IMG/VR virus record: IMGVR_UViG_3300021387_000573
Span: 60,756-124,755 of that record
Strand: one strand, 5' to 3'
Origin: a virus
Taxonomy: Duplodnaviria; Caudoviricetes
DNA length: 64,000 nucleotides
The notes beneath the pieces are model-generated. The model worked only from the letters and a program-made list of their open reading frames with translations. It did no database searches and had not been told where the DNA came from. Each line of letters starts with the position of its first letter. The stretch's first letter is position 1. The position numbers and the translations under genes were made by a program. Shown here one piece after another: positions 1 to 64,000 of this stretch.

Positions 1-102
1 CTGGAAAAACTGAGAGACGATTCCGGCGATCCCGATATGTTCGACCGGCACTACTACTGTGTCCAGACCTTCAACCTGGATGAGAACTATTCGATCAAAT
101 AA
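1..102 (+). CDS. 3' end of hypothetical protein (partial)
   Basis: Open frame from position 1 to TAA at 100-102. Confidence 0.6.
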   Translation: MEKLRDDSGDPDMFDRHYYCVQTFNLDENYSIK

Positions 103-110
103 AATGCAGA

Positions 111-185
111 TTTCATAATGCAGAGCACACCGGAAAATCCGGTGTAATGCAGCCGAAGACCGTTGCAAGCCGGTTGTACTGGAAA
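111..185 (+). ncRNA. Twister self-cleaving ribozyme, circularly permuted (type P5-like)
   Basis: TGCA-GAG-CA-CACCGGA-aaa-TCCGGTG-TAA-TGCA-GCC-gaag-ACCG-TTGCAAGC-CGGT. P1, UAA cleavage loop, P2 (TGCA/TGCA), P4 with NNNCAAGC loop and pseudoknot T1 (UG/CA) are all present. Confidence 0.85.
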
Positions 186-187
186 AT

Positions 188-1093
188 ATGAATGGAGGTT
201 TACATATGAGCAATCGAATCCCGAGAAACGCCACCCGTTTGGAAGTTACCTGGCTGGTCGGCTCCAATGCTTGTCCGGCAGGAACCACAACAGAGGTTTG
301 GAAAGACAGCTTTGGCTGGCATGAACAAATCGGCGGAAAATACTACAGCGTTTTCCCTGCGCATCTGCGCAATGAAAACGTCTGCAAATTCAAGGTGATC
401 GCATGATGGAAAATACGATGAACATTGAACCTGCGTCCATACTGAGCTTGGAACAGTACATAAATGTACTCCACGATCGCATAGAGAGCGATCCGTATAT
501 GGAAAGCGCGTACACCGTAGAGGACAGACACAAACTGTCTGGCATCCGCGAGGCGCTGGGGCTGCTTGGCATCCACCTTGTCGAAAACGAGTATGGATAC
601 ATCGAATGTGTGAGGGTGTTCTGATGGAAAAAATGGACAATATCATCACTACTTACGCGCCGGAAACGGACATGACTTTCATCCTGGAGGATGACGAGTA
701 TCACACTAAGGTGATCGGTTGGTACTATGGCGAGCCGAACGTATGGGCAACAAAGCTCTTCGCCGGAAAACTTGAAGCCACATACAGTAAACCAAAGAGG
801 TGGAAAACATGAAATATCCCGTCGAATGCAACAACTGGTATCTTTTGGACGTGGACTCCATGGAATATTACAGAGTGACGCCGGAAGGCCATGAATTCAT
901 CGACATGACATGGCTTGACGGAGACGAGGAAGACACATACGCCGTCTGCACTAATCTGGAAGAGACGGAAGACTTCTATCAAGCTGAGTATGACTTTCAG
1001 GATCTTCACCACACAGATAGCTATTGTATCTCCGGCATCGTAACTAAATCAGAATCGGAAAGAATTATTCTGGATTATATCCAGACACATTAA
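188..1093 (+). CDS. Four small hypothetical genes (188-406, 403-624, ~624-812, ~809-1093)
   Basis: Tandem, translationally coupled ORFs; no recognised domain. Confidence 0.6.
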
Positions 1094-1173
1094 GGTTTCT
1101 CTGAGGGTTGAGCCTATCAGCCCTATCCCATGCAGATAAAACATGACTTGGAAATTTTGAAGGAGGATTTACA

Positions 1174-1876
1174 AATGCGTATTCACGAGGATAACAGTTA
1201 TATCAACAACAAACTGATTGCCGGTGGGCTGATGCGGAAAATTCCGCACTCCATCCGTCTGGACGTGGGTTACACCGAAGAGCAGAAAGCCGCGAATAGA
1301 GCCTATGCCGAGAAGGTTGGGCTGAACAGCCAAGAATGGAAGGATTCTTGCGAGGCAGCTCGTCAGCGTCAGGCAGAGGAAAATCTGAAGATCGTGGAGT
1401 ATCTCTCGGAGCATCTTACTGTCGGCGCGTTTCGCATGGAAAACTTGGACGATTGCGACCTCTGGTTCTGGTGCAATGACCTGTACAATACTTGCCACGA
1501 TGGAAGATCCGGCAGAGATTACAGTTACATCACCCTGTCTTTTGTCCGTGACGATGCCGATCTGAACCGGAAAAATTGCAGACGCGCTATGGAACTTCTC
1601 GCTGTCTATCCTTGTGATCTCATGCAGGCCACGATCCAGTGGAGCCAGGAGGAACGCAAGGAAAACACGACTCGCGTTGCGGAGAAAATCTTCCAGACTT
1701 ATGCTGGTAGGTTTGTCAAGCTCGGAAACACCGAAGGTAAGATCGAGAAGTGGGATAACGGTTATATCTTCAAGAAGAAGTATTCCAAGAAGTATGCCTA
1801 TCGCCTGACACCGCTGGAAATTTGCAGAAGTTTCTACTGCCAGGATGAAGTTGCCGCAGCGCTCGCGGCCATGTGA
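1174..1876 (+). CDS. Hypothetical protein
   Basis: AAGGAGG RBS before ATG 1174; long ORF. Confidence 0.75.
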
Positions 1877-1889
1877 TTGGAGGATTTGA

Positions 1890-3357
1890 ATGACAGTCAA
1901 AGAGTTTCTTTCCCTGTGGGCGGATAATCCGAGCATCAAAATCATGCAAATGCCGATCAAAAAGATTGACAAAAGCAGCGACCCTGTTCATAGACAGACA
2001 GCTCTCGTTTCGGAACTTTTGAAATCCAATCAGAACTATCTGGATTTTGAGATTGCTTACTTCCTGATGGATGACGATCTGCTAATCGTCGTCTGCAAAG
2101 CAAACGAAGAGCAGGCAAGAAAAACGGTCGATGCCTATCTTGAAGGCAGATGATTGGAGGATTTGAATGGGACAGCATAAATATAATCCGACAGCCATCG
2201 CCGCAAAGAACGGGGAGCTTCCGCCGAAGCCGCCGAAAATGAGCAAGCGAGAGCGCGAGGCGGCCCTGTACGCAGCCATGGAAAAAGCTATGCACGAGAA
2301 GGGTTTGCTGACGCCGGACGATCTGCTGAAAGTCGGAAACATTGAGAAGTATTATTAAATTGAATTGGAGAATCTGAAATGGATAGAGAAATTGTGGAAG
2401 AAATCATCTTCGGCATGGTCGATATCATCAACGAAAACTATCGGCTCAAGAGAGAGCTGAAAGAAGCCAAGGAGTATGAGCGGAAGTATAACGATCTGCT
2501 TGACCAGAGCGTGAAGAATGCCGCAGCCGGACAGAAAGCTATGTTTGAAGCGATCCTTGCCGGTACATTTGCATCTGGAAAATCGGACTGATTTGGAGGA
2601 TTTGATATGGATTCTTGGATTGATGCATTCGTGAAGTCTTACGAGGAAGAACAGCAGAGGCATATTAAAGAGGTTGATCCTGCCGTAGAGCTTGGCGCTT
2701 GGAAAAAACCATATGGAAAGATCTGTGAGTTTGAGGGCTCCAGACAGGTTGCCGTCATTTATTACGGAACATGTCCTCATTGCGGTGAAGAATCCGCAGT
2801 CAGTTTCAGGTTTGGAACATATGCCGATCCGGAGTACCCACCGTTCTGCCCGGAGTGCGGCCAGCAGGTGAAGACGATCATGCCGAAGCGATAAGGAGAA
2901 TTCGACATGGCAGCAGCGTACATCAAAGTGTTTTGCAATGGCGAACCTGTTCGGACATTTGGCGGAAATAAAAAGGAAGTCAGGATAATGTGGGAAGCGT
3001 ATGAAAACATGACTGTAGAAGAATTTGTCACGAAACATCCAAGATTTGCCGGAAAGTGCAAACACAGAAAACATATCGTTGTGATGTTCAAAAAGAAATG
3101 AAATATGACTTTTATCGGAGGTGGAAAAATTGATTGCTGCAAGACCTAAAATCGCCCGTTATGGCGTGGAAATTCTGGTTGACGAGACACGCTATCAGAA
3201 TAGCGTTTTGTTTTACGACACCGAAGCCGAGCGGGATGCTGTCGCAGAAAGTTTGAAGAACATCGTGCCGATTCGCAAGTGGGCAACAACGATCCCAAAA
3301 GCAAACTGTGTTCCCGGCTGGCTCGTTGTGGAAAATTCGATCAACTTTATTCAGTGA
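1890..3357 (+). CDS. Six small hypothetical genes (1890-2153, 2167-2358, 2379-2591, 2607-2894 Zn-ribbon, 2907-3101, 3121-3357)
   Basis: Consecutive ORFs, most with a GGAG(G) RBS; CPHC/CPEC motifs in 2607-2894. Confidence 0.7.
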
Positions 3358-3369
3358 AAGGAGAACATA

Positions 3370-3891
3370 TTGGTACGAGAGATTAAAACCATTCGTGACG
3401 CAGCGCAGGAATGGGTGCGCGAGATGAACGCTTATCCCTATGACATGATCGCCAAGCTTATGGCCAACGATCCGGACGAATGGCGTGAGGTAACGAAGCC
3501 GTCTGTCGGAGATCGCGTGTGTGTCTATAACAAAGGCGAGGGCGAAGTCACAGGCGTAGAAAATTTGGATGACGAGCCGGTGTATACCGTCGAGCTCGAT
3601 AACGGCAATCTTGCCGCCTGCAGTGAGGATGATTTCGAGCTGCTGTTCGATGACATTCTTCCAATGTGGGGAACGCTCTGGAGCTTCGGAGATTCCTGTG
3701 ATGACTGGTGGCTGGAGGAAGACAACGGCATCGAGCTTATGTCCCGCTGCGGCTTCCGTGTGTTCCAGTCGGATGATTTCGGCTACTTCTTCGGCATCGA
3801 CGGCGCCGGCTACGACTTCTATGAGGCGCACTGGATTCCGCTGTACAAAGCTCGCGGCCTTAAATGGCACTCCGTAGAAGATACCAATTGA
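3370..3891 (+). CDS. Acidic phage hypothetical protein
   Basis: AAGGAG RBS, TTG start, 173 aa. Confidence 0.75.
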   Translation: MVREIKTIRDAAQEWVREMNAYPYDMIAKLMANDPDEWREVTKPSVGDRVCVYNKGEGEVTGVENLDDEPVYTVELDNGNLAACSEDDFELLFDDILPMWGTLWSFGDSCDDWWLEEDNGIELMSRCGFRVFQSDDFGYFFGIDGAGYDFYEAHWIPLYKARGLKWHSVEDTN

Positions 3892-3931
3892 TTCGTTGTA
3901 AATCCAACATACAAATTACAACAAGGAGGAA

Positions 3932-4261
3932 ATGATCTTGGAAATTTCCATGTGGAACATCGAAGATATGACCGGCTATCAGCCGAAGACCACCTTCTGG
4001 ATGGACTTCAGCATTGCCGATAAGTTCGGCAAGGGTGCCGTCATGGACACCTATCAGAGAGCATTTGACAACTGGAAGGATGATCCCATCTATCTCACTG
4101 AGCTTGTCATGGTGCTCAACTGGAAGCTCTGGGAGCACCACGATGCCGGGAATGCTGTCCTTGCAGAAACCTACGACAAACTCTGGAGCGAAGCGGACGA
4201 GTATGCCATGGACAATCTGACAGGAGAAGATCTCAGCTACTTCCTGAACACAACAGACTGA
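3932..4261 (+). CDS. Phage hypothetical protein (TTFWMDFSIAD motif)
   Basis: AAGGAGG RBS; 109 aa. Confidence 0.75.
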   Translation: MILEISMWNIEDMTGYQPKTTFWMDFSIADKFGKGAVMDTYQRAFDNWKDDPIYLTELVMVLNWKLWEHHDAGNAVLAETYDKLWSEADEYAMDNLTGEDLSYFLNTTD

Positions 4262-4263
4262 CC

Positions 4264-4287
4264 GTAGGGGCGGATATCATCCGCCCG
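4264..4287 (+). repeat. Single GTAG-type REP-like palindrome / terminator hairpin
   Basis: GTAG-G-GGGCGGAT-atc-ATCCGCCC immediately after a stop codon. Confidence 0.45.
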
Positions 4288-4318
4288 CATACATAAAAAA
4301 TTAAGAAAGGGGATTGCC

Positions 4319-7300
4319 TTGGAAACCTTTACATTCGATGCTTATATGGCCTATGGAGACACGGAGAAAACCACCTTCGAGATCAATATTGATCCGCGAG
4401 ATAAGGACCTTGCAACACGCTTGCGCAATGACATTGTAAAGAAGGTTGGAGCGGAGCCCGTATTCTGTAATGATCTGACCGGAGAACTTTGGATGTTCGA
4501 CATGAAATTGGGCGACGGCCTGTGGCTTGAAAACATTCATCCAAGCAACGATCTGAAAACAGTTCGCGCTGGGCTGTATAACGCGGAACATTATCGCCCT
4601 GCTGATTGGAACACCATTCCAACCGTACCGATTGACGAATAGGAGGGAACAATGTACATACACCTGAAAGACGGAACTGGTCGTCTGATCGATAACGATA
4701 ACGCCGAGCGCGAGCTGCGCGACATGCTGGAGGAATACTGCGGCAGGGAAGCGCTGGACTGCCTGGATTACGTCCTGGATCTCAAGACCGACGAGATCGA
4801 AGAAGAATTGAGGAAAGAATATGAGGAATTCGGAGACGATGAGCAAGATTGATACAGAGTTTTCTGGTCTGGTTTATAGATATAGACTTGATAAGGAACT
4901 GCTTGGAAAACATCCTGAGAATAAGGAACTTTTAGAAAGAAGAATCAGCAGACATAAGGATGATATCATTAATCTTGTTACTTCAGATGAGTTTTTGAAG
5001 AACTATAGTCAGAGAATGGGAAAATAAAAGGAGGATTTCATTATGAATGGGATCGATGCGAATGTTGCTTTTATTCCGGTTAGATGTATTTCAACCAGAG
5101 ATTCAAAGCCGGATCAGATCGAGGTTGGCAGAGCATATATAATCGACAGGCTTTCTATCTGGCTTGACGCAGACGGAGATGCCTACGGCGTCGTGTATGA
5201 TGCAGCGCGGAATAGAGTAGGGCAGATGCTTCTGTCCCATTTCACGAGCGTATAAGGAGGTTATATCTATGGATAGTTTCGTTTTAAAGGCATTGAAAGC
5301 TTTAAAATGGCATGATGATCGGCCAGGATTTGATGGAGTGGTCAGGCATTCTACCGGAGTTGACGATGTTTCCGTTTGCGGTACAAGAATCTATATCCGA
5401 TATGATGTAACGGCCAATACTTGCATTGAAAGCGGAATGGACGATGGGACATTTAGCGTTTTCGTTCAATTCCCGAACAATAATTTTATCAAGGAAACGG
5501 TCGGCTCTTTTGAATCAGGGAAGAAAAGATGCGAAGAACTCAGAAAAGAGTTCTGGAACAAGTGGTATAAAGAGATTGAAAGGATGTTCGCATAATGAAC
5601 AGAAAAGATATTAGAATTTGCTCTTGTGGCAGAATCCACTTCATTGATTCCGGGATCATTGACGAGGCGCTTGAACAGAACAAGAATACGCTTGTCATTT
5701 GCGGCGGCTGCGGCAGAACCTATGTGATCGGTGCAGACATTGAACCGGATTGGTACGAGCCGGATAAGATGTGCTACAACATGTATACGAGCACATTGTT
5801 CCACAATGGGAGCGAAGACCCTTATATCTTTGATCAGAAGTTCTTTGAGACAGTAGAAGGGAAATTCAAAGGCTTTCACAAGGTTATCATCGATCCTGGC
5901 AAGAGAGTCATGATGGACACCGGATACTATGCGACTGCCTATGACAACGGCAGCGGTATGTTCTATGACATGCAGTATCCTGATTTCTGGAAGATCAAAA
6001 AGACGGACGAGCTGGAGGATGTTCTGCTTTTCATTAACAAGTTCCAGCGAGATATGAAATCCGTCAACATGAACTGGCTCCTGCGTTCTCTCACGGACGA
6101 AGAGGCGGAACAGCTCTCACACTACGGCGTAAAGGGCCTGAACTGGAAGGGAACAAAGTGGGAGACCGAATATAACAGTCGATAAGGAGGCTTCTATGGC
6201 AAGTAAGAGAAACGCCAGGTTCCTGGATGCTCAGAATTTTATCTATGAACTGCGCCAGAAATGGTATCAAACCGAAGAACAGATGGAACGACACAATGCA
6301 GAAAACGGTAAAGATACAACGTATTATATTCTTCTTGGCCGTTGTGACGCTTTGATGCAGGCGGTAGATATGGCAGAAGAATTCGCAGCCGGCCAGTACG
6401 CTGTAAAGTACGAATAAACAGTAGTAAAGGAGAAATCTATTATGGATTTTATGGATGCTCTGGTTGATGGTTTTGTAGAAGTTCAGAATCAGCTTGAACC
6501 AGACTATGGCTATTTGTGCGATATTCGCGGCAATCCGACAAAGCGCCACCCGATGTCATATCCATATAGTTACGATGCTTATGTAATTTGGGCTAAAGAG
6601 TACAAAGAAAATGATGATGCGGTTTACTCAGACAGGCTCTATCAATGGGATTCAGAAAAGTATGATCGTTGTTGTATGGAAGTGTGGAACGACAGAAGGC
6701 AAGTGTTTAATAGAAGCAATCCCAAGGATATTCAAAAGTTTCTTTCGTTGTACTTTGGGGAAACGGTAAAACTGACTGGAATTGAAAAGGGATGCAACGT
6801 TTCAACTGGATGCCCATATTGGGTATTCTATTATCGAGCCGAATAAAAAGAGGGCAATTCTATGTCGATTCATTGCGATGATATTGATTGCTGTGACTTT
6901 TGCACAGATCTTTCTTGCGATGTCAATCCAAAAATGTTTGCGGCGATGTATGCTATATATAAGTCAAGCGAAGATGATGGCAATGATAGTACAGAATAAA
7001 ATTGTCACTTCATCACGAAAATAAATAGAAATATCGTGCCTTTTAACACGTTTTTCTATGGATAAAGTGCAAAATTTTACACATTATCCGCGTTTATCAA
7101 TAGAGGATTAGAACTGGCAATCATTGTTCATTGAATTATGTAAACTTTGGTGATAATCTTTTGACGTGAACAAAGAAGATCTGATAACTGCATAATTCAA
7201 TGAAAGGGGACTGCAAAATGAAAGAACTGTATACATTCAAGCGGAGCAAGAACGGTGAAATCAGTATCAATCCAGGTGGAAGCTATAAGGATGCCTGTGA

Positions 7301-7682
7301 TGCAGGAAGTCTGCGGAAAGCGGTGTTGTTTGCTGTCCTGTGGGCACTTGGCAGCAGAGCCGGGCAGCTCGACACGGCGGACAAATCTGAATTCCTGGAC
7401 GATCTGTTGTTTCCGGATGGAGACGCACCGGTAGATTACAGCTTCGGACGATCCGTACATAACGAGGAGGCGACTGTTGTAGTAGATGAAGGATGTGATC
7501 TGGAGGCGGAGGCCAAAGATGTGTTCAGTTTCATGGACGCATACCGCAGCAGAATCCTTGTAAATTTTGAGTTCCTTGCCAGTCTGGTCGAGTGTGAAAT
7601 GAGCGCAGGGGTGTTTCTCCGGAAGAAGGACGAAGTGGAGGGCTGTGTTGGCCGATACGAGAAGTTCTATAACATTAGATAG
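4319..7682 (+). CDS. Array of hypothetical genes (4319-4642, 4652-4852, ~4839-5027, 5043-5255, 5269-5595, 5595-6185, 6196-6417, 6442-6846, ~6862-6999, ~7218-7682)
   Basis: Co-oriented ORFs with RBSs; no recognised domains. Confidence 0.65.
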
Positions 7683-7743
7683 AAGAGCAGGCGGGGACTT
7701 ATCTCTCCGCCTGAAAAATCTTGAAAAATATTTACATAACTTG

Positions 7744-7772
7744 TTGACAAATGCAAAATGTTCTGATAGAAT
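7744..7772 (+). promoter_or_regulatory. Sigma-A promoter carrying the conserved TGTTGACAAATGYA box
   Basis: TTGACA-17 bp-TAGAAT with extended TG. Confidence 0.85.
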
Positions 7773-7867
7773 ACAAGAGGGTCGAACGAAAGACCCGTTA
7801 AAATAGCAAGCAAAACGCAGTCAAAAGAAACTAAATACACAAAATACGGATTGTATCGGGAGGAATT

Positions 7868-8074
7868 ATGGAAAGAGGATATGCTTACGGGATGCGCCTG
7901 CGTGGATTCAGCCCCGGTGCTCAGCCGATGGGGACTTTTCTGGATCGCATGGAGGACACGACAGGGAAGTATCACGATATTCTGATCTACTCCGTCCCTC
8001 TGAAAGAGGAGGCGGTCAGACAATACGACCTGGATTACCTTGGCCGCGCCGTGACCGAGTGGATCATTCAGTAA
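7868..8074 (+). CDS. DarA C-terminal-like small domain protein
   Basis: YGMRLRGFSPGAQP motif resembles the DarA_C family (recognised by eye). Confidence 0.45.
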   Translation: MERGYAYGMRLRGFSPGAQPMGTFLDRMEDTTGKYHDILIYSVPLKEEAVRQYDLDYLGRAVTEWIIQ

Positions 8075-8084
8075 GGAGATCAGA

Positions 8085-11000
8085 ATGGGAACCATATGCA
8101 GAAAACTGAATATAGAATGGACATGCCATAATTGCAGATACCGAAAGCGAGGATCACAGCAGGCACCTTGCCGGTGGAGCATAGGCTGCCTGCACAGCAA
8201 CGGCTGGTGTTATGAGTTCAAACCAAGGCTGTCCCTGCTGTTTGCCGAGCTATTTCACGCGAAAAGATAAAACACGAATTTGATATTGGATAGGAGATAG
8301 ATGAGAATGACTAATTGTAATAACAATTTTGGAATCCAATATTTAAGCAATCAAGAATTGGCCAAGAAGTTAGAGAATCATGCCAAGTATTACTGGGATT
8401 ATTGGGATTTGGAGGGGTTGCACTTGGTCAAAGAAGATACTGCCCAGCTTTTATATGAAGCATCCAAAAGATTAAAACAAGTCCAATGAAACGCGAGATT
8501 TATAAGAGGTGTGCATGAAAAAGCACTGGGTTATCGACGCTGAAATCAACATGTGCGCGAACAAACATCTGATGATCTATGTGGATGCCAAAACAAAACG
8601 GCTCGCCTTGATGAAGGCAGAGAAGCAACTCGATGAAAAGAAGAAGACTGGAGAGCTTTTCTTCTACATGATTGAGTCATGCACGCAGTTAGAAGGAGAT
8701 AAATAGGGTAGATGCATATCAGACTTGAATTAGATCCTGCGCCGGTGCGGCATATCGCGGTGCAATGCCCGTCCTGTAAACGCTGGTTTCGTGGTCAGGA
8801 GATATCCGACAACTGGATTCAGTTTGAACACGAGATCAATTTTACAAAGTTTGATTGCCCGGTTTGCGGTCATTCGTTCGGCGCTTTCGAGTACGGTGAT
8901 GAAATCATCATCGACACAGACTATAAAGACATCTACGAAGGGTGTCTGCAAAAGAAAGAAACATGGGAGTAAAGGAGAGAACATGGAACTTAAAGATTTG
9001 TGTGGGCAGCATGTTTTGCAGGGTGTTGATTATGGCATTAAATATACGCGAGACGCCTGGTACGGTGGTACGGAAGAGGTAACGGGAATTCTTTTCCGAA
9101 TGGATGGTGTTTCGTACCTCGCCATTGAAGACCCCGACGATGGTTACAGAAGCCGGTGCGAAGAGCTCGTAGTCGTCAAGGAAATTCCGAAGACCAGACT
9201 TCCGGATGTACCTGTGGTTTGCAGCATGATGAAAGATGACCACTTTGAAAGAAATGATGTACTCGTTGTGAGAGACTCGCAGACCGGGGAAGTCGTCTTA
9301 GAGGTCGGAACAATGAACTGGGATGACTGGTATCCTTATTGCCATTTTGAATATCATCCCGAGAATCTTGCGTGTAACCAAGGCAGATAGGAAATAAAAG
9401 ATAAGTTTTATTCAAAACAAAGTGCCCATACCATGGGCGTTTCGAAGAGGTGAAAAATGGGGTTTTACGTCAGCGGCGTTGACGCGCCGAAGAATTGCAA
9501 AGAATGCGGGCATGATCTTGCCACCATTGCAAATTGTGTTTATACCAAGCGCTTGGTTCTTCCGGAAGAGCACGATATGTCCAGCGGTAGACATCCCCTG
9601 TGCCCGATTTCCCCGGTTGAAACGCCGCATGGGAGGATGGTTGATGTGGATGCGACGGACATCTACCGCAGAGAAGAACGTGCGTATGTAGACATCGAGG
9701 ATTCGCCTTTTAGCGAGTATCTTGAGGGCGTTAAAGATGGCTTGCATGAAGCGGCAAAGTGCCTGTCCACGGCCCACACCATCATTCCGGCAGAACGAGG
9801 AGGATGAACTATGATCGAAGTCAGTATTCCGGCCAGTTATCGCAGATGCCAATGCTGCGGCGACAAGGCTTTTCGTGAGTATACGTTCCGGCTCTCCAAC
9901 CAAGGCACGCAGATAGCCCTGTGTCATAACTGCATCAATATCCTGAACGCGCTTACCAATTATCCGCCGTTAGACAGGAGGGAACGCAATGACACAAAAG
10001 AATAAACGCCTGTTCGATGCGGCGCGTCTGATCCTGAACGACGGATGCCCGCCTGACCCAAAGCAATACATATGCCGCGTCAGCGAATGCTTCGACGAGA
10101 CGGCTTGCACCCGCTGTTGGGATGAATATCTGCTCCGAATTGTGAACGCAAAGGAGGACTGACGTATGGGTGTATATTTCCCGAACATGAAAATGCCAAG
10201 ATGTTGCTATGAGTGCGACCTGTGTTACGATTGCTTTTACTGCAAAAGCCTTGAGGTCAGTTTCTATGATCCGCAAGACAGTGCATTTATCCCGGATGGG
10301 TTTGACCCGGCAAAGGAAAGGCTTCCAAACTGCACCGCCTTCAACCTCCCGGCACACGGAGATGTGATAGACAGACAAAAACTGTATGAGAATTCATGGG
10401 ATGATGAGTCTTTGGCAGACGCGGTTAGATATGCACCGGCCATCATTCCGGCAGAGGAGAGTTATGCGTAAAACAAACTACGATAATTTCCATGAAATGA
10501 AACCGTATGAATTGGCTGATTTTCTGGCTCAGTTGATGGATTGCTGTTTCAACTCCGGGCGTTGTGGCGAATGCGATGAGGAGTGCCCGATGTATGACTG
10601 CTGCAATACCTGCGGTGTTGACAACGTGGAAGACTGGTTGATGCAGGAAGTAAAATGCTGAAAAGATATACTATGAATCTCGATGCAGTTTATGTTCGTA
10701 GCTCAGATGGTGAATTTCATCTGCGTGCAAAAGCGAGTCAAGAAAAGAAATCCGCTACACACTATGACCTGCTTATCCGCAAAACGTCGGATGAGATGGC
10801 GGAGTTTCTAGAGAAATTGACAAAAGGATTTATAACGCCGTCTGGCTGTCCGAAGACTGGCTGCCATAGTGAGAGTTGCAAAACTTGCTGGCTTGACTGG
10901 CTTATGCAAAAAGCAGAATGAAATGTGAGGTTTATTCGCATGAATGATACGACCCTGGAGCTTATCTATGCGCTAAAACGCCGTAATTATGAAAAAGATA

Positions 11001-11269
11001 CGCTGTTAGATGAAGCAATTGCTTTTCTCGCCTCGTACACATGTACTCCAATCGGATACTATAACGAAGCCGAGATGGGGCGTATTGCACAGATGGTATT
11101 CGTGGACTACTTAAAAACCGCACGCAATCCTGCATACGAAGTCCAAAGATTCTTTGATATTTTTAATCGCAACGGTAATACGACTGCAGCCATTCTTGAA
11201 TGCTTGCGGAGCACACAGGTTAGAGATGATAACGGATACATCAATGGATTCAGAGAAGGAAAATGGTAA
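8085..11269 (+). CDS. Array of small, often Cys-rich hypothetical genes (8085-8270, 8301-8489, ~8515-8706, 8712-8972, ~8983-9390, 9457-9807, 9811-10005, 10166-10471, ~10464-10661, 10655-10921, ~10940-11269)
   Basis: Tandem ORFs; many CxxC motifs. Confidence 0.65.
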
Positions 11270-11278
11270 AAGAAACAA

Positions 11279-11701
11279 ATGAAGATAACCGTTATGAACC
11301 GGCGCGATGCCGTTCGGTACAGTTTCCATCCTCAGCAGGAGAAAACATCCGTCATTTCGATCAGCACACCGGGAGAGCAATACCACACAAGCGTTTACAC
11401 GAGCCCGTATAACGGCATTTCTTCCGTGCTGCGCCTCTGGTTTGATGACGTGGAGAGTGGGAAGGACTGCATCAAGAAAGAGGACACCGAGAAGATCAAA
11501 CAGTTTGTCAAAGCACACAAAGAAGATTCGATCATCGTCCATTGTGATGCCGGCGTTTCTCGCTCCGCCGGGATCGCTGCAGCTCTGATGAAATACTACA
11601 ACGGAGACGATACTCCGATCTTTGATAATCCAAGATACTGTCCGAACATGCTATGCTATCGGACAATGCTGAACACGATGATGGAAGGAGATAGATCATG
11701 A
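11279..11701 (+). CDS. Protein tyrosine / dual-specificity phosphatase-like protein
   Basis: HCDAGVSRS (HCx5R) signature; upstream FDD acid loop. Confidence 0.85.
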   Translation: MKITVMNRRDAVRYSFHPQQEKTSVISISTPGEQYHTSVYTSPYNGISSVLRLWFDDVESGKDCIKKEDTEKIKQFVKAHKEDSIIVHCDAGVSRSAGIAAALMKYYNGDDTPIFDNPRYCPNMLCYRTMLNTMMEGDRS

Positions 11702-12528
11702 AGAAATACGACGCGCTCGGCGAGCGCATGAAAGGCTATGAGAACGTCACGCGCACCCATCTGATGCGCCGCTGTCCAGTCATCATCCGTATCGACGGCA
11801 AGGCGTTTCACACCTTCACGAGAGGCTTTCAAAAGCCTTTCGACCCCATCCTTGTGCAGTCCATGCAGGAGACCATGAAGTATCTCTGCGAGAATATCCA
11901 GGGCTGTGTGCTTGGTTATACGCAGTCTGACGAGATTTCTCTGGTGCTGGTGGACTATCTGCGGCTGAACAGTTGCGCGTGGTTTGATAACAACATCCAG
12001 AAGATGGTGAGTGTTGCGGCCAGCATGGCGACTATGGCTTTTAACAGATTCTTCTATAGGAGTGTTACTCAGTATAAAGAGAATATTCGAGAATACTTGG
12101 ATGAAAACGGAATGTTTCGAGAGTATTCAGACGAGAATCCGTCCTATTTAGTTATTTATGATAAAGCAATTGAGGGTGGCGCCACCTTCGACGCCCGCGT
12201 GTTCAACGTCCCAAAGGAAGAGGTCTGCAACAATATCCTCTGGAGGCAGAACGACGCCACAAGAAACAGCATTGAAGCTGTTGGACAGGCATATTTCTCT
12301 CAGGCGCAGCTCCACGGCAAGTCTTGCAACGAGATTCAGGATATGCTTATGACAGAGAAGGGTCTGAACTGGAATACGATCCCGGAGCACCTGAAGCGCG
12401 GCTCCTGTTGTATCCGTCTGACAGATCAGGAGACCGGCAGAGGTGAGTGGTTTGTTGATAAGAACCCGCCTATTTTCAAGGGAGACGGTCGGCAGTACAT
12501 TGACAACCTGGTCTTCGTAGGGGAGTAA
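11698..12528 (+). CDS. thg1: tRNA(His) guanylyltransferase Thg1-like protein (3'-5' polymerase)
   Basis: RMKGYE, RIDGKAFHTFT, YTQSDEIS, FDARV and WRQNDATRNS motifs. Confidence 0.92.
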   Translation: MKKYDALGERMKGYENVTRTHLMRRCPVIIRIDGKAFHTFTRGFQKPFDPILVQSMQETMKYLCENIQGCVLGYTQSDEISLVLVDYLRLNSCAWFDNNIQKMVSVAASMATMAFNRFFYRSVTQYKENIREYLDENGMFREYSDENPSYLVIYDKAIEGGATFDARVFNVPKEEVCNNILWRQNDATRNSIEAVGQAYFSQAQLHGKSCNEIQDMLMTEKGLNWNTIPEHLKRGSCCIRLTDQETGRGEWFVDKNPPIFKGDGRQYIDNLVFVGE

Positions 12529-12929
12529 GTATGAGAGCAATATTCTGCATTATATTGGCTTACTACTTGTTTCGTGTGGCCGCAGCCATTGTGCCAGGTT
12601 TGAAAACGGATTTTTACCGTGGCTTATTTATGCTTGCGTCTTTTATAGCCGTTCTTTGCGGTTCGATTTTGGCTGCTATGGGGAAGTGAAAGAGGTTTAT
12701 TCATGACAGTAAAAGAATTGATTGAACATTTAAAAAATTTTGATATGGATCTTCCCGTTGTTAGTTATGAAGGCGAAGAATTTAGTGTTGTCAGGTTAAA
12801 CGATGGGAGCAACGATGTTGCTGGCAACAGTTACGATGGTGAACCATATGTGATTTTGAAATGAAATGCGAATTTTATCATGAAAAAAGTGCCCATGAAT
12901 TGGGCGCTTGTAAAAAAGGAGAAGTGAGA

Positions 12930-13487
12930 ATGAAAAAGAGAATTATTGCTTTTGTATTATTGTTTATGCTTTTGCTTACCGGTTGCACGGAGTATACCCC
13001 TACCGGTTCCGAACAGGACGTGCAGAACACGAAAGAGGCAGCAAATACAATTCAGGGAAACCAGGCGACGCCTACAGATCTGAATTACTCTTTGGAGCGT
13101 TACAACTTGATCCGTCGTGCCTATTGGGTAAATGGACAGAGAGAAAAGGCAGACGCTTTACCTTGCGAAATCGAAAAGCCACTTGGCTATATCGTCTTGT
13201 TTAGTGGCAACGCTGCGGTCGGGAGTTTTGTCGTTGATGGAAAAGTTTCAAGTCTGAATAGCTACCTCACGCCGGACAGCGAGTATTTTGAAATTACAAC
13301 TGGTTGCACGACTACTTATACGAATAAGTGGTTGGCTGATGTTGATGGTACATACGGTCAGAATGATAGCGGCATCTTCTTCTTTACACCGGATGGCAAG
13401 TACATCGAGTGGTCTGGCGATTATCTGTACTCCGACATTCCGTTCAAGGTTGAAAATCCTGTCGTCAATTATGAGGTGGTCGGATGA
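12930..13487 (+). CDS. Predicted lipoprotein
   Basis: MKKR, hydrophobic stretch and LLTGC lipobox; AAGGAG RBS. Confidence 0.75.
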   Translation: MKKRIIAFVLLFMLLLTGCTEYTPTGSEQDVQNTKEAANTIQGNQATPTDLNYSLERYNLIRRAYWVNGQREKADALPCEIEKPLGYIVLFSGNAAVGSFVVDGKVSSLNSYLTPDSEYFEITTGCTTTYTNKWLADVDGTYGQNDSGIFFFTPDGKYIEWSGDYLYSDIPFKVENPVVNYEVVG

Positions 13488-13867
13488 ACAAATATAAAAA
13501 GATCATCGCTGCCGTCTGCGTCTTGGTCGTGATTGTTCTTCTCTCGTGGGGATTATCCCCGGTTGGCAGAGCTAATATCAATGAGTGGTTTTTCCACGTC
13601 CAAAAAGCAGACGATGTAACGAGCTACAAGACGCGGAAGAATGTTGAAGATACATGCCGTTCCATGATTGCCAGTTACACAAGCGACATAATGATGTACG
13701 AGCAATATAAAGACAGCGAAGATGAAGATAAACAGTCTTGGGCTGAGATGGCGCGTATTCGGGCAAATAAAACAGCGGTTTCTTACAATGAGTATATCTT
13801 GAAAAACTCGTTTGTATGGGATGGCAATATCCCGAGTGATATCACACATGAACTTCCCTATATCTAA
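13484..13867 (+). CDS. N-terminally membrane-anchored protein
   Basis: Single N-terminal TM helix; coupled to the lipoprotein gene. Confidence 0.7.
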   Translation: MNKYKKIIAAVCVLVVIVLLSWGLSPVGRANINEWFFHVQKADDVTSYKTRKNVEDTCRSMIASYTSDIMMYEQYKDSEDEDKQSWAEMARIRANKTAVSYNEYILKNSFVWDGNIPSDITHELPYI

Positions 13868-13879
13868 GCATGGAGGCGG

Positions 13880-14596
13880 TTGATGAAAACGAATCGAGGC
13901 TTTGAACTGCAATACTTCGACGATGATTATGGAGCAAAATGCTCCATCCAGGAAAGCAGCGCAGTGGTACCTCATGTATGGCTTGGGGTTCACAATCCTC
14001 CGCACAAAGTTATGTGGAGCAGCGCGGGAAAGTACGGGATAGAGATAGACGAAAAAGCCGGGTGGTATGACTACCCGATTCCGGAAGAAGTTCTTGTAGA
14101 AAGACGGATGCACTTGAACCAGAAGCAGGCGCGAGAGCTTGCGAGGAAACTTGAATTCTTTTCCGTGTGCGGCTATCTGCCGGAGGAGGAATGATATGTC
14201 TTATTGGGACGATTATGACGACGGCTGGGGCGATCCGCCCAAGAATCAGCGAATGAGCAGTAAACGCAGCCATCCGTTTGCCATCACATGCCGGAGCTGC
14301 GGTTCAAACTCTGTCAAAGTCATTGCCTACGAACACCAGGATCTTGGAATCGAGTGTTGCCGCTGTGGGGAGTATATCAACTGCGGAATCTATTACACAG
14401 ACAAAGGAGACTATTCCAAATGCTGAAAAAGTATCTGATTACATTCTGGAACGTAGATGGAACGGATGCCTACAGCGTCGTCATGGAATCGGAGCCATGC
14501 AAACTGAGCGAAACTGTAAACAAATGGGCAGAGAAGAACCGGAAGAAAATCAAGAATGCAATCGCTTATGAGCAGCGGGAGATTATCAATGGCTGA
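13880..14596 (+). CDS. Three hypothetical genes (13880-14194, ~14196-14426 Zn-ribbon, ~14420-14596)
   Basis: Tandem ORFs with RBSs. Confidence 0.6.
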
Positions 14597-14966
14597 ACTG
14601 AGAAGATGTCCTCATTGTAATAAACGAGTCGAATTTGTTGAGCTGCAAGGCGGTTATGCTATCGTGTGTTCGGATCATAATTGTCTTGGCGGCATGCAGA
14701 TTCACTACGGACTGAAAGATGATTGCGAGATTTTCAAACAAAAGCTCATTTCAAACTGGAACCGCAGAACACCGGATGTCATGGCGGTTGCAGCGGCTGT
14801 AAACTGCATTGAAGAGTTTCGCGACGAGCTGTATGAAAGCTGCCAGGAGCCATACGATGAGCATGGCGCGTGCTGTATTGAAACGGCGAACGAAATTCTG
14901 AACAGACTGTTGTGCTTTACAAGCCAGGAAGCTGTTGACGCATGGGAGAAAGAGGCTATTTCATGA
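14589..14966 (+). CDS. Lar (restriction alleviation)-like Zn-finger protein
   Basis: ELRRCPHC...C..C...NWNRR pattern. Confidence 0.55.
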   Translation: MAELRRCPHCNKRVEFVELQGGYAIVCSDHNCLGGMQIHYGLKDDCEIFKQKLISNWNRRTPDVMAVAAAVNCIEEFRDELYESCQEPYDEHGACCIETANEILNRLLCFTSQEAVDAWEKEAIS

Positions 14967-15379
14967 GAGAAATTCTTTTTAGAGGTAAACGCCTGGATAG
15001 CGGCGAGTGGATATACGGCGATCTGGTCAATGCAAATGAAATGCGCACAGGTGCTCGTCGTGTTGAAATATGGGTTCCGCAGCCGGACGGTGTATGTGAT
15101 CCATGGAATTTGGAGTATGGGGTTGTCGATCCTGAAACAGTCGGCCAGTATACTGGCTTGCTTGACAAGAATGGAGTAAAAGTCTTCGATGGCGATATCA
15201 TCATGATTGACGATTGTATCCGGCTTGAAAGAGTTGTGTTTAAAATGGGCTGTTTCTACGGGCAAGAGAAGATCCCTGCTGGCTACAATCTTAAACCTCT
15301 GGAAGCGTACTGCTATGCACATGGGCCCGTAATGGAAGTGATAGGGAACATCTATGATAACCCAGAGTTACTGGCATAG
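14963..15379 (+). CDS. YopX family protein
   Basis: MREILFRGK..GEWIYG, VGQYTGLLDKNG, EVIGNIYDNPELL. Confidence 0.9.
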   Translation: MREILFRGKRLDSGEWIYGDLVNANEMRTGARRVEIWVPQPDGVCDPWNLEYGVVDPETVGQYTGLLDKNGVKVFDGDIIMIDDCIRLERVVFKMGCFYGQEKIPAGYNLKPLEAYCYAHGPVMEVIGNIYDNPELLA

Positions 15380-15387
15380 GAGATTGC

Positions 15388-17718
15388 ATGAACGAAGCAT
15401 TAGCAAAGGTTTTGGATTTTGTTTCAAGGAACGAAGATTATCATTATTCCAGGTTGACATGTGGCGAGAAACAAACAGATGATCTAATGAATACATCTGC
15501 TGCTGTTGCCTTCCAGAAAGTAAGGTATTTTATTGAAGACCTTATGGACGAATGATAAAACGACTGTTTGATTACCACATATACCACAATATATAGATGT
15601 TGAGAAGCGAGTGAACACAATATAATGAAAGAATACATAGAACGAGAGAAGGCTTTGTCTGCACAAAACAAATCCATGAACCTGAACGAGATGCGAGAGC
15701 GTCTGAAACGTATCCCTGCCGCCAATGTGCAGCCGGTGGTCTTCTGTAAGAACTGCGCCGTTCCGCATAACCAATGGACAGGCTGTCCGAAGCTCGGCGG
15801 ACTCGTAACAGAGCCGGACTTCTACTGCGCCTTTGGCGAGCCGAAAGGAGATTTAAAATGATCTACATGGTTGCTAAGCAATATAAAAATGGAGAGCTCA
15901 GATTTATGCATTCTGGGCGATCCAGCACACCATTTGCCACCGAGAACCTGTCTGCGGCAAAAGCTATGGCTACTCACGCGCAGCGCAGTGCGTGGAAGGA
16001 TGTTAGTGAAGTCGTGATTTTTGAATGTGACTTCAGAACAATGGACATCATGGCGATTGATGTTCGCCCGGTTAAGCACACTCCTGCAGAGCCATGGGAA
16101 TTGCAGAGTAATAAAACACAGATTTAATCATCGTATTTTCTCCACGAATTACACTTTTCGTATAATTACTGGAGCAAATATGACTACTTTTCAATAAGGA
16201 GGATGCATGACTCTCACCAAGAAACAGATTGCGGCAATCCAGCGCGTTATTATTAACTGTGTTTCAGATCCGAGACACAAAGATATGTCAGGAGAAGCAC
16301 CTGTGTCGGATGGTATTATCATTACAGATGGGCATGTCTTGCTTCATGCTCCGGAATCTCTCGGATTCAAACAGCAGAATGAATCGGATTCGAAGAGCGC
16401 GGAGCGTATGAACAAGTATTCCCATGCTGCCTTTGATGATTACGGTGCCGACTTCTACCGCGTCGAGGAGCCGATTCCGAACGGAAAGTCATCCTCTAAA
16501 CTTCGTGTCATGCTGAAGGAGCATACCTTCATGTCTGATGATGGGCAGCATGTCGTTGTTTCTTTGTCTTCTCATGATATCAGAGGCGATGAAGTGTGGT
16601 CAGTTTTTGACTACGGCAACCTTGTCAACGCATTTGAAGCTGTTGGCAAAGATGCCATTGCTTACATCGGAAACAGCGCCAACTTACATTGCCCAGAACC
16701 GTATCTGATCATAGAGCCGGAATACGACTATGGCAATTTGAGTCAGGGAATTCACGCAGTTGTCATGCCTTGCCGTACAAGCAGGAGGAAGCCGTGAGAG
16801 ATACTTATTCCGGCGGATACAAGGCCGCGCTCTTGGATGTATATAACTTTCTGGAACGCGGACGACCTATCGAAGAGACATGCAGATCTAAGAAGCAGTA
16901 TCAAACAATGGTGCGTTCTCTTCTGGAATTGCTTCTCCTGGATAGCATCGCCAGAGAAGACTTCATGATTTTTGGTGGTGCCTGCTGGGTGAAGCAAGCG
17001 CCGGACGGCAAGATCCTTTCTGTCAGCGCGAATAAAACAAAGGATTGATCTCGGCTATACATATCAATTATAGGAGGTGCCGCTTATGGCCGAGTTTTGC
17101 AAAGACTGTTTTCTTGAGATCAATCCGTTGAAAGAGAATGAAACCGTCGTCCTCTCCGCGCAAGACGACCTGGATCTCTGCGAGGGTTGCGGGCATTGGA
17201 AGCGCGTGGTCGTCAGGATCAGACACAAGAACATCATTGATAGGCTCAAAGAGAATCATAACAAGAATTGACGCCGTAACAGCGTCATGGTAAAATCAAA
17301 ACACAACATTAGGAGGAAATGAAAATGCAGAAGTATGGTGTTATTAAGACAGTAGGCAATGAGACCACCGTTCTCGAAGTGTGTAGCAGCAAGGAAGGCG
17401 CTTTTGTTGGCAAACAGCGCTACCGTGACGCCTATAAAGGGCAGGATGTGCAGATCGACGCCATCAAGGGCGAGTTCGACGAGAACGGGAAGCTGGTCTA
17501 CAACAAGTACACACTCCTGTACGAGCTCTGAGCATTGTTAAAAAGGAGGCGGCTCGGTTATGTGGTTAATATATGTCATTGGTTTCTTTGCGTTGCTCTT
17601 CTGGCTGGTGGACGGCATCCTGAATGCCACCGGCTGGACTGATCCTAAGGAACGCCGAGCCGCCAAGGCTTTTATCTTCACCAGTATGCTGAACGATAAG
17701 ACGCCGAATGGCAAATAA
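15388..17718 (+). CDS. Small hypothetical genes (15388-15555, 15625-15861, ~15858-16127, 16207-16797, ~16794-17048, ~17086-17271, 17319-17531, ~17560-17718)
   Basis: Tandem ORFs; 16207-16797 has beta-clamp-like motifs (see findings). Confidence 0.6.
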
Positions 17719-17779
17719 AAGAGTGGTTTGATCCGCCTCGGCTGAGGTTGGGGCGGATAAAATTATCTCCACAAAACTG

Positions 17780-17808
17780 TTGACAAATGTAAAATCGTAT
17801 GGTAGAAT
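17780..17808 (+). promoter_or_regulatory. Sigma-A promoter with CTGTTGACAAATGTA box
   Basis: TTGACA-17-TAGAAT upstream of the recombinase gene. Confidence 0.85.
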
Positions 17809-17840
17809 CTCATTGAAAGTTAGCCAAGGAGGTTTGAACC

Positions 17841-18809
17841 ATGAAGAGCATGATCGAAGGCAGCAACGTCTTGAAGCCCGATTTCGGCTGGTACAACGAG
17901 CCGCAGCAAACTGAGATCGTAGAGATTGCCAGCAATGAGAAGCGTGAGCATTGCGGCAAAAGAGTGGGGCAGAAGTCTGAAGTGTTCGCTTACGAACCCG
18001 CCGATGCCGCAAAAATGATTGCCTATTTCGCCTCGCATCAAAAGTGGATTCACTATCTCCTGTTTACGATTCAGACGATCTCCGCCCGCCGAATCGGTGA
18101 TCTGATCGGGTATTGCAGTAAGCAGAGCGGTAAAAAGGAAAGCGACGGGCTTCTCTGGTGTGATTTCTTCCATCCAGCGAACGGCAAGTTTCGTAGAGAG
18201 ATCCGTTCTTTCAAGGAACAGAAGACCGGCAAACTGGCCAGTCCCATGATTCCGGAGGCGATGCGTGATGCCATCACGCTCTATTGCGAGAAAACAGGCT
18301 GTGATCCATCGGCAAACAACTATCAAAACCCTGTTTTTCTCCAGCTTTCCGGGACGCACAAGGGTAAGGTTGTTTCCTATGCAGGCGTTCAAAAGGCGCT
18401 GAAAGAAGCTGCTGCTGCATGCGAGATCGAGTACAATGTCGGCACACACAGCGCCAGAAAGACATTCGGTGCCGCAACGAAAATGCTCCATCCCGGCGAC
18501 GCCTCTTGTATCGAGGCGTTGCAAGGCTACTATAACCATAGTTCCAGTGCTATTACAAACCGATACATTGGTCTGACGAAAAAGAAGACTGACGGTTATG
18601 TTGAGGACATGGGAAAATTCTTCAATGAATACATCGTTGGCGGCAAAGAGATCCCAATGCAGATTGCGTCTCCGGTAATCTCAGTAGATACTGAGGCTCT
18701 GTTCCAGTTAATCCAGCAAGCGTTCTACGCAGGGAAGAACAGCGATGGTTCAAACGACGCAGCTCTTGTCATCGAATTAACCAAGCAGATCAACAACATC
18801 AGGAAGTGA
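17841..18809 (+). CDS. Tyrosine recombinase (catalytic-domain type, no arm-binding domain)
   Basis: RIGDL (R), EQKTGK (K), HSARKTF (HxxR), NHSS (H), RYIG (Y): full catalytic set. Confidence 0.88.
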   Translation: MKSMIEGSNVLKPDFGWYNEPQQTEIVEIASNEKREHCGKRVGQKSEVFAYEPADAAKMIAYFASHQKWIHYLLFTIQTISARRIGDLIGYCSKQSGKKESDGLLWCDFFHPANGKFRREIRSFKEQKTGKLASPMIPEAMRDAITLYCEKTGCDPSANNYQNPVFLQLSGTHKGKVVSYAGVQKALKEAAAACEIEYNVGTHSARKTFGAATKMLHPGDASCIEALQGYYNHSSSAITNRYIGLTKKKTDGYVEDMGKFFNEYIVGGKEIPMQIASPVISVDTEALFQLIQQAFYAGKNSDGSNDAALVIELTKQINNIRK

Positions 18810-18815
18810 GGGAAT

Positions 18816-18974
18816 ATGCAGACGGCAATCATTATAATTCTGGCGGTTGCTCTGGCGGTTGTGAGTTTTCTTTACTACCGCCAGGGGAAACTCCTCGATA
18901 AAATCAGCGCGAAATACATAAGCGACCATCGTTGTTTGCAAAATTTTGCTAAGGCTTTCCTGACAGAAGAATAA
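18816..18974 (+). CDS. Small membrane protein (52 aa)
   Basis: MQTAIIIILAVALAVVSFLYY...; below the ORF-track cutoff. Confidence 0.5.
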   Translation: MQTAIIIILAVALAVVSFLYYRQGKLLDKISAKYISDHRCLQNFAKAFLTEE

Positions 18975-19010
18975 AAATTACAAAACAGTAAAATTTTGTT
19001 GCCAAAACTG

Positions 19011-19039
19011 TTGACAAATGTATAATGTTTTGATATAAT
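19011..19039 (+). promoter_or_regulatory. Sigma-A promoter with CTGTTGACAAATGTA box
   Basis: TTGACA-17-TATAAT with extended TG, upstream of mazF. Confidence 0.88.
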
Positions 19040-19072
19040 GTCATCGAAATCAAAAGAAAGGAAGATGACGTT

Positions 19073-19474
19073 ATGTCGGATCATAGGCAGCAGAGTTATC
19101 CTCGTTGTTATGAGATATGGATGTGCGATCTTGGCAGCAATGGCGTCGGGATACAGAGTGGTTATCGTCCTGTTCTGATCCTGTCAAATGACAGAAATAA
19201 TCTGTTCTCTCCGACAGTTAACGTCGCTCCTCTGACAACAAAAATGAACAAACGTAATCTGCCGGTTCATGTGGAGCTCTGGAACAACAGGGCGTATGGC
19301 CTGCTCTCTCCAAGCACGATTCTGATCGAGCAGCTTACAACTGTTCATGTCAACGCGCTCGACAGAAAGATTGGGCAGATCACGGATGATGAAACGCTGG
19401 CCCAAATTTATACCGCAGTCAGTGTCCAGTTCCCGATCATTCAGGCGTTATCAACTCTTCCTCTTACTTCTTAA
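19073..19474 (+). CDS. mazF: PemK/MazF family endoribonuclease
   Basis: EIWMCDL...QSGYRPVLILSND..N..SPTVNVAPLTT...PVHV...STILIEQLTTV. Confidence 0.9.
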   Translation: MSDHRQQSYPRCYEIWMCDLGSNGVGIQSGYRPVLILSNDRNNLFSPTVNVAPLTTKMNKRNLPVHVELWNNRAYGLLSPSTILIEQLTTVHVNALDRKIGQITDDETLAQIYTAVSVQFPIIQALSTLPLTS

Positions 19475-19488
19475 AGCAGTTATAACTG

Positions 19489-19517
19489 TTGACAAATGTA
19501 ATAAGATACTATATATT
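19489..19517 (+). promoter_or_regulatory. Sigma-A promoter with CTGTTGACAAATGTA box
   Basis: TTGACA-17-TATATT upstream of the MrpR-like gene. Confidence 0.75.
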
Positions 19518-19529
19518 GAGGAAGAGGTG

Positions 19530-20564
19530 ATGACTATGGCATCAAATACGTTTGATGTGTTTGCGCGATTTTGTGAACAGTCCTTTCCAGATGAAACAAG
19601 ACGCGGCAGAATCTACAATCTACTTGCAAGAAAAGAGCTCTTGGAGGAAGAAGCGAAGCTCAATAAAAGCTTCTTTGATTTTTCGGCCAGCGAGATAGAG
19701 CATTATCTGAGCAATTTATATAACAACGCATATCGCCGCAGTGATAAGATTCGCCCATCCAAATCTTATCTCCGCAATCTGGTTAGTTATTATCGCAGAG
19801 CCTTTGCATTCTATCTTGCCGAAACCGGCGGCGGAGAGAACCCATTAGAAGACAAGCGTTTTCGCTATCTTGGATTTAAGAGCCAGGATAATGTCACAAT
19901 TTTTACGAGAGAAACGCTGGAGAACCTTTGCCTTTCTATCGGTGATAGATTCGATCCGGGTGACGCAGAGTTTACACAGCTTATTCTCTGGTTGTTTTAT
20001 TCCGGATGTTTCTCACTGGATGATATCCTTGCTATTCCGCAGGATGGAGTTGACTTTGTAAGGAATATCGTCCACCTTCCAGATAGAAATATTCATCCGC
20101 AAGAGGAATGCATGGAATTGCTGAGGCGGAACCACGAGATTGAGAGTTACAAAGCTTATAAATACACCAATCTAATGTTTCCTTATCACGGCAGTTATGT
20201 GTGGTTCCCGTATCGTATGACGAAGACGCCGGATGGCTCCGATCCTTATGACTATGCCTATCGGCAACACCAAGAGCGTACAGAAGGGCGTGTCAGAGAC
20301 CTGATCAGCAAGCGGCTTACCAAGATCCGTAACGAGATAGGTGTCTTTATTCGCCCAGATGCACTGTACTATCGCGGTATTTATGATTATATCGTTTCTA
20401 AGTGCGGCAAGCAGCATGCTAAGGAAATCATATGGTCAGATACTGGGCGCAATACCTTTGAAGAATCCGATGAGTTTAAGCAATATCTTCGTGAGTATGG
20501 GGCCAGGATAACCGATGATTCAGAGATATACAAAATAAAGCGAAGTCTTTTTGAATTCCTGTAA
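19530..20564 (+). CDS. Recombinase-fold protein lacking catalytic residues; SPbeta MrpR/YopR-like repressor candidate
   Basis: FTRETL...LILWLFYSG..LDDILAI...VDF..NIVHL and LYYRGI patterns; no HxxR; size ~345 aa. Confidence 0.5.
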   Translation: MTMASNTFDVFARFCEQSFPDETRRGRIYNLLARKELLEEEAKLNKSFFDFSASEIEHYLSNLYNNAYRRSDKIRPSKSYLRNLVSYYRRAFAFYLAETGGGENPLEDKRFRYLGFKSQDNVTIFTRETLENLCLSIGDRFDPGDAEFTQLILWLFYSGCFSLDDILAIPQDGVDFVRNIVHLPDRNIHPQEECMELLRRNHEIESYKAYKYTNLMFPYHGSYVWFPYRMTKTPDGSDPYDYAYRQHQERTEGRVRDLISKRLTKIRNEIGVFIRPDALYYRGIYDYIVSKCGKQHAKEIIWSDTGRNTFEESDEFKQYLREYGARITDDSEIYKIKRSLFEFL

Positions 20565-20568
20565 TAGC

Positions 20569-20593
20569 CAATGGGAGCATTTTGCTCCCATTG
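20569..20593 (+). terminator. Hairpin after MrpR-like gene
   Basis: CAATGGGAGC-atttt-GCTCCCATTG, 10-bp stem. Confidence 0.55.
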
Positions 20594-20633
20594 ATGAAAA
20601 AATTAAACGCATTCAAAAGAAACAAAAATCGAG

Positions 20634-21305
20634 GTGAAGGCATTGTCCCTTTGTTATGTGATTGCGGATTCCAGCGGTCGGTATATCATGAAAAACGCAG
20701 CCAATCAGTACGTGCCGGTCTACGATCTTGACTATGCCGAGAAATATGATTCGCCGACAAAGGCAAAGAACGTACTAAATTCCTGTATCAACCGCAATAT
20801 GCGCAAACTTTTCAGCGTAAAAGAAACTGAGATTGACGAGAAAGAAACCGTCACTCGGCAGACCAAGACCGAGCAAACACCAGATATATCGGTCAAGATT
20901 ACATATCGTCCAAAACAGGATCAACTTCGACGGCTGGCGGCACAGGAGGTAGGAGAGGAAGATCTATCGTTCTCTAAGAGCAATATTCTCAGCGCCATTG
21001 GTAATATAGAATCAGTGCGCGAGAGAAAACTTGCGCTCCAAGAGCAACACAGCGTTATCGAAAAAGAGATTATGGACATCGAACACTACATCGAACTGAG
21101 CGATGGTCTGAACGCCTATCAGGGCTGGCTGGCTTACATGACGCTGCGTAAGCGGCTCAAGATACGCCGGCAGGTAAAAGATGAGATCACGGTGCTTTCA
21201 GATGTTGAGGATGTCATGAGCGGTCTGAAGAAAACAATATCTAAGATCAACGGTTTGAATGGACGCAGGTATGAACCTCGTGTTCTGACGGAACTTTTCA
21301 CATAA
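20634..21305 (+). CDS. Hypothetical coiled-coil protein
   Basis: 223 aa ORF. Confidence 0.7.
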   Translation: MKALSLCYVIADSSGRYIMKNAANQYVPVYDLDYAEKYDSPTKAKNVLNSCINRNMRKLFSVKETEIDEKETVTRQTKTEQTPDISVKITYRPKQDQLRRLAAQEVGEEDLSFSKSNILSAIGNIESVRERKLALQEQHSVIEKEIMDIEHYIELSDGLNAYQGWLAYMTLRKRLKIRRQVKDEITVLSDVEDVMSGLKKTISKINGLNGRRYEPRVLTELFT

Positions 21306-21330
21306 CAACACGCATTTGTTGCGTGTTCAT

Positions 21331-21404
21331 GGCCGGTTCGTATAACGGTAGTACATCGGACTTTGACTCCGGCAGCGATGGTTCGACCCCATCACCGGCT
21401 GCCA
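21331..21404 (+). tRNA. tRNA-Gln(TTG)
   Basis: Cloverleaf; TCGGA-CT-TTG-AC-TCCGG; GGTTCGA; encoded CCA. Confidence 0.92.
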
Positions 21405-21434
21405 TAAAAAATATAAAATTCTATAATAAAACTG

Positions 21435-21463
21435 TTGACAAATGCAAAACGCTTTGCTATAAT
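21435..21463 (+). promoter_or_regulatory. Consensus sigma-A promoter with CTGTTGACAAATGCA box
   Basis: TTGACA-17-TATAAT with extended TG. Confidence 0.9.
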
Positions 21464-21694
21464 ACAAGAGGGTCAAACGAGAGACCCCATAAACAGAGAA
21501 TCAAATACATTGAAAAGCAACTAAAACCTTGCTGAGTCTAATCTACATATTGTCACTATATACCGTCTCCTTCATAGTTCTCCTTCCGAAATTTAGACTC
21601 AACTAAAACGCAGCAGACGCCTGCTGTAATCCCAGAGTTGCCCATAGGTTGGTGGCACCAGGTCTCTGGGACATAGATTAAAAGGAGAGTCGAT

Positions 21695-21880
21695 ATGACT
21701 TACAAGTTCAAATGCCCGTCATGTGGGAAGCAAACAGAGATCCAGATGCGAATGAGCGAATATCGATCTGACGGCCATATATGTGAGTGCGGTGCGGAGC
21801 TGGTGAGAGATGTGTCAGATATGTGTACCGCCTACTCGCTGAATTGCACCGGCTTCTACTCGGATCATCCGTCGAGGTGA
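21695..21880 (+). CDS. FmdB-like zinc-ribbon protein
   Basis: MTYKFKCPSCG...C.CG; AAAGGAG RBS. Confidence 0.7.
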   Translation: MTYKFKCPSCGKQTEIQMRMSEYRSDGHICECGAELVRDVSDMCTAYSLNCTGFYSDHPSR

Positions 21881-21883
21881 GCC

Positions 21884-22090
21884 ATGATAGATTCTGTAGC
21901 AAGTTTTCTTGAACGGTACGAATGGGGTTATCCATTCGATCAGAACGATGATACCGTTGACCGCGTTGCCATGAAGCGGGAACTTGATCGGCACATGGTG
22001 ATTGTTGAGAACCAGAGGTTTTATGAGCCAATCTCGGTTAAAACGCCGCCGAAAAAGAAAGAGTCAAAACGGCACTTTCTTGGCTGTTAA
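21884..22090 (+). CDS. Hypothetical protein
   Basis: GAGGTG RBS. Confidence 0.55.
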   Translation: MIDSVASFLERYEWGYPFDQNDDTVDRVAMKRELDRHMVIVENQRFYEPISVKTPPKKKESKRHFLGC

Positions 22091-22118
22091 TCAAATCGAG
22101 GTTTTATCCTCGATATAT

Positions 22119-22194
22119 GCCTCATTAGCTCAGTCGGAAGAGCGGCGGCTTTGTAATCCGCAGGTCTGGAGTTCGAATCTCCAATGGGGCTCCA
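22119..22194 (+). tRNA. tRNA-Thr(TGT)
   Basis: Cloverleaf; anticodon loop TT-TGT-AA; CCA. Confidence 0.9.
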
Positions 22195-22510
22195 CGGCCT
22201 TCATGTGCTGCCATCTATCGGTAGCGATACATGCGAAATGATACATACGTCGAGCGGGCCTTATAGGCGGGGCGTTAATCACAGGGGAAGGACACACGCC
22301 ATGCCCTGTCGCTCAAAATGTCCTTCAAAAAGATGCCATCCTGTCTGTGCAGAGACAGGTGAGGGGCTGCACTCCCCAAAAGGTTCAAGGGCTATCCTTA
22401 AGTGCCTCGGACACCTCGCCCGTTGAGGAGGGAAGTGCTGGTAAGTGCGGGTAAACACCAGACGCCAGAACATAAGGGCATATGGAATGGCAACAATCCC
22501 GATTTTATAT

Positions 22511-22597
22511 GGGTCGGTATACCGTATGTGGAAGCGGTGCGGGCTGTAAACCCGTTGGCTAACGCCTCAGTTGGTTCGACTCCAACGCGGCCCACCA
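22511..22597 (+). tRNA. tRNA-Tyr(GTA)
   Basis: GCGGG-CT-GTA-AA-CCCGT; long variable arm; CCA. Confidence 0.88.
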
Positions 22598-22695
22598 TCA
22601 ATCGACCATAAGTGCTTCTCCCGCGCTTTCGGTTGGTCGTCAGGAGTAAGGTGTGCAATCCTGAGAAAATCGTTTGTGTACACCAGGGAGAACAC

Positions 22696-22771
22696 GCGCC
22701 TGTAGCTCAGTTGGTAGAGCACCGCCCTTTTAAGGCGGGTGTCCGGAGTTCGAACCTCCGCAGGCGCACCA
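22696..22771 (+). tRNA. tRNA-Lys(TTT)
   Basis: Canonical cloverleaf; CCGCC-CT-TTT-AA-GGCGG; CCA. Confidence 0.95.
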
Positions 22772-22776
22772 TATTG

Positions 22777-22853
22777 GGGCCGTTAGCTCAGTCGGTTAGA
22801 GCAGTTGACTCATAATCATCAGGTCCTGGGTTCAAGTCCCAGGCGGCCCACCA
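22777..22853 (+). tRNA. tRNA with CAT anticodon, probably Ile2 (lysidine type)
   Basis: GACT-CAT-AATC; GGGCC acceptor and overall sequence resemble ileX-type tRNAs. Confidence 0.85.
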
Positions 22854-23208
22854 CTCCAATGGGGTTGTGTCCCGGAGGAGAAACAGATTAGTCATTCGAG
22901 AAACCGTCAGTGGAGCCGATCTTACGAGGAGGTCTGCGTAGAAGCTGCGGAGGCGCGATCCCGATCTCTGTAACATTCTCCACCATGGCAGAGACGGTTC
23001 AGCGAAAACAATGCTTTCGCGATAGTGTGGATAACGAGAGCTGCCGGTTCGTTTCAACGGCTTTTGGAATCGGCAAACGCTTGGTTTATGCGGCGGTGCG
23101 CAACGCGATAAACCCGTATTCAGCAGAGCGAGTAGATCCTGCTGGCTGGCTGCGTGAGCCAGGTAGAGCTTGCCGCCGGAGTGAGTGAAAGAAACGCATC
23201 CGGCATCT

Positions 23209-23293
23209 GCCCTCGTGGTGGAACTGGTATACACATACGGCTTAAGTCCGTATGCCGCAAGGATTGAGGGTTCGACTCCCTCCGGGGGCACCA
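23209..23293 (+). tRNA. tRNA-Leu(TAA)
   Basis: TACGG-CT-TAA-GT-CCGTA; long variable arm; CCA. Confidence 0.93.
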
Positions 23294-23481
23294 GAAGGCC
23301 GGTTCGATTCCGGATCAATGATAGAGGGCATGGTTGCGACGGGGTTCTCCGGGCAGGATCGGAGATGATGTGTGCCGAGTCAGATGGCGTCTCTCGGCTA
23401 ACCTTCGGGCTTGACCCGACAGTAGGACAAGATCCATCGTCATGGTAAGGACGATGTAAAACGGCCAGAGATTCCTAATAT

Positions 23482-23557
23482 CCAGGGCGAAGTGTAATGG
23501 TTTTGCACTCCACATTTGGGATGTGGAAGAGCGGTTCGATTCCGACGCCTTGGGCCA
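23482..23557 (+). tRNA. tRNA-Pro(TGG), atypical (weak T-stem)
   Basis: CCACA-TT-TGG-GA-TGTGG; acceptor CCAGGGC/GCCTTGG; CCA. Confidence 0.7.
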
Positions 23558-23560
23558 TAC

Positions 23561-23651
23561 GGCGGCTTGGCAGAGCGGCAATGCACCCGACTTGAAATCG
23601 GAGGTCTGGCCTAGTAAGTCAGCAAAGGTTCGATCCCTTTAGCCGCCGCCA
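23561..23651 (+). tRNA. tRNA-Ser(TGA)
   Basis: CCGA-CT-TGA-AA-TCGG; long variable arm; G73-CCA. Confidence 0.92.
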
Positions 23652-23773
23652 TATCAAATAACATTTTTATCTGGGAGGCGATATAATTACACACGTTGCA
23701 TGTTTTATTTTAGGATCACTATTTGGATTGTCCATTATGTGTCTGTTGAAAACGTCATCACGAGAAAGCAGGC

Positions 23774-24100
23774 ATGAAGAAAAAGCGTTGCGGGAGGCCA
23801 AAGATAGAAATGAATTCTGATGAATCTATGCGTGCTATAGACGCCGTAATAAAAGACCTTATATTACATATTCAGGAGCTCGAAGCCGAAAATGCCTCCC
23901 TTCGCGATAAGGTTTATCGGCAATCACATAAGTTGACTGCATTGGCAAACCGCGCACAGGAGTTGGATGTGAAGAATATTTATTTGTGTCATAAGATAGA
24001 GGTTGCAATTCAATATATCAAGGGTGCCTGTTACGATGATGGGATGCGAAATAGAACGGTTAGGCGATTGTGGAAAGCGCTTGATATTCTTGGAGGTTAA
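23774..24100 (+). CDS. Hypothetical coiled-coil protein
   Basis: ORF; start uncertain. Confidence 0.55.
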   Translation: MKKKRCGRPKIEMNSDESMRAIDAVIKDLILHIQELEAENASLRDKVYRQSHKLTALANRAQELDVKNIYLCHKIEVAIQYIKGACYDDGMRNRTVRRLWKALDILGG

Positions 24101-24756
24101 GAAGAGAATTGGCGATAGCCTTTAGCCATAGACGGCCTGTAAACACATTTCATGAGAAGAATCTTTTTCATAGAATCGTGGTAATGGTATTTTTCTTTTT
24201 CGCCATTTAGATATCTTTTGTATTCTGAAAATCTGTATTCTGCGGCTTGCCTTGATAGACCATAAACGCGTTCAATATCTTCTATCGTATGAATTTTAAA
24301 AAGAGAGAAGGTTGGGAACGGTGACAATAAGGATGCCGCAAAAAAGTCTGCTTCTTCTTCCAATTCGTGTCTATCGAAATAAGAAGATAGACGCTTTTCA
24401 TTGGACGCATCACATATCTCATCGAAGTGCCCGCAAATAACATGTCCAAATTCATGGGCAAACGTCCATCTAATTCTATTGTAACTTGACGTAAACCTGG
24501 ACGACTGATTTGCGAGGATTAAATATCTATCTCTTGATGAATCGTATTGTGTGCATCCGGTGTAACTTTTGCAGGCAGCAATTACATCATGAAGAGATGT
24601 GCTACTGATTTGCGCAAGGTCATAATAAGACATCGCTCGGCAATTCGGATAAAGCGATATGGCCATTTTAGGGTCCAATGGAAATTGGATGCGATCTAAA
24701 TTGCAGAAAATAGTTAAGATAGCATAATCTACTCGATCAAAAATAAAGTCTCGCAA
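24097..24756 (-). CDS. ImmA/IrrE family metallopeptidase
   Basis: RWTFAHEFGH (HExxH); EEEADFFAASLL. Confidence 0.9.
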   Translation of the reverse strand: MRDFIFDRVDYAILTIFCNLDRIQFPLDPKMAISLYPNCRAMSYYDLAQISSTSLHDVIAACKSYTGCTQYDSSRDRYLILANQSSRFTSSYNRIRWTFAHEFGHVICGHFDEICDASNEKRLSSYFDRHELEEEADFFAASLLSPFPTFSLFKIHTIEDIERVYGLSRQAAEYRFSEYKRYLNGEKEKYHYHDSMKKILLMKCVYRPSMAKGYRQFSS

Positions 24757-25101
24757 TTAGGAATCATCTCCAAATGCATATTTAAAACCAGCTTTAATGA
24801 TATTCATTGCCTGCTCCCAGTCTTTCTCAGGCATGTTTTGCTTGGCTCGCTGGAGAGCAATGATACTCTCGTCTCCCAAGACTTCTTTAGCACCAGCCTC
24901 GATATCAGAGCTTCCGAGAAGAAAATCGACAGACACGCCGAGATATTCGGCAACCTTTCTAATCATGCTGGAACGCGGATCAGACACCTTCCATTTATAA
25001 ATTACGTTCGCACCAAATCCGAGTTCTGATTCAAGTTTTGAAACAGTAATCCCATTCTTTTCACAGAGCGTTTTGATTCTTTCGAATGTGATATTAGACA
25101 T
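24757..25101 (-). CDS. XRE family HTH repressor (ImmR/CI-like)
   Basis: RIKTLCEKNGITVSKLESELG...KVAEYLGVSVDFLLG. Confidence 0.9.
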   Translation of the reverse strand: MSNITFERIKTLCEKNGITVSKLESELGFGANVIYKWKVSDPRSSMIRKVAEYLGVSVDFLLGSSDIEAGAKEVLGDESIIALQRAKQNMPEKDWEQAMNIIKAGFKYAFGDDS

Positions 25102-25140
25102 TTAGAATCCCTCCAATAAGAAAATAAGATAGAAAATAGC

Positions 25141-25170
25141 TTGACAACTATCTGATAGTCTGGTATTATT
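25141..25170 (+). promoter_or_regulatory. Rightward promoter divergent from the repressor (genetic switch region)
   Basis: TTGACA followed by TATTAT; palindrome CTATC-t-GATAG in the spacer is a possible operator. Confidence 0.55.
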
Positions 25171-25309
25171 CTCTTGCGGTCAGAAAATTAGATAGAACTC
25201 AATTACAATATAGTGAATAATTTCCACCATGTCAAGATAAATTTATAGTTTTCTGACAATATTCTATCCAATTTTCGTAGTTAATATATAAGTTTTACAT
25301 AGGAGAAGT

Positions 25310-26281
25310 ATGATGACACGAGATGTGATTCTTGGCAGCAAGAAACTTAAGGAGCAGTTTGTAAGAGATAATAACCTTCCGATCACCGTCACAGATGGCG
25401 TCCACTTCCTCCAGCGCCTGAACCTACTCGACCGGATCTTCCATTGCAAAGAGGCATTCAAAACCTTTTGTGTTGATTTGCGGAAGTACGACAGTGAGGA
25501 GCAGTATTTTATAGAGCGAGGATATTCGCTCGATGCCTGTGTTCTCCGTCTCAGTGGAGGGACTCATCTCTCTGCGATCCAAAAGTTTCTCAAGGCAGAC
25601 TTCTCCGAGTTGCTCGGTGAAGCGGAACTGCTTCCTTGTGGGACGCAAGAGAACTTTTACACGTGCAATAGTTGCGGACACACATACGCCAGAATCAGAT
25701 TCAAGCACGGCGCATTTTCGGCCATCAATTATTTTGACAGGAGCATTTTTCAGGCAGACTCACCGGAAGCATTCCTGCGAACATACGATAAACACCTTAC
25801 TACAAGCAAAGAGTTTCACGATGCAATTCTTGCTGCGTTCGGCGAAGCACGAATTTCGCAGCTCGTGACGGTGTATCTATCGCTTGTGGCGCATCATCTC
25901 TCTGGTTTCTTCGGGTGCAAGCCTGAGCCATATATCCAGGATGGACTGCTATATGAATTGCCTGACGATGTACTGTTTTCTGATGCGGATATAACAAACT
26001 ATAAAAAGCAAATTGATTCTGCACTGACGGCTCTCCCTGATGGTATTGGTGAATGCTTCGAGTGCGAAATCTTTCGGCTTGAAGCGTTGGAATCATACGG
26101 ATTCATGGAGGAGTACCACGATGAAACTCCTGTGCCGGTCAGATTCATAGGAGTAGATCCAAACTACTACCATTTGCTTGCTACATATTATTTCAGGCAG
26201 CCATTGCTTTACGATTACCTCGTAATCAACTATGACGGACACCTTGCGAAACTGATTGAGCCGATCAAGAGTCCGTTCTGA
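25310..26281 (+). CDS. Hypothetical protein
   Basis: AGGAG RBS; 323 aa. Confidence 0.75.
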   Translation: MMTRDVILGSKKLKEQFVRDNNLPITVTDGVHFLQRLNLLDRIFHCKEAFKTFCVDLRKYDSEEQYFIERGYSLDACVLRLSGGTHLSAIQKFLKADFSELLGEAELLPCGTQENFYTCNSCGHTYARIRFKHGAFSAINYFDRSIFQADSPEAFLRTYDKHLTTSKEFHDAILAAFGEARISQLVTVYLSLVAHHLSGFFGCKPEPYIQDGLLYELPDDVLFSDADITNYKKQIDSALTALPDGIGECFECEIFRLEALESYGFMEEYHDETPVPVRFIGVDPNYYHLLATYYFRQPLLYDYLVINYDGHLAKLIEPIKSPF

Positions 26282-26431
26282 AGATAAGAGCACCAAGCGT
26301 GCTCTTTCTTCCAGCGATTTAAACGCATTGAAAAGAAAGTAAAATAAAAAGCTAATTTTATTACCAAAAACGGTACTCAAAAGTGCCCATGAATAGGGGA
26401 CTTACCAAATATTTACATAGGAGAGATTTTC

Positions 26432-27109
26432 ATAAAACACGTCGGAGATATCACAAAACTGAGCGGATATGCTCTTGAGCCGGTCGATGTCATCACCGGA
26501 GGCTCTCCATGCCAGAATCTCAGCGTAGCAGCCATGAAACGCGACGGACTTGCCGGAGACCAGTCATGGCTCTTCAAAGAACAGATCCGAGTGACAAAAG
26601 AAATGAGGGATAGCGATAAACAACGCGGCAGAACAGGAAAGGACATTCGCCCAAGATTCATGGTCTGGGAAAACGTATATGGAGCACTCTCAAGCCCCGG
26701 AAAAGAAAACAAAGGCAAGGACTTCCAAAGTGTCCTCACAGAAATCGTCCGCATCGCGCAGCCGAAAGCCCCTCTTGTGCCTATGCCTGAAGACGGAGCA
26801 TGGCCAAGCGCCGGACTCCTCTACGATGAGCTGGGAACCTGGAGCCTTGCTTGGCGAGTACATGATGCGCAGTTTTGGGGAAAGTCCATCGTTGACAACC
26901 GTGGAAATCTGGTCGAAGCGGGCACACCCCAACGTCGTCGTAGACTCGCGCTTGTCGCAGATTTTGGAGGACTCAGTGCCGGAGAAATACTCTTTGAGTC
27001 CGACCGCCTGTCTTGGCATTCTGAAGAGGGCGGAGAAGCGCGGCAAGGAGCTCCCACCGATCCTGAAGGAAGCTTTGATTCAGCAGACGGGGGGGGTATT
27101 AGGTCTTGA
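26432..27109 (+). CDS. C5 cytosine methyltransferase part A (motifs III-VIII), probable ATA start
   Basis: GDIT, GGSPCQ, WENV, PQRRRR; in-frame TGA at 26390 and no ATG before the PC motif. Confidence 0.8.
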   Translation: MKHVGDITKLSGYALEPVDVITGGSPCQNLSVAAMKRDGLAGDQSWLFKEQIRVTKEMRDSDKQRGRTGKDIRPRFMVWENVYGALSSPGKENKGKDFQSVLTEIVRIAQPKAPLVPMPEDGAWPSAGLLYDELGTWSLAWRVHDAQFWGKSIVDNRGNLVEAGTPQRRRRLALVADFGGLSAGEILFESDRLSWHSEEGGEARQGAPTDPEGSFDSADGGGIRS

Positions 27110-27341
27110 TTGTTTCGACCAGTGCCTCACAGGCACCGTGTCGAAAACGCTTACCTCTTCTGCAACCGATTCCGATCATGTCCCCTGTGTCCTGCAGCAG
27201 ATCGTCTTTGAAAACCACTCACAGGATAGCCGCTACCGCTACATGGGCGATGTGAACGAAACGGTGAGCGCCAAGTACGGAACCGGCGGCAATAACCAGC
27301 CTCTGGTCCTTACCATTGTAAAGGAGTGTGGTGCCTATTGA
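26679..27341 (+). CDS. Overlapping-frame MTase beta-subunit-like polypeptide fused to a TRD-like segment
   Basis: RLSQILE..PEKYSLSPTACLGILKRAEKRGKELP resembles the M.EcoHK31I beta polypeptide; C-terminal ENHSQDSRY...YGTGGNNQPLV. Confidence 0.6.
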   Translation: MEHSQAPEKKTKARTSKVSSQKSSASRSRKPLLCLCLKTEHGQAPDSSTMSWEPGALLGEYMMRSFGESPSLTTVEIWSKRAHPNVVVDSRLSQILEDSVPEKYSLSPTACLGILKRAEKRGKELPPILKEALIQQTGGVLGLDCFDQCLTGTVSKTLTSSATDSDHVPCVLQQIVFENHSQDSRYRYMGDVNETVSAKYGTGGNNQPLVLTIVKECGAY

Positions 27342-27874
27342 TTGCATATAGCGTCGGCAATGGGCAGCTCAATCAAATCAGCATGTCCGAGCAGTGCAAT
27401 ACCTTGGATACCATGCACGACAAACAGGCCGTTTTGGTATCACCTGATGGGGATGGTACTGAAATAACAGAGAATGAGAATCGCAAGTATCTGATCCGCC
27501 GTGTTACTCCGCTCGAATGTGAGCGTCTGCAAAAATATCCGGATCACTGGACGGATATTGCGCCATGGACAGACAACAAAGGAAAGAAACACAAGGACGC
27601 CGACAGTCCTCGCTATGTGGCGCTCGGCAATAGTCTTGCGCTCCCGTTCTGGGACTGGCTGACCGGCAGGATCTCAGCTCAATACGAGAAACCACCAACC
27701 CTTGGCAGCTTGTTTGATGGCATCGGCGGCTTTGATCTGGTTTGGGCCAGACATAACGGGAAAGAATCTGTCCGATTTTCTTCTGAGATCAGCGAGTTCT
27801 GTGTAGCCGTTTTGAAGAAACACTTCGGCGACGAAGAAGCCGGCCTCGAAGGCGATATTGACCAATACATATAA
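27338..27874 (+). CDS. C5 cytosine methyltransferase part C (motifs IX, X, I, II; permuted)
   Basis: RRVTPLECERLQ, ALGNS, LGSLFDGIGG, SEI; AAGGAG RBS then TTG. Confidence 0.85.
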   Translation: MIAYSVGNGQLNQISMSEQCNTLDTMHDKQAVLVSPDGDGTEITENENRKYLIRRVTPLECERLQKYPDHWTDIAPWTDNKGKKHKDADSPRYVALGNSLALPFWDWLTGRISAQYEKPPTLGSLFDGIGGFDLVWARHNGKESVRFSSEISEFCVAVLKKHFGDEEAGLEGDIDQYI

Positions 27875-28074
27875 CCAATCCATAGGAGGAAATCATATGA
27901 AGTGCCGTCGCTGCAATCTCCAGATGGGGCATTATCTGGGGTGCGAACCGAACAAAAAACCATATGAGTTCTGGCGCTGTCCGAAGTGCTGGGCAGAATC
28001 CAAGCACTTCATTTTCCACTTTGAGGAAGAAGAACAAAAGAGAAATGAGAATCAGAAAAGGAGTGTGACCGCAA

Positions 28075-29256
28075 ATTCTTGTAAACGGAGAAAGAGCGCT
28101 GGCCTACGTCGTCAGCATCGATGAAATCAAACCTATTGATGGCTATGACCGCGTGGAATACGCCCGCACCAATGGCTGGTGGGTCATCATCGGCAAGGCA
28201 GACGGCCTGAAGGTCGGCGACAAGTGTGTCTACTTTGAGATCGACAGCAAGGTTCCTGCTTCCGACAAGCGCTTCGAGTTCCTTGAGAAGCGCAACTATA
28301 AGATCAAGACCCAGCGCATGTGCAAGGTGATCTCTCAGGGCCTGCTGATGCCTCTGTCCGCTTTCCCGGAGCTGGGCGATGCCGAGATTGGAACCGACGT
28401 TACAAAGAAACTCGGTGTTACATACGCGGTCGCAGACGATAACGACCGCAAGCGCAATTTCGGCGATCCTAATGCCAAATATAAATCCATGGCGGCTCGC
28501 CACCAGAAGCTGTTCCAGACCAAGCCTGTCCGCTGGTTCATGCGCCGCAAGTGGGGCAGAAAGTTCATGTTCCTGCTCTTTGGCAGGAAGAAGGATAATC
28601 CCAAGGGTTTCCCGGATTTCATCAAGAAGACCGACGAGGAACGAGTCGAGAATCAGCCGTGGCGCATTGGGGACGGCAAGACCTATCTTGCCACCGAGAA
28701 GCTGGATGGTACGAGCTGCACTTATGCACTCCGGCGTTTGCCGAAGAAGGCGTTCCGGAAGCAGGAGTATGAGTTCTATGTCTGCTCCCGCAACGTCCGC
28801 CAGAAGGATGAGAATCAGGCGTGTTATCACGACCACAATATCTACTGGGATCTGGCCTTCAAGTACAACATCGAAGATTGTCTGCGCAGTATCCTGTGCG
28901 CGTTTCCTGATTTGGAATGGGCCTGCATCCAGGGTGAAGGCGTCGGCTCTGTGCAGGGCAACCCCCTGAAGCTTTCTGCCGACGACCTGTATGTTTTCAA
29001 CTTCGTCACGTCGAAGGAAGGCCGCTGGGATTCGCGGCGCGGCAAGGAGCTGATGGGAATGTACGGCTTGAAGTGGGTGCCGATCCTCGGAGAAGTCACT
29101 ATGCCGGAATCAATGGAGGAGCTCAAGCTCCTTGCAGACGGTAAGTCTGTCGTCAATCCTGCCGTAGCTCGTGAAGGTATCGTCTATCGCTCTCTCGACG
29201 GACAGGATTCCTTCAAGAACGTGTCCCGTCAGTACCTGCTGAAACACGGAGGTTAA
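28075..29256 (+). CDS. RNA ligase (Rnl2/DRB0094-like), probable ATT start
   Basis: TEKLDG, QGE, VFNF, REGIV and SFKNVS motifs; N-terminal LVNGERALAY. Confidence 0.88.
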   Translation: MLVNGERALAYVVSIDEIKPIDGYDRVEYARTNGWWVIIGKADGLKVGDKCVYFEIDSKVPASDKRFEFLEKRNYKIKTQRMCKVISQGLLMPLSAFPELGDAEIGTDVTKKLGVTYAVADDNDRKRNFGDPNAKYKSMAARHQKLFQTKPVRWFMRRKWGRKFMFLLFGRKKDNPKGFPDFIKKTDEERVENQPWRIGDGKTYLATEKLDGTSCTYALRRLPKKAFRKQEYEFYVCSRNVRQKDENQACYHDHNIYWDLAFKYNIEDCLRSILCAFPDLEWACIQGEGVGSVQGNPLKLSADDLYVFNFVTSKEGRWDSRRGKELMGMYGLKWVPILGEVTMPESMEELKLLADGKSVVNPAVAREGIVYRSLDGQDSFKNVSRQYLLKHGG

Positions 29257-30267
29257 ATGAACAAGCCTATTTTCTGGATGATGGTTGGCTTGCCGGGGAG
29301 CGGCAAGTCCACCATCGCCAAGATCATCCAGCGCAGCGTACCGAACACCGTGATCCATTCCTCGGACGAGCTTCGCGGTGAACTCTTCGGCAACGTCAAC
29401 GACCAAAGCAAGAACGACCAGCTTTTCACAGAGCTGCACCGGCGAATCAAAGCGGATCTCGTTGCCAACAGAAACGTGATCTACGACGCCACCAACCTCA
29501 ACAAGAAACGGCGGGCATCCTTTCTTGCTGAGTTGAAGCACATCGATTGTTTCAAGCAGTGTGTTCTCGTTCTCGCACCTCTGGATATCTGTCATGTCCG
29601 CAATGACAACCGTTTTGAACGCCAAGTTCCGGGCCCCGTCATCAATCGTATGTACATGAACTTCCAGCCGCCGTTTTACTCCGAGGGATTTGACGCGATC
29701 TCGATCGAGTATAGCTACAAGATCGAAGACACCTTCCGCAAGTACGATCTTGAAAAGATGTTCAAGCCAAACTCGTGGTTTATGAATTTTGATCAGGAGA
29801 ACAAGCATCATCGTCTTACGCTGGGCGCTCATTGCGATGCCGCAGCTTCTTATATCTCGGGCATTATTACCGAAAGAGAGAGAAACGGAGCAGACGACGA
29901 AGAACTTAACCGGCTCGCTACTCTTGTTGACGCAGCGTGGATTCATGATGTTGGCAAACTCAACACCAAGACGCGGGTGAACGCCAAAGGCGAAGACGAT
30001 GGTCAGTGTCATTACTACCAGCACCATTGCGCCGGCGCTTATGACTGCTTCTTTTATCTGCGAAACTGTGAGAAATCCTGTGAGTTGGATTCTCCTGAGA
30101 ACGAGGCCAGAAATCTTTACATATCAAACCTGATCTATTGGCACATGATGCCGTACACGGCTTGGAAGCAGTCTGAGAAAGCCAGAGAGCGCGATAAGCG
30201 GCTTATGACCGAGCAGATGTATGAAGACGTGCTCCTGCTCCATGAAGCAGACATCGCAGCACACTAA
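29257..30267 (+). CDS. Polynucleotide kinase (P-loop) fused to HD phosphoesterase
   Basis: GLPGSGKS, SSDELR, DATN; H...HDVGK...HH...H...D. Confidence 0.88.
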   Translation: MNKPIFWMMVGLPGSGKSTIAKIIQRSVPNTVIHSSDELRGELFGNVNDQSKNDQLFTELHRRIKADLVANRNVIYDATNLNKKRRASFLAELKHIDCFKQCVLVLAPLDICHVRNDNRFERQVPGPVINRMYMNFQPPFYSEGFDAISIEYSYKIEDTFRKYDLEKMFKPNSWFMNFDQENKHHRLTLGAHCDAAASYISGIITERERNGADDEELNRLATLVDAAWIHDVGKLNTKTRVNAKGEDDGQCHYYQHHCAGAYDCFFYLRNCEKSCELDSPENEARNLYISNLIYWHMMPYTAWKQSEKARERDKRLMTEQMYEDVLLLHEADIAAH

Positions 30268-30278
30268 GGAGAAATGAT

Positions 30279-32462
30279 ATGAATAACAAACATACAAGCA
30301 GTACAAGTAGTAGCGGCATGGGATTCCTTTCGGTTTTGGGGCTTATCTTTATCGTCCTGAAGCTACTCCATGTAATTGACTGGCCGTGGGTGTGGGTGCT
30401 TGCGCCAATCTGGGGTGGCTTCCTTCTTGGCATTGTAATCCTCGCTGTGTATCTGATTATCTACATTGCCATTAAAAAGAAAACAAAGAGATAAAACGTA
30501 GATTATATGAGGAGAAATAAGTTGTTCAGCACAAAATACCGCATCGAGAGCGTTGAGGAATTGACGATAAGCAATCCGATGCACGAACAGATCCGAGGTA
30601 AAATTTGTTATCCTGCTTATTTCGCAGTTGGCGAGCGCGGCATGATGCTTGTGGACATGGAGGATGCACCGTCGTTTTTGAGTATCCATAGCATCTTCAC
30701 AACAAAAGTACAAAAAGTGACGAACACGAGAGACGGCGGATTTGCTGTTACGACAAAGAACTCTATCTACGTCTTTCTCCCGGTAATGGAGGAGTAAATG
30801 TCAGATTACAGACACGAAAAAGTTCTCCGCGTTCCGTACCAGAAGTATGGCCTCGGAGTCGATACAGATAGCTTGGACTTCTGCATGGATTTCGAGGACG
30901 AGCATCCGACGCTGTTCGGCGGCACACACAACTTCCAGTTTGCACCGACCGACGAGCCATTTCTGGATTACCTTCTCCTCCGGAAGTATGACTGCTCCGG
31001 TGAGTTTGGCAAAACCCGATCCCTGTATCCGAGCGAGAAGGAGAAGTATCTGCCGATCTTCCAGCAGCTCATCCCGGAGATCGACATGGACGATGTAAGG
31101 CTGGTCGAGTATTGCTGGTACGACGGCACAGAAGCGCCGGATTACTACGATGAGAGTACATACCACGATGTTTTTTATGACGAGGTGTAAATGAAAGAAT
31201 TTGAATTGAAGTTTTCAGAACGCGGTGACGGATATGAAGTCACCGGCCAGGAGGTCTGGTCGGACAATCCAGATGAAAAGGTTTCGTTCAGCGTTTATAA
31301 CCTGTGCGAATGCCCGGAGGATGCGATCATCGGACGCGATCTGTTTGACGCCACTGATTTCATCCGAGCCGTCGAGCTTGGATTCCGGATCGCCAAACGC
31401 GGATATGACAATATCATCGTGACCGAAGTTCCCTGGGAGGATTGAAACATGAAACTGAAAGAAGCGCTGGAACTGGCCGATGAGTGCGGCCTGTCCACGG
31501 TGGGTGAAGCGATCCTGAACGTCGAGCTCCACGCGCCGAGCCTGTTCCCTTATGAAAAGATGCACGATGAACTGAATGAACTCTGCCAGGAAGCCGCTGC
31601 TTATGACGATAATCAGTTGATTTCCGGACTTTTGAGCAAATAAACGGTTAATTTCATTATGGCATGTTACAGAAAAGGCGGCTGTGGCCCATATGAAATG
31701 TTAAGCTGCAGCGCGTGTCCTGCGAGTAAACCTGCTTACGCAGAGAAGAAATTTGCAAATGAAAAGGCGCAAGATCTTTATGACAAACTGGCAGCTTATC
31801 ATGTGCGAGTAGATAGAATTAAGGAGAACAGAGAATTGGGCAGTCAAGAATTTTTAGATCGTTGCAGAGTATGTGTAGCGAATTACTTCAATGAGAAGGC
31901 GGATGCCACCGATAAGAATGGTGGGATCGACCCGGCAAATGACGTGTTCGTCGTTTGGTATTGCAAGACGCTCCAGAACCACAAAGCGCTTCTGAGCACG
32001 ACAGTGCCTGACGGCATGTACTATGAGTTCACCTACAATGGCGATAAGAAAGAGTGCTACATGGACGCATACAAGAAGTGGGAGAACCAGATCGCCTGGG
32101 CGTGAGGATAAAGGATGTTCGAGATGTGCTACATCAACCGGCCAAAGCTTGTTGAAATAGCGCGGCTGTGTTTTCAAAACGACTATTATCACGCCGGCAT
32201 CTATGTTCCAAACGAACGAATAGTCAAAAATATCGTTGATGATCTGCTGCAGATAACGTATCTTCCTAACTTCAGACGGCTCAGGAGAAACACAAAAACC
32301 AACTACGACTTTTTGTTTAACAACGGCAGCTCGATTACCGTTGCCGTTCCAAGCGATGGCTGCCGTGGGCATAGGATGCATTCGCTTGTGGCAGATCCAG
32401 ACATCGATAGTTACACGTTAGATACTTTGGTTCGTCCATATGAGATCGAATACATAAAGTAA
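30279..32462 (+). CDS. Hypothetical genes (30279-30494 membrane, 30507-30797, 30798-31190, 31191-31445, 31449-31643, 31659-32105 DUF6275-like, 32115-32462)
   Basis: Tandem ORFs; VVWYCKTLQNHKALLST in 31659-32105. Confidence 0.65.
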
Positions 32463-32467
32463 ACAGT

Positions 32468-32682
32468 TTATGCGGTGGCGGAATAGACATCCAGAGACCA
32501 TGACTCCGAGGATGGTAAAGTTCACTGCCTGCGGTATGCGCGTAAGCACGAACGTGGTGTGATGCAAACGGTACTGTGGACACGGCAATAGTAGACGCTT
32601 ACAACGTAAGGCCGATGCTTCCGTCTGATAAACGGGTCTGAACGACTGAGGCTATGTCGGGTGCAAATCCCGACCCGCATAA
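32468..32682 (+). ncRNA. tRNA-like ncRNA with large insertions
   Basis: Acceptor TTATGCGG/CCGCATAA; TGGCGGAATAG...GTAGACGC D-arm halves; T-arm GTCGGG-TGCAAAT-CCCGAC. Confidence 0.7.
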
Positions 32683-32729
32683 CTATTAAAGCTTGCGCCG
32701 TATGCAATAGGACAGGAGTTTCTACATAA

Positions 32730-33410
32730 TTGAACATCGGAAAGAAAAGCAAAATTTTGCTAATTGTATTATTCTCTGCCGCCGTATTAACGCGATTGCT
32801 AACGGGAGGGAGTAGTACATTGCCGGATAAGAATGCAAGCAATGCCAGCCCGCCAGAGGAACAGATTACTCCAAACTTAGCAGATAAAAATATCGTTGAG
32901 GCAACCGACACGCCTGCAACGGAGAACCTATCGCTTAAAAAGAACATCGTGATTTTAAAAATGCTTGATGAAACCGGACGCCAGGGCACAAAAGGAAGAC
33001 TGGTTTTTGATAATACTGACTTCAGTGTAGCTATTTTTGAAAGCGATCAGTATGAGGGGCCAGATGCTCAGGTGATCGTCAACGCAACAGATAGTGCTGT
33101 GTGGTTTATGTGGTTTGGAAGTCAATCGCCAATCATAGCTGATCATTGCAATCAGGGATTCGATATCATCAAAGAGTGTGAACCTGGTGATATCTGTTAC
33201 ATAATTGACGGAGATAACTATCAAAAATATGTGTGTGTCGGCGTTGATCCGGACGGAATCAACGAAAGAGACAACATGTACCTTTCGTCTGGATACAACT
33301 TTATGCGAGACAATGATCCCGGTTTTTTGTACATGTACACATGCAGCAAAGAAGGAGACTCATATCACATCACGGTTGCTATCTGGACGCCGGTAGAAGA
33401 AGACGAATAA
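32730..33410 (+). CDS. Membrane-anchored sortase-like domain protein
   Basis: N-terminal TM; IIADH...F..I...PGD...LYMYTC (His and TC motif). Confidence 0.5.
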   Translation: MNIGKKSKILLIVLFSAAVLTRLLTGGSSTLPDKNASNASPPEEQITPNLADKNIVEATDTPATENLSLKKNIVILKMLDETGRQGTKGRLVFDNTDFSVAIFESDQYEGPDAQVIVNATDSAVWFMWFGSQSPIIADHCNQGFDIIKECEPGDICYIIDGDNYQKYVCVGVDPDGINERDNMYLSSGYNFMRDNDPGFLYMYTCSKEGDSYHITVAIWTPVEEDE

Positions 33411-33425
33411 AAGAGGGTTGTTATC

Positions 33426-36400
33426 ATGAGAATTGAACTTATCTCGGGCCGTGAAGGTTGCTGCATTGCGGTGAATGACACCAGGATCGCAGGGCCAAAG
33501 CCTTGGGGTGGTGGCAGAGTGTTGCATTCTTGGGAGGTAGGGCCTTACGGTATATGCGATCTTGCCGAAATCTGCAACAAAGAGATCGAAGAGATGCGTA
33601 AGAAAGAGGAGAAGAGTTATGGCGAAGAATTTGTCGCCAATCACTACTTCGTTTGAGCTGCAATGAAAACACTCAGAGTGCTTTTGACTCGCCATCTTGC
33701 GAGCAACTGCAACAATTTCAGCCATGTGGAATCGAAAGTCATCGAGATCCCATTGCTGCCGTATCTCGGTTACATGCTCGAAAATGAAAGCGGTTGGACG
33801 GTTCAAGAGGCGAAAGTGATAGATAACAACTACCAAACTGTTGGTACTAATTGTGTGAATAAAAACGGAGTTTGATTATGCAATTTTGTAAAGTGTGGAA
33901 GGACATTTCAGAATCACTTAGAAAAGGCGATATCAGGAGAGAGAACCAGCTTGCCGCAGCGGATGCGATTGATTATCTGATTCAGTTGCACAAAGAGGAT
34001 ACGCAAGAGGTAGTCAGACTGACAAATCTTTGCCATGAAATGGAGAATAGAATGATTCTCAAGTATAACGTCGGCGATGAGATCAGCTTCAATATCAAAG
34101 GGCGCATAAAGCGCATCGACATTGAAAATGGGATCTGCTATACGGTCATCGTCAATGACGGGAACGGAAGAGAAACTTATCTCTACCTCGATGACGATCT
34201 TATGCCCCGAAAGGATTGAAATGAAGATCACAATTGAAACGGATTCCATTTGTGATAAGCGCCGCAATCTCGTTGATGCGATTGTGGGCGTGGCAATTGG
34301 TATGAGATATTGCCCCGGCGTGTTTGGATGGAAAACGAATCCAAATCTGTCTCAGAACAATTGCAGTTCTGATGACTGTATTAGGTGCTGGAGCTACGCC
34401 AAAGCGAAAGCGCTGGCAGATCAGGAATGAAACGGAGCTTTGATTATGACGATTGAACAGGAACTTGCAGCTTTGCAAGCATTTCTCGGTCCCTGGCAGC
34501 AAACCAGAGAAGAAAAGCATAAATATTCAGAAGATTGTTTTTTCTTCGAGGAAGATCAGGACATGAACGCAACGCTCCCTTATTGTGCTTATCAGCATGA
34601 TGTGTATCCTCGCGGCTGTTGCAAAACATGTAAACAGTATGTGAGTAAGCAGCAAGCACGAGACTTGGTTCTTGCGTATGTCAGCAGGAAAGGAAGAACA
34701 GCCGATTAACGATTTCAGATTCGATTTCGACCTGTTCCTTCAGATCGCAAAAGAATACGGCGCTGAGATCTGCGAATGTGAATCAGGAGAAGGCGGCATC
34801 TTCGTCCAAGGGAAGCGTGTAACAGGCAAGGACATTTTTGCCATGAAAGATTGTTATGGACCAGAGTTATGTGAGCGCTGCATCTGGAAACGAAACGGAG
34901 GCTGTTCCGAATGGAATGGCATAAAGGAGACTCCTGAATACTATGGGTGAACAGGCAACACAATGCGAACTGTACGCAATCCCGGAAAACGGTGGACAGC
35001 CTGTAAAGATAAACGGCATTGCCACTCTTTCCGAGATCCAGTTTGGAGACAACTCGTATGAAAACGAACAGTTCATATGGTGCGATATGATGTCGGAGGC
35101 AAGCTTCTCGATCGAAATGACAAATGATTCATCCAGAATCCTAAACAGATTTGCCAGGAGAGTGCGTCGCTATTTGAGACGGCACGAGCAGCAGGCGAAA
35201 AGAAAGAAAAAGAAAGGAAACCACAGATGATTATTACGTTGCTTACTACGCTCATCCTTGTTGTGTCTGCCATTGTTCTTAAAAAAGCAGATCCAGACGA
35301 TCGCTTCTTTATTAATTTATGCGCAGCGATCACAGAGTCCAGTGCTGTAATTGTTCTGATCGGCTTGCTGGTCTGTATCATTAAAGAACATACGTTTACC
35401 GAGAACAAAGTGCTTGAGCTACAGGCTGAACGGAATGCAATTGTGTACCAGATGGAGAACCATCTCTACCTCGGTGATGCGCTCGGTGAATATAACAAAA
35501 AAATCCTTTCCATGAGGCACATGCATGACAATCCGTGGACAAGCTGGCTGCAGGGTGGGTATGTCTATGAGGTAGATCCGATCGACTTGAACTGATGGAA
35601 TTTGAAATATTGGAGCAAATTGCTCACAACTTGCATCTGATCCACTCCGATCTTGCCAGTATAGGAATCGTGCTCTTCCTCATGCTTATCCTCAAAGACA
35701 TGGGAAGACGACACAAATGAAAGTAGGCTTTTATGAACAACGTAAATTTTTGGAACGAGTGCGCAACCCTTGAGATCAATGGTGTGCCTTGTGCGGTAAG
35801 AAAAGAGATTATTCTTGCGCGAGGTTTCCAAGATGATATTGAGCGGATTTACGACAACTATGCGAACAACGAAGTGCGTTCCATTCTTGCACAGCTTTTT
35901 GACTTAATCTTTACAGAGACTGTCTTTACCAAGAAGCCGTACTATACCACCAACTATATGTGGGATAGAACCACCTATGGTTGGGAGCTTCTTACCAACG
36001 GAAAGAACAAGCTCTTTGAAAAAGATATCGAAACTGTTGCTGTCAAGTTTGAGTACACTGTCCGTAGCAGCGAAGTCAGTATGAAGAAACTGTTCGATTA
36101 TCCTGCTGGTCTTGTTGTTGAGTACCTCAAAGAGCGCGGTATTACAAGTTGCCCGCTGAATCAAGAATGAAATGAGGTTTTGATTATCGACTACTCAATT
36201 ACATGGGCATATATCGTTGAGCAGATGAAAGAAAAAAATAGTATTCCCGCTGATTCTCATGATAAATATTCTATGGCTGAAATTGAGCGATACATTAGCC
36301 TTATTTGGACGGAGTATTTTAACTCACTACTCGAAAAAGACGAAGAGTTTAAGGATCTTGTGAAATGAAATGGAGTTTTCATTATGAGTAACAAACTGAT

Positions 36401-37723
36401 AGGCATTGTAAGAGAGATCTTCGCTATCGAAAGCGATCTCCCGCATCGCTTTGACTACACAAATGATTGCCCATCTTTTGACGACTTCGATATTGAAATC
36501 TTCGATCAGACATGGAGCAGCACGGCTCTTGGGTTTGGTGGCATAGGCGGACAGGCAATAACAACAGCGAGAACTTATGTGTTTCTCCCGGTAACGTGTA
36601 ACCAGAAATGCTTCGTGTATTTTGCAGGCAAATTCGCTTATGCTGTTCCTTGGAGTGAGAAGTTTTTTGCCGATGTTAAGAGCAGAAATGTAGCCAGCGT
36701 TCGCGGATCTGCGAAGTATCTAAGAGAATAATAGGAGTTTTTATCATGACATTAACGGCATATTATCCCGCTTATACCGATATATTCGGCGGCGAGCATC
36801 CGGAGTGTAAGTCCGAGTGGCAGACGGAACTCGAACCTGGTTTTGGGACGAACTCTGAGTGCTACGTTATCGCCCAGAACTGGTTTGGCAGATACTACAT
36901 ACAGGAGTGCTCTGTTGAATCTGCCTGGTTCACAAATATCTGGGGCTGGAAGATGACGAACGGCTGGTGTTTCACGGCAGATGCTTATGGCAAGAAAGTG
37001 TTTAAGCACGACGAGCTCCAGAAGGCCATAGAGATCTGCGAAAAGAAGAACCGGATGCGCAAAGTCAAAGTAAAGAGGAGAGTTTGAATTGAGCATCAAG
37101 CAACGAGCCATTGAATCTGCGCAATCCAGACTGAAACGAGCTGAATACTGGCTGAGTGTTTCAGATGGCAATGAAGACACCATCGAGAAAAAGAAACACA
37201 CCGTAGAAGTCGCAGCTTATATCCTGCGTGCAGTCGAAGCATACGAAGAATCGGAGGCGTTTTCGTTATGAGTGAAGAGCAAAAGAAGACTCGGTTATTT
37301 GTTGATGTCGAGGAATTCCAGAAAATGATCCTGCGCTTTATTGGGTCTGACCATTATAAACAGATCCTATCTTGTGTAGATGATACCAAGAGCGCTGGGT
37401 TCATGGCAGGTCTTTCGATAGCTGCAGCGCTTATCACATCTGAGTGTGATTATTATGTTGTAAAAGAATAAAAGGGGATTTTCATTATGAGTAATGAGGA
37501 CTTTAACAAAGTACTGAATACAAGCACACCCAGTAGCACGGCATACCCAAATACATACAGTTACAACGGCTGCGCACACAGGCTTCAGTGTGGGTATTGC
37601 ACTCTGTTAGGTAGAGCTTGCCCGATGAAAGGGAACACGGTCGTTGAACCGACGTGGAAGTCGCCGGATATTACTTGTGTAAGTACGTCACCGACCGCAT
37701 CATTCACGGAGATAAAAGGATAG
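33426..37723 (+). CDS. Array of about 15 small hypothetical genes
   Basis: Tandem ORFs, e.g. 33426-33656, 33878-34219, 34446-34709, 35227-35595, 35733-36170, 36384-36731, 36746-37087, 37487-37723. Confidence 0.65.
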
Positions 37724-37730
37724 AATTATT

Positions 37731-38096
37731 ATGCCAAAGCAATCACAATTTGAGCGTTGCTGCCTAAATTGTTGGTACTCTCACAAGGAATCCTATGGAC
37801 TCCTGTGTTGGGGTGAGAAGGAACCGCCGCTCGTGCCTCCAGATAGCGTGTGTGATTCATGGAAACCAATTGAAGATGAAGAAGGTTGGTGTAATATCGC
37901 CATGGTAGGTCTGCCGAATCCTGACAAGGAAGTCATCATCCACTGTAAAGATGGCACGATGTTCTTTGCTAAGTGGCGCAACAACGAGCAGGACGGTGAC
38001 TACTGGATTGTGCGTGGCCCACATGACATCCGGCATTACATAAAGACAGATTGGGTGTCACACTGGAGACCGAAACCGAAGAAGCCGGTGATGTGA
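37731..38096 (+). CDS. DUF551-like protein
   Basis: W...LP..DKEVII...VSHWRPKP. Confidence 0.6.
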   Translation: MPKQSQFERCCLNCWYSHKESYGLLCWGEKEPPLVPPDSVCDSWKPIEDEEGWCNIAMVGLPNPDKEVIIHCKDGTMFFAKWRNNEQDGDYWIVRGPHDIRHYIKTDWVSHWRPKPKKPVM

Positions 38097-38468
38097 ATGG
38101 CGATCAATAAGAAAATACGCGAAGTCGTATACGCTAAATACAACGGCCACTGCGCATACTGCGGGCGGAAGATCGAATACAAGGATATGCAGGTCGATCA
38201 CTTTTGTCCGCAGAAAATGGAATGGGCCATCGTTGTTGGCGGAGTTCCAGGCGTAGACAGCATCGATGATATCAATAACCTGATGCCGGCGTGTAGGATG
38301 TGCAATCACTACAAGAGAGCGCATGATCTCGCAACGTTCAGGCGGTACATTGAAGAGATCCCGCGTAAGCTGCGCGATAACTATATCTATAAGATTGGCG
38401 TTGCCTATGGGAACGTGATCGAGAACGAAAAGCCAATCAAGTTTTACTTTGAGGAGTTTGAAAAATGA
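38097..38468 (+). CDS. HNH endonuclease
   Basis: CAYCG, QVDH, NLMPACRMCNHYK. Confidence 0.9.
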   Translation: MAINKKIREVVYAKYNGHCAYCGRKIEYKDMQVDHFCPQKMEWAIVVGGVPGVDSIDDINNLMPACRMCNHYKRAHDLATFRRYIEEIPRKLRDNYIYKIGVAYGNVIENEKPIKFYFEEFEK

Positions 38469-39213
38469 CACTGATCGAAGCACAGAAGCTGATTGAAGCA
38501 AGACGCGATGACTGCTGGGAAACGGCTGAGAACTATGAAAAGATTTTCCCAGGACGAAAGTCCTCATACAGAACGGATATTGCTGCTTATACGGTCGCCG
38601 TTATCGCAATTCAGAAGATGATCGAAGAGAACGGAGAGGACTTTGAAATTGTTTGAAAGTAAATACTCCTATTCAACGCTTTCGCATATGTCGAAAGATA
38701 ACCTGATCGAGTATATCCGGCTTCTCGAAAAGAATCTCTATACGGCAGAGTGTTTCAATGAACAGCAGGCGAAGAACTGCGAAAGGCTGTTGAACGGCGA
38801 AATCGGGGATCTATTGAGCGACCTCCACGCACTGATGTGGCACTCCGGCGATGGTTGTGAGATTTGCGCACACAAGATTGTTGACGAGCGGAAACCGTAT
38901 CGTTGCTTGAAGTGTGACTTAGGGAACGGCGCTGATTGCGAACCTCTCTGGCAAGGATTGAGGCCGCCGAATCCACCCATCACGGATATTGATTCTATGA
39001 AAGGAGACGATGGAGAGAAAAGCAATGAAGAGAACTAATTTCTACATCAATATGGCACCAACTTCAATTTCATTTGATTGCCCACATTGCGGCCTTCATG
39101 TCTCTCTTAATTGGAGTTTCGTAGATGTGCCGGAATACTGGGGCGATGACTGGGGTGAAGTCGAGTGCCCGTACTGCGAAAAGACAGTTCAGCTCGGCGA
39201 TTACGACATTTGA
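38465..39213 (+). CDS. Three hypothetical genes (38465-38656, 38643-39038, ~39025-39213)
   Basis: Tandem ORFs; CxxC motifs. Confidence 0.6.
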
Positions 39214-39313
39214 ATAAAACAACACTTTATTCAGAAGTGCTACTAAAACAACACCGCTTCAGCGGTGATTACATAGATCGTGAAATGCAGTCAAAAACAA
39301 CTAAGGAGAATGA

Positions 39314-39973
39314 ATGAGCGAAACTGAAAAAGGAATTGTAGAAACTCTAAGCGCCATTGATGTATCAGAATATGTAAAAGAGAAGAATGGCAATAAGTAC
39401 CTGCCGTGGGCCAGATGCTGGAGCATCGTCAAGAGTTATTACCCGCAGTCCGATTACTTTGACGAGGTTCAGGAAATCAACTTGGAAGACAGAGTTGTCC
39501 CGCGTCCGTGGTTCGATGATGGGAAAACGGCATGGGTTAGAACGACCGTTGTGATCAAGAGCGATACGGAGGAAATCCAGCATACGGAATCCTACCCGAT
39601 CCTTGACCTTCGCAATAAGTCGATGGCGGCAGACTCTATCACGACCGCAGATTTTAACAAGTCTGAGAAGCGCAGTCTGACGAAGGCTGTTGCTGTTGCT
39701 ACCGGACTTGGCCTGCACCTGTTCTATGGTGAAGACTACAACGAAGATGTCACCAAGACGATGGAACTGCTCGAAAAGGTTGACGCTCTTGCCAAGAAGA
39801 AGGCTGCGCTGTCTGATAAGGCGAAGAAGCAAGTGGCGGATCTCTGCAAGGAAGCAGAGAAGAAAGCGTTCCCGGATATCCCTGATGACGAGATCGCCGG
39901 TAACTATAAGAATATTGAAGATGCAGACATCCTGGCTTCTCTCGAACGGAAGCTCATGGCTGTCAGAAAGTGA
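39314..39973 (+). CDS. Sak/DUF1071 single-strand annealing protein
   Basis: IDVSEYVKEKNG.KYLPWA...YPILD.RN...NKS..RSLTKA....GLGLHLF.GED. Confidence 0.85.
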   Translation: MSETEKGIVETLSAIDVSEYVKEKNGNKYLPWARCWSIVKSYYPQSDYFDEVQEINLEDRVVPRPWFDDGKTAWVRTTVVIKSDTEEIQHTESYPILDLRNKSMAADSITTADFNKSEKRSLTKAVAVATGLGLHLFYGEDYNEDVTKTMELLEKVDALAKKKAALSDKAKKQVADLCKEAEKKAFPDIPDDEIAGNYKNIEDADILASLERKLMAVRK

Positions 39974-39982
39974 GTGTGAATT

Positions 39983-40408
39983 ATGGGTCTTAGAGATGGT
40001 GCATATGTGCGGCTTTGGTCTGCGAAGGATAACGGTAAGGTGATTACTTGTCAGGCGAGCGTGAGCAAGAAGCAGGAAGGCGGCGGCTACCGGACGCTGT
40101 TCAGCGGTTTCGTAAACTTTATCGGTGAAGAGTGTAAGGAGAAGATCCGCTCTCTCGGCCTGCCGGAGACTTCTGATCGCCAGAATCCTGTTGGCAAGAC
40201 GATTAAGGTCGTTGGTTCTCCTGATGTTACCACTTGGTTCAACCCGAAGACCAAGGAGAACCGCATGAACATCGCGGTCTATGACGTGGAGCTCCAGGAG
40301 GACGGCGGTGGTCAGCGCCAGAGCAAGTCTGCGCCGAAGACCTACCGTAAGAAGGCAGAGCCGAAGCCCGCAGAGGATGATGATCTGGACAGCGAACTTC
40401 CGTTCTAA
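39983..40408 (+). CDS. ssb: Single-stranded DNA-binding protein
   Basis: Position after SSAP; acidic C-tail DDDLDSELPF. Confidence 0.75.
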   Translation: MGLRDGAYVRLWSAKDNGKVITCQASVSKKQEGGGYRTLFSGFVNFIGEECKEKIRSLGLPETSDRQNPVGKTIKVVGSPDVTTWFNPKTKENRMNIAVYDVELQEDGGGQRQSKSAPKTYRKKAEPKPAEDDDLDSELPF

Positions 40409-40419
40409 AGAGGTAGTCC

Positions 40420-41034
40420 ATGCAGAATAAAAACATCGAGCGTTTTGAGTCCCTGTTGCTTTCATGCGGCAGGGACGGCATGGACAATCTTCTGGAGTTC
40501 ATTCGCAAGTCGGACTTCTATACTGCGCCGGCCAGCACACGGTTTCACAACTGCCATGAGGGTGGTCTACTGGAGCATAGTTTGAATGTGTATGATTGCC
40601 TCTGCGCCAAGAATGCCAGCGGCATATGGCAGAGTGTTCTTAATCAGATAGACGGCGATTCAATTATTCTTATCGCCTTGCTCCACGATATCTGCAAAAC
40701 CTATATGTACGCAGTAGAGTACAAGAACAAGAAGGTTTACAGCGAACATGGCAGCAAGAGCGACAGTCAGGGGAGATTCGACTGGGAGTCAGTTCCCGGA
40801 TATACCGTGGATGACAAAATGCCTCTTGGTCATGGCGAGAAAAGTGCTTTCCTTGTCGATGAGTTTATCGCACTGAAGCCTGTTGAGAGATACGCAATCC
40901 GCTGGCACATGGGTTTCACCGAGCCAAAAGAGAACTACAACTATCTTTCCGCTGCGATCCGCAAGTATCCTGTTATCCTTGCTGTCCACGAAGCAGACCT
41001 TGAAGCAACCTATCTGCTCGAAAAAGAGGAGTGA
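40420..41034 (+). CDS. HD-domain hydrolase
   Basis: APASTRFH, EHSLNV, LLHDICK, GHGEKS, RWHMG. Confidence 0.88.
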   Translation: MQNKNIERFESLLLSCGRDGMDNLLEFIRKSDFYTAPASTRFHNCHEGGLLEHSLNVYDCLCAKNASGIWQSVLNQIDGDSIILIALLHDICKTYMYAVEYKNKKVYSEHGSKSDSQGRFDWESVPGYTVDDKMPLGHGEKSAFLVDEFIALKPVERYAIRWHMGFTEPKENYNYLSAAIRKYPVILAVHEADLEATYLLEKEE

Positions 41035-41040
41035 TACATC

Positions 41041-41547
41041 TTGGCAAAAAACACTCGAATTTGCCGATACGCATGCTGCCCGGTGGAAGGGAAACTGATT
41101 AACCTCGAAACAGACGAATACGAAACTGAGGAAAAGAAGTTTTACCACAAAGAATGCTACGAGCGGATGAAAAAGGATAGAGAGAAGCAGGCTATCATCA
41201 ATTCAGACATCGCATGTATCCTCGACCTCTGGCAGAAGCATATCAGCAATACTGTCAACTACGGCTACCTGCGTAAGATACTGAACGAATATCTGGAGAG
41301 GGGCATCTCTTCCGATTACATGGTGTTCACGATGCAATATGTCGTCAGTCACAAGCTTCCTCTCCGCTATCCACCCGGTTTCCGCTACATGCTGGACAAG
41401 CAGGAAATCCAGGATGCATACCAGAAACAGCAGGCAACGAAGCTCCTCAAACAGCAGAAAGAAATCAAACCAAGGAAAACCAACGCGCCGCAGTTTGCGC
41501 TTAACCGCGAGAAGAGCGGTGGATTCGGAACAATACTCAATAAGTAA
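41041..41547 (+). CDS. Hypothetical protein (possible helicase loader)
   Basis: N-terminal C/H Zn motif; directly upstream of dnaB. Confidence 0.6.
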   Translation: MAKNTRICRYACCPVEGKLINLETDEYETEEKKFYHKECYERMKKDREKQAIINSDIACILDLWQKHISNTVNYGYLRKILNEYLERGISSDYMVFTMQYVVSHKLPLRYPPGFRYMLDKQEIQDAYQKQQATKLLKQQKEIKPRKTNAPQFALNREKSGGFGTILNK

Positions 41548-41559
41548 GGGAGGGATCGC

Positions 41560-42906
41560 ATGGCAGATATCGCAGAGCTTTCGGATATTCAAAGCGAGAG
41601 CGGTATCATCGGGACACTGATCTACCACCCGGAATATATCGAACATACAGATTTTTTACAGCCCAACTATTTCTTCAACCTTGACAACGGCATTTTGTAC
41701 TGGGGCATTCGCGAACTGACTAGAGACGGTATCCAGACCATAGACGCCTATAACCTCTCGAACAAGTTGAAGTCCAACAAGGCGGTGCAGAAGCGGCTCG
41801 ACCAGTTCAATTTACCAGCCATCCAGGAATGGCTTGAGATGTTCCGTCAGGTAGCGAGGCACTCGCTCGAAGAGTATAAAGTTCTCGCCGAAGACGTTAC
41901 CTCTTTTGCCTTCAAACGCGAGCTTGTAAATTCGCTCGACAACCTTAAAGGGCTCTGCTTCAAGCGTGATACCGATCTGACCGTTCTGAGCAATAAGGTT
42001 TATGGCGAACTCGACGATCTGACACAGAAGTTTGTAACCAGCGAAGAGATCCACACGCTCGGAGATGAACTGGATGATATCTGGGCTGAGATTGAAAAAC
42101 GCAGATCGGCGGACGGAATATACGGCGTACCGTCGAAGTATCCATCCTTCCTTCCGTATTTTACATATGAACCAGGCGAATTGGTACTGATCCAGGCGAA
42201 GTACAAGCAGGGCAAATCCGCTCTCTTGATGAACGAGGCAGTCCACAAATTGCGCAATGGTGTTCCGACGCTGGTGGTCGATAGCGAGATGTCTACCAGA
42301 CAGTATACGGAGCGCCTGCTGTCTCACATCTCCGGCGTCAGCAACAAGAAGATCAAGAACGGCACCTATAACGAGGAAGAGTTCCAGCGCGTGCAGGAAG
42401 CCAGAGCGTGGCTCAAGCGCCAACCCTTTGTCCATATCTATGATCCGAATATGAACATGGACAAACTCTACTCTATCTGCAAGATGCTCAAGCGTAAGAT
42501 CGACCTCGGTTTTGTGATCTATGACTACTTGAAGTTCAACAATGGCACAAGCTCTGAGATCTACAACGTCCTCGGTGCAAAGTGTGATTTCTTGAAAAAC
42601 AAGATTGCCGGCGAGCTTGATCTTCCTGTTCTCAGTGCGGCGCAGCTCAATAGAGCAGGGGAGATCGCAGACAGTTACAAGATCAACATGTATCTGTCCG
42701 TCGCTATTAAGTGGGGCTACAAGACGCAGGAGATGCAGATCCGTGACGGTGTTGAGTGCGGCAACATGTACGCCAAGATCTATGTGAACCGCCTCGGCGA
42801 GCAGATGCAGGAGGATGACGAGGAAGCCTATATCGACTTCTGGTTCAATGGCGACACCATGACTGTAGAGGAAGCTGAACAACACCATAAGACGGATGAA
42901 TTTTGA
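41560..42906 (+). CDS. dnaB: DnaB-like replicative helicase
   Basis: AKYKQGKS Walker A, DSEM, YDYLK, AAQLNR. Confidence 0.9.
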   Translation: MADIAELSDIQSESGIIGTLIYHPEYIEHTDFLQPNYFFNLDNGILYWGIRELTRDGIQTIDAYNLSNKLKSNKAVQKRLDQFNLPAIQEWLEMFRQVARHSLEEYKVLAEDVTSFAFKRELVNSLDNLKGLCFKRDTDLTVLSNKVYGELDDLTQKFVTSEEIHTLGDELDDIWAEIEKRRSADGIYGVPSKYPSFLPYFTYEPGELVLIQAKYKQGKSALLMNEAVHKLRNGVPTLVVDSEMSTRQYTERLLSHISGVSNKKIKNGTYNEEEFQRVQEARAWLKRQPFVHIYDPNMNMDKLYSICKMLKRKIDLGFVIYDYLKFNNGTSSEIYNVLGAKCDFLKNKIAGELDLPVLSAAQLNRAGEIADSYKINMYLSVAIKWGYKTQEMQIRDGVECGNMYAKIYVNRLGEQMQEDDEEAYIDFWFNGDTMTVEEAEQHHKTDEF

Positions 42907-42923
42907 GAGAGGAGGCGCGGGTT

Positions 42924-43931
42924 ATGTCCAAATACGACGGCGAAATGCTCAAAGAGATCGACGACCGCGCCGACCTGATCGAATATGTCAGCCAGACGAT
43001 GGAGCTGGAGCAGAAAGGAGATAACCTGTGGGCGCATTGCCCGAAACACGTTGACGAAACCCCTTCCCTCAGCTTCAGTATAAAAGACGGGTTTTATCAC
43101 TGCTTCTCCTGTGGTCGCAGCGGTCGCATGATCTGGTGGCTGCATGACTACGAGGGTCTATCTATTGATGAAGCAGTAGAGAAGGCCGCACGCCTTGCCG
43201 ATGTAGACATCTCCAAGATGTGCCAGTCCGATACCGTCATCTACCTCAAAAAGCTAAAGAAGATGACCGCAAAAACATCTGTCAAGTATCAGCACCCGAT
43301 TCTGAGCAGCTCCGAATTGGACAAGTACCAGCAAGAACAGATTCCGGAATGGCTCGACGAAGGCATCGAGCAGAATGTCATGGACTTGTTTGGCGTCCGT
43401 GTTGATACCTGGCAAAACCGCATTGTTTATCCGGTCTATGATATTGATGGAAACCTGATCAATATCAAAGGCAGGACGCGGTATCCGAATTACAAACAGC
43501 TTCGGCTTTCAAAATATATGAACTACTTCAAGATTGGATGTCTTGACTATCTGCAAGGACTAAACATTGCCTTGACATATGTCAAGCAACAGAACGAGAT
43601 CATCATTTTTGAGTCCGTGAAGTCCGTGATGAAAGCGTATGGCTGGGGCTACAAGAACTGTGCCTCAGCCGAAACGCACGATCTGTCCGACGAGCAAGTT
43701 GCGTTGATCCTGAGTTTGAAAGTGAATGTGGTCTTCGCTTGGGACACCGATGTTGACTATCGCTCAGGCGATACAAAAAAACAGATCGACGCGCTCAAAC
43801 GAATCACGAATGTTTATATTATCCAAGATCCGCAGCAACTACTCGGCGGCAAGGAGTCAAAGAACGCACCGGTTGACTGTGGAAGAGAAGTATGGGAAGA
43901 GTTATACGCTAATAAGAGGAAGGTGGTCTGA
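42924..43931 (+). CDS. dnaG: DNA primase (CHC2 Zn finger + TOPRIM)
   Basis: CPKH.DETPS...YHCFSCG; IKGR; KYMN; FES; WDTD. Confidence 0.9.
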   Translation: MSKYDGEMLKEIDDRADLIEYVSQTMELEQKGDNLWAHCPKHVDETPSLSFSIKDGFYHCFSCGRSGRMIWWLHDYEGLSIDEAVEKAARLADVDISKMCQSDTVIYLKKLKKMTAKTSVKYQHPILSSSELDKYQQEQIPEWLDEGIEQNVMDLFGVRVDTWQNRIVYPVYDIDGNLINIKGRTRYPNYKQLRLSKYMNYFKIGCLDYLQGLNIALTYVKQQNEIIIFESVKSVMKAYGWGYKNCASAETHDLSDEQVALILSLKVNVVFAWDTDVDYRSGDTKKQIDALKRITNVYIIQDPQQLLGGKESKNAPVDCGREVWEELYANKRKVV

Positions 43932-44738
43932 ATCAGCGAGTATAAAGAAGAAATTGAGAAGATGCGCTGGTCGTATTCCAGACTGAGCTCCTTCAAGAAC
44001 TGCCCCTATGAATTCTATCTGAACTACATCATCAACGACCCCGATCTGTATCCAAACCAAGGCAACTTCTACGCGGAGAACGGTAGCCTTGCCCACGAAA
44101 CGCTGGAGAAGTATTTCAAAGGCGAACTGTCGCTGGACGAAGCGGCAGAGTATTATGTCAACCAATTTGACGAGCAGATTTTTAACCGCGTCAAGCAGTC
44201 AATCATGGATAAGAAGTTTGAAGCCTGCGCCGATTACTTCTCCATTGTAGATTTTGATTGGCTGAAGGACTATGAGATCCTCGGCGTAGAGTTGGAACTG
44301 CATTTCAAAATCGCCGGAAAAGAGTTCATCGCATACATAGACCTGCTGATTCGAGATAAGGACACCGGTGACATCATCGTCATTGACCACAAGTCTTCCG
44401 CCTGCCCGGTCGGCAAGAGCGGTAAAGTGCTGAAGAATCACAAGGAGACATTTGAATCGCATAAGCGCCAGGGCTACATCTACGCCGCAGCGGTCAAGCA
44501 GAACTTCGGTGTATTCCCGAAGGTGCTTGCGTGGAACCATTTCGCAGATGGTGGTAAGTTTATGGAAGTGCTGTTTGATGAGAACGAGTATAACGAGACT
44601 ATGAACTGGGTAGCCGATACTATTGCAAAGATTGAGAGAGAAGAAGGTTTCGAGCCTGTACTCAATTTCTTCTACTGCACGCAACTTTGCGGTTTTCGCA
44701 ATTCTTGCGAATACGCAGCAGTTGCGGATTGGAAGTGA
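43932..44738 (+). CDS. PD-(D/E)XK RecB/AddB-like nuclease with 4-Cys cluster; probable ATC start
   Basis: SYSRLSSFKNCP, GSLAHETLE, IDL...IDHKS, Q..IY, C...C.F...C. Confidence 0.85.
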   Translation: MSEYKEEIEKMRWSYSRLSSFKNCPYEFYLNYIINDPDLYPNQGNFYAENGSLAHETLEKYFKGELSLDEAAEYYVNQFDEQIFNRVKQSIMDKKFEACADYFSIVDFDWLKDYEILGVELELHFKIAGKEFIAYIDLLIRDKDTGDIIVIDHKSSACPVGKSGKVLKNHKETFESHKRQGYIYAAAVKQNFGVFPKVLAWNHFADGGKFMEVLFDENEYNETMNWVADTIAKIEREEGFEPVLNFFYCTQLCGFRNSCEYAAVADWK

Positions 44739-44741
44739 TAC

Positions 44742-45923
44742 ATGAGATACAATAATTATCATAAACACGACCACTACGGAAATCCTTGGATCAGAGATGT
44801 CGTAACAAAGCCAGAGGATTATATCGCCAGAGCGACAGAACTTGGACATACAACTGTTTTTACCACGAACCATGGCGTAACCGGCAGCATCTTTGACTGG
44901 ATCACACAGACGAAGGATACCAGCCTAAAAATGATATACGGCACGGAAGCCTATTTCGTGCCAAACCGTTTTGAAAAAGACAGAAGCAATAAGCACCTCA
45001 TTATCATCGCAAGAAATAACGATGGCGTTATGCAGCTCAACGATATCATGTCTGAGGCGCATGACACAGGCTTTTATTATCGGCCTCGTATCGACCGCGA
45101 GCTCTTGTTTTCTCTTGATCCAAAGAATGTGATTGTCACAAGCGCATGCGTGGCCGGCATCTGGGATGAACCAGAGCTTCTCCTGGAACTCAAACAACGT
45201 TTTGGAGATCATTTCTTCCTTGAACTTCAGGCGCATGATATTGAGATACAGAAAACTGTAAATCAGCAGATGCTCTCTTTCAGCAAGGAAGCCGGCATTC
45301 CGATCATCCACGCCAACGACAGCCACTATATTCTTCCGGATGATGCCGAGTTTCGCAAAGTCTATCTGCGCGGGCATGAACAGTTCTACGAGTCCGAGGA
45401 TGGCATGGTCTTGGACTATCCGGATTCCGACACAATTTTTGCGCGGTATGAAAAGCAGGGGATTCTCACAAGGCAGCAGGTGCAGGAGGCGTTGGAAAAC
45501 ACGCTTGTTTTTGATGAGTGTGAACCGATCACTATCATCAACGACGATATCAAGCTACCCTCTGTGTCGGATGATCCAAATCAGGATCTGAAAGATATTA
45601 TCAACGAACGATGGAAACAGGAAAAGAAAACGATTCCCAAAGAAAAGCACCACGAGTATCTGAAGGCGATTCGGGAAGAAGTAAAGACCGTCGAAGATAC
45701 CAACATGGCGAACTACTTCCTTATAGATTATAACGTCGCCAAGCTCGCGCAGGAGAAATATGGCGGTCGCCTCACTAATACCGGCAGAGGCTCTGCTCCC
45801 AGCTTCTATATCACAAAGATGCTTGGTCTCACGGATATTGACCGAGTTTCCGCGCCAATTACACTTTTTCCGTCAAGATTTATGTCAGTCGAACGTATCT
45901 TAGGCAGCAGGTCGTTACCCGAT
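44742..45923 (+). CDS. dnaE: DNA polymerase III alpha, exon 1 (PHP domain)
   Basis: HKHDHY, TNHG, NDSHY, GRGSA; ends RSLPD. Confidence 0.93.
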
Positions 45924-46929
45924 AAACAAGTATGAATGAAAACATATGGTCAGTTTACATGCACATTAACAAGGTTAATGGCAAAAAGTACATAGGAATT
46001 ACAAGCCAGGACCCGGAAAGAAGGTGGGGTTCTGACGGAAACAAATACCAAAAATCAGTTTTTAAAAACGCTATCAAAAAATATGGATGGGATAACTTCC
46101 AGCACGAAGTAATCTTCCGTAGTTTATCAGAAGAAGATGCAAAATACTTGGAGCGTCTATTTATTAAATGCTTCGATACGAAAATCCCGAATGGTTATAA
46201 CATGACGGATGGCGGCGATGGAACCGTTGGTCTATCTCCAAGTGAAGAGGTCAGGACCAAAATGTCTGTTGCCTCCAAGACAAAGTGGGAAGATCCAGCC
46301 TTTAGAGCAAAAATGACGGCGTTAAGAAACGATTGTAATGGAGCGTATCAATCCGAAGAGTTTAGAAATAAAATCTCAATGCTCGTTTCAGGAGAAAAGA
46401 ATCCAAATTTCAATCACAAATGGACAGATGAAATGAAACAGAGTCTTAGAGAAAAACAGAAGAACAATCCTATGTATCAAAACGAGACCAACCCAAATGC
46501 GAAAAAGATTCGGTGTATTGAAACCGGAGAAGTTTTTAATTGTATGAAATATGCACAAGAACGATTTGAACTTAAATCAACAGGGTCGTTCACGGCAGCA
46601 ATTAAAAAAGGAAAGACAGCAGCCGGTTATCATTGGGAATATGTTTGACATTTATAAATGTCGCTATATGCAGTGATACATATAGAAAACCCAGAATATC
46701 AGGGGAAACCGTTAGAGCCATTATTACCAAGCGCGAGTGAAAACAAAGCGTGGCGCTGCCAACTACAGCGGTATGGTAACAAGATAATGGATTTGGCAAT
46801 CCTGAGAGACAGCCCTAAACCGCAAGGCAAGGGAAGCTCGCAACGACTACCAATGGGCATCCGAGATAATATCAACGATGATGGTATAGTCTACTCCCTT
46901 TAAATATGGGGAAACCCAGGGTATAAAGG
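45924..46929 (+). mobile_element. Group I intron (IA-like) in dnaE
   Basis: Removal joins CCC GAT|ATC GAC to give the catalytic PDID; exon ends in U and intron ends in G; Q AATCCTGAG; P7 GACTA(46845)/TAGTC(46887). Confidence 0.92.
45932..46648 (+). CDS. Intron-encoded GIY-YIG homing endonuclease (NUMOD3-like C-terminus)
   Basis: SVYMH...KKYIGIT, GYNMTDGG, GEKNP. Confidence 0.9.
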   Translation: MNENIWSVYMHINKVNGKKYIGITSQDPERRWGSDGNKYQKSVFKNAIKKYGWDNFQHEVIFRSLSEEDAKYLERLFIKCFDTKIPNGYNMTDGGDGTVGLSPSEEVRTKMSVASKTKWEDPAFRAKMTALRNDCNGAYQSEEFRNKISMLVSGEKNPNFNHKWTDEMKQSLREKQKNNPMYQNETNPNAKKIRCIETGEVFNCMKYAQERFELKSTGSFTAAIKKGKTAAGYHWEYV

Positions 46930-48828
46930 ATCGACCTTAACACAGCCGATCGTGTCCCGTTCATCAAGGCCACAGAAGACCTTCTCGGTAAAGAGAACTG
47001 TGCGTGGATGCTGGCATGGAAGCCTCTCCAGGATTCCTCTGCTTTCCGCCTCTATTGCAAAGGGATCGGGCTTCACATCTCCGAATACGATGATGTTGCC
47101 AAGAATCTGGACGCCTACCGCGAAGATAAAAAGTGGAAGGACATTATCGAGAAGAGCAAACGTTTTATCGGCGTGATCGACAGCGTGTCGGAATCGCCGT
47201 GCTCCATGCTTCTGTACTATAAGCCTGTGCGAAAAGAGATCGGCCTCGTCCGCATGACCGGCAGCGGCAAGATCTGCTGTATGCTGGATGGCTATAACTG
47301 CGATAAGTATAAGTATCTCAAGAACGATTATTTGACCGTCACAGTATGGGCTATCATCAAAGATGTGTGTGAAATGGCCGACATCCCAATCCCTACGATC
47401 CGGGAAATGGATGAGCTCTTGGATGAGAAAACATTTGATGTTTACGAAAAAGGTCTGACATGTACCATCAACCAGGCTGATAGTGAGTTTGCGACGGCGC
47501 TTGCCAAGCGATATAAGCCGCACAGCGTTTCAGAAATGTCCGCCTTTGTCGCTATCATTCGCCCAGGATGCGCAAGCTTGCTCCAGGATTTTGTCGATCG
47601 CAAGCCTTATACGACCGGCGTCACGGAATTGGATGACATTCTGATCGAAGGCAAGCACCGTATGATCTATCAGGAGCTTATCATGAAATATCTGATCTGG
47701 CTCGGCATCCCGGAAACAGGCAGCTACGATATCATTAAGAAGATTGCAAAGAAAAAATTCAAGGAAAAAGAGCTTGCCGATCTAAAGAAAAAGCTTCTTA
47801 AAGGCTGGATCAAACGTGTCGGCGAAGAGGATGGCTTTATCGAAACGTGGACGGTGGTAGAGCAGGCCGCGCATTATTCCTTCAACGCGTCACACTCGCT
47901 GTCATATGCCTATGACAGCCTGTACGGAGCCTACCTAAAGTCCCATTATCCGCTCGAATACTACACCGTTGCTCTGAATTATTATGCCGATGATGCAGAT
48001 CGAACCATGAAGCTTACGGATGAGCTTTCCTATTTCGGCATCAAGCTGAAACCTATCAAATTCAGGCACTCCAAAGGCGGCTATGTTTTGTCAAGAGAAG
48101 ATAACAGCATCTATAAAGGGATCGGCTCCATCAAGCACATGAACGATGATGCGGCAGATGCTCTGTATGAGCTTCGGGATAACCGTTATGAATCGTTTGC
48201 CGAACTTCTTCGTGACATCAAAGAAAAAACATCCTTGGATTCTCGCCAACTCAAAATCCTGATCGAACTTGATTTCTTTTCTGAGTTTGGAGATGCAAAC
48301 TATCTGCTGAAGTTGTCAGAAATCTTTGACAGTTTTTCTGACAAGCAACTCCGAAAAGAGAAACTGGATGTGCTTGGTATCAACTTGGACGTTGTTCGTC
48401 CTCTGTGTGGCCGCGAAACAGATAAGATGTTCACACAGTTTGATAAGGCCACTGTGGTAAAAGAGATCGGCAGACACATCCGTTACACGAAGCGCACGCT
48501 GCGACAGGAGCTTGAAGCACAAGCTGAGTACCTTGGTTATCTGACAACCTCTGGAGAACAGTACATGGGTATCGGTATGGTTATGGAAGTTGACACCAAA
48601 TATTCCCCGAAGCTGAAGGTATATTCCTTAAAACAGGGCGAAACTATCGACTGCAAGATCGACAGAAAGACGTTCAACAAGGTAAGGCTCAAAGAGCGCG
48701 ACATCATCAAGATTCAGGGGCAGACACGCAAACCGAAGGTCAGGAAGAACGAAGCAGGGGAGTGGGAGCCTATTCCCGGCGTCAATGAGATTTGGATTAC
48801 GAAGTATCAGAAAGTAGAGAATTTGTGA
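46930..48828 (+). CDS. dnaE: DNA polymerase III alpha, exon 2
   Basis: IDLN..., KNDYL, IRPG, YQE, YSFNASHS..Y, YLKSHYP. Confidence 0.93.
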   Translation: MDLNTADRVPFIKATEDLLGKENCAWMLAWKPLQDSSAFRLYCKGIGLHISEYDDVAKNLDAYREDKKWKDIIEKSKRFIGVIDSVSESPCSMLLYYKPVRKEIGLVRMTGSGKICCMLDGYNCDKYKYLKNDYLTVTVWAIIKDVCEMADIPIPTIREMDELLDEKTFDVYEKGLTCTINQADSEFATALAKRYKPHSVSEMSAFVAIIRPGCASLLQDFVDRKPYTTGVTELDDILIEGKHRMIYQELIMKYLIWLGIPETGSYDIIKKIAKKKFKEKELADLKKKLLKGWIKRVGEEDGFIETWTVVEQAAHYSFNASHSLSYAYDSLYGAYLKSHYPLEYYTVALNYYADDADRTMKLTDELSYFGIKLKPIKFRHSKGGYVLSREDNSIYKGIGSIKHMNDDAADALYELRDNRYESFAELLRDIKEKTSLDSRQLKILIELDFFSEFGDANYLLKLSEIFDSFSDKQLRKEKLDVLGINLDVVRPLCGRETDKMFTQFDKATVVKEIGRHIRYTKRTLRQELEAQAEYLGYLTTSGEQYMGIGMVMEVDTKYSPKLKVYSLKQGETIDCKIDRKTFNKVRLKERDIIKIQGQTRKPKVRKNEAGEWEPIPGVNEIWITKYQKVENL

Positions 48829-48838
48829 GGAAAGTCGT

Positions 48839-49687
48839 TTGAAAAAATTAGGTATTACATATGAAGAGTTCAAGAAGCACCTGGAAGCCGTCGTAAGAAA
48901 TATGCGATTCCAAGATGGGCTGATTGATCTTACTGTTGCGTTTAACAAGCAGTCGCGAGATGAGTGTGAGTTGATGTTCCCGATGATGGTTGACAATGTG
49001 GTGGATCTCTTGGCAACGATTATGCATGACGAAGATGATTGGATCGCATACTGGGTATTTGAACTGGATTGCGGCAATGAGTACAAGGATGGCTGCGTCA
49101 CAGAGGCAGATGGATCTATTGTCAAACTGAAGACCATTGAAGACCTGTGGAACTGCCTCATAAAAAATTTAGAAGCAGACAACAGAAACTGTTGACAAAT
49201 GCAAAATAAATGCTATAATACCATCAGGAGGTAACGATGACACAGGAACAAGAAGCGAAACTCGATAAAGCCCTCAAAGAAGAGTTCGAAAAGGTCAGGG
49301 TTAATAGCCTACGCACTGGAGCTCGTATGATTTGTGGCGCGGTTCTGGAGATCGCGCACAGAGACAAGCCGTATAACCAGCGCATCAACGAGATCGTAGA
49401 ATTCTGCAACACGACACTCGGGAAAGCAAAGGTAGACGATGCGGGCAGTGGAGAATGAATGCGTCGGCTGTCCACCGGACCTTGGCTGTATCGGTAAGGC
49501 GTGTTCATATAGAAATGTTGAGCGTGTCTACTGCGATCTGTGCGGAGATGAAGCCGAATACATAGTTGACGACGAAGAGCTCTGCGAAGATTGCGCCAAG
49601 AAACGCATTCTCGAAGTGTTCAATAACTTTGATATTTTTGAGCAGGCTAGTATGTTGGCCATTGGTTTGCAAAATATAGGAGGTTGA
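48839..49687 (+). CDS. Three hypothetical genes (48839-49195, 49237-49458, 49439-49687)
   Basis: Tandem ORFs. Confidence 0.65.
49192..49219 (+). promoter_or_regulatory. Sigma-A promoter with CTGTTGACAAATGCA box
   Basis: TTGACA-16-TATAAT with extended TG. Confidence 0.85.
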
Positions 49688-49691
49688 TTTA

Positions 49692-50276
49692 TTGCTTGTG
49701 ATTCTTGGGGAATCCGGCAGCGGAAAGACTACCCTGATTAAGGGTTTGGCCGGCGAGGATTCCAAGTACAAACGCATTGTTACATATACGACCAGACCGG
49801 AACGCGACGGCGAAGTAAACCACATTGACTACAATTTCATATCAGAGCAAGACTTTCACTATCTTGATAAACATAATTTCTTCGCTGAAAGTATGAACTA
49901 TCGTGGCTGGTTTTACGGCATCGCAAAGAAGGATTGTCTGGAAGAAAATGCAGCCGCCGTACTTACTCCGCATGGCCTGCGCACGATGAAGAAACTCGGC
50001 ATTTCTACCACGTCGATTTATCTTGACGTTGACCGCCGAACAAGACTGATCAATATGCTGAAGCGCGGAGATGATATCGAGGAGGCATACCGCAGAAACC
50101 TCACGGACGTAGGCGAGTTCGATGGTGTATCGGACGAGGTTGACTTCACTATAAATAATTGTGAGTTTAAATATACACCAGATGAGATCCTGAAAATTGC
50201 TAATGCGTTTCTAAATCCTCCGGATAGCACAGTGCTTCCTGGTCAGCACAGTTTGTTTGATGAGGTGGCGACGTGA
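49692..50276 (+). CDS. gmk: Guanylate kinase-like protein
   Basis: GESGSGKT, TYTTRPERDGE...DYNF, YG. Confidence 0.9.
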   Translation: MLVILGESGSGKTTLIKGLAGEDSKYKRIVTYTTRPERDGEVNHIDYNFISEQDFHYLDKHNFFAESMNYRGWFYGIAKKDCLEENAAAVLTPHGLRTMKKLGISTTSIYLDVDRRTRLINMLKRGDDIEEAYRRNLTDVGEFDGVSDEVDFTINNCEFKYTPDEILKIANAFLNPPDSTVLPGQHSLFDEVAT

Positions 50277-50710
50277 AGAATTATACGATTTACACCTGTG
50301 GTAAGATGAGCGGTTTGACCCTCTCTGAACAGATGAACTGGCGTCTCAAAATCGAAAAAGCGGTTGAACGTATCAAACCAGAGAATGTTGCTGTTACGTT
50401 TATCCATCCTCCGTTCTATTATAACTACGAGTATGACAGTCAGAGAACGCAGCAGGAGATTAAGAGATGGGAGCTCGGCGTCGTCCGAGACAAGTGCGAT
50501 GTAGTGGTTGTCAATCTTGATGGGATCAACGACAGCGTTGGTTCACACTATGAGATAGCGACTGTCGATGCGATCAAAGATAGATTCGTTCCCGTGATTG
50601 GGATAGGTGATCCAGAAGGCGTTCACCCGTGGATTCTGGACAGCCTGCTTCGTATCGAAGATAACTATGATTCCGCAGCCGAATTCATCGGCACTTATTT
50701 ATTCCTTTAA
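50273..50710 (+). CDS. Nucleoside 2-deoxyribosyltransferase-like protein
   Basis: IYTCGKM, CDVVVVNL...SVGSHYEI. Confidence 0.65.
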   Translation: MKNYTIYTCGKMSGLTLSEQMNWRLKIEKAVERIKPENVAVTFIHPPFYYNYEYDSQRTQQEIKRWELGVVRDKCDVVVVNLDGINDSVGSHYEIATVDAIKDRFVPVIGIGDPEGVHPWILDSLLRIEDNYDSAAEFIGTYLFL

Positions 50711-50742
50711 TAAGCAGTCAAAAACAACTAAATGGAGGCTAT

Positions 50743-50955
50743 ATGGCAGAGAAAGTAATTTTTTATTCAACCGGTTGCCCTAAGTGCAAAGTCTTGAAGA
50801 ACAAGCTGGAAGCAAAAAGTATTACATACACAGAAAATACAAATATTGCAGAGATGCAGTCGCTTGGCATGATGTCTGCTCCCGCTTTGATGGTTGGCGA
50901 CGAATTGCTGGACTTTGGGCATGCTGTTACTTGGGTCAACAATCAGGGGGTATAA
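50743..50955 (+). CDS. Glutaredoxin/NrdH-like redoxin
   Basis: CPKC active site; SAP motif. Confidence 0.85.
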   Translation: MAEKVIFYSTGCPKCKVLKNKLEAKSITYTENTNIAEMQSLGMMSAPALMVGDELLDFGHAVTWVNNQGV

Positions 50956-50956
50956 G

Positions 50957-52903
50957 ATGCAAATTGAATTTAATCTGAATAAAGACTTTGAGCGGTTTCT
51001 GTTTTCTCTTGCCGAGAAATATGGAACGGACTTTGAAAAGCTTAATGGACTCCATAAAAGCCAACTCGATTACTCTGACTTTATGGACAACTTTATTGAC
51101 AGTGATACGGTGGCGGATGCGTCTGTAGATGGCAGTTCAAATGTACAAAAGAAAGACATAGTTACCCTGCGCTCCGAAATGTCAAAACCGCACGAAAAGC
51201 TGATGGCATACAATAAAATCTTTTATGAAATGAAGAAAAAGTATGGCCTGCGTATAGCAAAAAAGTGGTTTGAAGAGGAATGGAACAAAGCTCTTTATCT
51301 TCACGATGCCAATAGCGCTACTTTTGTTCCATACTGCTTCGCATACGACCTTCAAAAGATTGTTACTGACGGGCTGTACTATCTTGAGGATCATAACAAA
51401 CCAGAACCAGCAAAACATCTTGAGACATTCGTCGATTTTGTTAAGGAATTTATTAATTTTACAAGCAATCGCACATCTGGTGCATGCGGACTTCCGAATC
51501 TCATTCCTTATATGTGGTGGTTCTGGAAAGTGGATGTTGAAACGGGGCATTATCCTCGTAATCAGACGCCCGAGATTTTTGCAAAGAGCGAAATCCAGCG
51601 CGTTATTTTTGGGATGAACCAGCCATACACACGCGATGGGATTCAATCGGCATTCGTGAACACTTCTATATTTGATGGGGAATACTTTGACGCATTATTT
51701 GGCGGAATGACTTTTCCTGATGGTCGTTTTGCCATCGACAACAAAGAGGAAATCATGCAGTTCGAAAAATGGTTTCTCGAAGAAATGGCAGCCATCAAGG
51801 ATAAGGGTAGAATGTTCACTTTCCCTGTGAATACAATTTCTCTTCTGCGCAAAGACGGCAAATTTGTAGATGAACCGTTTGCACGATTCTCTTCAAATCA
51901 CAATCGTCGTTGGAACGACAGCAACTTCTTCTGTGACGACAATGTTACGTCGCTGTCAAATTGCTGCCGTCTAAAAAGTTCGATCAAAGATCTTGGATAT
52001 TTCAATAGTATCGGCGGAACCGCTTTGAAGGTTGGATCTATAAAGGTATCTACCATCAATCTTGCGCGTATTGCATACGAGTCTGAGGGAGACGAAAAAC
52101 GATTTCTGAAGATCTTGAAGGATAGACTCGTACTTGATATGAAACTCCTTGATGTGGTACGTGGTATCATAAAGAGAAATGTGGAGAAGAATCTCCTCCC
52201 GAACTTCAACGACGGCATGCTTGACTTTGAGCATCTTTATAATACCGTCGGGTTAAATGGCGTTTATGAGGTCATGAAATCTTTCGGTTACACCATAACA
52301 GATGACTTAGGTAAAACAAATTATACTAAGGACGCATATCGGTTTGGCGAAGCCATTTTTAAAACGTGCCACGAAGCGATTAGTGAGTTCACGGCAGATA
52401 AAGATTATATGGTGAATATTGAGCAGGTTCCCGGCGAAACGGCAGCGACAAAATTCCAGCAGGCAGACACGCTTCTATATCCGGAGCAGGTCGTCACAGA
52501 TCTTCCACTCTATGGGAATCAGTGGATTGCTCTTGGTATTCCGGCATCTCTAAAGGATCGCATTGATATTTGCGCGGCCTTTGACCACTACTGTGATGGT
52601 GGGTCTATTTGCCACATCAACGTTGATGCTCCTTTTGCAACAGATGAGCAAGCGTGGGATATGCTGAATTATATTACCGACAAAGGTGTAACTTATTTTG
52701 CGTTCAATGGGAAAATGAGCACGTGCGACAACGGCCATTTGTTTTACGGTGATATCTGCCCTGAGTGTGGAGAGCAAAAGACATCTGAATATACCAGGAC
52801 GGTCGGTTTCTATACGAAGACAAAATCTTGGTCGAAAGAACGAAAGGCGGAGTTCAAACTTCGCGAATGGATGCCGCTGAATGAAAAGGGAACGGATGCA
52901 TGA
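50957..52903 (+). CDS. nrdD: Anaerobic (class III) ribonucleotide reductase
   Basis: LYLHD, YC, TFP, NCCRL, CPECG, RTVGF glycyl-radical motif. Confidence 0.93.
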   Translation: MQIEFNLNKDFERFLFSLAEKYGTDFEKLNGLHKSQLDYSDFMDNFIDSDTVADASVDGSSNVQKKDIVTLRSEMSKPHEKLMAYNKIFYEMKKKYGLRIAKKWFEEEWNKALYLHDANSATFVPYCFAYDLQKIVTDGLYYLEDHNKPEPAKHLETFVDFVKEFINFTSNRTSGACGLPNLIPYMWWFWKVDVETGHYPRNQTPEIFAKSEIQRVIFGMNQPYTRDGIQSAFVNTSIFDGEYFDALFGGMTFPDGRFAIDNKEEIMQFEKWFLEEMAAIKDKGRMFTFPVNTISLLRKDGKFVDEPFARFSSNHNRRWNDSNFFCDDNVTSLSNCCRLKSSIKDLGYFNSIGGTALKVGSIKVSTINLARIAYESEGDEKRFLKILKDRLVLDMKLLDVVRGIIKRNVEKNLLPNFNDGMLDFEHLYNTVGLNGVYEVMKSFGYTITDDLGKTNYTKDAYRFGEAIFKTCHEAISEFTADKDYMVNIEQVPGETAATKFQQADTLLYPEQVVTDLPLYGNQWIALGIPASLKDRIDICAAFDHYCDGGSICHINVDAPFATDEQAWDMLNYITDKGVTYFAFNGKMSTCDNGHLFYGDICPECGEQKTSEYTRTVGFYTKTKSWSKERKAEFKLREWMPLNEKGTDA

Positions 52904-53502
52904 GCTCCGTTCCCGAACTGTCGAAAAATTATTTAGAAGAACAGTATATAAGGAATGGAAAAACGAGGAGCCAAATTGAATCCGAAACTGGAGTTAACAA
53001 AGTTAAAATAGGCACTTTGTTGCAGAAGTATGGGATTAAAAGGTCTTGTGTATATCGGCATGGCCTGAGCAAACATCCATTAAATGCTGTCTGGCGTGGC
53101 ATGAAGGAACGATGTACCAATAAGAATTCCGATAATTATCGTTGGTATGGGGAGAAAGGGATTGGCATTTGCGACGAATGGAAGACATTTGTACCATTTT
53201 ATACATGGGCAATAGAACATGGTTGGAATGAAAACATGTCTATCGATAGGATTGATAACAAACGTGGATACAGCCCAGATAATTGTAGGATTGTTCCATT
53301 GCACGATCAATTTCTCAATAGAAGTACAAACGTATATATCACGGTTGACGGTGTTACAAAACTTCAATGCGAGTGGGAAAGGTTTTTAAACCGCCCAAAA
53401 GGAGCTATCGCTAAATGGAAGCATAGGCGTGGGATCGATTATGCAATAAAGAAAATCCGAGAGGAGATTGAGTCACATTCTGATAAAAGGGCTTTTAGAT
53501 GA
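52900..53502 (+). CDS. Free-standing HNH homing endonuclease
   Basis: WRGMKERC, YGEKGI.ICDEW, SIDRIDN..GYSPDNCR. Confidence 0.85.
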   Translation: MSSVPELSKNYLEEQYIRNGKTRSQIESETGVNKVKIGTLLQKYGIKRSCVYRHGLSKHPLNAVWRGMKERCTNKNSDNYRWYGEKGIGICDEWKTFVPFYTWAIEHGWNENMSIDRIDNKRGYSPDNCRIVPLHDQFLNRSTNVYITVDGVTKLQCEWERFLNRPKGAIAKWKHRRGIDYAIKKIREEIESHSDKRAFR

Positions 53503-53956
53503 GGACTTTGTTAACTACAAAGTCCCATCCATGTTCATTAGTACAAACACTTGTACGTTTAAGTGCGACTATGAAAATGGCGGACATTACTGCCAAAACA
53601 GCGAACTCGTCAAACAAGAGCCTATCGACATAGACATCGATACAATTATCAAAAGATACCTCGGCAATCCCATTACAAAAGCTATTGTGTTTGGCGGTCT
53701 GGAACCATTTGATCAGTTTGTAGATGTATATGATCTGATCTTCAAATTGCGAAATGATTATGACTGCCAAGATACAGTTGTTATCTACACGGGCTACGAC
53801 GAATACGAGATTGATGGGAAACTCAACATGTTACTTTCAATTCCGAACATCGTTGTTAAATATGGGCGGTTCCGACCCGACAATTGCCCGCATTTTGACC
53901 AGATACTCGGCGTGAATTTGGCGAGCGATAACCAGTACGCACAGCAGATTTCATAA
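53468..53956 (+). CDS. nrdG: Anaerobic RNR activating radical SAM protein
   Basis: CTFKC...CQN, GGLEP, YTGY, ASDNQ. Confidence 0.88.
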   Translation: MSHILIKGLLDEDFVNYKVPSMFISTNTCTFKCDYENGGHYCQNSELVKQEPIDIDIDTIIKRYLGNPITKAIVFGGLEPFDQFVDVYDLIFKLRNDYDCQDTVVIYTGYDEYEIDGKLNMLLSIPNIVVKYGRFRPDNCPHFDQILGVNLASDNQYAQQIS

Positions 53957-53968
53957 ACAGGAGAAAGA

Positions 53969-54403
53969 ATGAGCGAGAGAATTATTATCAAGTATTTTGA
54001 CCCAGAGATTGAGCGTATCCACAAGATCGCCAAAGGCGACTGGTGCGATATCCGCGCAGCCGAAACAGTCGAGCTGAAAAAAGGTGAGTTCAAGCTGATC
54101 CCTCTGGGCATTGCCATGCAGCTCCCCGAAGGCTATGAGGCGCATGTCGTACCTCGCAGCAGCACCTTTAAGAATTTCGGTATTGTCCAGACGAACAGTT
54201 TCGGCGTGATCGATAATTCCTATTGCGGGGACAACGATCAGTGGTTCTTCCCGGCATACGCTCTGCGAGATACCATCATCCGTAAGAACGACAGAATCTG
54301 CCAGTTCCGTATCGCAAAGAAACAACCTGACCTTGAGTTTGAGGAAACTGACCATCTTTGTAATCCTGACCGTGGCGGACATGGAAGCACTGGAGTAAAG
54401 TGA
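53969..54403 (+). CDS. dut: Trimeric dUTPase
   Basis: [24 protein letters not shown]. Confidence 0.93.
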
Positions 54404-54675
54404 TGGATCAAGAAATCATCGAACTCGAAAACGAATTCATTGTGCTGGCCGTTCCGAAAAATACGGTCGAAGTTACAATTTCTGCAAAGGTCTATCACGA
54501 TGGCAAACTGCAAGATGTCCATAGGACTATGGACTTCCAAGAAGTACGCGATGCATTTAAAGAAGCGGAGCAAGGATATATCCCGTCTGATGCCGTGTTC
54601 TCCTTGACTCCGCTCGGGGAGAAGTATGCAGAAGAACTTATTAAAAAGCAGAGAGGTCTGTTTGAGGAGGAATGA
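54400..54675 (+). CDS. Hypothetical protein
   Basis: Coupled ORF. Confidence 0.65.
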
Positions 54676-54679
54676 GAAT

Positions 54680-55939
54680 TTGATTTATGGTATTAACGAC
54701 AAACCGAGCGTAGGCAAGACATTACTCTTTGGTTTACAGCTTATGCTTAGTGTGTTTGTGGCTTCAGTGCTTATTGCAAATATCTGCGGTGTTTCTGTCA
54801 GCGGCGCTTTGTTTGGTGCCGGCCTCGCAACCATTACCTATCTGGTCACAACGAAATGGCAGTCTCCCATGTTCGTTTCCAATAGCGGTGCTTTTGTCGC
54901 TCCGGTTCTGATCGCATTGGCGGCTGGCGGGTATCCTGCTGTAGCTGTTGGCGGCTTAACGACATGCCTTGTGTACTGTGCCTTTGGCTATATTTTCTCA
55001 AAAGTTCCGGTCGATAGGATTTACGAAGTCTTTCCGAAAGCACTGATCGGTGCCGTCACGATGGTAATTGGAATCACGCTCATGGGATTTATCGGTACAT
55101 ACGTTCAGGTAGGAGGGGAAACAAATATATGGGGAATCCTGATTGCATTGTTCACCGCTATCGTTATAGCGGTTACAAGCCACTATGCGAGAGGGATGGC
55201 GAAGATCCTGCCTTTCTTGATCGGTACGCTTGCCGGTTATGTATTCTCGATTATCTTGTCTATCGCTGGGATCATCAAGATCGTAGACTTCAGTGTGTTT
55301 CAGAACATGACGCTGATTGCAATGCCTGATCTCGCATTTACGCATTGGGGAACAGGCTTCGGATTTAATGTCGCATCCATCGTTGTCATTTATATCGCTT
55401 TTACAATCAGCGCCATGATGGAATGCCTCAGCGATCACGCGGCTCTTGGCAGCATTATCGGCACAGATCTATACAAAAAGCCTGGACTTGGCAGGATTTT
55501 TTCCGGAGAAGGTCTGGCAAATCTTGTTGGGTCCGTGCTCGGCGGCCTAGGCATCTGTTCCTATGGCGAGGGTGTTGCCTGTGTTGGTTATTCCATGGTC
55601 GCGTCAACGATCGTAACGGCAACTGCCGCCCTGATGCTTATGCTTCTTTCGTTTATCGCGCCAGTACAGGCGTTCATCGCGTCGATCCCAAGCTGCGTAT
55701 TTGGAGGAGCCGCCATCGTTCTCTATGGCTTCATTGCCTGTTCCGGCGTCAAGATGCTCCAGCAGGTTGATCTGAATAACCAGAAGAACCTTATTATGGT
55801 GTCCAGCGTTCTGTCTCTTGGCATCAGCGGGCTGGCCATTGGAGGTGCTACCTTTGCCATCAGCGGAACTGCGCTTGCGCTAGTGTTTGGCGTTGTTCTG
55901 AATCTTATCTTAAAGGAGAAAGAGATTGAAAAAGTTTAA
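54680..55939 (+). CDS. NCS2 family nucleobase (uracil/xanthine) permease
   Basis: About 12 TM helices; GLQ, SNSGAFV, ECLSDH, SYGE, IPSCVFGG motifs of the UraA/PyrP family. Confidence 0.88.
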   Translation: MIYGINDKPSVGKTLLFGLQLMLSVFVASVLIANICGVSVSGALFGAGLATITYLVTTKWQSPMFVSNSGAFVAPVLIALAAGGYPAVAVGGLTTCLVYCAFGYIFSKVPVDRIYEVFPKALIGAVTMVIGITLMGFIGTYVQVGGETNIWGILIALFTAIVIAVTSHYARGMAKILPFLIGTLAGYVFSIILSIAGIIKIVDFSVFQNMTLIAMPDLAFTHWGTGFGFNVASIVVIYIAFTISAMMECLSDHAALGSIIGTDLYKKPGLGRIFSGEGLANLVGSVLGGLGICSYGEGVACVGYSMVASTIVTATAALMLMLLSFIAPVQAFIASIPSCVFGGAAIVLYGFIACSGVKMLQQVDLNNQKNLIMVSSVLSLGISGLAIGGATFAISGTALALVFGVVLNLILKEKEIEKV

Positions 55940-56450
55940 TGCTTATTTGGCTGGTCCAATCTTCACCTATGGAGACCTGCTCCGAAATACAGAGTGGGCG
56001 TCAAAATTGCGCAATGCTTTCCCGGAGATGGACCTTTATTCTCCTGTAGAGAATACGGATATCAACGGTGTGGAAGGGAAGAAAAAGTTCGCAGGCTCAA
56101 AAGAAGTAGCTGCAGCGGATAATGCCAGACTCGATAAAACAGATGTGCTCATTGCCTGCATTGATGGAGACGTTCTCCCTGCCGGCACATGTGCCGAAAT
56201 CGGCAAATTCCATGAAAAGATCACACGCGGCGATAACAAATGCCTTGTCGGGATCTGCACGGACAACAGACAATGCTTCCTGACCCACAGCGAAGCGAAA
56301 GATGCTGGCGGAGCCTCGTCGCCGGGAGAGCAGCAATACTCCTATCAGAACATTTATGTCACCGGGCTCATCAAAGAGTACGGTGTTCTCGTCAGCAACA
56401 TTGATGACGTGATCTCCGCTATCAAAGAATGGAGAAAGAATATTGCATAA
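55926..56450 (+). CDS. Nucleoside 2-deoxyribosyltransferase family protein
   Basis: YLAGPIF, YSP, D...L...D, GTCAEIG. Confidence 0.85.
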   Translation: MKKFNAYLAGPIFTYGDLLRNTEWASKLRNAFPEMDLYSPVENTDINGVEGKKKFAGSKEVAAADNARLDKTDVLIACIDGDVLPAGTCAEIGKFHEKITRGDNKCLVGICTDNRQCFLTHSEAKDAGGASSPGEQQYSYQNIYVTGLIKEYGVLVSNIDDVISAIKEWRKNIA

Positions 56451-56733
56451 ATACATAAGCCTTGACTACCTCATGGGGAAGACCGATGCCTTTCCATATT
56501 CATACAGAGCGGTTTACGAGCACATTCTTGCGAATGCTCCGGTCAAAGAGTTTGATGATAACGAACTGATATCCGTTCGAACCAATCTCTATGATGAGGA
56601 AGAAATCCATAAAAACTGCACGGTGCAGATCTGGCGCAATTCTGTAACAGGAGAAACGTCATTCGGCTGGTGGGACAACGCAGATCAGACAGATCAGAAT
56701 GAGTGCGAACTGTACGGAGATATGGAGGATTAA
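56443..56733 (+). CDS. Hypothetical protein
   Basis: Coupled ORF. Confidence 0.6.
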   Translation: MHKYISLDYLMGKTDAFPYSYRAVYEHILANAPVKEFDDNELISVRTNLYDEEEIHKNCTVQIWRNSVTGETSFGWWDNADQTDQNECELYGDMED

Positions 56734-57504
56734 ATGGTCTATATCACAGGCGACACCCATGCCGACTTCAGCCGATTCACATCAAGGAATTTCCAGGAAA
56801 TCAAAGAAATGACCAAGGATGACATTGTTATCATCCTTGGTGATTTCGGCGGCATCTGGGATTACAAGCAGAGCAGCGACAGGGAAAAAGGAAGACTCAA
56901 ATTCCTGGAAGAGAAACCATGCACTTTCTGCTTTGTCGATGGCAATCATGAAAACTACGACAGGTTGAACGGTGATGAATTCCCGGTCGTTGATTTCCAT
57001 GGCGGTAAAGCGCACCAGATCCGAAGCAACATCTTCCACCTAATGCGCGGACACATTTTCGACTTTGAATGCAAGAAGTTCTTCGTCATGGGCGGCGCGA
57101 GTTCGCACGACATACAAGACGGCATTCTCGACCCAGAGAAATATTCCGATCCCGAGCTCTTTGAGCGCACTTATCGTCGCTGGTATAACCAAGGCCGCAT
57201 GTTCCGTGTAAACCATGTGTCCTGGTGGGAGCGTGAGATCCCAAGTGAGGAAGAACTGGAACGAGGCAAAGATACGCTGCGAAACGCCGGACATAAAGTT
57301 GACTATGTTCTAACACATTGTCTGCCGCAAACAGTGTGCGGGGCTCTCGGCTACTACGGCTCTGACCGCCTGACTCAATACTTCGACGAACTGCTGGAAG
57401 AAGGACTTAAGTTCAAAGAGTGGCACTGCGGACATTACCATCAGATTTATGATGCACTTGGTAAGTATCACATCCACTATGAAGATATCCAGCGGCTGTT
57501 ATGA
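56734..57504 (+). CDS. Calcineurin-like metallophosphoesterase
   Basis: GDTH, GDFG, GNHE, TH, GHYH. Confidence 0.92.
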   Translation: MVYITGDTHADFSRFTSRNFQEIKEMTKDDIVIILGDFGGIWDYKQSSDREKGRLKFLEEKPCTFCFVDGNHENYDRLNGDEFPVVDFHGGKAHQIRSNIFHLMRGHIFDFECKKFFVMGGASSHDIQDGILDPEKYSDPELFERTYRRWYNQGRMFRVNHVSWWEREIPSEEELERGKDTLRNAGHKVDYVLTHCLPQTVCGALGYYGSDRLTQYFDELLEEGLKFKEWHCGHYHQIYDALGKYHIHYEDIQRLL

Positions 57505-57519
57505 AAGGATTCTTTTATC

Positions 57520-59048
57520 ATGAAAACAGATGTAGAGCAGTGCTTCGTCCGTGAGTGGGAGCATGTTCCTGGTAACGGGTTTAATCATGGATGGAGGTGC
57601 CCAATTTGCATGAAGACTGTCTGGCTTGATCTTGGTATTTCACCGGATGACTGTGACATGCACTATTGCACATGCTGCGGCGAACCGCTTATGGAACACG
57701 GCGGCACGTTCATAGGATGGAAGCCTGAATTAGAATCTGAACCGCAAAAATAAAAGTGCCCAATTCATGGGCACTTTTAAAGGTCAAAATTAATGATAAA
57801 AAAAAATACTGGTTTTATTTGATGGAGGATAAATGGACGAGGTAGCGAGATACAGAAAGAAAAAGCCGCAGAACTCAAAGGCCAGCAAGCGAGCAGATCA
57901 TAAACACCAGTATGAAAAGTCCATCACAATGCACACTGGTCTGAACGGTGACTTGCCTCCGTCATTCTACTGGTCAACGCACTGCTCAATCTGTGGCAGG
58001 TCTGGCGACTTCTCCCTTGACAACGACGATTTCCGTAAACCGGAATATAAAGGACGCAGCCTGTTCTGGTATCAAGACATGTATCTGCCAAAAGAAGTGG
58101 TTTTCGCTATGTATCCAGATATTCATATATATACAAATGTGCCAAACGAGTTTGGCAAAGAAATTAGAGTTCGATAAAATATAGGAGAGTTTATGAACAA
58201 AGGTAATTGGACAAAGGTAGATGCTAACCTGGTTTACAACAAAAACGGAATATACGCGGCTGCATATAGATGCAGTGAATGCGGCGATTGTGCGCCGTTT
58301 AAATCCAAGTATTGTCCAAGTTGCGGAGCCAACATGCAGGTAGAGAAAAGTATCGAAGAACTGATTGCCGATCTTAGGAAGTTTGGAGGCTACTGCGACA
58401 GACGGGGAGACGGAGAACATAGTGAACTGGTTAAACAGGCAGCCAGTGTTATCGAAAATTTTACGAGTAGGTCAACTTGATTAAAGAAGTGTTTTATCTG
58501 GAGAACAGATGAGAAATCTACAATCGATTGAGTTCCAGTTTGAGAACTGCGAATACTTCAGTATTGATGCCAAATACATAGGAGCCTTCTACGTTGGCGA
58601 TATCAGCCATGAAGTCAGCCGCATCGCCTGTAATGCAATCTGCGATATGGACGTTGCTCACGAATTCTGTGCAGAGATATATGGGGAAGGGAATGATACT
58701 TATTCGTCCTGGTGTGACAACCTCGACAAGTTTAATAGAATCCTTTCCTATGACGACATCACCAGCGTAACATTAAAATATGATAATGGCTCGGAAGAAG
58801 AACTGTATCTTGATTATAAAGTGGTGGCAGGAGAGGAAGATATGCTTGGCGCTAATAATGTCAACCAGTCGTCCAAGAAATCAAAACTCGGAAACCTATA
58901 CATAGTAGTTCACAGTTACAAAACTGTTGATAGCGAGTTTCCTGATTCCGAGATTGAAGATGCTGACAAGATCGATTTTGAAAAAGAGATGATCGGAGTC
59001 AACGATCCAGAACCATTTACAGAAACAGAAGCGACTAACGCAAAATAA
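57520..59048 (+). CDS. Four hypothetical genes (57520-57753, 57833-58177, 58193-58480, 58509-59048)
   Basis: Tandem ORFs with Zn-ribbon motifs; separated by the palindromic repeats. Confidence 0.65.
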
Positions 59049-59149
59049 AAAGTGCCCATGAATTGGGAACTTACATCTGAATAAAAACAGTGTTTTATAA
59101 TCAAAAGGCGATGGGTATCCATCGCCTAAACGCATAAGAAAGGATTAAA

Positions 59150-59332
59150 ATGTTTTCTGAGTATAAAGATATTGTGACAATAAATGAAGTGGCGGAAATG
59201 CTTTGCATGAAGCCATACAGAATTTATGAACTGATTAAAGATGGGAGATTAAAAAGACTGAATACAGGGAAGCCTTACGTGATCCCGAAAACGGAGGTAA
59301 TTCGATTTGTTGAGAGTTCGATCCTTGAGTAA
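59150..59332 (+). CDS. xis: Excisionase-like HTH protein
   Basis: DIVTINEVAEML...IYELIKDG.L...GKPYVIPK; upstream of the integrase. Confidence 0.8.
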   Translation: MFSEYKDIVTINEVAEMLCMKPYRIYELIKDGRLKRLNTGKPYVIPKTEVIRFVESSILE

Positions 59333-59398
59333 ACGCTCGATATATGGTATAATTACTAATACATATATGTGGCGGCTTCTACCAATGGGAGGTGCAAA

Positions 59399-60556
59399 AT
59401 GGTAACAGGAAGCCTGCAAACAAAGAAAAACATCTATTACGCCGTGTTGAATCTTGAAGATGAAAACGGCAAGCGCAAACAAAAGTGGATATCAACAGGG
59501 TATAACACGACCGGGCACAACAAAAGAGCGGCGAAGAAAGTTCTTGATGACTTGATCGACAAATATGAAAAAACGCCAAAACCGATGCGGGTTCCATGCG
59601 GCGATATGTTCTATGAGTACGCAGAGAATTGGGTCTCTACGGCAGAGTTTATTTATGATCCCGTGACTTATCAGGGGTATAAGAGCGCCGCACAAAACCA
59701 TATAATTCCATTTTTCAAGAAGAAGAACATTCGGCTTTGCGATGTCACGCCAGAGGTAATCCAAGCATTCTCAACACATTTGTCCAAAGATGGGAATCTG
59801 AAAACTGGTGGGAAGTTATCTGGCAAATCTGTGCGGAACTATCTCACCGTTTTAAGCCAAATTTGCGAAGATGCCGTAGAGAAAAAGAAGATTGCAGAAA
59901 ATCCTGTGAAATTTGTCAAGAAACCGAAGAAGGTAAAATATAAACCTTCATTCTACGCCGCCGGTCAAATGCGACAGTTGTTTTCTGAAATCGATTCGGA
60001 ACCGATAGCGCCACTTATAATAGTGACCGCTGTTCTTGGGCTCAGGCGCAGCGAGTTGCTTGGGCTAAAGTGGGATAGTATTGATTTTGAAAACAAAGAA
60101 ATCACGATCAGGCATGTTGTCTCTAAGTTTTCCACTATTGTCGAAAAGGATGACACGAAGACAGAAGAGAGCCACAGAACATATCACATGACTCCACAGA
60201 TTGAAAAAATCTTCTTAGAAGCAAAGACGACAGAAGACCGGAACAGGAGAATGTTTGGCGACCATTATATTGAAAACGACTATGTTTTTAAGTGGGATAA
60301 CGGGAAACCATACGCGCCGGATTATATTTCTCGTAAGTTCAAAAAGATTCTCAAGAAGTATGGTCTTCCAGTAATCCGCCTTCACGATCTTCGACACTCC
60401 TGTGCGAGCATCCTTCTTGAGTCCGGACACAACCTCAAAGATGTTCAGCAATGGCTTGGCCATTCAGATATCCAAACCACAGGAAATGTCTATGGACACT
60501 TAACAAACGACCATTTGAAGACTGTTGGAAACGATATTTGCAATGAACTTTTCTAA
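59399..60556 (+). CDS. int: Tyrosine integrase with arm-binding domain
   Basis: GLRRSE, HDLRH, LGHS, VY; N-terminal GKRKQKWISTG. Confidence 0.95.
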   Translation: MVTGSLQTKKNIYYAVLNLEDENGKRKQKWISTGYNTTGHNKRAAKKVLDDLIDKYEKTPKPMRVPCGDMFYEYAENWVSTAEFIYDPVTYQGYKSAAQNHIIPFFKKKNIRLCDVTPEVIQAFSTHLSKDGNLKTGGKLSGKSVRNYLTVLSQICEDAVEKKKIAENPVKFVKKPKKVKYKPSFYAAGQMRQLFSEIDSEPIAPLIIVTAVLGLRRSELLGLKWDSIDFENKEITIRHVVSKFSTIVEKDDTKTEESHRTYHMTPQIEKIFLEAKTTEDRNRRMFGDHYIENDYVFKWDNGKPYAPDYISRKFKKILKKYGLPVIRLHDLRHSCASILLESGHNLKDVQQWLGHSDIQTTGNVYGHLTNDHLKTVGNDICNELF

Positions 60557-60574
60557 GTGCACTTTCCTGCACTA

Positions 60575-60871
60575 TGTTAGAACTTTTGTTAGAACAGTTG
60601 GACGCGATTCATAAATTGCCTTGAAAAGTTTAAAAAAGTCGCCAATTTCTTTCAAAATCAGCGACTTTTTGGTCGGAGTGGCGAGACTTGAACTCGCGGC
60701 CTCATGGTCCCGAACCAAATATCAGATATCAAATGTGGTCAAATCTTGTTAAATCCATACAAAAGTAGTGCGATTGATATTCACAAAATGGCTTTGACCT
60801 TGTGCGATTTGACGAAATTAAACAAGAATTAACTAAATTTAAAACACATTCGTTAGAACTGTGTTAGAACT
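60575..60871. other. attP: core = 3' half of tRNA-Pro(CGG) (60670-60717, - strand), flanked by arm-type repeats
   Basis: Reverse complement TGGTTCGGGACCA...GAGTTCAAGTCTCGCCACTCCGACCA, with no 5' tRNA half; paired GTTAGAAC direct repeats at 60576/60588 and 60852/60863. Confidence 0.85.
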
Positions 60872-60981
60872 GACCGCCACATATATGTATTATATTTATA
60901 TGCATAAATTTGATTGGAGCACTTGTAGTATCTTATTACATTTGTTAGTTGATTGCAAGGTTGCAATGAAATTTATAGCGC

Positions 60982-61023
60982 AAAAAATAAGGGTCTTCTA
61001 TAGTAGAAGACCCTTATTTTTTT
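60982..61023 (-). terminator. Bidirectional intrinsic terminator
   Basis: AAAAAATAAGGGTCTTCTA-tag-TAGAAGACCCTTATTTTTT. Confidence 0.85.
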
Positions 61024-61474
61024 ACAGGAAATCGTTATCGTCGAGCCGTTTGTCGTACACTTCAAGAATCTTTTTCTTTGCGGCGAGTGTTTTATTGTTT
61101 TGAAAATCCTTGTGTGCAACGCAGTATCGATCATATGCGTCGATGTCGGAAAGAATTTGATCAAACGTCTCTTGGGAATGCTTCACTCCTCGGCGCAGTT
61201 CGTCGGCAAATTGAAGTATCTCACGCCTGCAATCGATAATATCATTCCTCTCTAAGTCCGCCACAGATCCTTCAAGACTGTCCATCTTTTTCTCCATGTT
61301 ATCGATCTTCTCTTCGAGCTCACCGTTAGTCCTCTTCCCGATCCATTTCAGCGCAGTAGACAAAGGATTAAACTTGATTTTCTTGTTAAATTCAATTATG
61401 ACTGACAGTACGGCCAAACCAGCAGTTATCCATCCGACGATTTGTCTGACCGTCAGCCCCATCAGGGCGTCCAT
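61022..61474 (-). CDS. Membrane-anchored lysis-module protein
   Basis: N-terminal TM plus coiled coil; downstream of the holin. Confidence 0.7.
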   Translation of the reverse strand: MDALMGLTVRQIVGWITAGLAVLSVIIEFNKKIKFNPLSTALKWIGKRTNGELEEKIDNMEKKMDSLEGSVADLERNDIIDCRREILQFADELRRGVKHSQETFDQILSDIDAYDRYCVAHKDFQNNKTLAAKKKILEVYDKRLDDNDFL

Positions 61475-61486
61475 TTGACACCCCGT

Positions 61487-61690
61487 TTATTTCTGCTTGT
61501 TATACTCTGCCGTGCTGATACCGAGCAGAGCACCAAGCAGCGTGCAAATTACAGCGGCAGTCTTAGCCACTTCATCCGCAAATGGCCACGCCCAGACAGC
61601 GGCGAGGCCAACATAAGCAGTCGCCATCGCAGGAATCACAATCATGGTAATCCACTTCAGAATGTCGTACAGTTTGTCGTTGAGTTTCAT
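61487..61690 (-). CDS. Phage holin (Dp-1 type)
   Basis: MKLNDKLYDILKW...IPA...LGALLGIST..Y; two TMs. Confidence 0.88.
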   Translation of the reverse strand: MKLNDKLYDILKWITMIVIPAMATAYVGLAAVWAWPFADEVAKTAAVICTLLGALLGISTAEYNKQK

Positions 61691-61710
61691 AGTCTTTTCC
61701 TCCAATATTA

Positions 61711-62793
61711 TTATTTAAGCAGCTCTGCCCATGTTTTAGGGCCAACAACACCATCAATTTCAAGCCCATGTTCGCGTTGGAACCGAAGAACTGCTTTGTA
61801 TGTATTCCAGCCAAACTTGCCATCAGCGCCATAAGAACCACATGAGTATCCGAGCGCGACCAGTTTTTCTTGGAGTTCTTCAACAGAAGGACCTTTAGAA
61901 CCAAACCTTAAAATTGGCTTTTCTGGACTTGACATGGTTGGCGTTTTGGTGTCCTGCTGAGCCTTCTTATTCAGGAGTTCTTCAATTTTCGCCCAAGTTG
62001 CATGACCAACGATGCCGTCTACAACGAGGCCATTCTCATCCTGAAATTTATTTACCGCTTCCAGTGTTTCATCGCCGAAATTGCCGTCCGCACCATAGCG
62101 CGGCAGAGAATAGCCGAGTTCTATCAACTTCTCCTGAAGCTCTTTTACATAAGAGTTATTGTCGCCTTTTCGCAGGTTGTACTTATCGGGAGTAGTCACA
62201 GACTGTTCTGGTGCAGTTGTTACAGGTTGTTCAACATCGCTTTCGTCACTATCGTTGTCACAGACAAGTTCATATCTTGGGCGACCGTACCCGGCAATAT
62301 AGGAACTGTTAAGGTTGTATGTTCTGCGAGCTACCATATCAGAGGTATTGCCCTCAATGGTAGTAACGGTTGTAGCGGAGACGGACTCCACAACACCCGT
62401 GTGCCCGATTTCTCCACCAGAGCAGAAGAATATCTGGTCGCCAGGTTGCGGGTTAGATGTATGCCATCTACCAATATTTTTATAATACTGAGCAGAATAC
62501 ATACAACCTGCACCTGCGCTCTTCTGTGGTTGGCATAGAACTTGCATAGCGAGATCAGCTCCCCATGCCTTATAGTGGCACCAGTCGTTGAACATATCAC
62601 ACCATGCATACCCGTTTTTCCAACCATTGTAGAAATTAGTTATAGCATCGAGGTCTCTTGCATACTTTGTATAGTTCCCAGATCCTGCATTAACAATCTT
62701 GTCGTCGAGCTGGCTGTTGCTTGCCTTCTCGCGATATCCGATTTCGCCTCGTGCGATACTAAGAATCTTCTCAATCGCTTCTGCTTTTGTCAT
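61711..62793 (-). CDS. Endolysin: CHAP domain plus two PG_binding_1 domains
   Basis: AWCD, GHTGVV, IEGN; repeated LQEKL..LGY...GADG.FG..T..AV..FQ...GL..DG.VG..TW. Confidence 0.92.
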   Translation of the reverse strand: MTKAEAIEKILSIARGEIGYREKASNSQLDDKIVNAGSGNYTKYARDLDAITNFYNGWKNGYAWCDMFNDWCHYKAWGADLAMQVLCQPQKSAGAGCMYSAQYYKNIGRWHTSNPQPGDQIFFCSGGEIGHTGVVESVSATTVTTIEGNTSDMVARRTYNLNSSYIAGYGRPRYELVCDNDSDESDVEQPVTTAPEQSVTTPDKYNLRKGDNNSYVKELQEKLIELGYSLPRYGADGNFGDETLEAVNKFQDENGLVVDGIVGHATWAKIEELLNKKAQQDTKTPTMSSPEKPILRFGSKGPSVEELQEKLVALGYSCGSYGADGKFGWNTYKAVLRFQREHGLEIDGVVGPKTWAELLK

Positions 62794-62814
62794 TTAGCTC
62801 GACCTCCATATAAT

Positions 62815-62847
62815 AGTTTGACCGCCTCGAAAAGAGGCGGTCAGTTC
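62815..62847 (-). terminator. Hairpin / terminator
   Basis: TGACCGCCTC-gaaaa-GAGGCGGTCA. Confidence 0.6.
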
Positions 62848-62883
62848 GTTATAAAACTTGTATTTAATTGTATATATTGGTTA

Positions 62884-63291
62884 TTATTCTACAAGAACCC
62901 ATCCGTCTGGATATGCGTCAGGACTCCACACATTGTTGTCGATGGTCGATTCGTAGACCGTGGTATTCTTTTCTGGATACCATACCTTGTCACCCCTGTT
63001 ATACGCATCCTGTGCGCCTGTCGGCTGTTTCCAGACAGGGATCTCGCCTGGCTTCGCCACTTCGGTCCAAAGCGCGGGAGTAGCATCTGGAGTCCAGTCG
63101 GCTTGAGAAGTGTGCGCCTGTACACAGCGGTACAGTTTGACACCGTAGCGGATGCGGTCATCGGTGGTGTAGGCTTTATCTGCCGCCCACGCCGGGAACA
63201 GTTCGACAGCTTCAAGCGCGTCACCATCGTCAAGGCTGGCGGCGGCTTTTTCGATAAGCGCACGGAGCGCCATCAGTTTAGAGCGCTTCAT
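62884..63291 (-). CDS. Tail-associated carbohydrate-binding (CBM5/12-like) protein
   Basis: W...AY...DRIRYG.KLYRCVQAHTSQADW.P..TPALW; WKQPTGAQDAY. Confidence 0.75.
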   Translation of the reverse strand: MKRSKLMALRALIEKAAASLDDGDALEAVELFPAWAADKAYTTDDRIRYGVKLYRCVQAHTSQADWTPDATPALWTEVAKPGEIPVWKQPTGAQDAYNRGDKVWYPEKNTTVYESTIDNNVWSPDAYPDGWVLVE

Positions 63292-63554
63292 TCTGCACCT
63301 CCCAAGAGAATAGACAGGGCTTCGGCATCGTCCACATCATCATCAGCAGGCGGTTCAGGTTCGGGCTGGTTTTCCACCAGTTCCCACTCCAAAGTGTCAG
63401 CACGGAGCATATAGGTGTAACCATCGGGTGCAGACGGCGCGGAACGGATGATGGACAGGAGGTTGTTGTATTCTTCTTCGGTGATTTGCTTCTGCCCAAA
63501 GCCATTTGAGAGCGACTCGATATAGCCGCCGCAGATGTTTTTGTAAAAACTCAT
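63288..63554 (-). CDS. Small tail-region protein
   Basis: Coupled ORF. Confidence 0.6.
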   Translation of the reverse strand: MSFYKNICGGYIESLSNGFGQKQITEEEYNNLLSIIRSAPSAPDGYTYMLRADTLEWELVENQPEPEPPADDDVDDAEALSILLGGAE

Positions 63555-64000
63555 GCTGTCGAACGCCTCCTTGCAAAAATAACGATGTACCTATACTCAA
63601 CGCCGGACAAAAACTTATAAGCACTCCCAGCAGTACTTACCCTAAGGCTATTGTCCTCCAAAACATGTTCGTATGAACCACCGCTTTTCCATGAATGGTC
63701 GTTGGCATTTGGCGTGTAAAACATCGGCGTGAGTTGTGTCCCACCAATGGTCGAAGGCCAAGCGTTCTGTGTGCGCGTTATAAATAGACCAGCGGCGTAG
63801 TTGTCATATTCTTCGTTCCCCTCGTAGTTCGCCCAAAATTCGTCTGGCATAATGATGAAAAGGTTCCACATGATATATTCGTTTAGGTCGACAACGCTTG
63901 AATCAAATGGAATAGTGGTTTTATAAGCCGCCGATGCAAGTGTGAATGTACCGGAAACGGCTTTTATAGGTGGATTTGACAGAGCCGTGCCTTCAATATC
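63551..64000 (-). CDS. C-terminus of probable tail fibre protein (partial)
   Basis: Open frame running off the window end; position upstream of the lysis genes. Confidence 0.5.
   Translation of the reverse strand, partial: DIEGTALSNPPIKAVSGTFTLASAAYKTTIPFDSSVVDLNEYIMWNLFIIMPDEFWANYEGNEEYDNYAAGLFITRTQNAWPSTIGGTQLTPMFYTPNANDHSWKSGGSYEHVLEDNSLRVSTAGSAYKFLSGVEYRYIVIFARRRSTA

Follow-up and report, generated by a model that had tools for sequence, protein, structure and literature searches.

An 18-bp dyad at the accessory-gene junctions of a large rumen phage coincides with crossover points among its relatives

The 18-bp dyad ATNAAA-N6-TTTNAT lies between some 35 small genes in the genome of a large rumen phage, which raises the question of whether it is a joint for the exchange of genes, a binding site of another kind, or a signal read in the transcript. 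The phage is represented by a 125-kb IMG/VR contig from sheep rumen, IMGVR_UViG_3300021387_000573, of which a stretch of 64,000 nt (record positions 60,756-124,755), referred to here as the window, was analyzed. A first-pass annotation had described about 30 such palindromes with a fixed 6-bp spacer and proposed that they delimit exchangeable gene cassettes. A literature search found no description of an ATNAAA-N6-TTTNAT gene-joint site.

All 32 coordinates given in that annotation hold copies (21 exact, nine with one mismatch, and two, at 37712 and 36727, with two). The window contains 23 exact matches, whereas shuffled sequences average 0.20 and never exceed 2, and 40 dyads with no more than one mismatch occur against 4.78 ± 2.24 in shuffles. 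The enrichment is confined to the 6-bp spacing, since exact matches number 0-1 at spacers of 0-10 (other than 6) and 12-14 bp and three at a spacer of 11 bp. Over the whole record there are 30 exact dyads, four of which lie shortly 5' of the window (record positions 58422, 58643, 59255 and 60310). No copies had been noted in the core replication block or the lysis module. An exact dyad at 43080, within the primase gene, had been overlooked and fits chance background, as do three further intragenic matches in the window with one mismatch each; in the lysis region an exact and likewise unlisted dyad (62851..62868) lies between minus-strand genes. The arms in this phage have only five fixed letters each, a short core site by the standards of recombinases. 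Positions 3 and 16 are unpaired in 10 of the 23 exact copies, and this lack of co-variation indicates that no hairpin is selected.

The dyad keeps a close register with the genes on either side. At junctions it doubles as the stop codon of the upstream gene and often as a ribosome-binding region. At about 19 junction copies the stop codon is formed by motif positions 2-4, in the left arm as had been noted; the right arm supplies it at three, and at four it adjoins the motif. Exact copies with the stop in the left arm include 99..116, which is followed by a Twister-P5 ribozyme, 3098..3115, with a Shine-Dalgarno sequence and a start 15 nt on, and 5024..5041 (spacer GGAGGA), 34427..34444 and 57501..57518, each with an ATG 2 nt on. 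The left-arm stop is also seen in the copies with one mismatch at 6996..7013, 8486..8503, 10918..10935 and 30491..30508, and the left arm of the exact dyad at 8267..8284 holds the end of ORF 8085-8270. The stop adjoins the left arm at 15555..15572 (exact) and lies in the right arm at 16111..16128 (exact, TTTAAT) and 17032..17049 (one mismatch). The proposal that an ATG soon follows a ribosome-binding site in the spacer describes about 10 copies, in which the ATG lies 2 nt past the right arm; it does not describe about eight others, which have a separate Shine-Dalgarno sequence and a start 12-15 nt further on. Genes 8301-8489, 35733-36170 and 36180-36368 each lie between two dyads, as stated earlier, and so does the tRNA Thr-Ser block (22119-23651). 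The exact dyads that border this block have the arm ATCAAA; one marks its left edge (22090..22107), the other begins 2 nt past tRNA-Ser (23653..23670), and neither involves a stop or start codon.

This register could suggest that the motif is a translational or other RNA-level junction signal (stop, A-rich, Shine-Dalgarno, U-rich, AUG), and that any breakpoints there reflect selection for recombinants that preserve genes. The left-arm stops, the Shine-Dalgarno-like centres and the ATG 2 nt past the right arm favour such a signal, which would parallel the start-associated sequences of Cluster K mycobacteriophages (PMC3203893). However, many centres do not resemble a Shine-Dalgarno sequence, co-variation between positions 3 and 16 is absent, and late minus-strand genes lack the motif despite needing stops and starts too. 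Dyads also lie beside tRNA genes and beside hairpins that resemble terminators, with no start codon near. The hairpin is GCCCA-N5-TGGGC, 12 nt 3' of the dyad, at 9394..9411 (exact); a hairpin also lies 12 nt on at 12861..12878 (exact, left-arm stop), another follows the exact dyad at 17715..17732 (left-arm stop), and others are found 28 nt 5' of 57801..57818 (one mismatch) and 12 nt 5' of 59081..59098 (exact). Together with the evidence on breakpoints and relatives given below, these features make a purely RNA-level role very improbable. Other exact copies lie at 26344..26361, which is intergenic, and at 58480..58497, and a degenerate copy with two mismatches lies at 36727..36744.

Near-identical strains drawn from public assemblies (L078/L079, L083 and L200-L206) and from Logan contigs of two runs, one belonging to another study (2024), were compared to the window. 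They are mosaics with joints at dyads, and breakpoints at dyads recur in all of these independent sources. Breakpoints fell at 9 of 23 motif junctions vs 5 of 62 others (OR 7.3, p=0.0016), a comparison confounded by accessory status, since the dispensable genes that motifs flank are also the variable ones. Of the homology-block ends, 23/66 lie inside motif windows that make up 2.5% of the sequence, and most genes adjacent to the motif lack homologues in a set of 15 relatives (7/43 vs 43/94, p=0.001). This preference for motif junctions over other gene junctions counts against a translational signal. About nine breakpoints lie within genes or at motif-free junctions. At the dyads, homology breaks to the left or the right of the 6-bp centre, and the variable arm letters (positions 3, 6 and 16) keep to their own flank. 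Homology to L083 begins at the left edge of 9394..9411. Homology to X4, a sheep contig of 2024, is lost 5 nt past 33407..33424 (one mismatch) and begins 3 nt 5' of 37468..37485 (exact). The dyad at 37712..37729 (two mismatches, spacer GGATAG) is kept as an island amid non-homologous flanks in L078, L200 and L201, and variant homology returns 13 nt past 39214..39231 (one mismatch), at a AAAACAACAC repeat.

The site at 31640..31657 (one mismatch) is a hot spot, with at least four alternative gene arrays behind the same 64-aa gene, one form being empty. In the window it reads ATAAAC GGTTAA TTTCAT and is filled by a 2.2-kb plus-strand segment of several genes (31646..33870) that runs from the spacer of one dyad to that of another. 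PAPS-reductase genes stand in its place in L200/L205, where the site reads ATAAAC TGTAGG TTTTAT. In L203/L206 the segment is exactly missing, and the empty site, ATAAAC TGTAGG TTTGAT, is joined to the gene behind 33859..33876, an exact dyad at whose right arm homology with the variants returns. The 113-aa gene 3' of this second dyad lies behind three different spacers. Empty-site junctions and excised circles had both been named as possible traces of cassette movement; the former are exact in L203/L206, but in the Logan contigs we saw no excised circles and no joints that "go back" at motifs. The same centre can also stand between unrelated flanks (left x right): TGGAGT 3x4 (36365..36382, exact), GGTTAA 3x4, TGAGGT 2x3 (36167..36184, exact) and GTAGGC 2x2 (35717..35734, exact). 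Identical Shine-Dalgarno-like centres could partly be convergent. The breaks in natural variants support the cassette reading as a pattern. An integron was ruled out, since neither a long folded attC nor an IntI-type integrase was found and many breakpoints lie at motif-free junctions.

The same joints could arise in a less specific way. The dyad may chiefly be an operator or transcription roadblock of a dimeric phage protein, likened to the stoperators of mycobacteriophages and the SPBRE boxes of SPbeta, with crossovers as a by-product of a Sak single-strand annealing protein (39314..39973, plus strand) and a PD-(D/E)XK exonuclease (43962..44738, plus strand) acting on matching islands of 12-22 bp. 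Both enzymes are encoded, and most homology blocks contain a complete 18-mer, so that partners usually have 18-25 bp in common. Short-homology recombination has been proposed for the PeSL elements of T4-type phages (PMC2839356, PMC4122927). At 31640/33859, however, the partners differ in their centres and have 3-6 bp in common at the joint, which is very short for annealing.

Relatives bear on the regulatory part of this alternative. The dyad is enriched in many of them and in Bacillus phage SPbeta (14 dyads vs 1-6 at other spacings), which shows that the site family is conserved over many large Firmicutes phages. In G001/G002/G013 it is symmetrically longer, at 26 bp, with G at -4 and C at +4 in 28/52 copies each (p=8e-8 each). 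Such symmetry is a property of duplex DNA, against an RNA-level signal, and points to a DNA-binding dimer, so that it is compatible with the protein-binding operator that the annotation had named as its alternative. Dyads in relatives are spread genome-wide, some within genes, a pattern that a regulator would explain no less well than an exchange site. The phage encodes a 344-aa protein of the SroF/MrpR recombinase fold (19530..20564, plus strand), a candidate DNA binder whose strong homologues occur exactly in the four records richest in ATNAAA-N6-TTTNAT, and proteins of this family have multiple binding sites in SPbeta-like genomes (PMC10516654; bioRxiv 10.1101/2025.11.27.690993). However, the box bound by SroF is asymmetric and 26 bp long, SroF binds it as a monomer, and no such box was found in the record. 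The dyads lie away from predicted sigma-A promoters and the ImmR/ImmA switch region, and relatives do not keep the motif in place at orthologous junctions, which is unexpected for gene-specific regulation. We regard a regulatory site with incidental crossovers as possible but doubtful.

Homodimeric PD-(D/E)XK enzymes typically target palindromic arms around a non-specific N6, a shape that suits the dyad. A dimeric phage nuclease might cut in or near the 6-bp centre, with repair from a co-infecting relative copying the adjoining genes, much as free-standing endonuclease genes home in T-even phages. The breaks at the motif would agree with this, as would an HNH gene in the array (38097-38468, a weak Pfam match), and in a first profile the PD-(D/E)XK nuclease was the best correlate of the motif (7/10 motif-rich vs 0/5 motif-poor records, tblastn). 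A more sensitive search found its family in motif-poor G015/G023 as well, and its neighbours, primase, Sak and DnaE, suggest a role as a recombination exonuclease. Cutting would also require self-protection, yet no methyltransferase was noted other than a C5 cytosine enzyme, and none of the fixed letters of the 18-mer is a C. Nor would one expect tracts of gene conversion to stop so exactly at the centre. We consider a nuclease target improbable.

The enzyme most likely to act at the dyads would be a small tyrosine recombinase (322 aa; 17841..18809, plus strand), which has a complete catalytic set of R, HxxR, H and Y residues and begins about 110 nt past the dyad at 17715. It lies in an SPbeta-like lysogeny module with a MazF/PemK-family endoribonuclease (19073..19474, plus strand) and the SroF/MrpR-like protein. 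Its candidacy draws on site geometry and on co-occurrence: homologues are found in 10/38 relatives, nine of them motif-rich. The same co-occurrence with the motif would be expected of many genes in the clade. Homologues were also found by jackhmmer in the motif-poor G015 and G023, and several motif-rich records, most of them incomplete, are without one. The core genes of SPbeta-like phages include yopP, which encodes a Xer-like recombinase of unassigned role (PMC10516654, PMC8612738); we found no sequence similarity between SPbeta YopP and the 17841 recombinase. A canonical phage integrase with SAM-like N-terminal domains (59369..60556, plus strand) is probably the prophage integrase.

We give about an even chance to the reading that the dyad is a protein-recognised DNA site which serves as a standard joint for accessory genes, where related phages cross over and so gain, lose or replace them. 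Exchange would be site-specific, with a dimer of a tyrosine-type recombinase binding the two inverted arms and swapping strands at both edges of a 6-bp overlap. Copies within one genome would not recombine with each other because nearly all centres differ. A dyad would instead recombine only with its match in a co-infecting relative or a resident prophage, and two matched dyads would allow everything between them to be swapped.

The palindrome ATNAAA-N6-TTTNAT (here the dyad; copies are named by their start in the window, and the N6 spacer is called the centre) occurs 23 times as an exact match in the window against 0.2 expected, and 40 times with one mismatch against 4.8 expected. Enrichment is confined to the 6-bp spacing, with 23 exact matches there, three at a spacing of 11, and at most one at any other spacing from 0 to 10 or from 12 to 14. 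These counts bear out the fixed 6-bp spacer proposed in the first-pass annotation, which had listed 32 positions; a copy is present at all 32. Almost every real copy is found at the end of a gene. Motif positions 2-4 supply the stop codon at about 19 copies; at three it lies in the right arm and at four it abuts the motif. At about ten copies an ATG follows 2 nt past the right arm and the centre is Shine-Dalgarno-like, and about eight have a separate Shine-Dalgarno sequence and start 12-15 nt further on. About 13 junction copies (about a third) have no start codon within 30 nt; copies of this kind precede hairpins, a Twister-P5 ribozyme or the tRNA block, and the two copies on either side of the tRNAs carry ATCAAA arms and involve no stop codon. 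Because copies occur without a start codon, and at the tRNAs without a stop codon, the dyad is an independent 18-bp unit and not a by-product of stop codons and ribosome-binding sites; tight gene packing has made it double as both. A purely translational reading, which would see in the dyad only this stop codon and ribosome site, is less likely.

Other elements lie close to some dyads. The ribozyme, a type-P5 twister at 119-174 between two small genes (Rfam RF02684, 48.1 bits, gathering score 37.6), begins 3 nt past the dyad at 99-116. A second repeat family, AAAAGT-GCCCA-N5-TGGGC-ACTTTT (9424-9438, 12891-12905, 57758-57772, 59054-59068 and also near 26390), resembles a bidirectional terminator and is separated from a dyad, on either side of it, by 12 nt (once 28 nt); in the related phage G002 a different palindrome, CGAAASTTTCG (10 copies), likewise lies 14 nt from dyads. 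A hairpin is near only about nine dyads, and consensus scans for promoters and terminators did not place dyads at consensus promoters. Between 25 and 35 kb, RNA contigs give partial cover and span copies 30491, 31640 and 33407, in data where transcript ends are not visible, DNA carry-over is possible and uncovered stretches carry no meaning. One exact match at record positions 21453-21470, 39.3 kb before the window, is conserved together with its flanks in the relatives G001 (127793) and G002 (29542), and is probably an intron hairpin, not a junction site.

Strain-variant contigs with differing gene content were obtained by exact-protein look-ups and aligned to the window. For copies -445, 9394 and 35717 the left edge is the exact start of homology with these variants; homology stops at the right arm or ATG of copy 36365, and copy 37712 forms a conserved island amid non-homologous flanks. 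Further joints came from contigs of a second strain from the source study and from a sheep sample of 2024. One runs from 31645, the final left-arm base of copy 31640, to 33871, where the right arm of copy 33859 begins, with 2.5 kb of other DNA intervening; another connects 36187 to 37254, and the 2024 sheep contig breaks at 33429 and 37465. A joint from 21449 to 39285 (side 20) was taken as a repeat artefact.

The clearest case is the junction after the 64-aa gene, at copy 31640. In the window this gene is followed by ATAAAC GGTTAA TTTCAT and then by a DUF6275 gene and others, and in four contigs by ATAAAC TGTAGG TTTTAT and then by one or two PAPS-reductase genes. In one variant contig (L200) the PAPS-reductase genes end in ATGAAA GGTTAA TTTGAT, which precedes the 113-aa gene that follows dyad 33859 in the window. 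Two contigs have ATAAAC TGTAGG TTTGAT after the 64-aa gene with the 113-aa gene directly behind, the exact empty form; the empty-site junctions that the first-pass annotation suggested looking for thus exist at this joint. PAPS-reductase-family genes are an alternative cassette at this hot spot in three variant contigs (L200 8352-10694, L201 8289-9287 and L204 8233-9231).

Crossovers are located at the dyad. Six centres were found between unrelated neighbours: TGGAGT and GGTTAA each with three left and four right partners, TGAGGT with two left and three right, and GTAGGC, GGATAG and GAGGGT each with two on either side. The variable arm letters travel with their own flank. Recombining partners usually have the same centre, and three joints involve unlike centres; since the arms are alike, the exact crossover point within a site is not resolvable. 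Among 66 distinct homology-block ends, some of which represent divergence and not recombination, 23 fall inside 29-nt windows round dyads, and these windows make up 2.5% of the sequence. In the compared regions breakpoints occur at 9 of 23 motif junctions versus 5 of 62 non-motif gene junctions (odds ratio 7.3, p=0.0016), a comparison confounded in that dispensable genes are at once variable and motif-flanked. Motif-adjacent genes have homologues in 15 relatives in 7 of 43 cases versus 43 of 94 for other genes (p=0.001). Indel breakpoints are accordingly related to the motif, as had been anticipated. About nine breakpoints are at motif-free junctions or within genes. Excised circles, which had also been suggested as a sign of cassette movement, did not appear among the joints listed for the compared contigs, nor did back-joints at motifs. 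The idea that the 135-aa gene of the variant contig L083 is a moved form of the 135-aa gene at 8983-9390 was dropped, as the two have no similarity.

Positions 3 and 16 of the dyad can pair in only 10 of the 23 exact copies, and therefore no hairpin is selected. An RNA hairpin, whose stem would consist of six A-U pairs, was set aside on the same count. Relatives were drawn from 75 IMG/VR loci found via the Thg1-like protein, and dyads were counted on whole records against a reversed-pattern control. Enrichment was found in the records G001 (21 vs 1), G002 (18 vs 0), G013 (13 vs 0), G025 (13 vs 1) and G022 (11 vs 1), and in further ones; G007, G008, G020, G023 and G024 are among the records without enrichment over this control. 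In every enriched relative the spacer control holds and the excess copies lie at gene boundaries or between genes. The core TAAAA-N6-TTTTA reaches 22-23 copies in G021 and G022. In G001, G002 and G013, the relatives with the closest recombinase and SroF-like genes, G occupies the fourth base before the dyad and C the fourth base after it, each in 28 of 52 copies (background 0.20, p=8e-8 each), the dyad extending symmetrically to about 10 bp per arm. Judged from base composition at these positions, such symmetric extension is a property of duplex DNA read by a dimer. Motif position is not conserved at orthologous junctions of distant relatives (1/42 vs 20/366), and the 6-bp centres in common with G001, G002 and G013, which are distant, do not exceed chance; only close pairs share centres.

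The dyad is also enriched in Bacillus phage SPbeta (NC_001884), with 14 copies at spacer 6 versus 1-6 at spacers 2-10. The left arm is ATAAAA in 14 of 14 copies and the right arm TTTTAT in 13 of 14, with a stop codon in the left arm in three of 14. At three of the 14 (113663, 116414 and 132746) the sequence TAAAAATAAAA(T) follows 6-7 nt after the dyad and resembles the reverse complement of the phi3T SroF box, and a dyad lies within about 250 bp in four of ten published MrpR-bound gene regions (yorE, yorM, yopV and yorZ). Other repeats were seen in two relatives. Positions 1-700 of G023 (L136) hold a CRISPR-like array in which a repeat of about 36 bp containing CTCACACACCCGTGAGGGTGTGAC recurs every 64-65 bp in at least 11 units. 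G015 (78736-80050) and G023 (55653-56967) have seven copies of CTAAA-N4-TTTAG followed by ATA, about 130-290 bp apart; these arrays are iteron-like and may be a replication origin.

The IMG/VR contig from which the window was taken (bases 60756-124755) is linear, 124,755 bp long and about 81% complete. Near-identical contigs are present in sheep-rumen assemblies, and other ruminant gut metagenomes give partial matches. A DNA search of the phage collection returned short conserved pieces only, and a genome-contig search with the recombinase, aimed at the host, found no relative. Plus-strand genes extend from roughly 5 kb ahead of the window to 60.5 kb, and upstream of them lie the structural genes, on the minus strand. 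The window carries an RNA-repair set of Thg1-like 3'-5' polymerase, RNA ligase and polynucleotide-kinase-like P-loop protein (11698-12528, 28153-29256 and 29257-30267), alongside an orphan MazF and eight tRNAs; the place of the RNA ligase is taken in some strains by an unrelated pair of genes (453 and 111 aa), and the breakpoints there have no dyad. Its replication block comprises Sak, DnaB, primase, a PD-(D/E)XK nuclease, DnaE and NrdD. The DnaE (Pol III alpha) gene is split at about 46688-46931 by a group I intron-like stretch that shares 73% identity with the Intron_gpI annotated in Clostridium phage phiCD211, and a xanthine/uracil permease family gene (54626-55939, Pfam 171.7 bits) adjoins the anaerobic ribonucleotide reductase gene NrdD in the nucleotide-metabolism block. 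A stretch of about 95 nt at 7743-7836 overlaps a strong sigma-A-like promoter (TTGACA-17-TAGAAT with TG) and recurs at 21433-21525 with 80% identity.

The window also has an ImmR/ImmA pair on the minus strand (ImmR-like repressor, 24757-25101), a canonical integrase (59369-60556), and one module in which a small tyrosine recombinase (17841-18809) and MazF (19073-19474) lie together with a 344-aa protein (19530-20564) without a Pfam family. An alignment of 79 homologues gave a confident structure model of the 344-aa protein (pLDDT 93), for which the top structural matches are DNA-bound phi3T SroF, the SroF-Sar complex and SPbeta MrpR/YopR; Tn1549 Int is also among its fold matches. Similarity to SroF and MrpR is by fold only and none was found by sequence. 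Because the structure best matches SroF and MrpR/YopR, the lysogeny module is SPbeta-like by fold and layout.

We propose that a tyrosine recombinase would act at the dyads. The dyad has core-site geometry, with inverted arms, enrichment of the 6-bp spacing only, and about 10 bp per arm in relatives; this fit, together with breaks on either side of the 6-bp centre, supports such an enzyme, and the shortness of the fixed arms counts against it, as does the absence of circles among the listed joints. Known core sites of this class (Xer/dif, pdif, lox-type) combine two inverted arms with a 6-8-bp overlap, crossover falling at the two edges of the overlap between partners that normally have it in common. 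Both window recombinases give generic Phage_integrase matches only. The one at 17841 is additional to the canonical integrase and retains R, HxxR, H and Y, which makes it, on its predicted active site, a catalytically complete candidate for dyad recombination. It has homologues in 10 of 38 relatives, nine of the ten motif-rich, a co-occurrence that any gene of the same clade would match equally well; two motif-poor relatives carry weaker homologues. Profiling for a protein that reads the dyad (tblastn of all record proteins and all-against-all clustering over 16 genomes) gave none specific to motif-rich genomes, the recombinase being present in 7/7 motif-rich and 2/5 motif-poor ones. The best profiling hit, a C5 methyltransferase fragment (6/7 motif-rich vs 0/5 motif-poor), cannot explain an A/T site. 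SPbeta itself has yopP, a conserved Xer-like gene of unknown role next to the repressor, and uses SprA for integration (PMC8612738, PMC10516654); the 17841 recombinase has no sequence similarity to YopP. From the first-pass reading of cassettes moved by this recombinase, the exchange pattern at dyads stands in natural strains, and the enzyme keeps the standing of a proposal.

The main rival holds that the dyad is a regulatory dimer site and that the phage's Sak and exonuclease would recombine short identical islands, as at the PeSLs of T4-type phages (PMC2839356). SroF fits poorly as the reader of such a site, being a monomeric reader of an asymmetric 26-bp box. A SroF-type or SPBRE box was rejected, since the site is a dyad away from promoters and the record has no phi3T-like box, as was an operator of the ImmR-like repressor, whose divergent switch region (25102-25309) contains repeats of other kinds and lacks the dyad. 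A cut-and-repair route to the observed joints is less likely than either recombination by such islands or a tyrosine recombinase.

No description of the dyad was found in the literature searched, and a preprint on SPbeta recombination locates crossovers at homologous regions and names no motif. Closest in working principle are pdif-bounded dif modules and PeSL shuffling. The pdif/Xer-dif sites have inverted arms and a 6-bp centre, bound recurrent gene modules and involve a presumed tyrosine recombinase; dif modules with pdif (XerC/XerD) sites are known from Acinetobacter plasmids. Their arms, however, are 11 bp with distinct XerC and XerD halves, whereas the arms of the dyad are alike with five fixed letters each, and the dyad belongs to an array of phage accessory genes and itself incorporates the stop codon and ribosome site. 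PeSLs are repeated intergenic elements in hyperplastic regions of small non-essential genes (PMC2839356, PMC4122927), and like them the dyad marks the limits of insertions, deletions and replacements that distinguish close relatives. A PeSL is a longer unit composed of promoter and terminator, its recombination is by homology, and mini-circles have been shown (PMC2839356, PMC4122927); the dyad is only 18 bp, has a variable centre, and showed neither a sigma-70 promoter nor a terminator stem-loop in consensus scans nor circles among the listed joints.

Integrons share the array logic of the dyads but not the site. Both present same-orientation arrays of small promoterless ORFs with an imperfect palindrome at each 3' end, where cassettes are gained or lost. 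Integron attC sites are 57-141 bp long, fold as single strands and have extrahelical bases, IntI carries a signature insertion, and attI and Pc define the platform. The integron-like site of the first-pass annotation was not recovered: the dyad has 18 bp and six A-T pairs, including a position that does not covary (10/23). The Tn916/Tn1549-type integrases also use A/T-tract arms around a 6-bp crossover region, and their tolerance of non-identical 6-7-bp coupling sequences would explain the 31640/33859 joints. Their target consensus, a T-tract followed by an A-tract, is the reverse order of the dyad, and what they move is a single defined element that has ends of its own, in place of many cassettes.

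Several regulatory repeats resemble the dyad in number and place. The stoperators of Cluster A mycobacteriophages (PMC9283540) are tens of short sites in a temperate genome, mostly in short intergenic gaps, and the SPBRE/SroF boxes of SPbeta-like phages (PMC10516654; bioRxiv 10.1101/2025.11.27.690993) also number in the tens, with a SroF/MrpR-fold protein encoded here. Both are asymmetric, read by a monomer and shown to repress transcription; stoperators halt elongation and have one orientation relative to it, and the SPBRE/SroF boxes are 15-26 bp long and lie in promoter regions. The dyad has no orientation and its documented property is recombination. The SAS/ESAS of Cluster K mycobacteriophages (PMC3203893) are short repeats in the non-structural half whose sequence overlaps the ribosome-binding position and, in some cases, the stop codon upstream. 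They have a fixed, asymmetric Shine-Dalgarno-containing sequence, always beside the start codon; the dyad has a variable centre and no such fixed sequence 3-7 bp before the start.

It is tentatively hypothesized, as a possibility we hold at somewhat less than even, that SPbeta-like phages have a dedicated site-specific system of gene exchange in which an Xer/YopP-like recombinase acts on 18-26-bp dyads, the centre decides pairing, and co-infecting relatives make in-register swaps. Its scope would run from rumen and gut Firmicutes phages through Bacillus SPbeta itself. Dyads would stand at accessory-gene junctions for the small recombinase to act on, and the 6-bp centre would set which copy pairs with which, so that co-infecting relatives would swap single genes or blocks without scrambling their own genomes.

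Phage genomes are mosaics, and in most phages module exchange may use special sequences or be random breakage followed by selection. Here a compact, conserved dyad is the joint of accessory-gene exchange in natural populations, and the genes exchanged include metabolic ones such as PAPS reductases. As the dyad is enriched in SPbeta, the question is directly testable in Bacillus subtilis. Were the exchange enzyme-driven, gut and rumen viromes would have a new path of gene flow, and the dyads would offer a natural orthogonal set of crossover sites for engineering large phages. If the hypothesized system is real, it would be the equivalent in phages of integrons and pdif modules and would give a function to the conserved, unexplained yopP-type recombinase.

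Follow-up and report, generated by a model that had tools for sequence, protein, structure and literature searches.

In the window analyzed here (a 64,000-nucleotide stretch of phage DNA), a gene for a predicted MazF endoribonuclease lies directly upstream of a gene for protein X, a catalytically inert putative repressor that resembles SroF/MrpR. There is about an even chance that the cluster containing this pair (17841–20564) serves a ~150-kb temperate phage of anaerobic Firmicutes as a lysogeny module of the SPbeta (sro-like) type, with MazF and X as the switch. Nearly all of the related phages that were examined have mazF paired with X, and the phage MazF is therefore probably part of a dormancy switch. 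In phi3T and SPbeta, host MazF pushes the phage toward lysogeny; a lineage that has fixed its own MazF beside an SroF-type repressor would have that circuit condensed into two genes, and the integrase-fold repressors would range beyond Bacillus phages into large phages that infect gut and clostridial anaerobes.

Four open reading frames make up the cluster, all on the plus strand and positioned as in the initial annotation: a 322-aa tyrosine recombinase (17841–18809), a 52-aa single-pass membrane peptide (18816–18974), the 133-aa MazF/PemK endoribonuclease (19073–19474) and X, which ends at 20564 and has 342 aa from a start at 19536 or 344 aa from the alternative start at 19530. The former is the better start (SD GAGGTG; homologues begin MA.NTF). 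Conserved synteny extends past this cluster to a gene on the same strand for a conserved 223-aa protein (20634–21305, probable start TTG at 20643), found 3' of X in most loci. Directly 3' of the X stop codon is a stem-loop (20569–20593, plus strand) with compensatory changes in relatives; it lacks a clear U-tract and is absent from the terminator scan listing.

The recombinase is matched by Pfam Phage_integrase (8.5e-8, above the cut-off) and by PHROG 216, integrase (1.4e-13). Its active site is complete, as had been claimed: all six residues of the R-K-H-R-H-Y catalytic set are present, and 18 homologues show no variation at R83/R84, K128/K131, H203, R206, H233 or Y242. There are only about 45 residues before the catalytic domain, a core-binding domain appears to be absent, and there is a C-terminal extension of 75 aa. 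The enzyme is an accessory one, the canonical integrase of the phage, with SAM-like and catalytic domains, being encoded separately at 59369–60556 (plus strand). A proposed likeness of the module recombinase to YopP was not borne out (BLASTP E 0.66; hhalign probability 0.65%), the hhalign pairing being one of generic catalytic motifs only. Neither YopP nor the module recombinase gave a profile match to X.

What kind of protein is X? The AF2 model, made with a 144-sequence alignment (pLDDT 93.6; an earlier 5-sequence model had a pLDDT of 59), has two domains, core-binding and catalytic-like, arranged as in tyrosine recombinases. Its best structural matches are PDB 9RD5, 9RGL, 8A0A and 8BJ6, and Foldseek ranks 1–7 are held by SroF, MrpR or YopR only. 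The suggestion of a recombinase-fold protein near MrpR is upheld by the two top matches, phi3T SroF (VIA Z 18.2 over 287 aa; Foldseek 8e-9) and SPbeta MrpR/YopR (VIA Z 14.6; Foldseek 2e-7). The SroF-DNA, SroF-Sar and MrpR/YopR structures outrank Tn1549 Int, XerA and Cre, and true recombinases trail in VIA at Z 12.7 or less (Tn1549 Int, 12.7). Identity of X to SroF/MrpR is 13–17%, and sequence and profile searches of the PDB with X missed MrpR. In profile comparisons, hhalign linked the X family to YopR (72%, E 3e-5) and to CST030, the YopR homologue of the Clostridium botulinum phage c-st (89.5%, E 2e-6). Pfam MrpR_N_CB gave E 0.056 for X itself and matched 41 of 144 X relatives (best 3e-5), all under the gathering score. 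A scan of the SPbeta and phiCD211 genomes with the X profile HMM found nothing, nor did tblastn of X against cultured phages. Isolate genomes and IMG/VR, scanned with close X relatives in order to trace the host, likewise gave no match. Among columns at least 90% conserved in the 144 sequences there is no Arg or His, and the family can therefore be called catalytically dead, in agreement with the initial annotation; in the hhalign alignment to YopR, Y157/S158/G159 of X stand where the first catalytic Arg would be.

MazF is matched by Pfam PemK_toxin (3e-21) and PHROG 1936 (5e-24), and among solved structures it is nearest to S. aureus MazF (7e-17) and B. subtilis EndoA, with PDB matches at 1e-16 to 1e-17. 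R32 and T55, invariant in 22 module MazFs, fall on the catalytic Arg/Thr region when aligned to the S. aureus enzyme; judged from sequence, the catalytic Arg and Thr of this predicted endoribonuclease are intact. The PemK fold and the catalytic residues are held in common with canonical mazEF/pemIK systems. The window differs from these in lacking MazE/PemI, in having mazF under its own consensus promoter and in that the constant partner of mazF is the downstream ~340-aa recombinase-fold protein. A hairpin in the mazF 5' leader has weak covariation and a consensus energy of -2.2 kcal/mol.

Is mazF then an orphan, as had been proposed? No MazE-like gene adjoins it, and the 52-aa ORF just upstream has no match in Pfam, NCBIfam or PDB. 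PF04014 has no match anywhere in the 125-kb record, and a search of the same record for RHH_1 gave a single sub-threshold match, ~59 kb from mazF. Known RNA families and tandem or ToxI-like repeats were not found, and antisense promoter-like sites reach 9/12 at best, the chance level. To the extent that no cognate mazE was found the proposal holds; the small clade-specific gene that precedes mazF could nevertheless encode an unconventional antitoxin. In the window this is the 52-aa peptide, which has a hydrophobic N-terminal helix and begins 6 nt past the recombinase stop, in translational coupling with that gene. Within the window's clade the peptide is conserved (57–87% identity across four relatives), and other clades hold other small proteins in that slot, some of them 22–80 bp from mazF. 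The exception is one locus, L014, with no ORF of at least 45 aa between recombinase and mazF.

That the small upstream protein is the MazF antitoxin is quite improbable. It does sit in the position of MazE, with no terminator-like hairpin before mazF, and small helical MazF binders exist (PMC10769878), phi3T AimX and YosL both mimicking the MazE helix. The peptide, on the other hand, resembles neither MazE nor AimX, has no relative in Pfam or PDB, is membrane-anchored, is coupled not to mazF but to the recombinase gene, and has no counterpart of at least 45 aa in L014. An antitoxin of this kind is in any case compatible with the lysogeny-module explanation.

The cluster proved to be strongly conserved. 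Of 29 loci, 27 have mazF immediately 5' of X; among them are 18 of the 19 viral contigs that were fetched by X alone. Look-ups with X representatives gave the same order in 8 of 9 cases. The two genes stay adjacent even where X falls to 24–30% identity, and despite the free exchange, across loci, of the genes that separate recombinase from mazF. In one locus (L022) mazF is a decayed remnant and in another (L019) it is absent; X is intact in both, which suggests, at the level of sequence, that X works without MazF. Compared with locus L013, X is 32% identical, MazF 67% and the recombinase 66%; X is the fastest-evolving of the three, in the manner of immunity repressors.

Antitoxins, too, usually evolve faster than toxins, and the difference in rate between X and MazF could also be that of a toxin–antitoxin pair in reversed order, in which X autorepresses and binds MazF. 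A role in prophage addiction or stability is proposed because relatives such as c-st are plasmid prophages, and two large Clostridial phages, phiCD211 and c-st, have the DNA polymerases nearest to that of this phage. The strict conservation of the pair and the failure to find MazE would also fit. Such a pairing is nonetheless rather unlikely, given that mazF and X each have their own promoter, that X alleles 32% identical stand beside MazFs 67% identical, that X persists without MazF, that c-st has two genes between its PemK and YopR homologues, and that the phage has a canonical integrase; we know of no recombinase-fold antitoxin. Similarly doubtful is a combined role for X as immunity repressor and direct MazF antidote, that is, a recombinase-fold antitoxin, which would give this ~150-kb Clostridial phage lineage a self-contained lysis-lysogeny switch needing neither host MazEF nor arbitrium. 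Toxin–antitoxin systems and MazF can also act in phage defence. GmrSD-like defence cargo in the same slot in relatives speaks for a prophage that uses its MazF against other phages, through abortive infection or superinfection exclusion; PADLOC matched none of the five module proteins, however, and no trigger or antitoxin component was identified, making this role highly improbable.

The lysogeny-module reading also draws on the promoters. The recombinase (17776–17808, TTGACA-17-TAGAAT, TG-extended), mazF (19007–19039) and X (19485–19517, TTGACA-17-TATATT) are each preceded by a near-consensus sigma-A promoter on the plus strand, and all three promoters share an exact 16-mer, ACTGTTGACAAATGTA, which lies over the -35 element in each. 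The separate mazF promoter described in the initial annotation is present and scores 12/12 (core 19011–19039, TTGACA-17-TATAAT with TG). Allowing up to 3 mismatches, the window has six copies of the 16-mer where 0.7 would be expected, a number that no shuffle out of 100 attained. The corresponding candidate box, AACTGTTGACAAATGYA, has 10 copies in the 125-kb record, each 5' of a gene and on the same strand. The copies in the module have a variant of their own, ATGTA, and the remaining sites have ATGCA. Promoter flanks are more alike within loci (0.51) than between loci (0.40; permutation p ~5e-4). The box may, on the other hand, be no more than the strong early-promoter consensus of the phage, in which an A-rich UP element joins the -35. 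A further DNA element, TTACAAAACAGTAAAA (18978–18993, no strand assigned), lies a short way 5' of the mazF promoter and is conserved in relatives whether coding or not.

How might such a module work? X, presumably a monomeric repressor, would read the asymmetric 16–18 bp box; in the lysogen, binding at the ~10 early-promoter boxes would keep its own gene silent together with the recombinase gene, mazF and further early operons. The phage MazF would be the built-in counterpart of the host MazF exploited by phi3T: produced soon after infection or induction, it would cleave messages of both phage and host and so tip the outcome toward repression by X. Because the mazF promoter would then be silenced by X, MazF is proposed to be held in check mainly at transcription, possibly aided by the small clade-specific protein, here the 52-aa peptide. 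The phage also has the separate ImmA/XRE pair that had been pointed out, both genes lying on the minus strand (24097–25101; an ImmA-like metalloprotease at 24097–24756 and an XRE repressor at 24757–25101). This is a second, classical switch beside the X module, and it could instead be the real master switch.

If MazF acts on messages, its cut sites might be expected to leave a trace. The initial annotation had raised depletion of the cut motif in the phage, and for UACAU none was seen. The ratio of mazF-X to flanks is 1.06 (21 loci), and UACAU is commoner on the sense strand of the phage (151) than on the antisense strand (111). The 1,985 bases at 18915–20900 hold no site, where ~2.4 are expected (P ~0.09). 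An unbiased search for 5-mer and 6-mer depletion in mazF-X gave marginal G-rich words only, probably a composition effect. As UACAU is not rarer in mazF-X, message-sparing of the phi3T type is not visible, if MazF cuts UACAU. The idea that MazF was internalised for the lysis-lysogeny choice has thus fared unevenly: it fits, by inference, the phi3T literature, but the avoidance that it predicted failed to appear. The frequency of UACAU in phage messages would suit an early lytic-phase shut-off nuclease like T4 RegB, with no role in the lysis-lysogeny choice and beside X only because both are in an early repressor-controlled region. The mazF promoter is, furthermore, the strongest of the early-box class, and unpaired MazF-like genes occur in early regions of gut Clostridia phages without X. 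This is unlikely, however, since the adjacency to X has outlasted both the divergence of X and the exchange of genes in the recombinase-mazF interval, and no RegB-like placement of UACAU at or before start codons was seen.

Among the closest known systems is sro (yopM–yopR) of SPbeta and phi3T, whose repressor SroF (= MrpR = YopR) shares with X the architecture of a catalytically dead integrase-fold protein. SroF acts as a monomer and recognizes a 26-bp box at many sites; lysogeny is promoted by host MazF, which spares the sro operon (10.1101/2025.11.27.690993; PMC10769878; PMC10516654). Here as there, a tyrosine recombinase gene lies upstream within the module, a repeated box recurs at promoters over a large phage genome, and MazF activity is tied to the repressor module. 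The differences are that MazF is phage-encoded here, whereas SPbeta and phi3T rely on host MazEF; that counterparts of yopM, N, O and Q are absent; that recombinase, mazF and X have separate promoters rather than one operon; and that the host is an anaerobe rather than a Bacillus. The six-gene sro layout, with XRE YopO, integrase-like YopP and ParB-like YopQ, is not matched by the module, whose five proteins have no ParB-type or HTH-type Pfam match. The gut Clostridia phages with a 'MazF-like growth inhibitor' (PHROG 1936) likewise have an early-region mazF without an annotated antitoxin, but identity is at most 45% and their 50–100 kb genomes have no X-type gene beside MazF.

A parallel to the pair is found in c-st, a large cultured Clostridial phage (AP008983), where a PemK family gene is followed by YopQ and YopR homologues (CST027–CST030). 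CST027 is 30% identical to the window MazF (E 3e-13), and CST030 is the protein that matches the X profile. In c-st, however, two genes, including the YopQ homologue, separate the PemK and YopR homologues, the PemK bears a ~90-aa C-terminal extension, and the upstream neighbors (305, 53 and 218 aa) are unrelated to the window's genes; in these comparisons CST025, CST026 and CST028 showed no kinship to the window recombinase, peptide and 223-aa protein. The DnaE-type polymerase of the phage matches that of c-st, called an SPbeta YorL homologue in the c-st record. No paper describing the mazF-X pairing was found in the literature; a pairing of this type is already in the c-st annotation published in 2005, where it stands without comment.

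The association of mazF with the gene for protein X, a putative repressor of 342/344 aa, is deeply conserved. A PemK gene lies directly 5' of X in eight of nine look-ups made with X representatives (24-87% identity), and an IMG/VR scan using an X subfamily about 25% identical to the X of the window yielded 19 loci, most of them on 100-167 kb contigs, in 18 of which MazF is immediately 5' of X. Gene content from an iterated all-ORF search puts MazF in 27 of the total of 29 loci (23 of 25 with near-duplicates removed), a tyrosine recombinase upstream in 24 and a 223-aa gene downstream in 23, bearing out the initial annotation, which had treated recombinase, mazF and X as one cluster. One exception, locus L022, retains X with only a decayed mazF remnant (L022:4452-4974; tblastn fragments, no ORF of at least 40 aa) between intact genes for a W.KYFIG-type small protein and X; in the other, L019, X sits in a different element that lacks MazF. 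Since these loci hold X with no functional mazF or none at all, X, judging by gene content, works without MazF. The adjacency speaks for, and the exceptions against, the rival reading in which mazF-X is a toxin-antitoxin pair in reversed order and X the antitoxin. X is also the module's quickest-diverging protein: identities to the related locus L013 are 66% for the recombinase, 80% for the 52-aa peptide encoded next to it, 67% for MazF, 32% for X and 43% for the 223-aa protein.

What kind of protein is X? As a single query it is nearly blank (Pfam MrpR_N_CB, E 0.056), with nothing in the PDB or in cultured phages. Searching 1.8 billion representatives with a profile, on the other hand, recovered 172 relatives of 320-345 aa; among the 144 aligned, 41 match MrpR_N_CB (best 3e-5) and 12 Phage_integrase. 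For the AlphaFold2 model built from this alignment (pLDDT 93.6, pTM 0.85), Foldseek ranks phi3T SroF-DNA (E 8e-9), SroF-Sar, MrpR (2e-7) and YopR first, followed by Tn1549 integrase, XerA and Cre, and a Foldseek-independent aligner gives Z 18.2 against SroF (287 residues, rmsd 4.8), 14.6 against MrpR and 12.7 against Tn1549 integrase. By hhalign the family matches YopR at 72% (E 3e-5, residues 10-197 against 4-184) and YopP at only 0.1%. The X family conserves neither Arg nor His, so that X, as predicted from its sequence, cannot be an active recombinase; with SroF/MrpR its nearest structural relatives, the earlier description of a catalytically dead recombinase-fold protein holds.

The module recombinase itself (Pfam Phage_integrase 8.5e-8, PHROG 216 1.4e-13) is probably active, because its full R-K-H-R-H-Y set is invariant across 18 homologues. 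Its first catalytic Arg is residue 83/84, leaving only about 45 residues ahead of the catalytic domain, from which we infer that a core-binding domain is absent; past the catalytic Tyr there are about 75 more. Sequence comparison found no specific relation to SPbeta YopP.

The cluster consists of three single-promoter units, following a GC-rich hairpin at 17731-17758. The first promoter (17780-17808, 11/12 with TG) serves the 322-aa recombinase gene (17841-18809), with the 52-aa peptide gene (18816-18974) starting 6 nt past the recombinase stop; the second (19011-19039, a perfect TTGACA-17-TATAAT with TG) serves mazF (19073-19474), and the third (19489-19517, 11/12) serves X (19536-20564), for which the start at 19536 is preferred, the ATG at 19530 being too near the SD. 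A stem-loop at 20569-20593, preserved among relatives via compensatory changes, lies 3' of the X stop codon and is followed by the 223-aa gene. Neither hairpin has a clear U-tract or is listed by the terminator scan. Just 5' of the first hairpin is a second 52-aa ORF (17560-17718) with a hydrophobic N-terminus and no family match.

The exact 16-mer ACTGTTGACAAATGTA covers the -35 of all three promoters. With up to three mismatches it occurs six times in the window, where 0.7 are expected, a count reached by none of 100 shuffles; the 125-kb record has ten copies, each 5' of a gene and on the same strand, with ATGCA in the seven copies outside the cluster versus ATGTA within it. Separate near-consensus promoters precede recombinase, mazF and X in nearly every locus, and their flanks (hexamer left out) are more alike within loci than between them (0.51 vs 0.40; p ~5e-4), which fits a locus-specific operator, though shared promoter ancestry would also account for it. 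X would repress the box-bearing promoters, including that of mazF. Two box-type promoters (7740-7800 and 21431-21490) share a hairpin that follows them as 5' leader, ACAAGAGGGTC(R)AACGA(R)AGACCC; 3' of the one at 21431 come a long structured leader, an ORF for a 61-aa zinc-ribbon protein (21695-21880) and seven of the eight tRNA genes. Another element, TTACAAAnCAGTAAAA, at 18978-18993, lies 5' of the mazF promoter; five relatives keep it, both inside and outside the small ORF's coding sequence, and it may be a second regulatory site.

Published work describes MrpR/YopR as a catalytically dead recombinase that acts as master repressor by binding nine SPBRE sites (PMC10516654); for SroF, binding to a 26-bp box as a monomer and inactivation by the antirepressor Sar are described (10.1101/2025.11.27.690993). 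In phi3T, AimX and YosL block host MazF, which when freed favours lysogeny (PMC10769878), and the host enzyme reportedly destroys most phage transcripts, sparing the sro operon (10.1101/2025.11.27.690993). The MazF encoded here would be the phage's own equivalent of the host enzyme that phi3T uses. No paper was found in the literature on a phage-encoded MazF paired with a SroF/MrpR-type repressor. The association is nonetheless already present, unremarked, in the published record of Clostridium phage c-st, where the X profile has weak matches. One is CST030 (hhalign to the X family, 89.5%), which the 2005 annotation calls a yopR homologue; within AP008983 17500-27700 it lies in a single plus-strand run after CST027 (PemK, 220 aa, 30% identical to the window's MazF), CST028 (218 aa) and CST029 (YopQ homologue). 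The YopQ homologue and 218-aa gene thus separate PemK from the YopR homologue, whereas mazF is directly 5' of X in the window; the c-st locus forms a link between the sro operon of SPbeta and the window module.

MazF (PemK_toxin, 3e-21; nearest solved relatives S. aureus MazF and B. subtilis EndoA) carries the motif Q.GYRPV...SN.KNN...P.T...LP.HV, conserved in 22 non-identical module MazFs. It includes R32 and T55, which align with the catalytic residues of B. subtilis and E. coli MazF. Purifying selection maintains mazF as an enzyme. Rivals to the reading of a built-in MazF are a lytic shut-off nuclease and a role in defence. Cutting at UACAU with sparing of the own module predicts that the site is scarce there. 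No such scarcity was found (ratio 1.06 over 21 loci; 151 on the sense vs 111 on the antisense strand), no placement at start codons was seen, and a gap of about 2 kb in the window is not significant (P ~0.09). Sparing is weakened by these counts, not refuted, since the real cut site may differ from UACAU.

The small protein could alternatively be the antitoxin of MazF. The 52-aa ORF has no match in Pfam, NCBIfam, PHROG, PADLOC or the PDB; PF04014 has none anywhere in the record, whose sole RHH_1 match, at a distance of 59 kb, falls below threshold, and the region holds no Rfam family besides one tRNA and no ToxI-like repeats. The slot between recombinase and mazF differs by clade, with the membrane peptide in that of the window and a ~65-aa GIPK protein, a ~100-aa W.KYFIG protein, GmrSD-like cargo or other genes elsewhere. 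GmrSD_N/DUF262-like genes and other variable cargo in some relatives (L017:2503-3681, L022:3079-4131, L035:3197-4090) suggest a possible hotspot of accessory or defence genes in this slot.

The encoded gene set identifies a large temperate phage of anaerobic Firmicutes: an anaerobic ribonucleotide reductase, a DnaE-type polymerase with 52% identity to its counterparts in phiCD211 and c-st, both large Clostridial phages (the c-st homologue being annotated as a YorL homologue of SPbeta), a minus-strand ImmA/XRE pair and an integrase. The 124,755-bp record, of which the window forms the final 64 kb, is 81% complete (CheckV), with almost all genes on the plus strand. It has two further tyrosine recombinases, and the main integrase is a gene other than the module recombinase; a canonical integrase with SAM-like domains lies at 59369-60556, with a CHAP/PG-binding lysin (61711-62793) after it on the other strand. 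The attachment site may sit between the two, at about 60557-61021. Directly 3' of the module are the record's eight tRNA genes (Gln, Thr, Tyr, Lys, Met/Ile2, Leu, Pro, Ser; 21331-23651), separated by long, non-coding spacers. An unusual auxiliary gene within the phage, at 54626-55939, belongs to the xanthine/uracil permease family (Pfam 2.6e-50).
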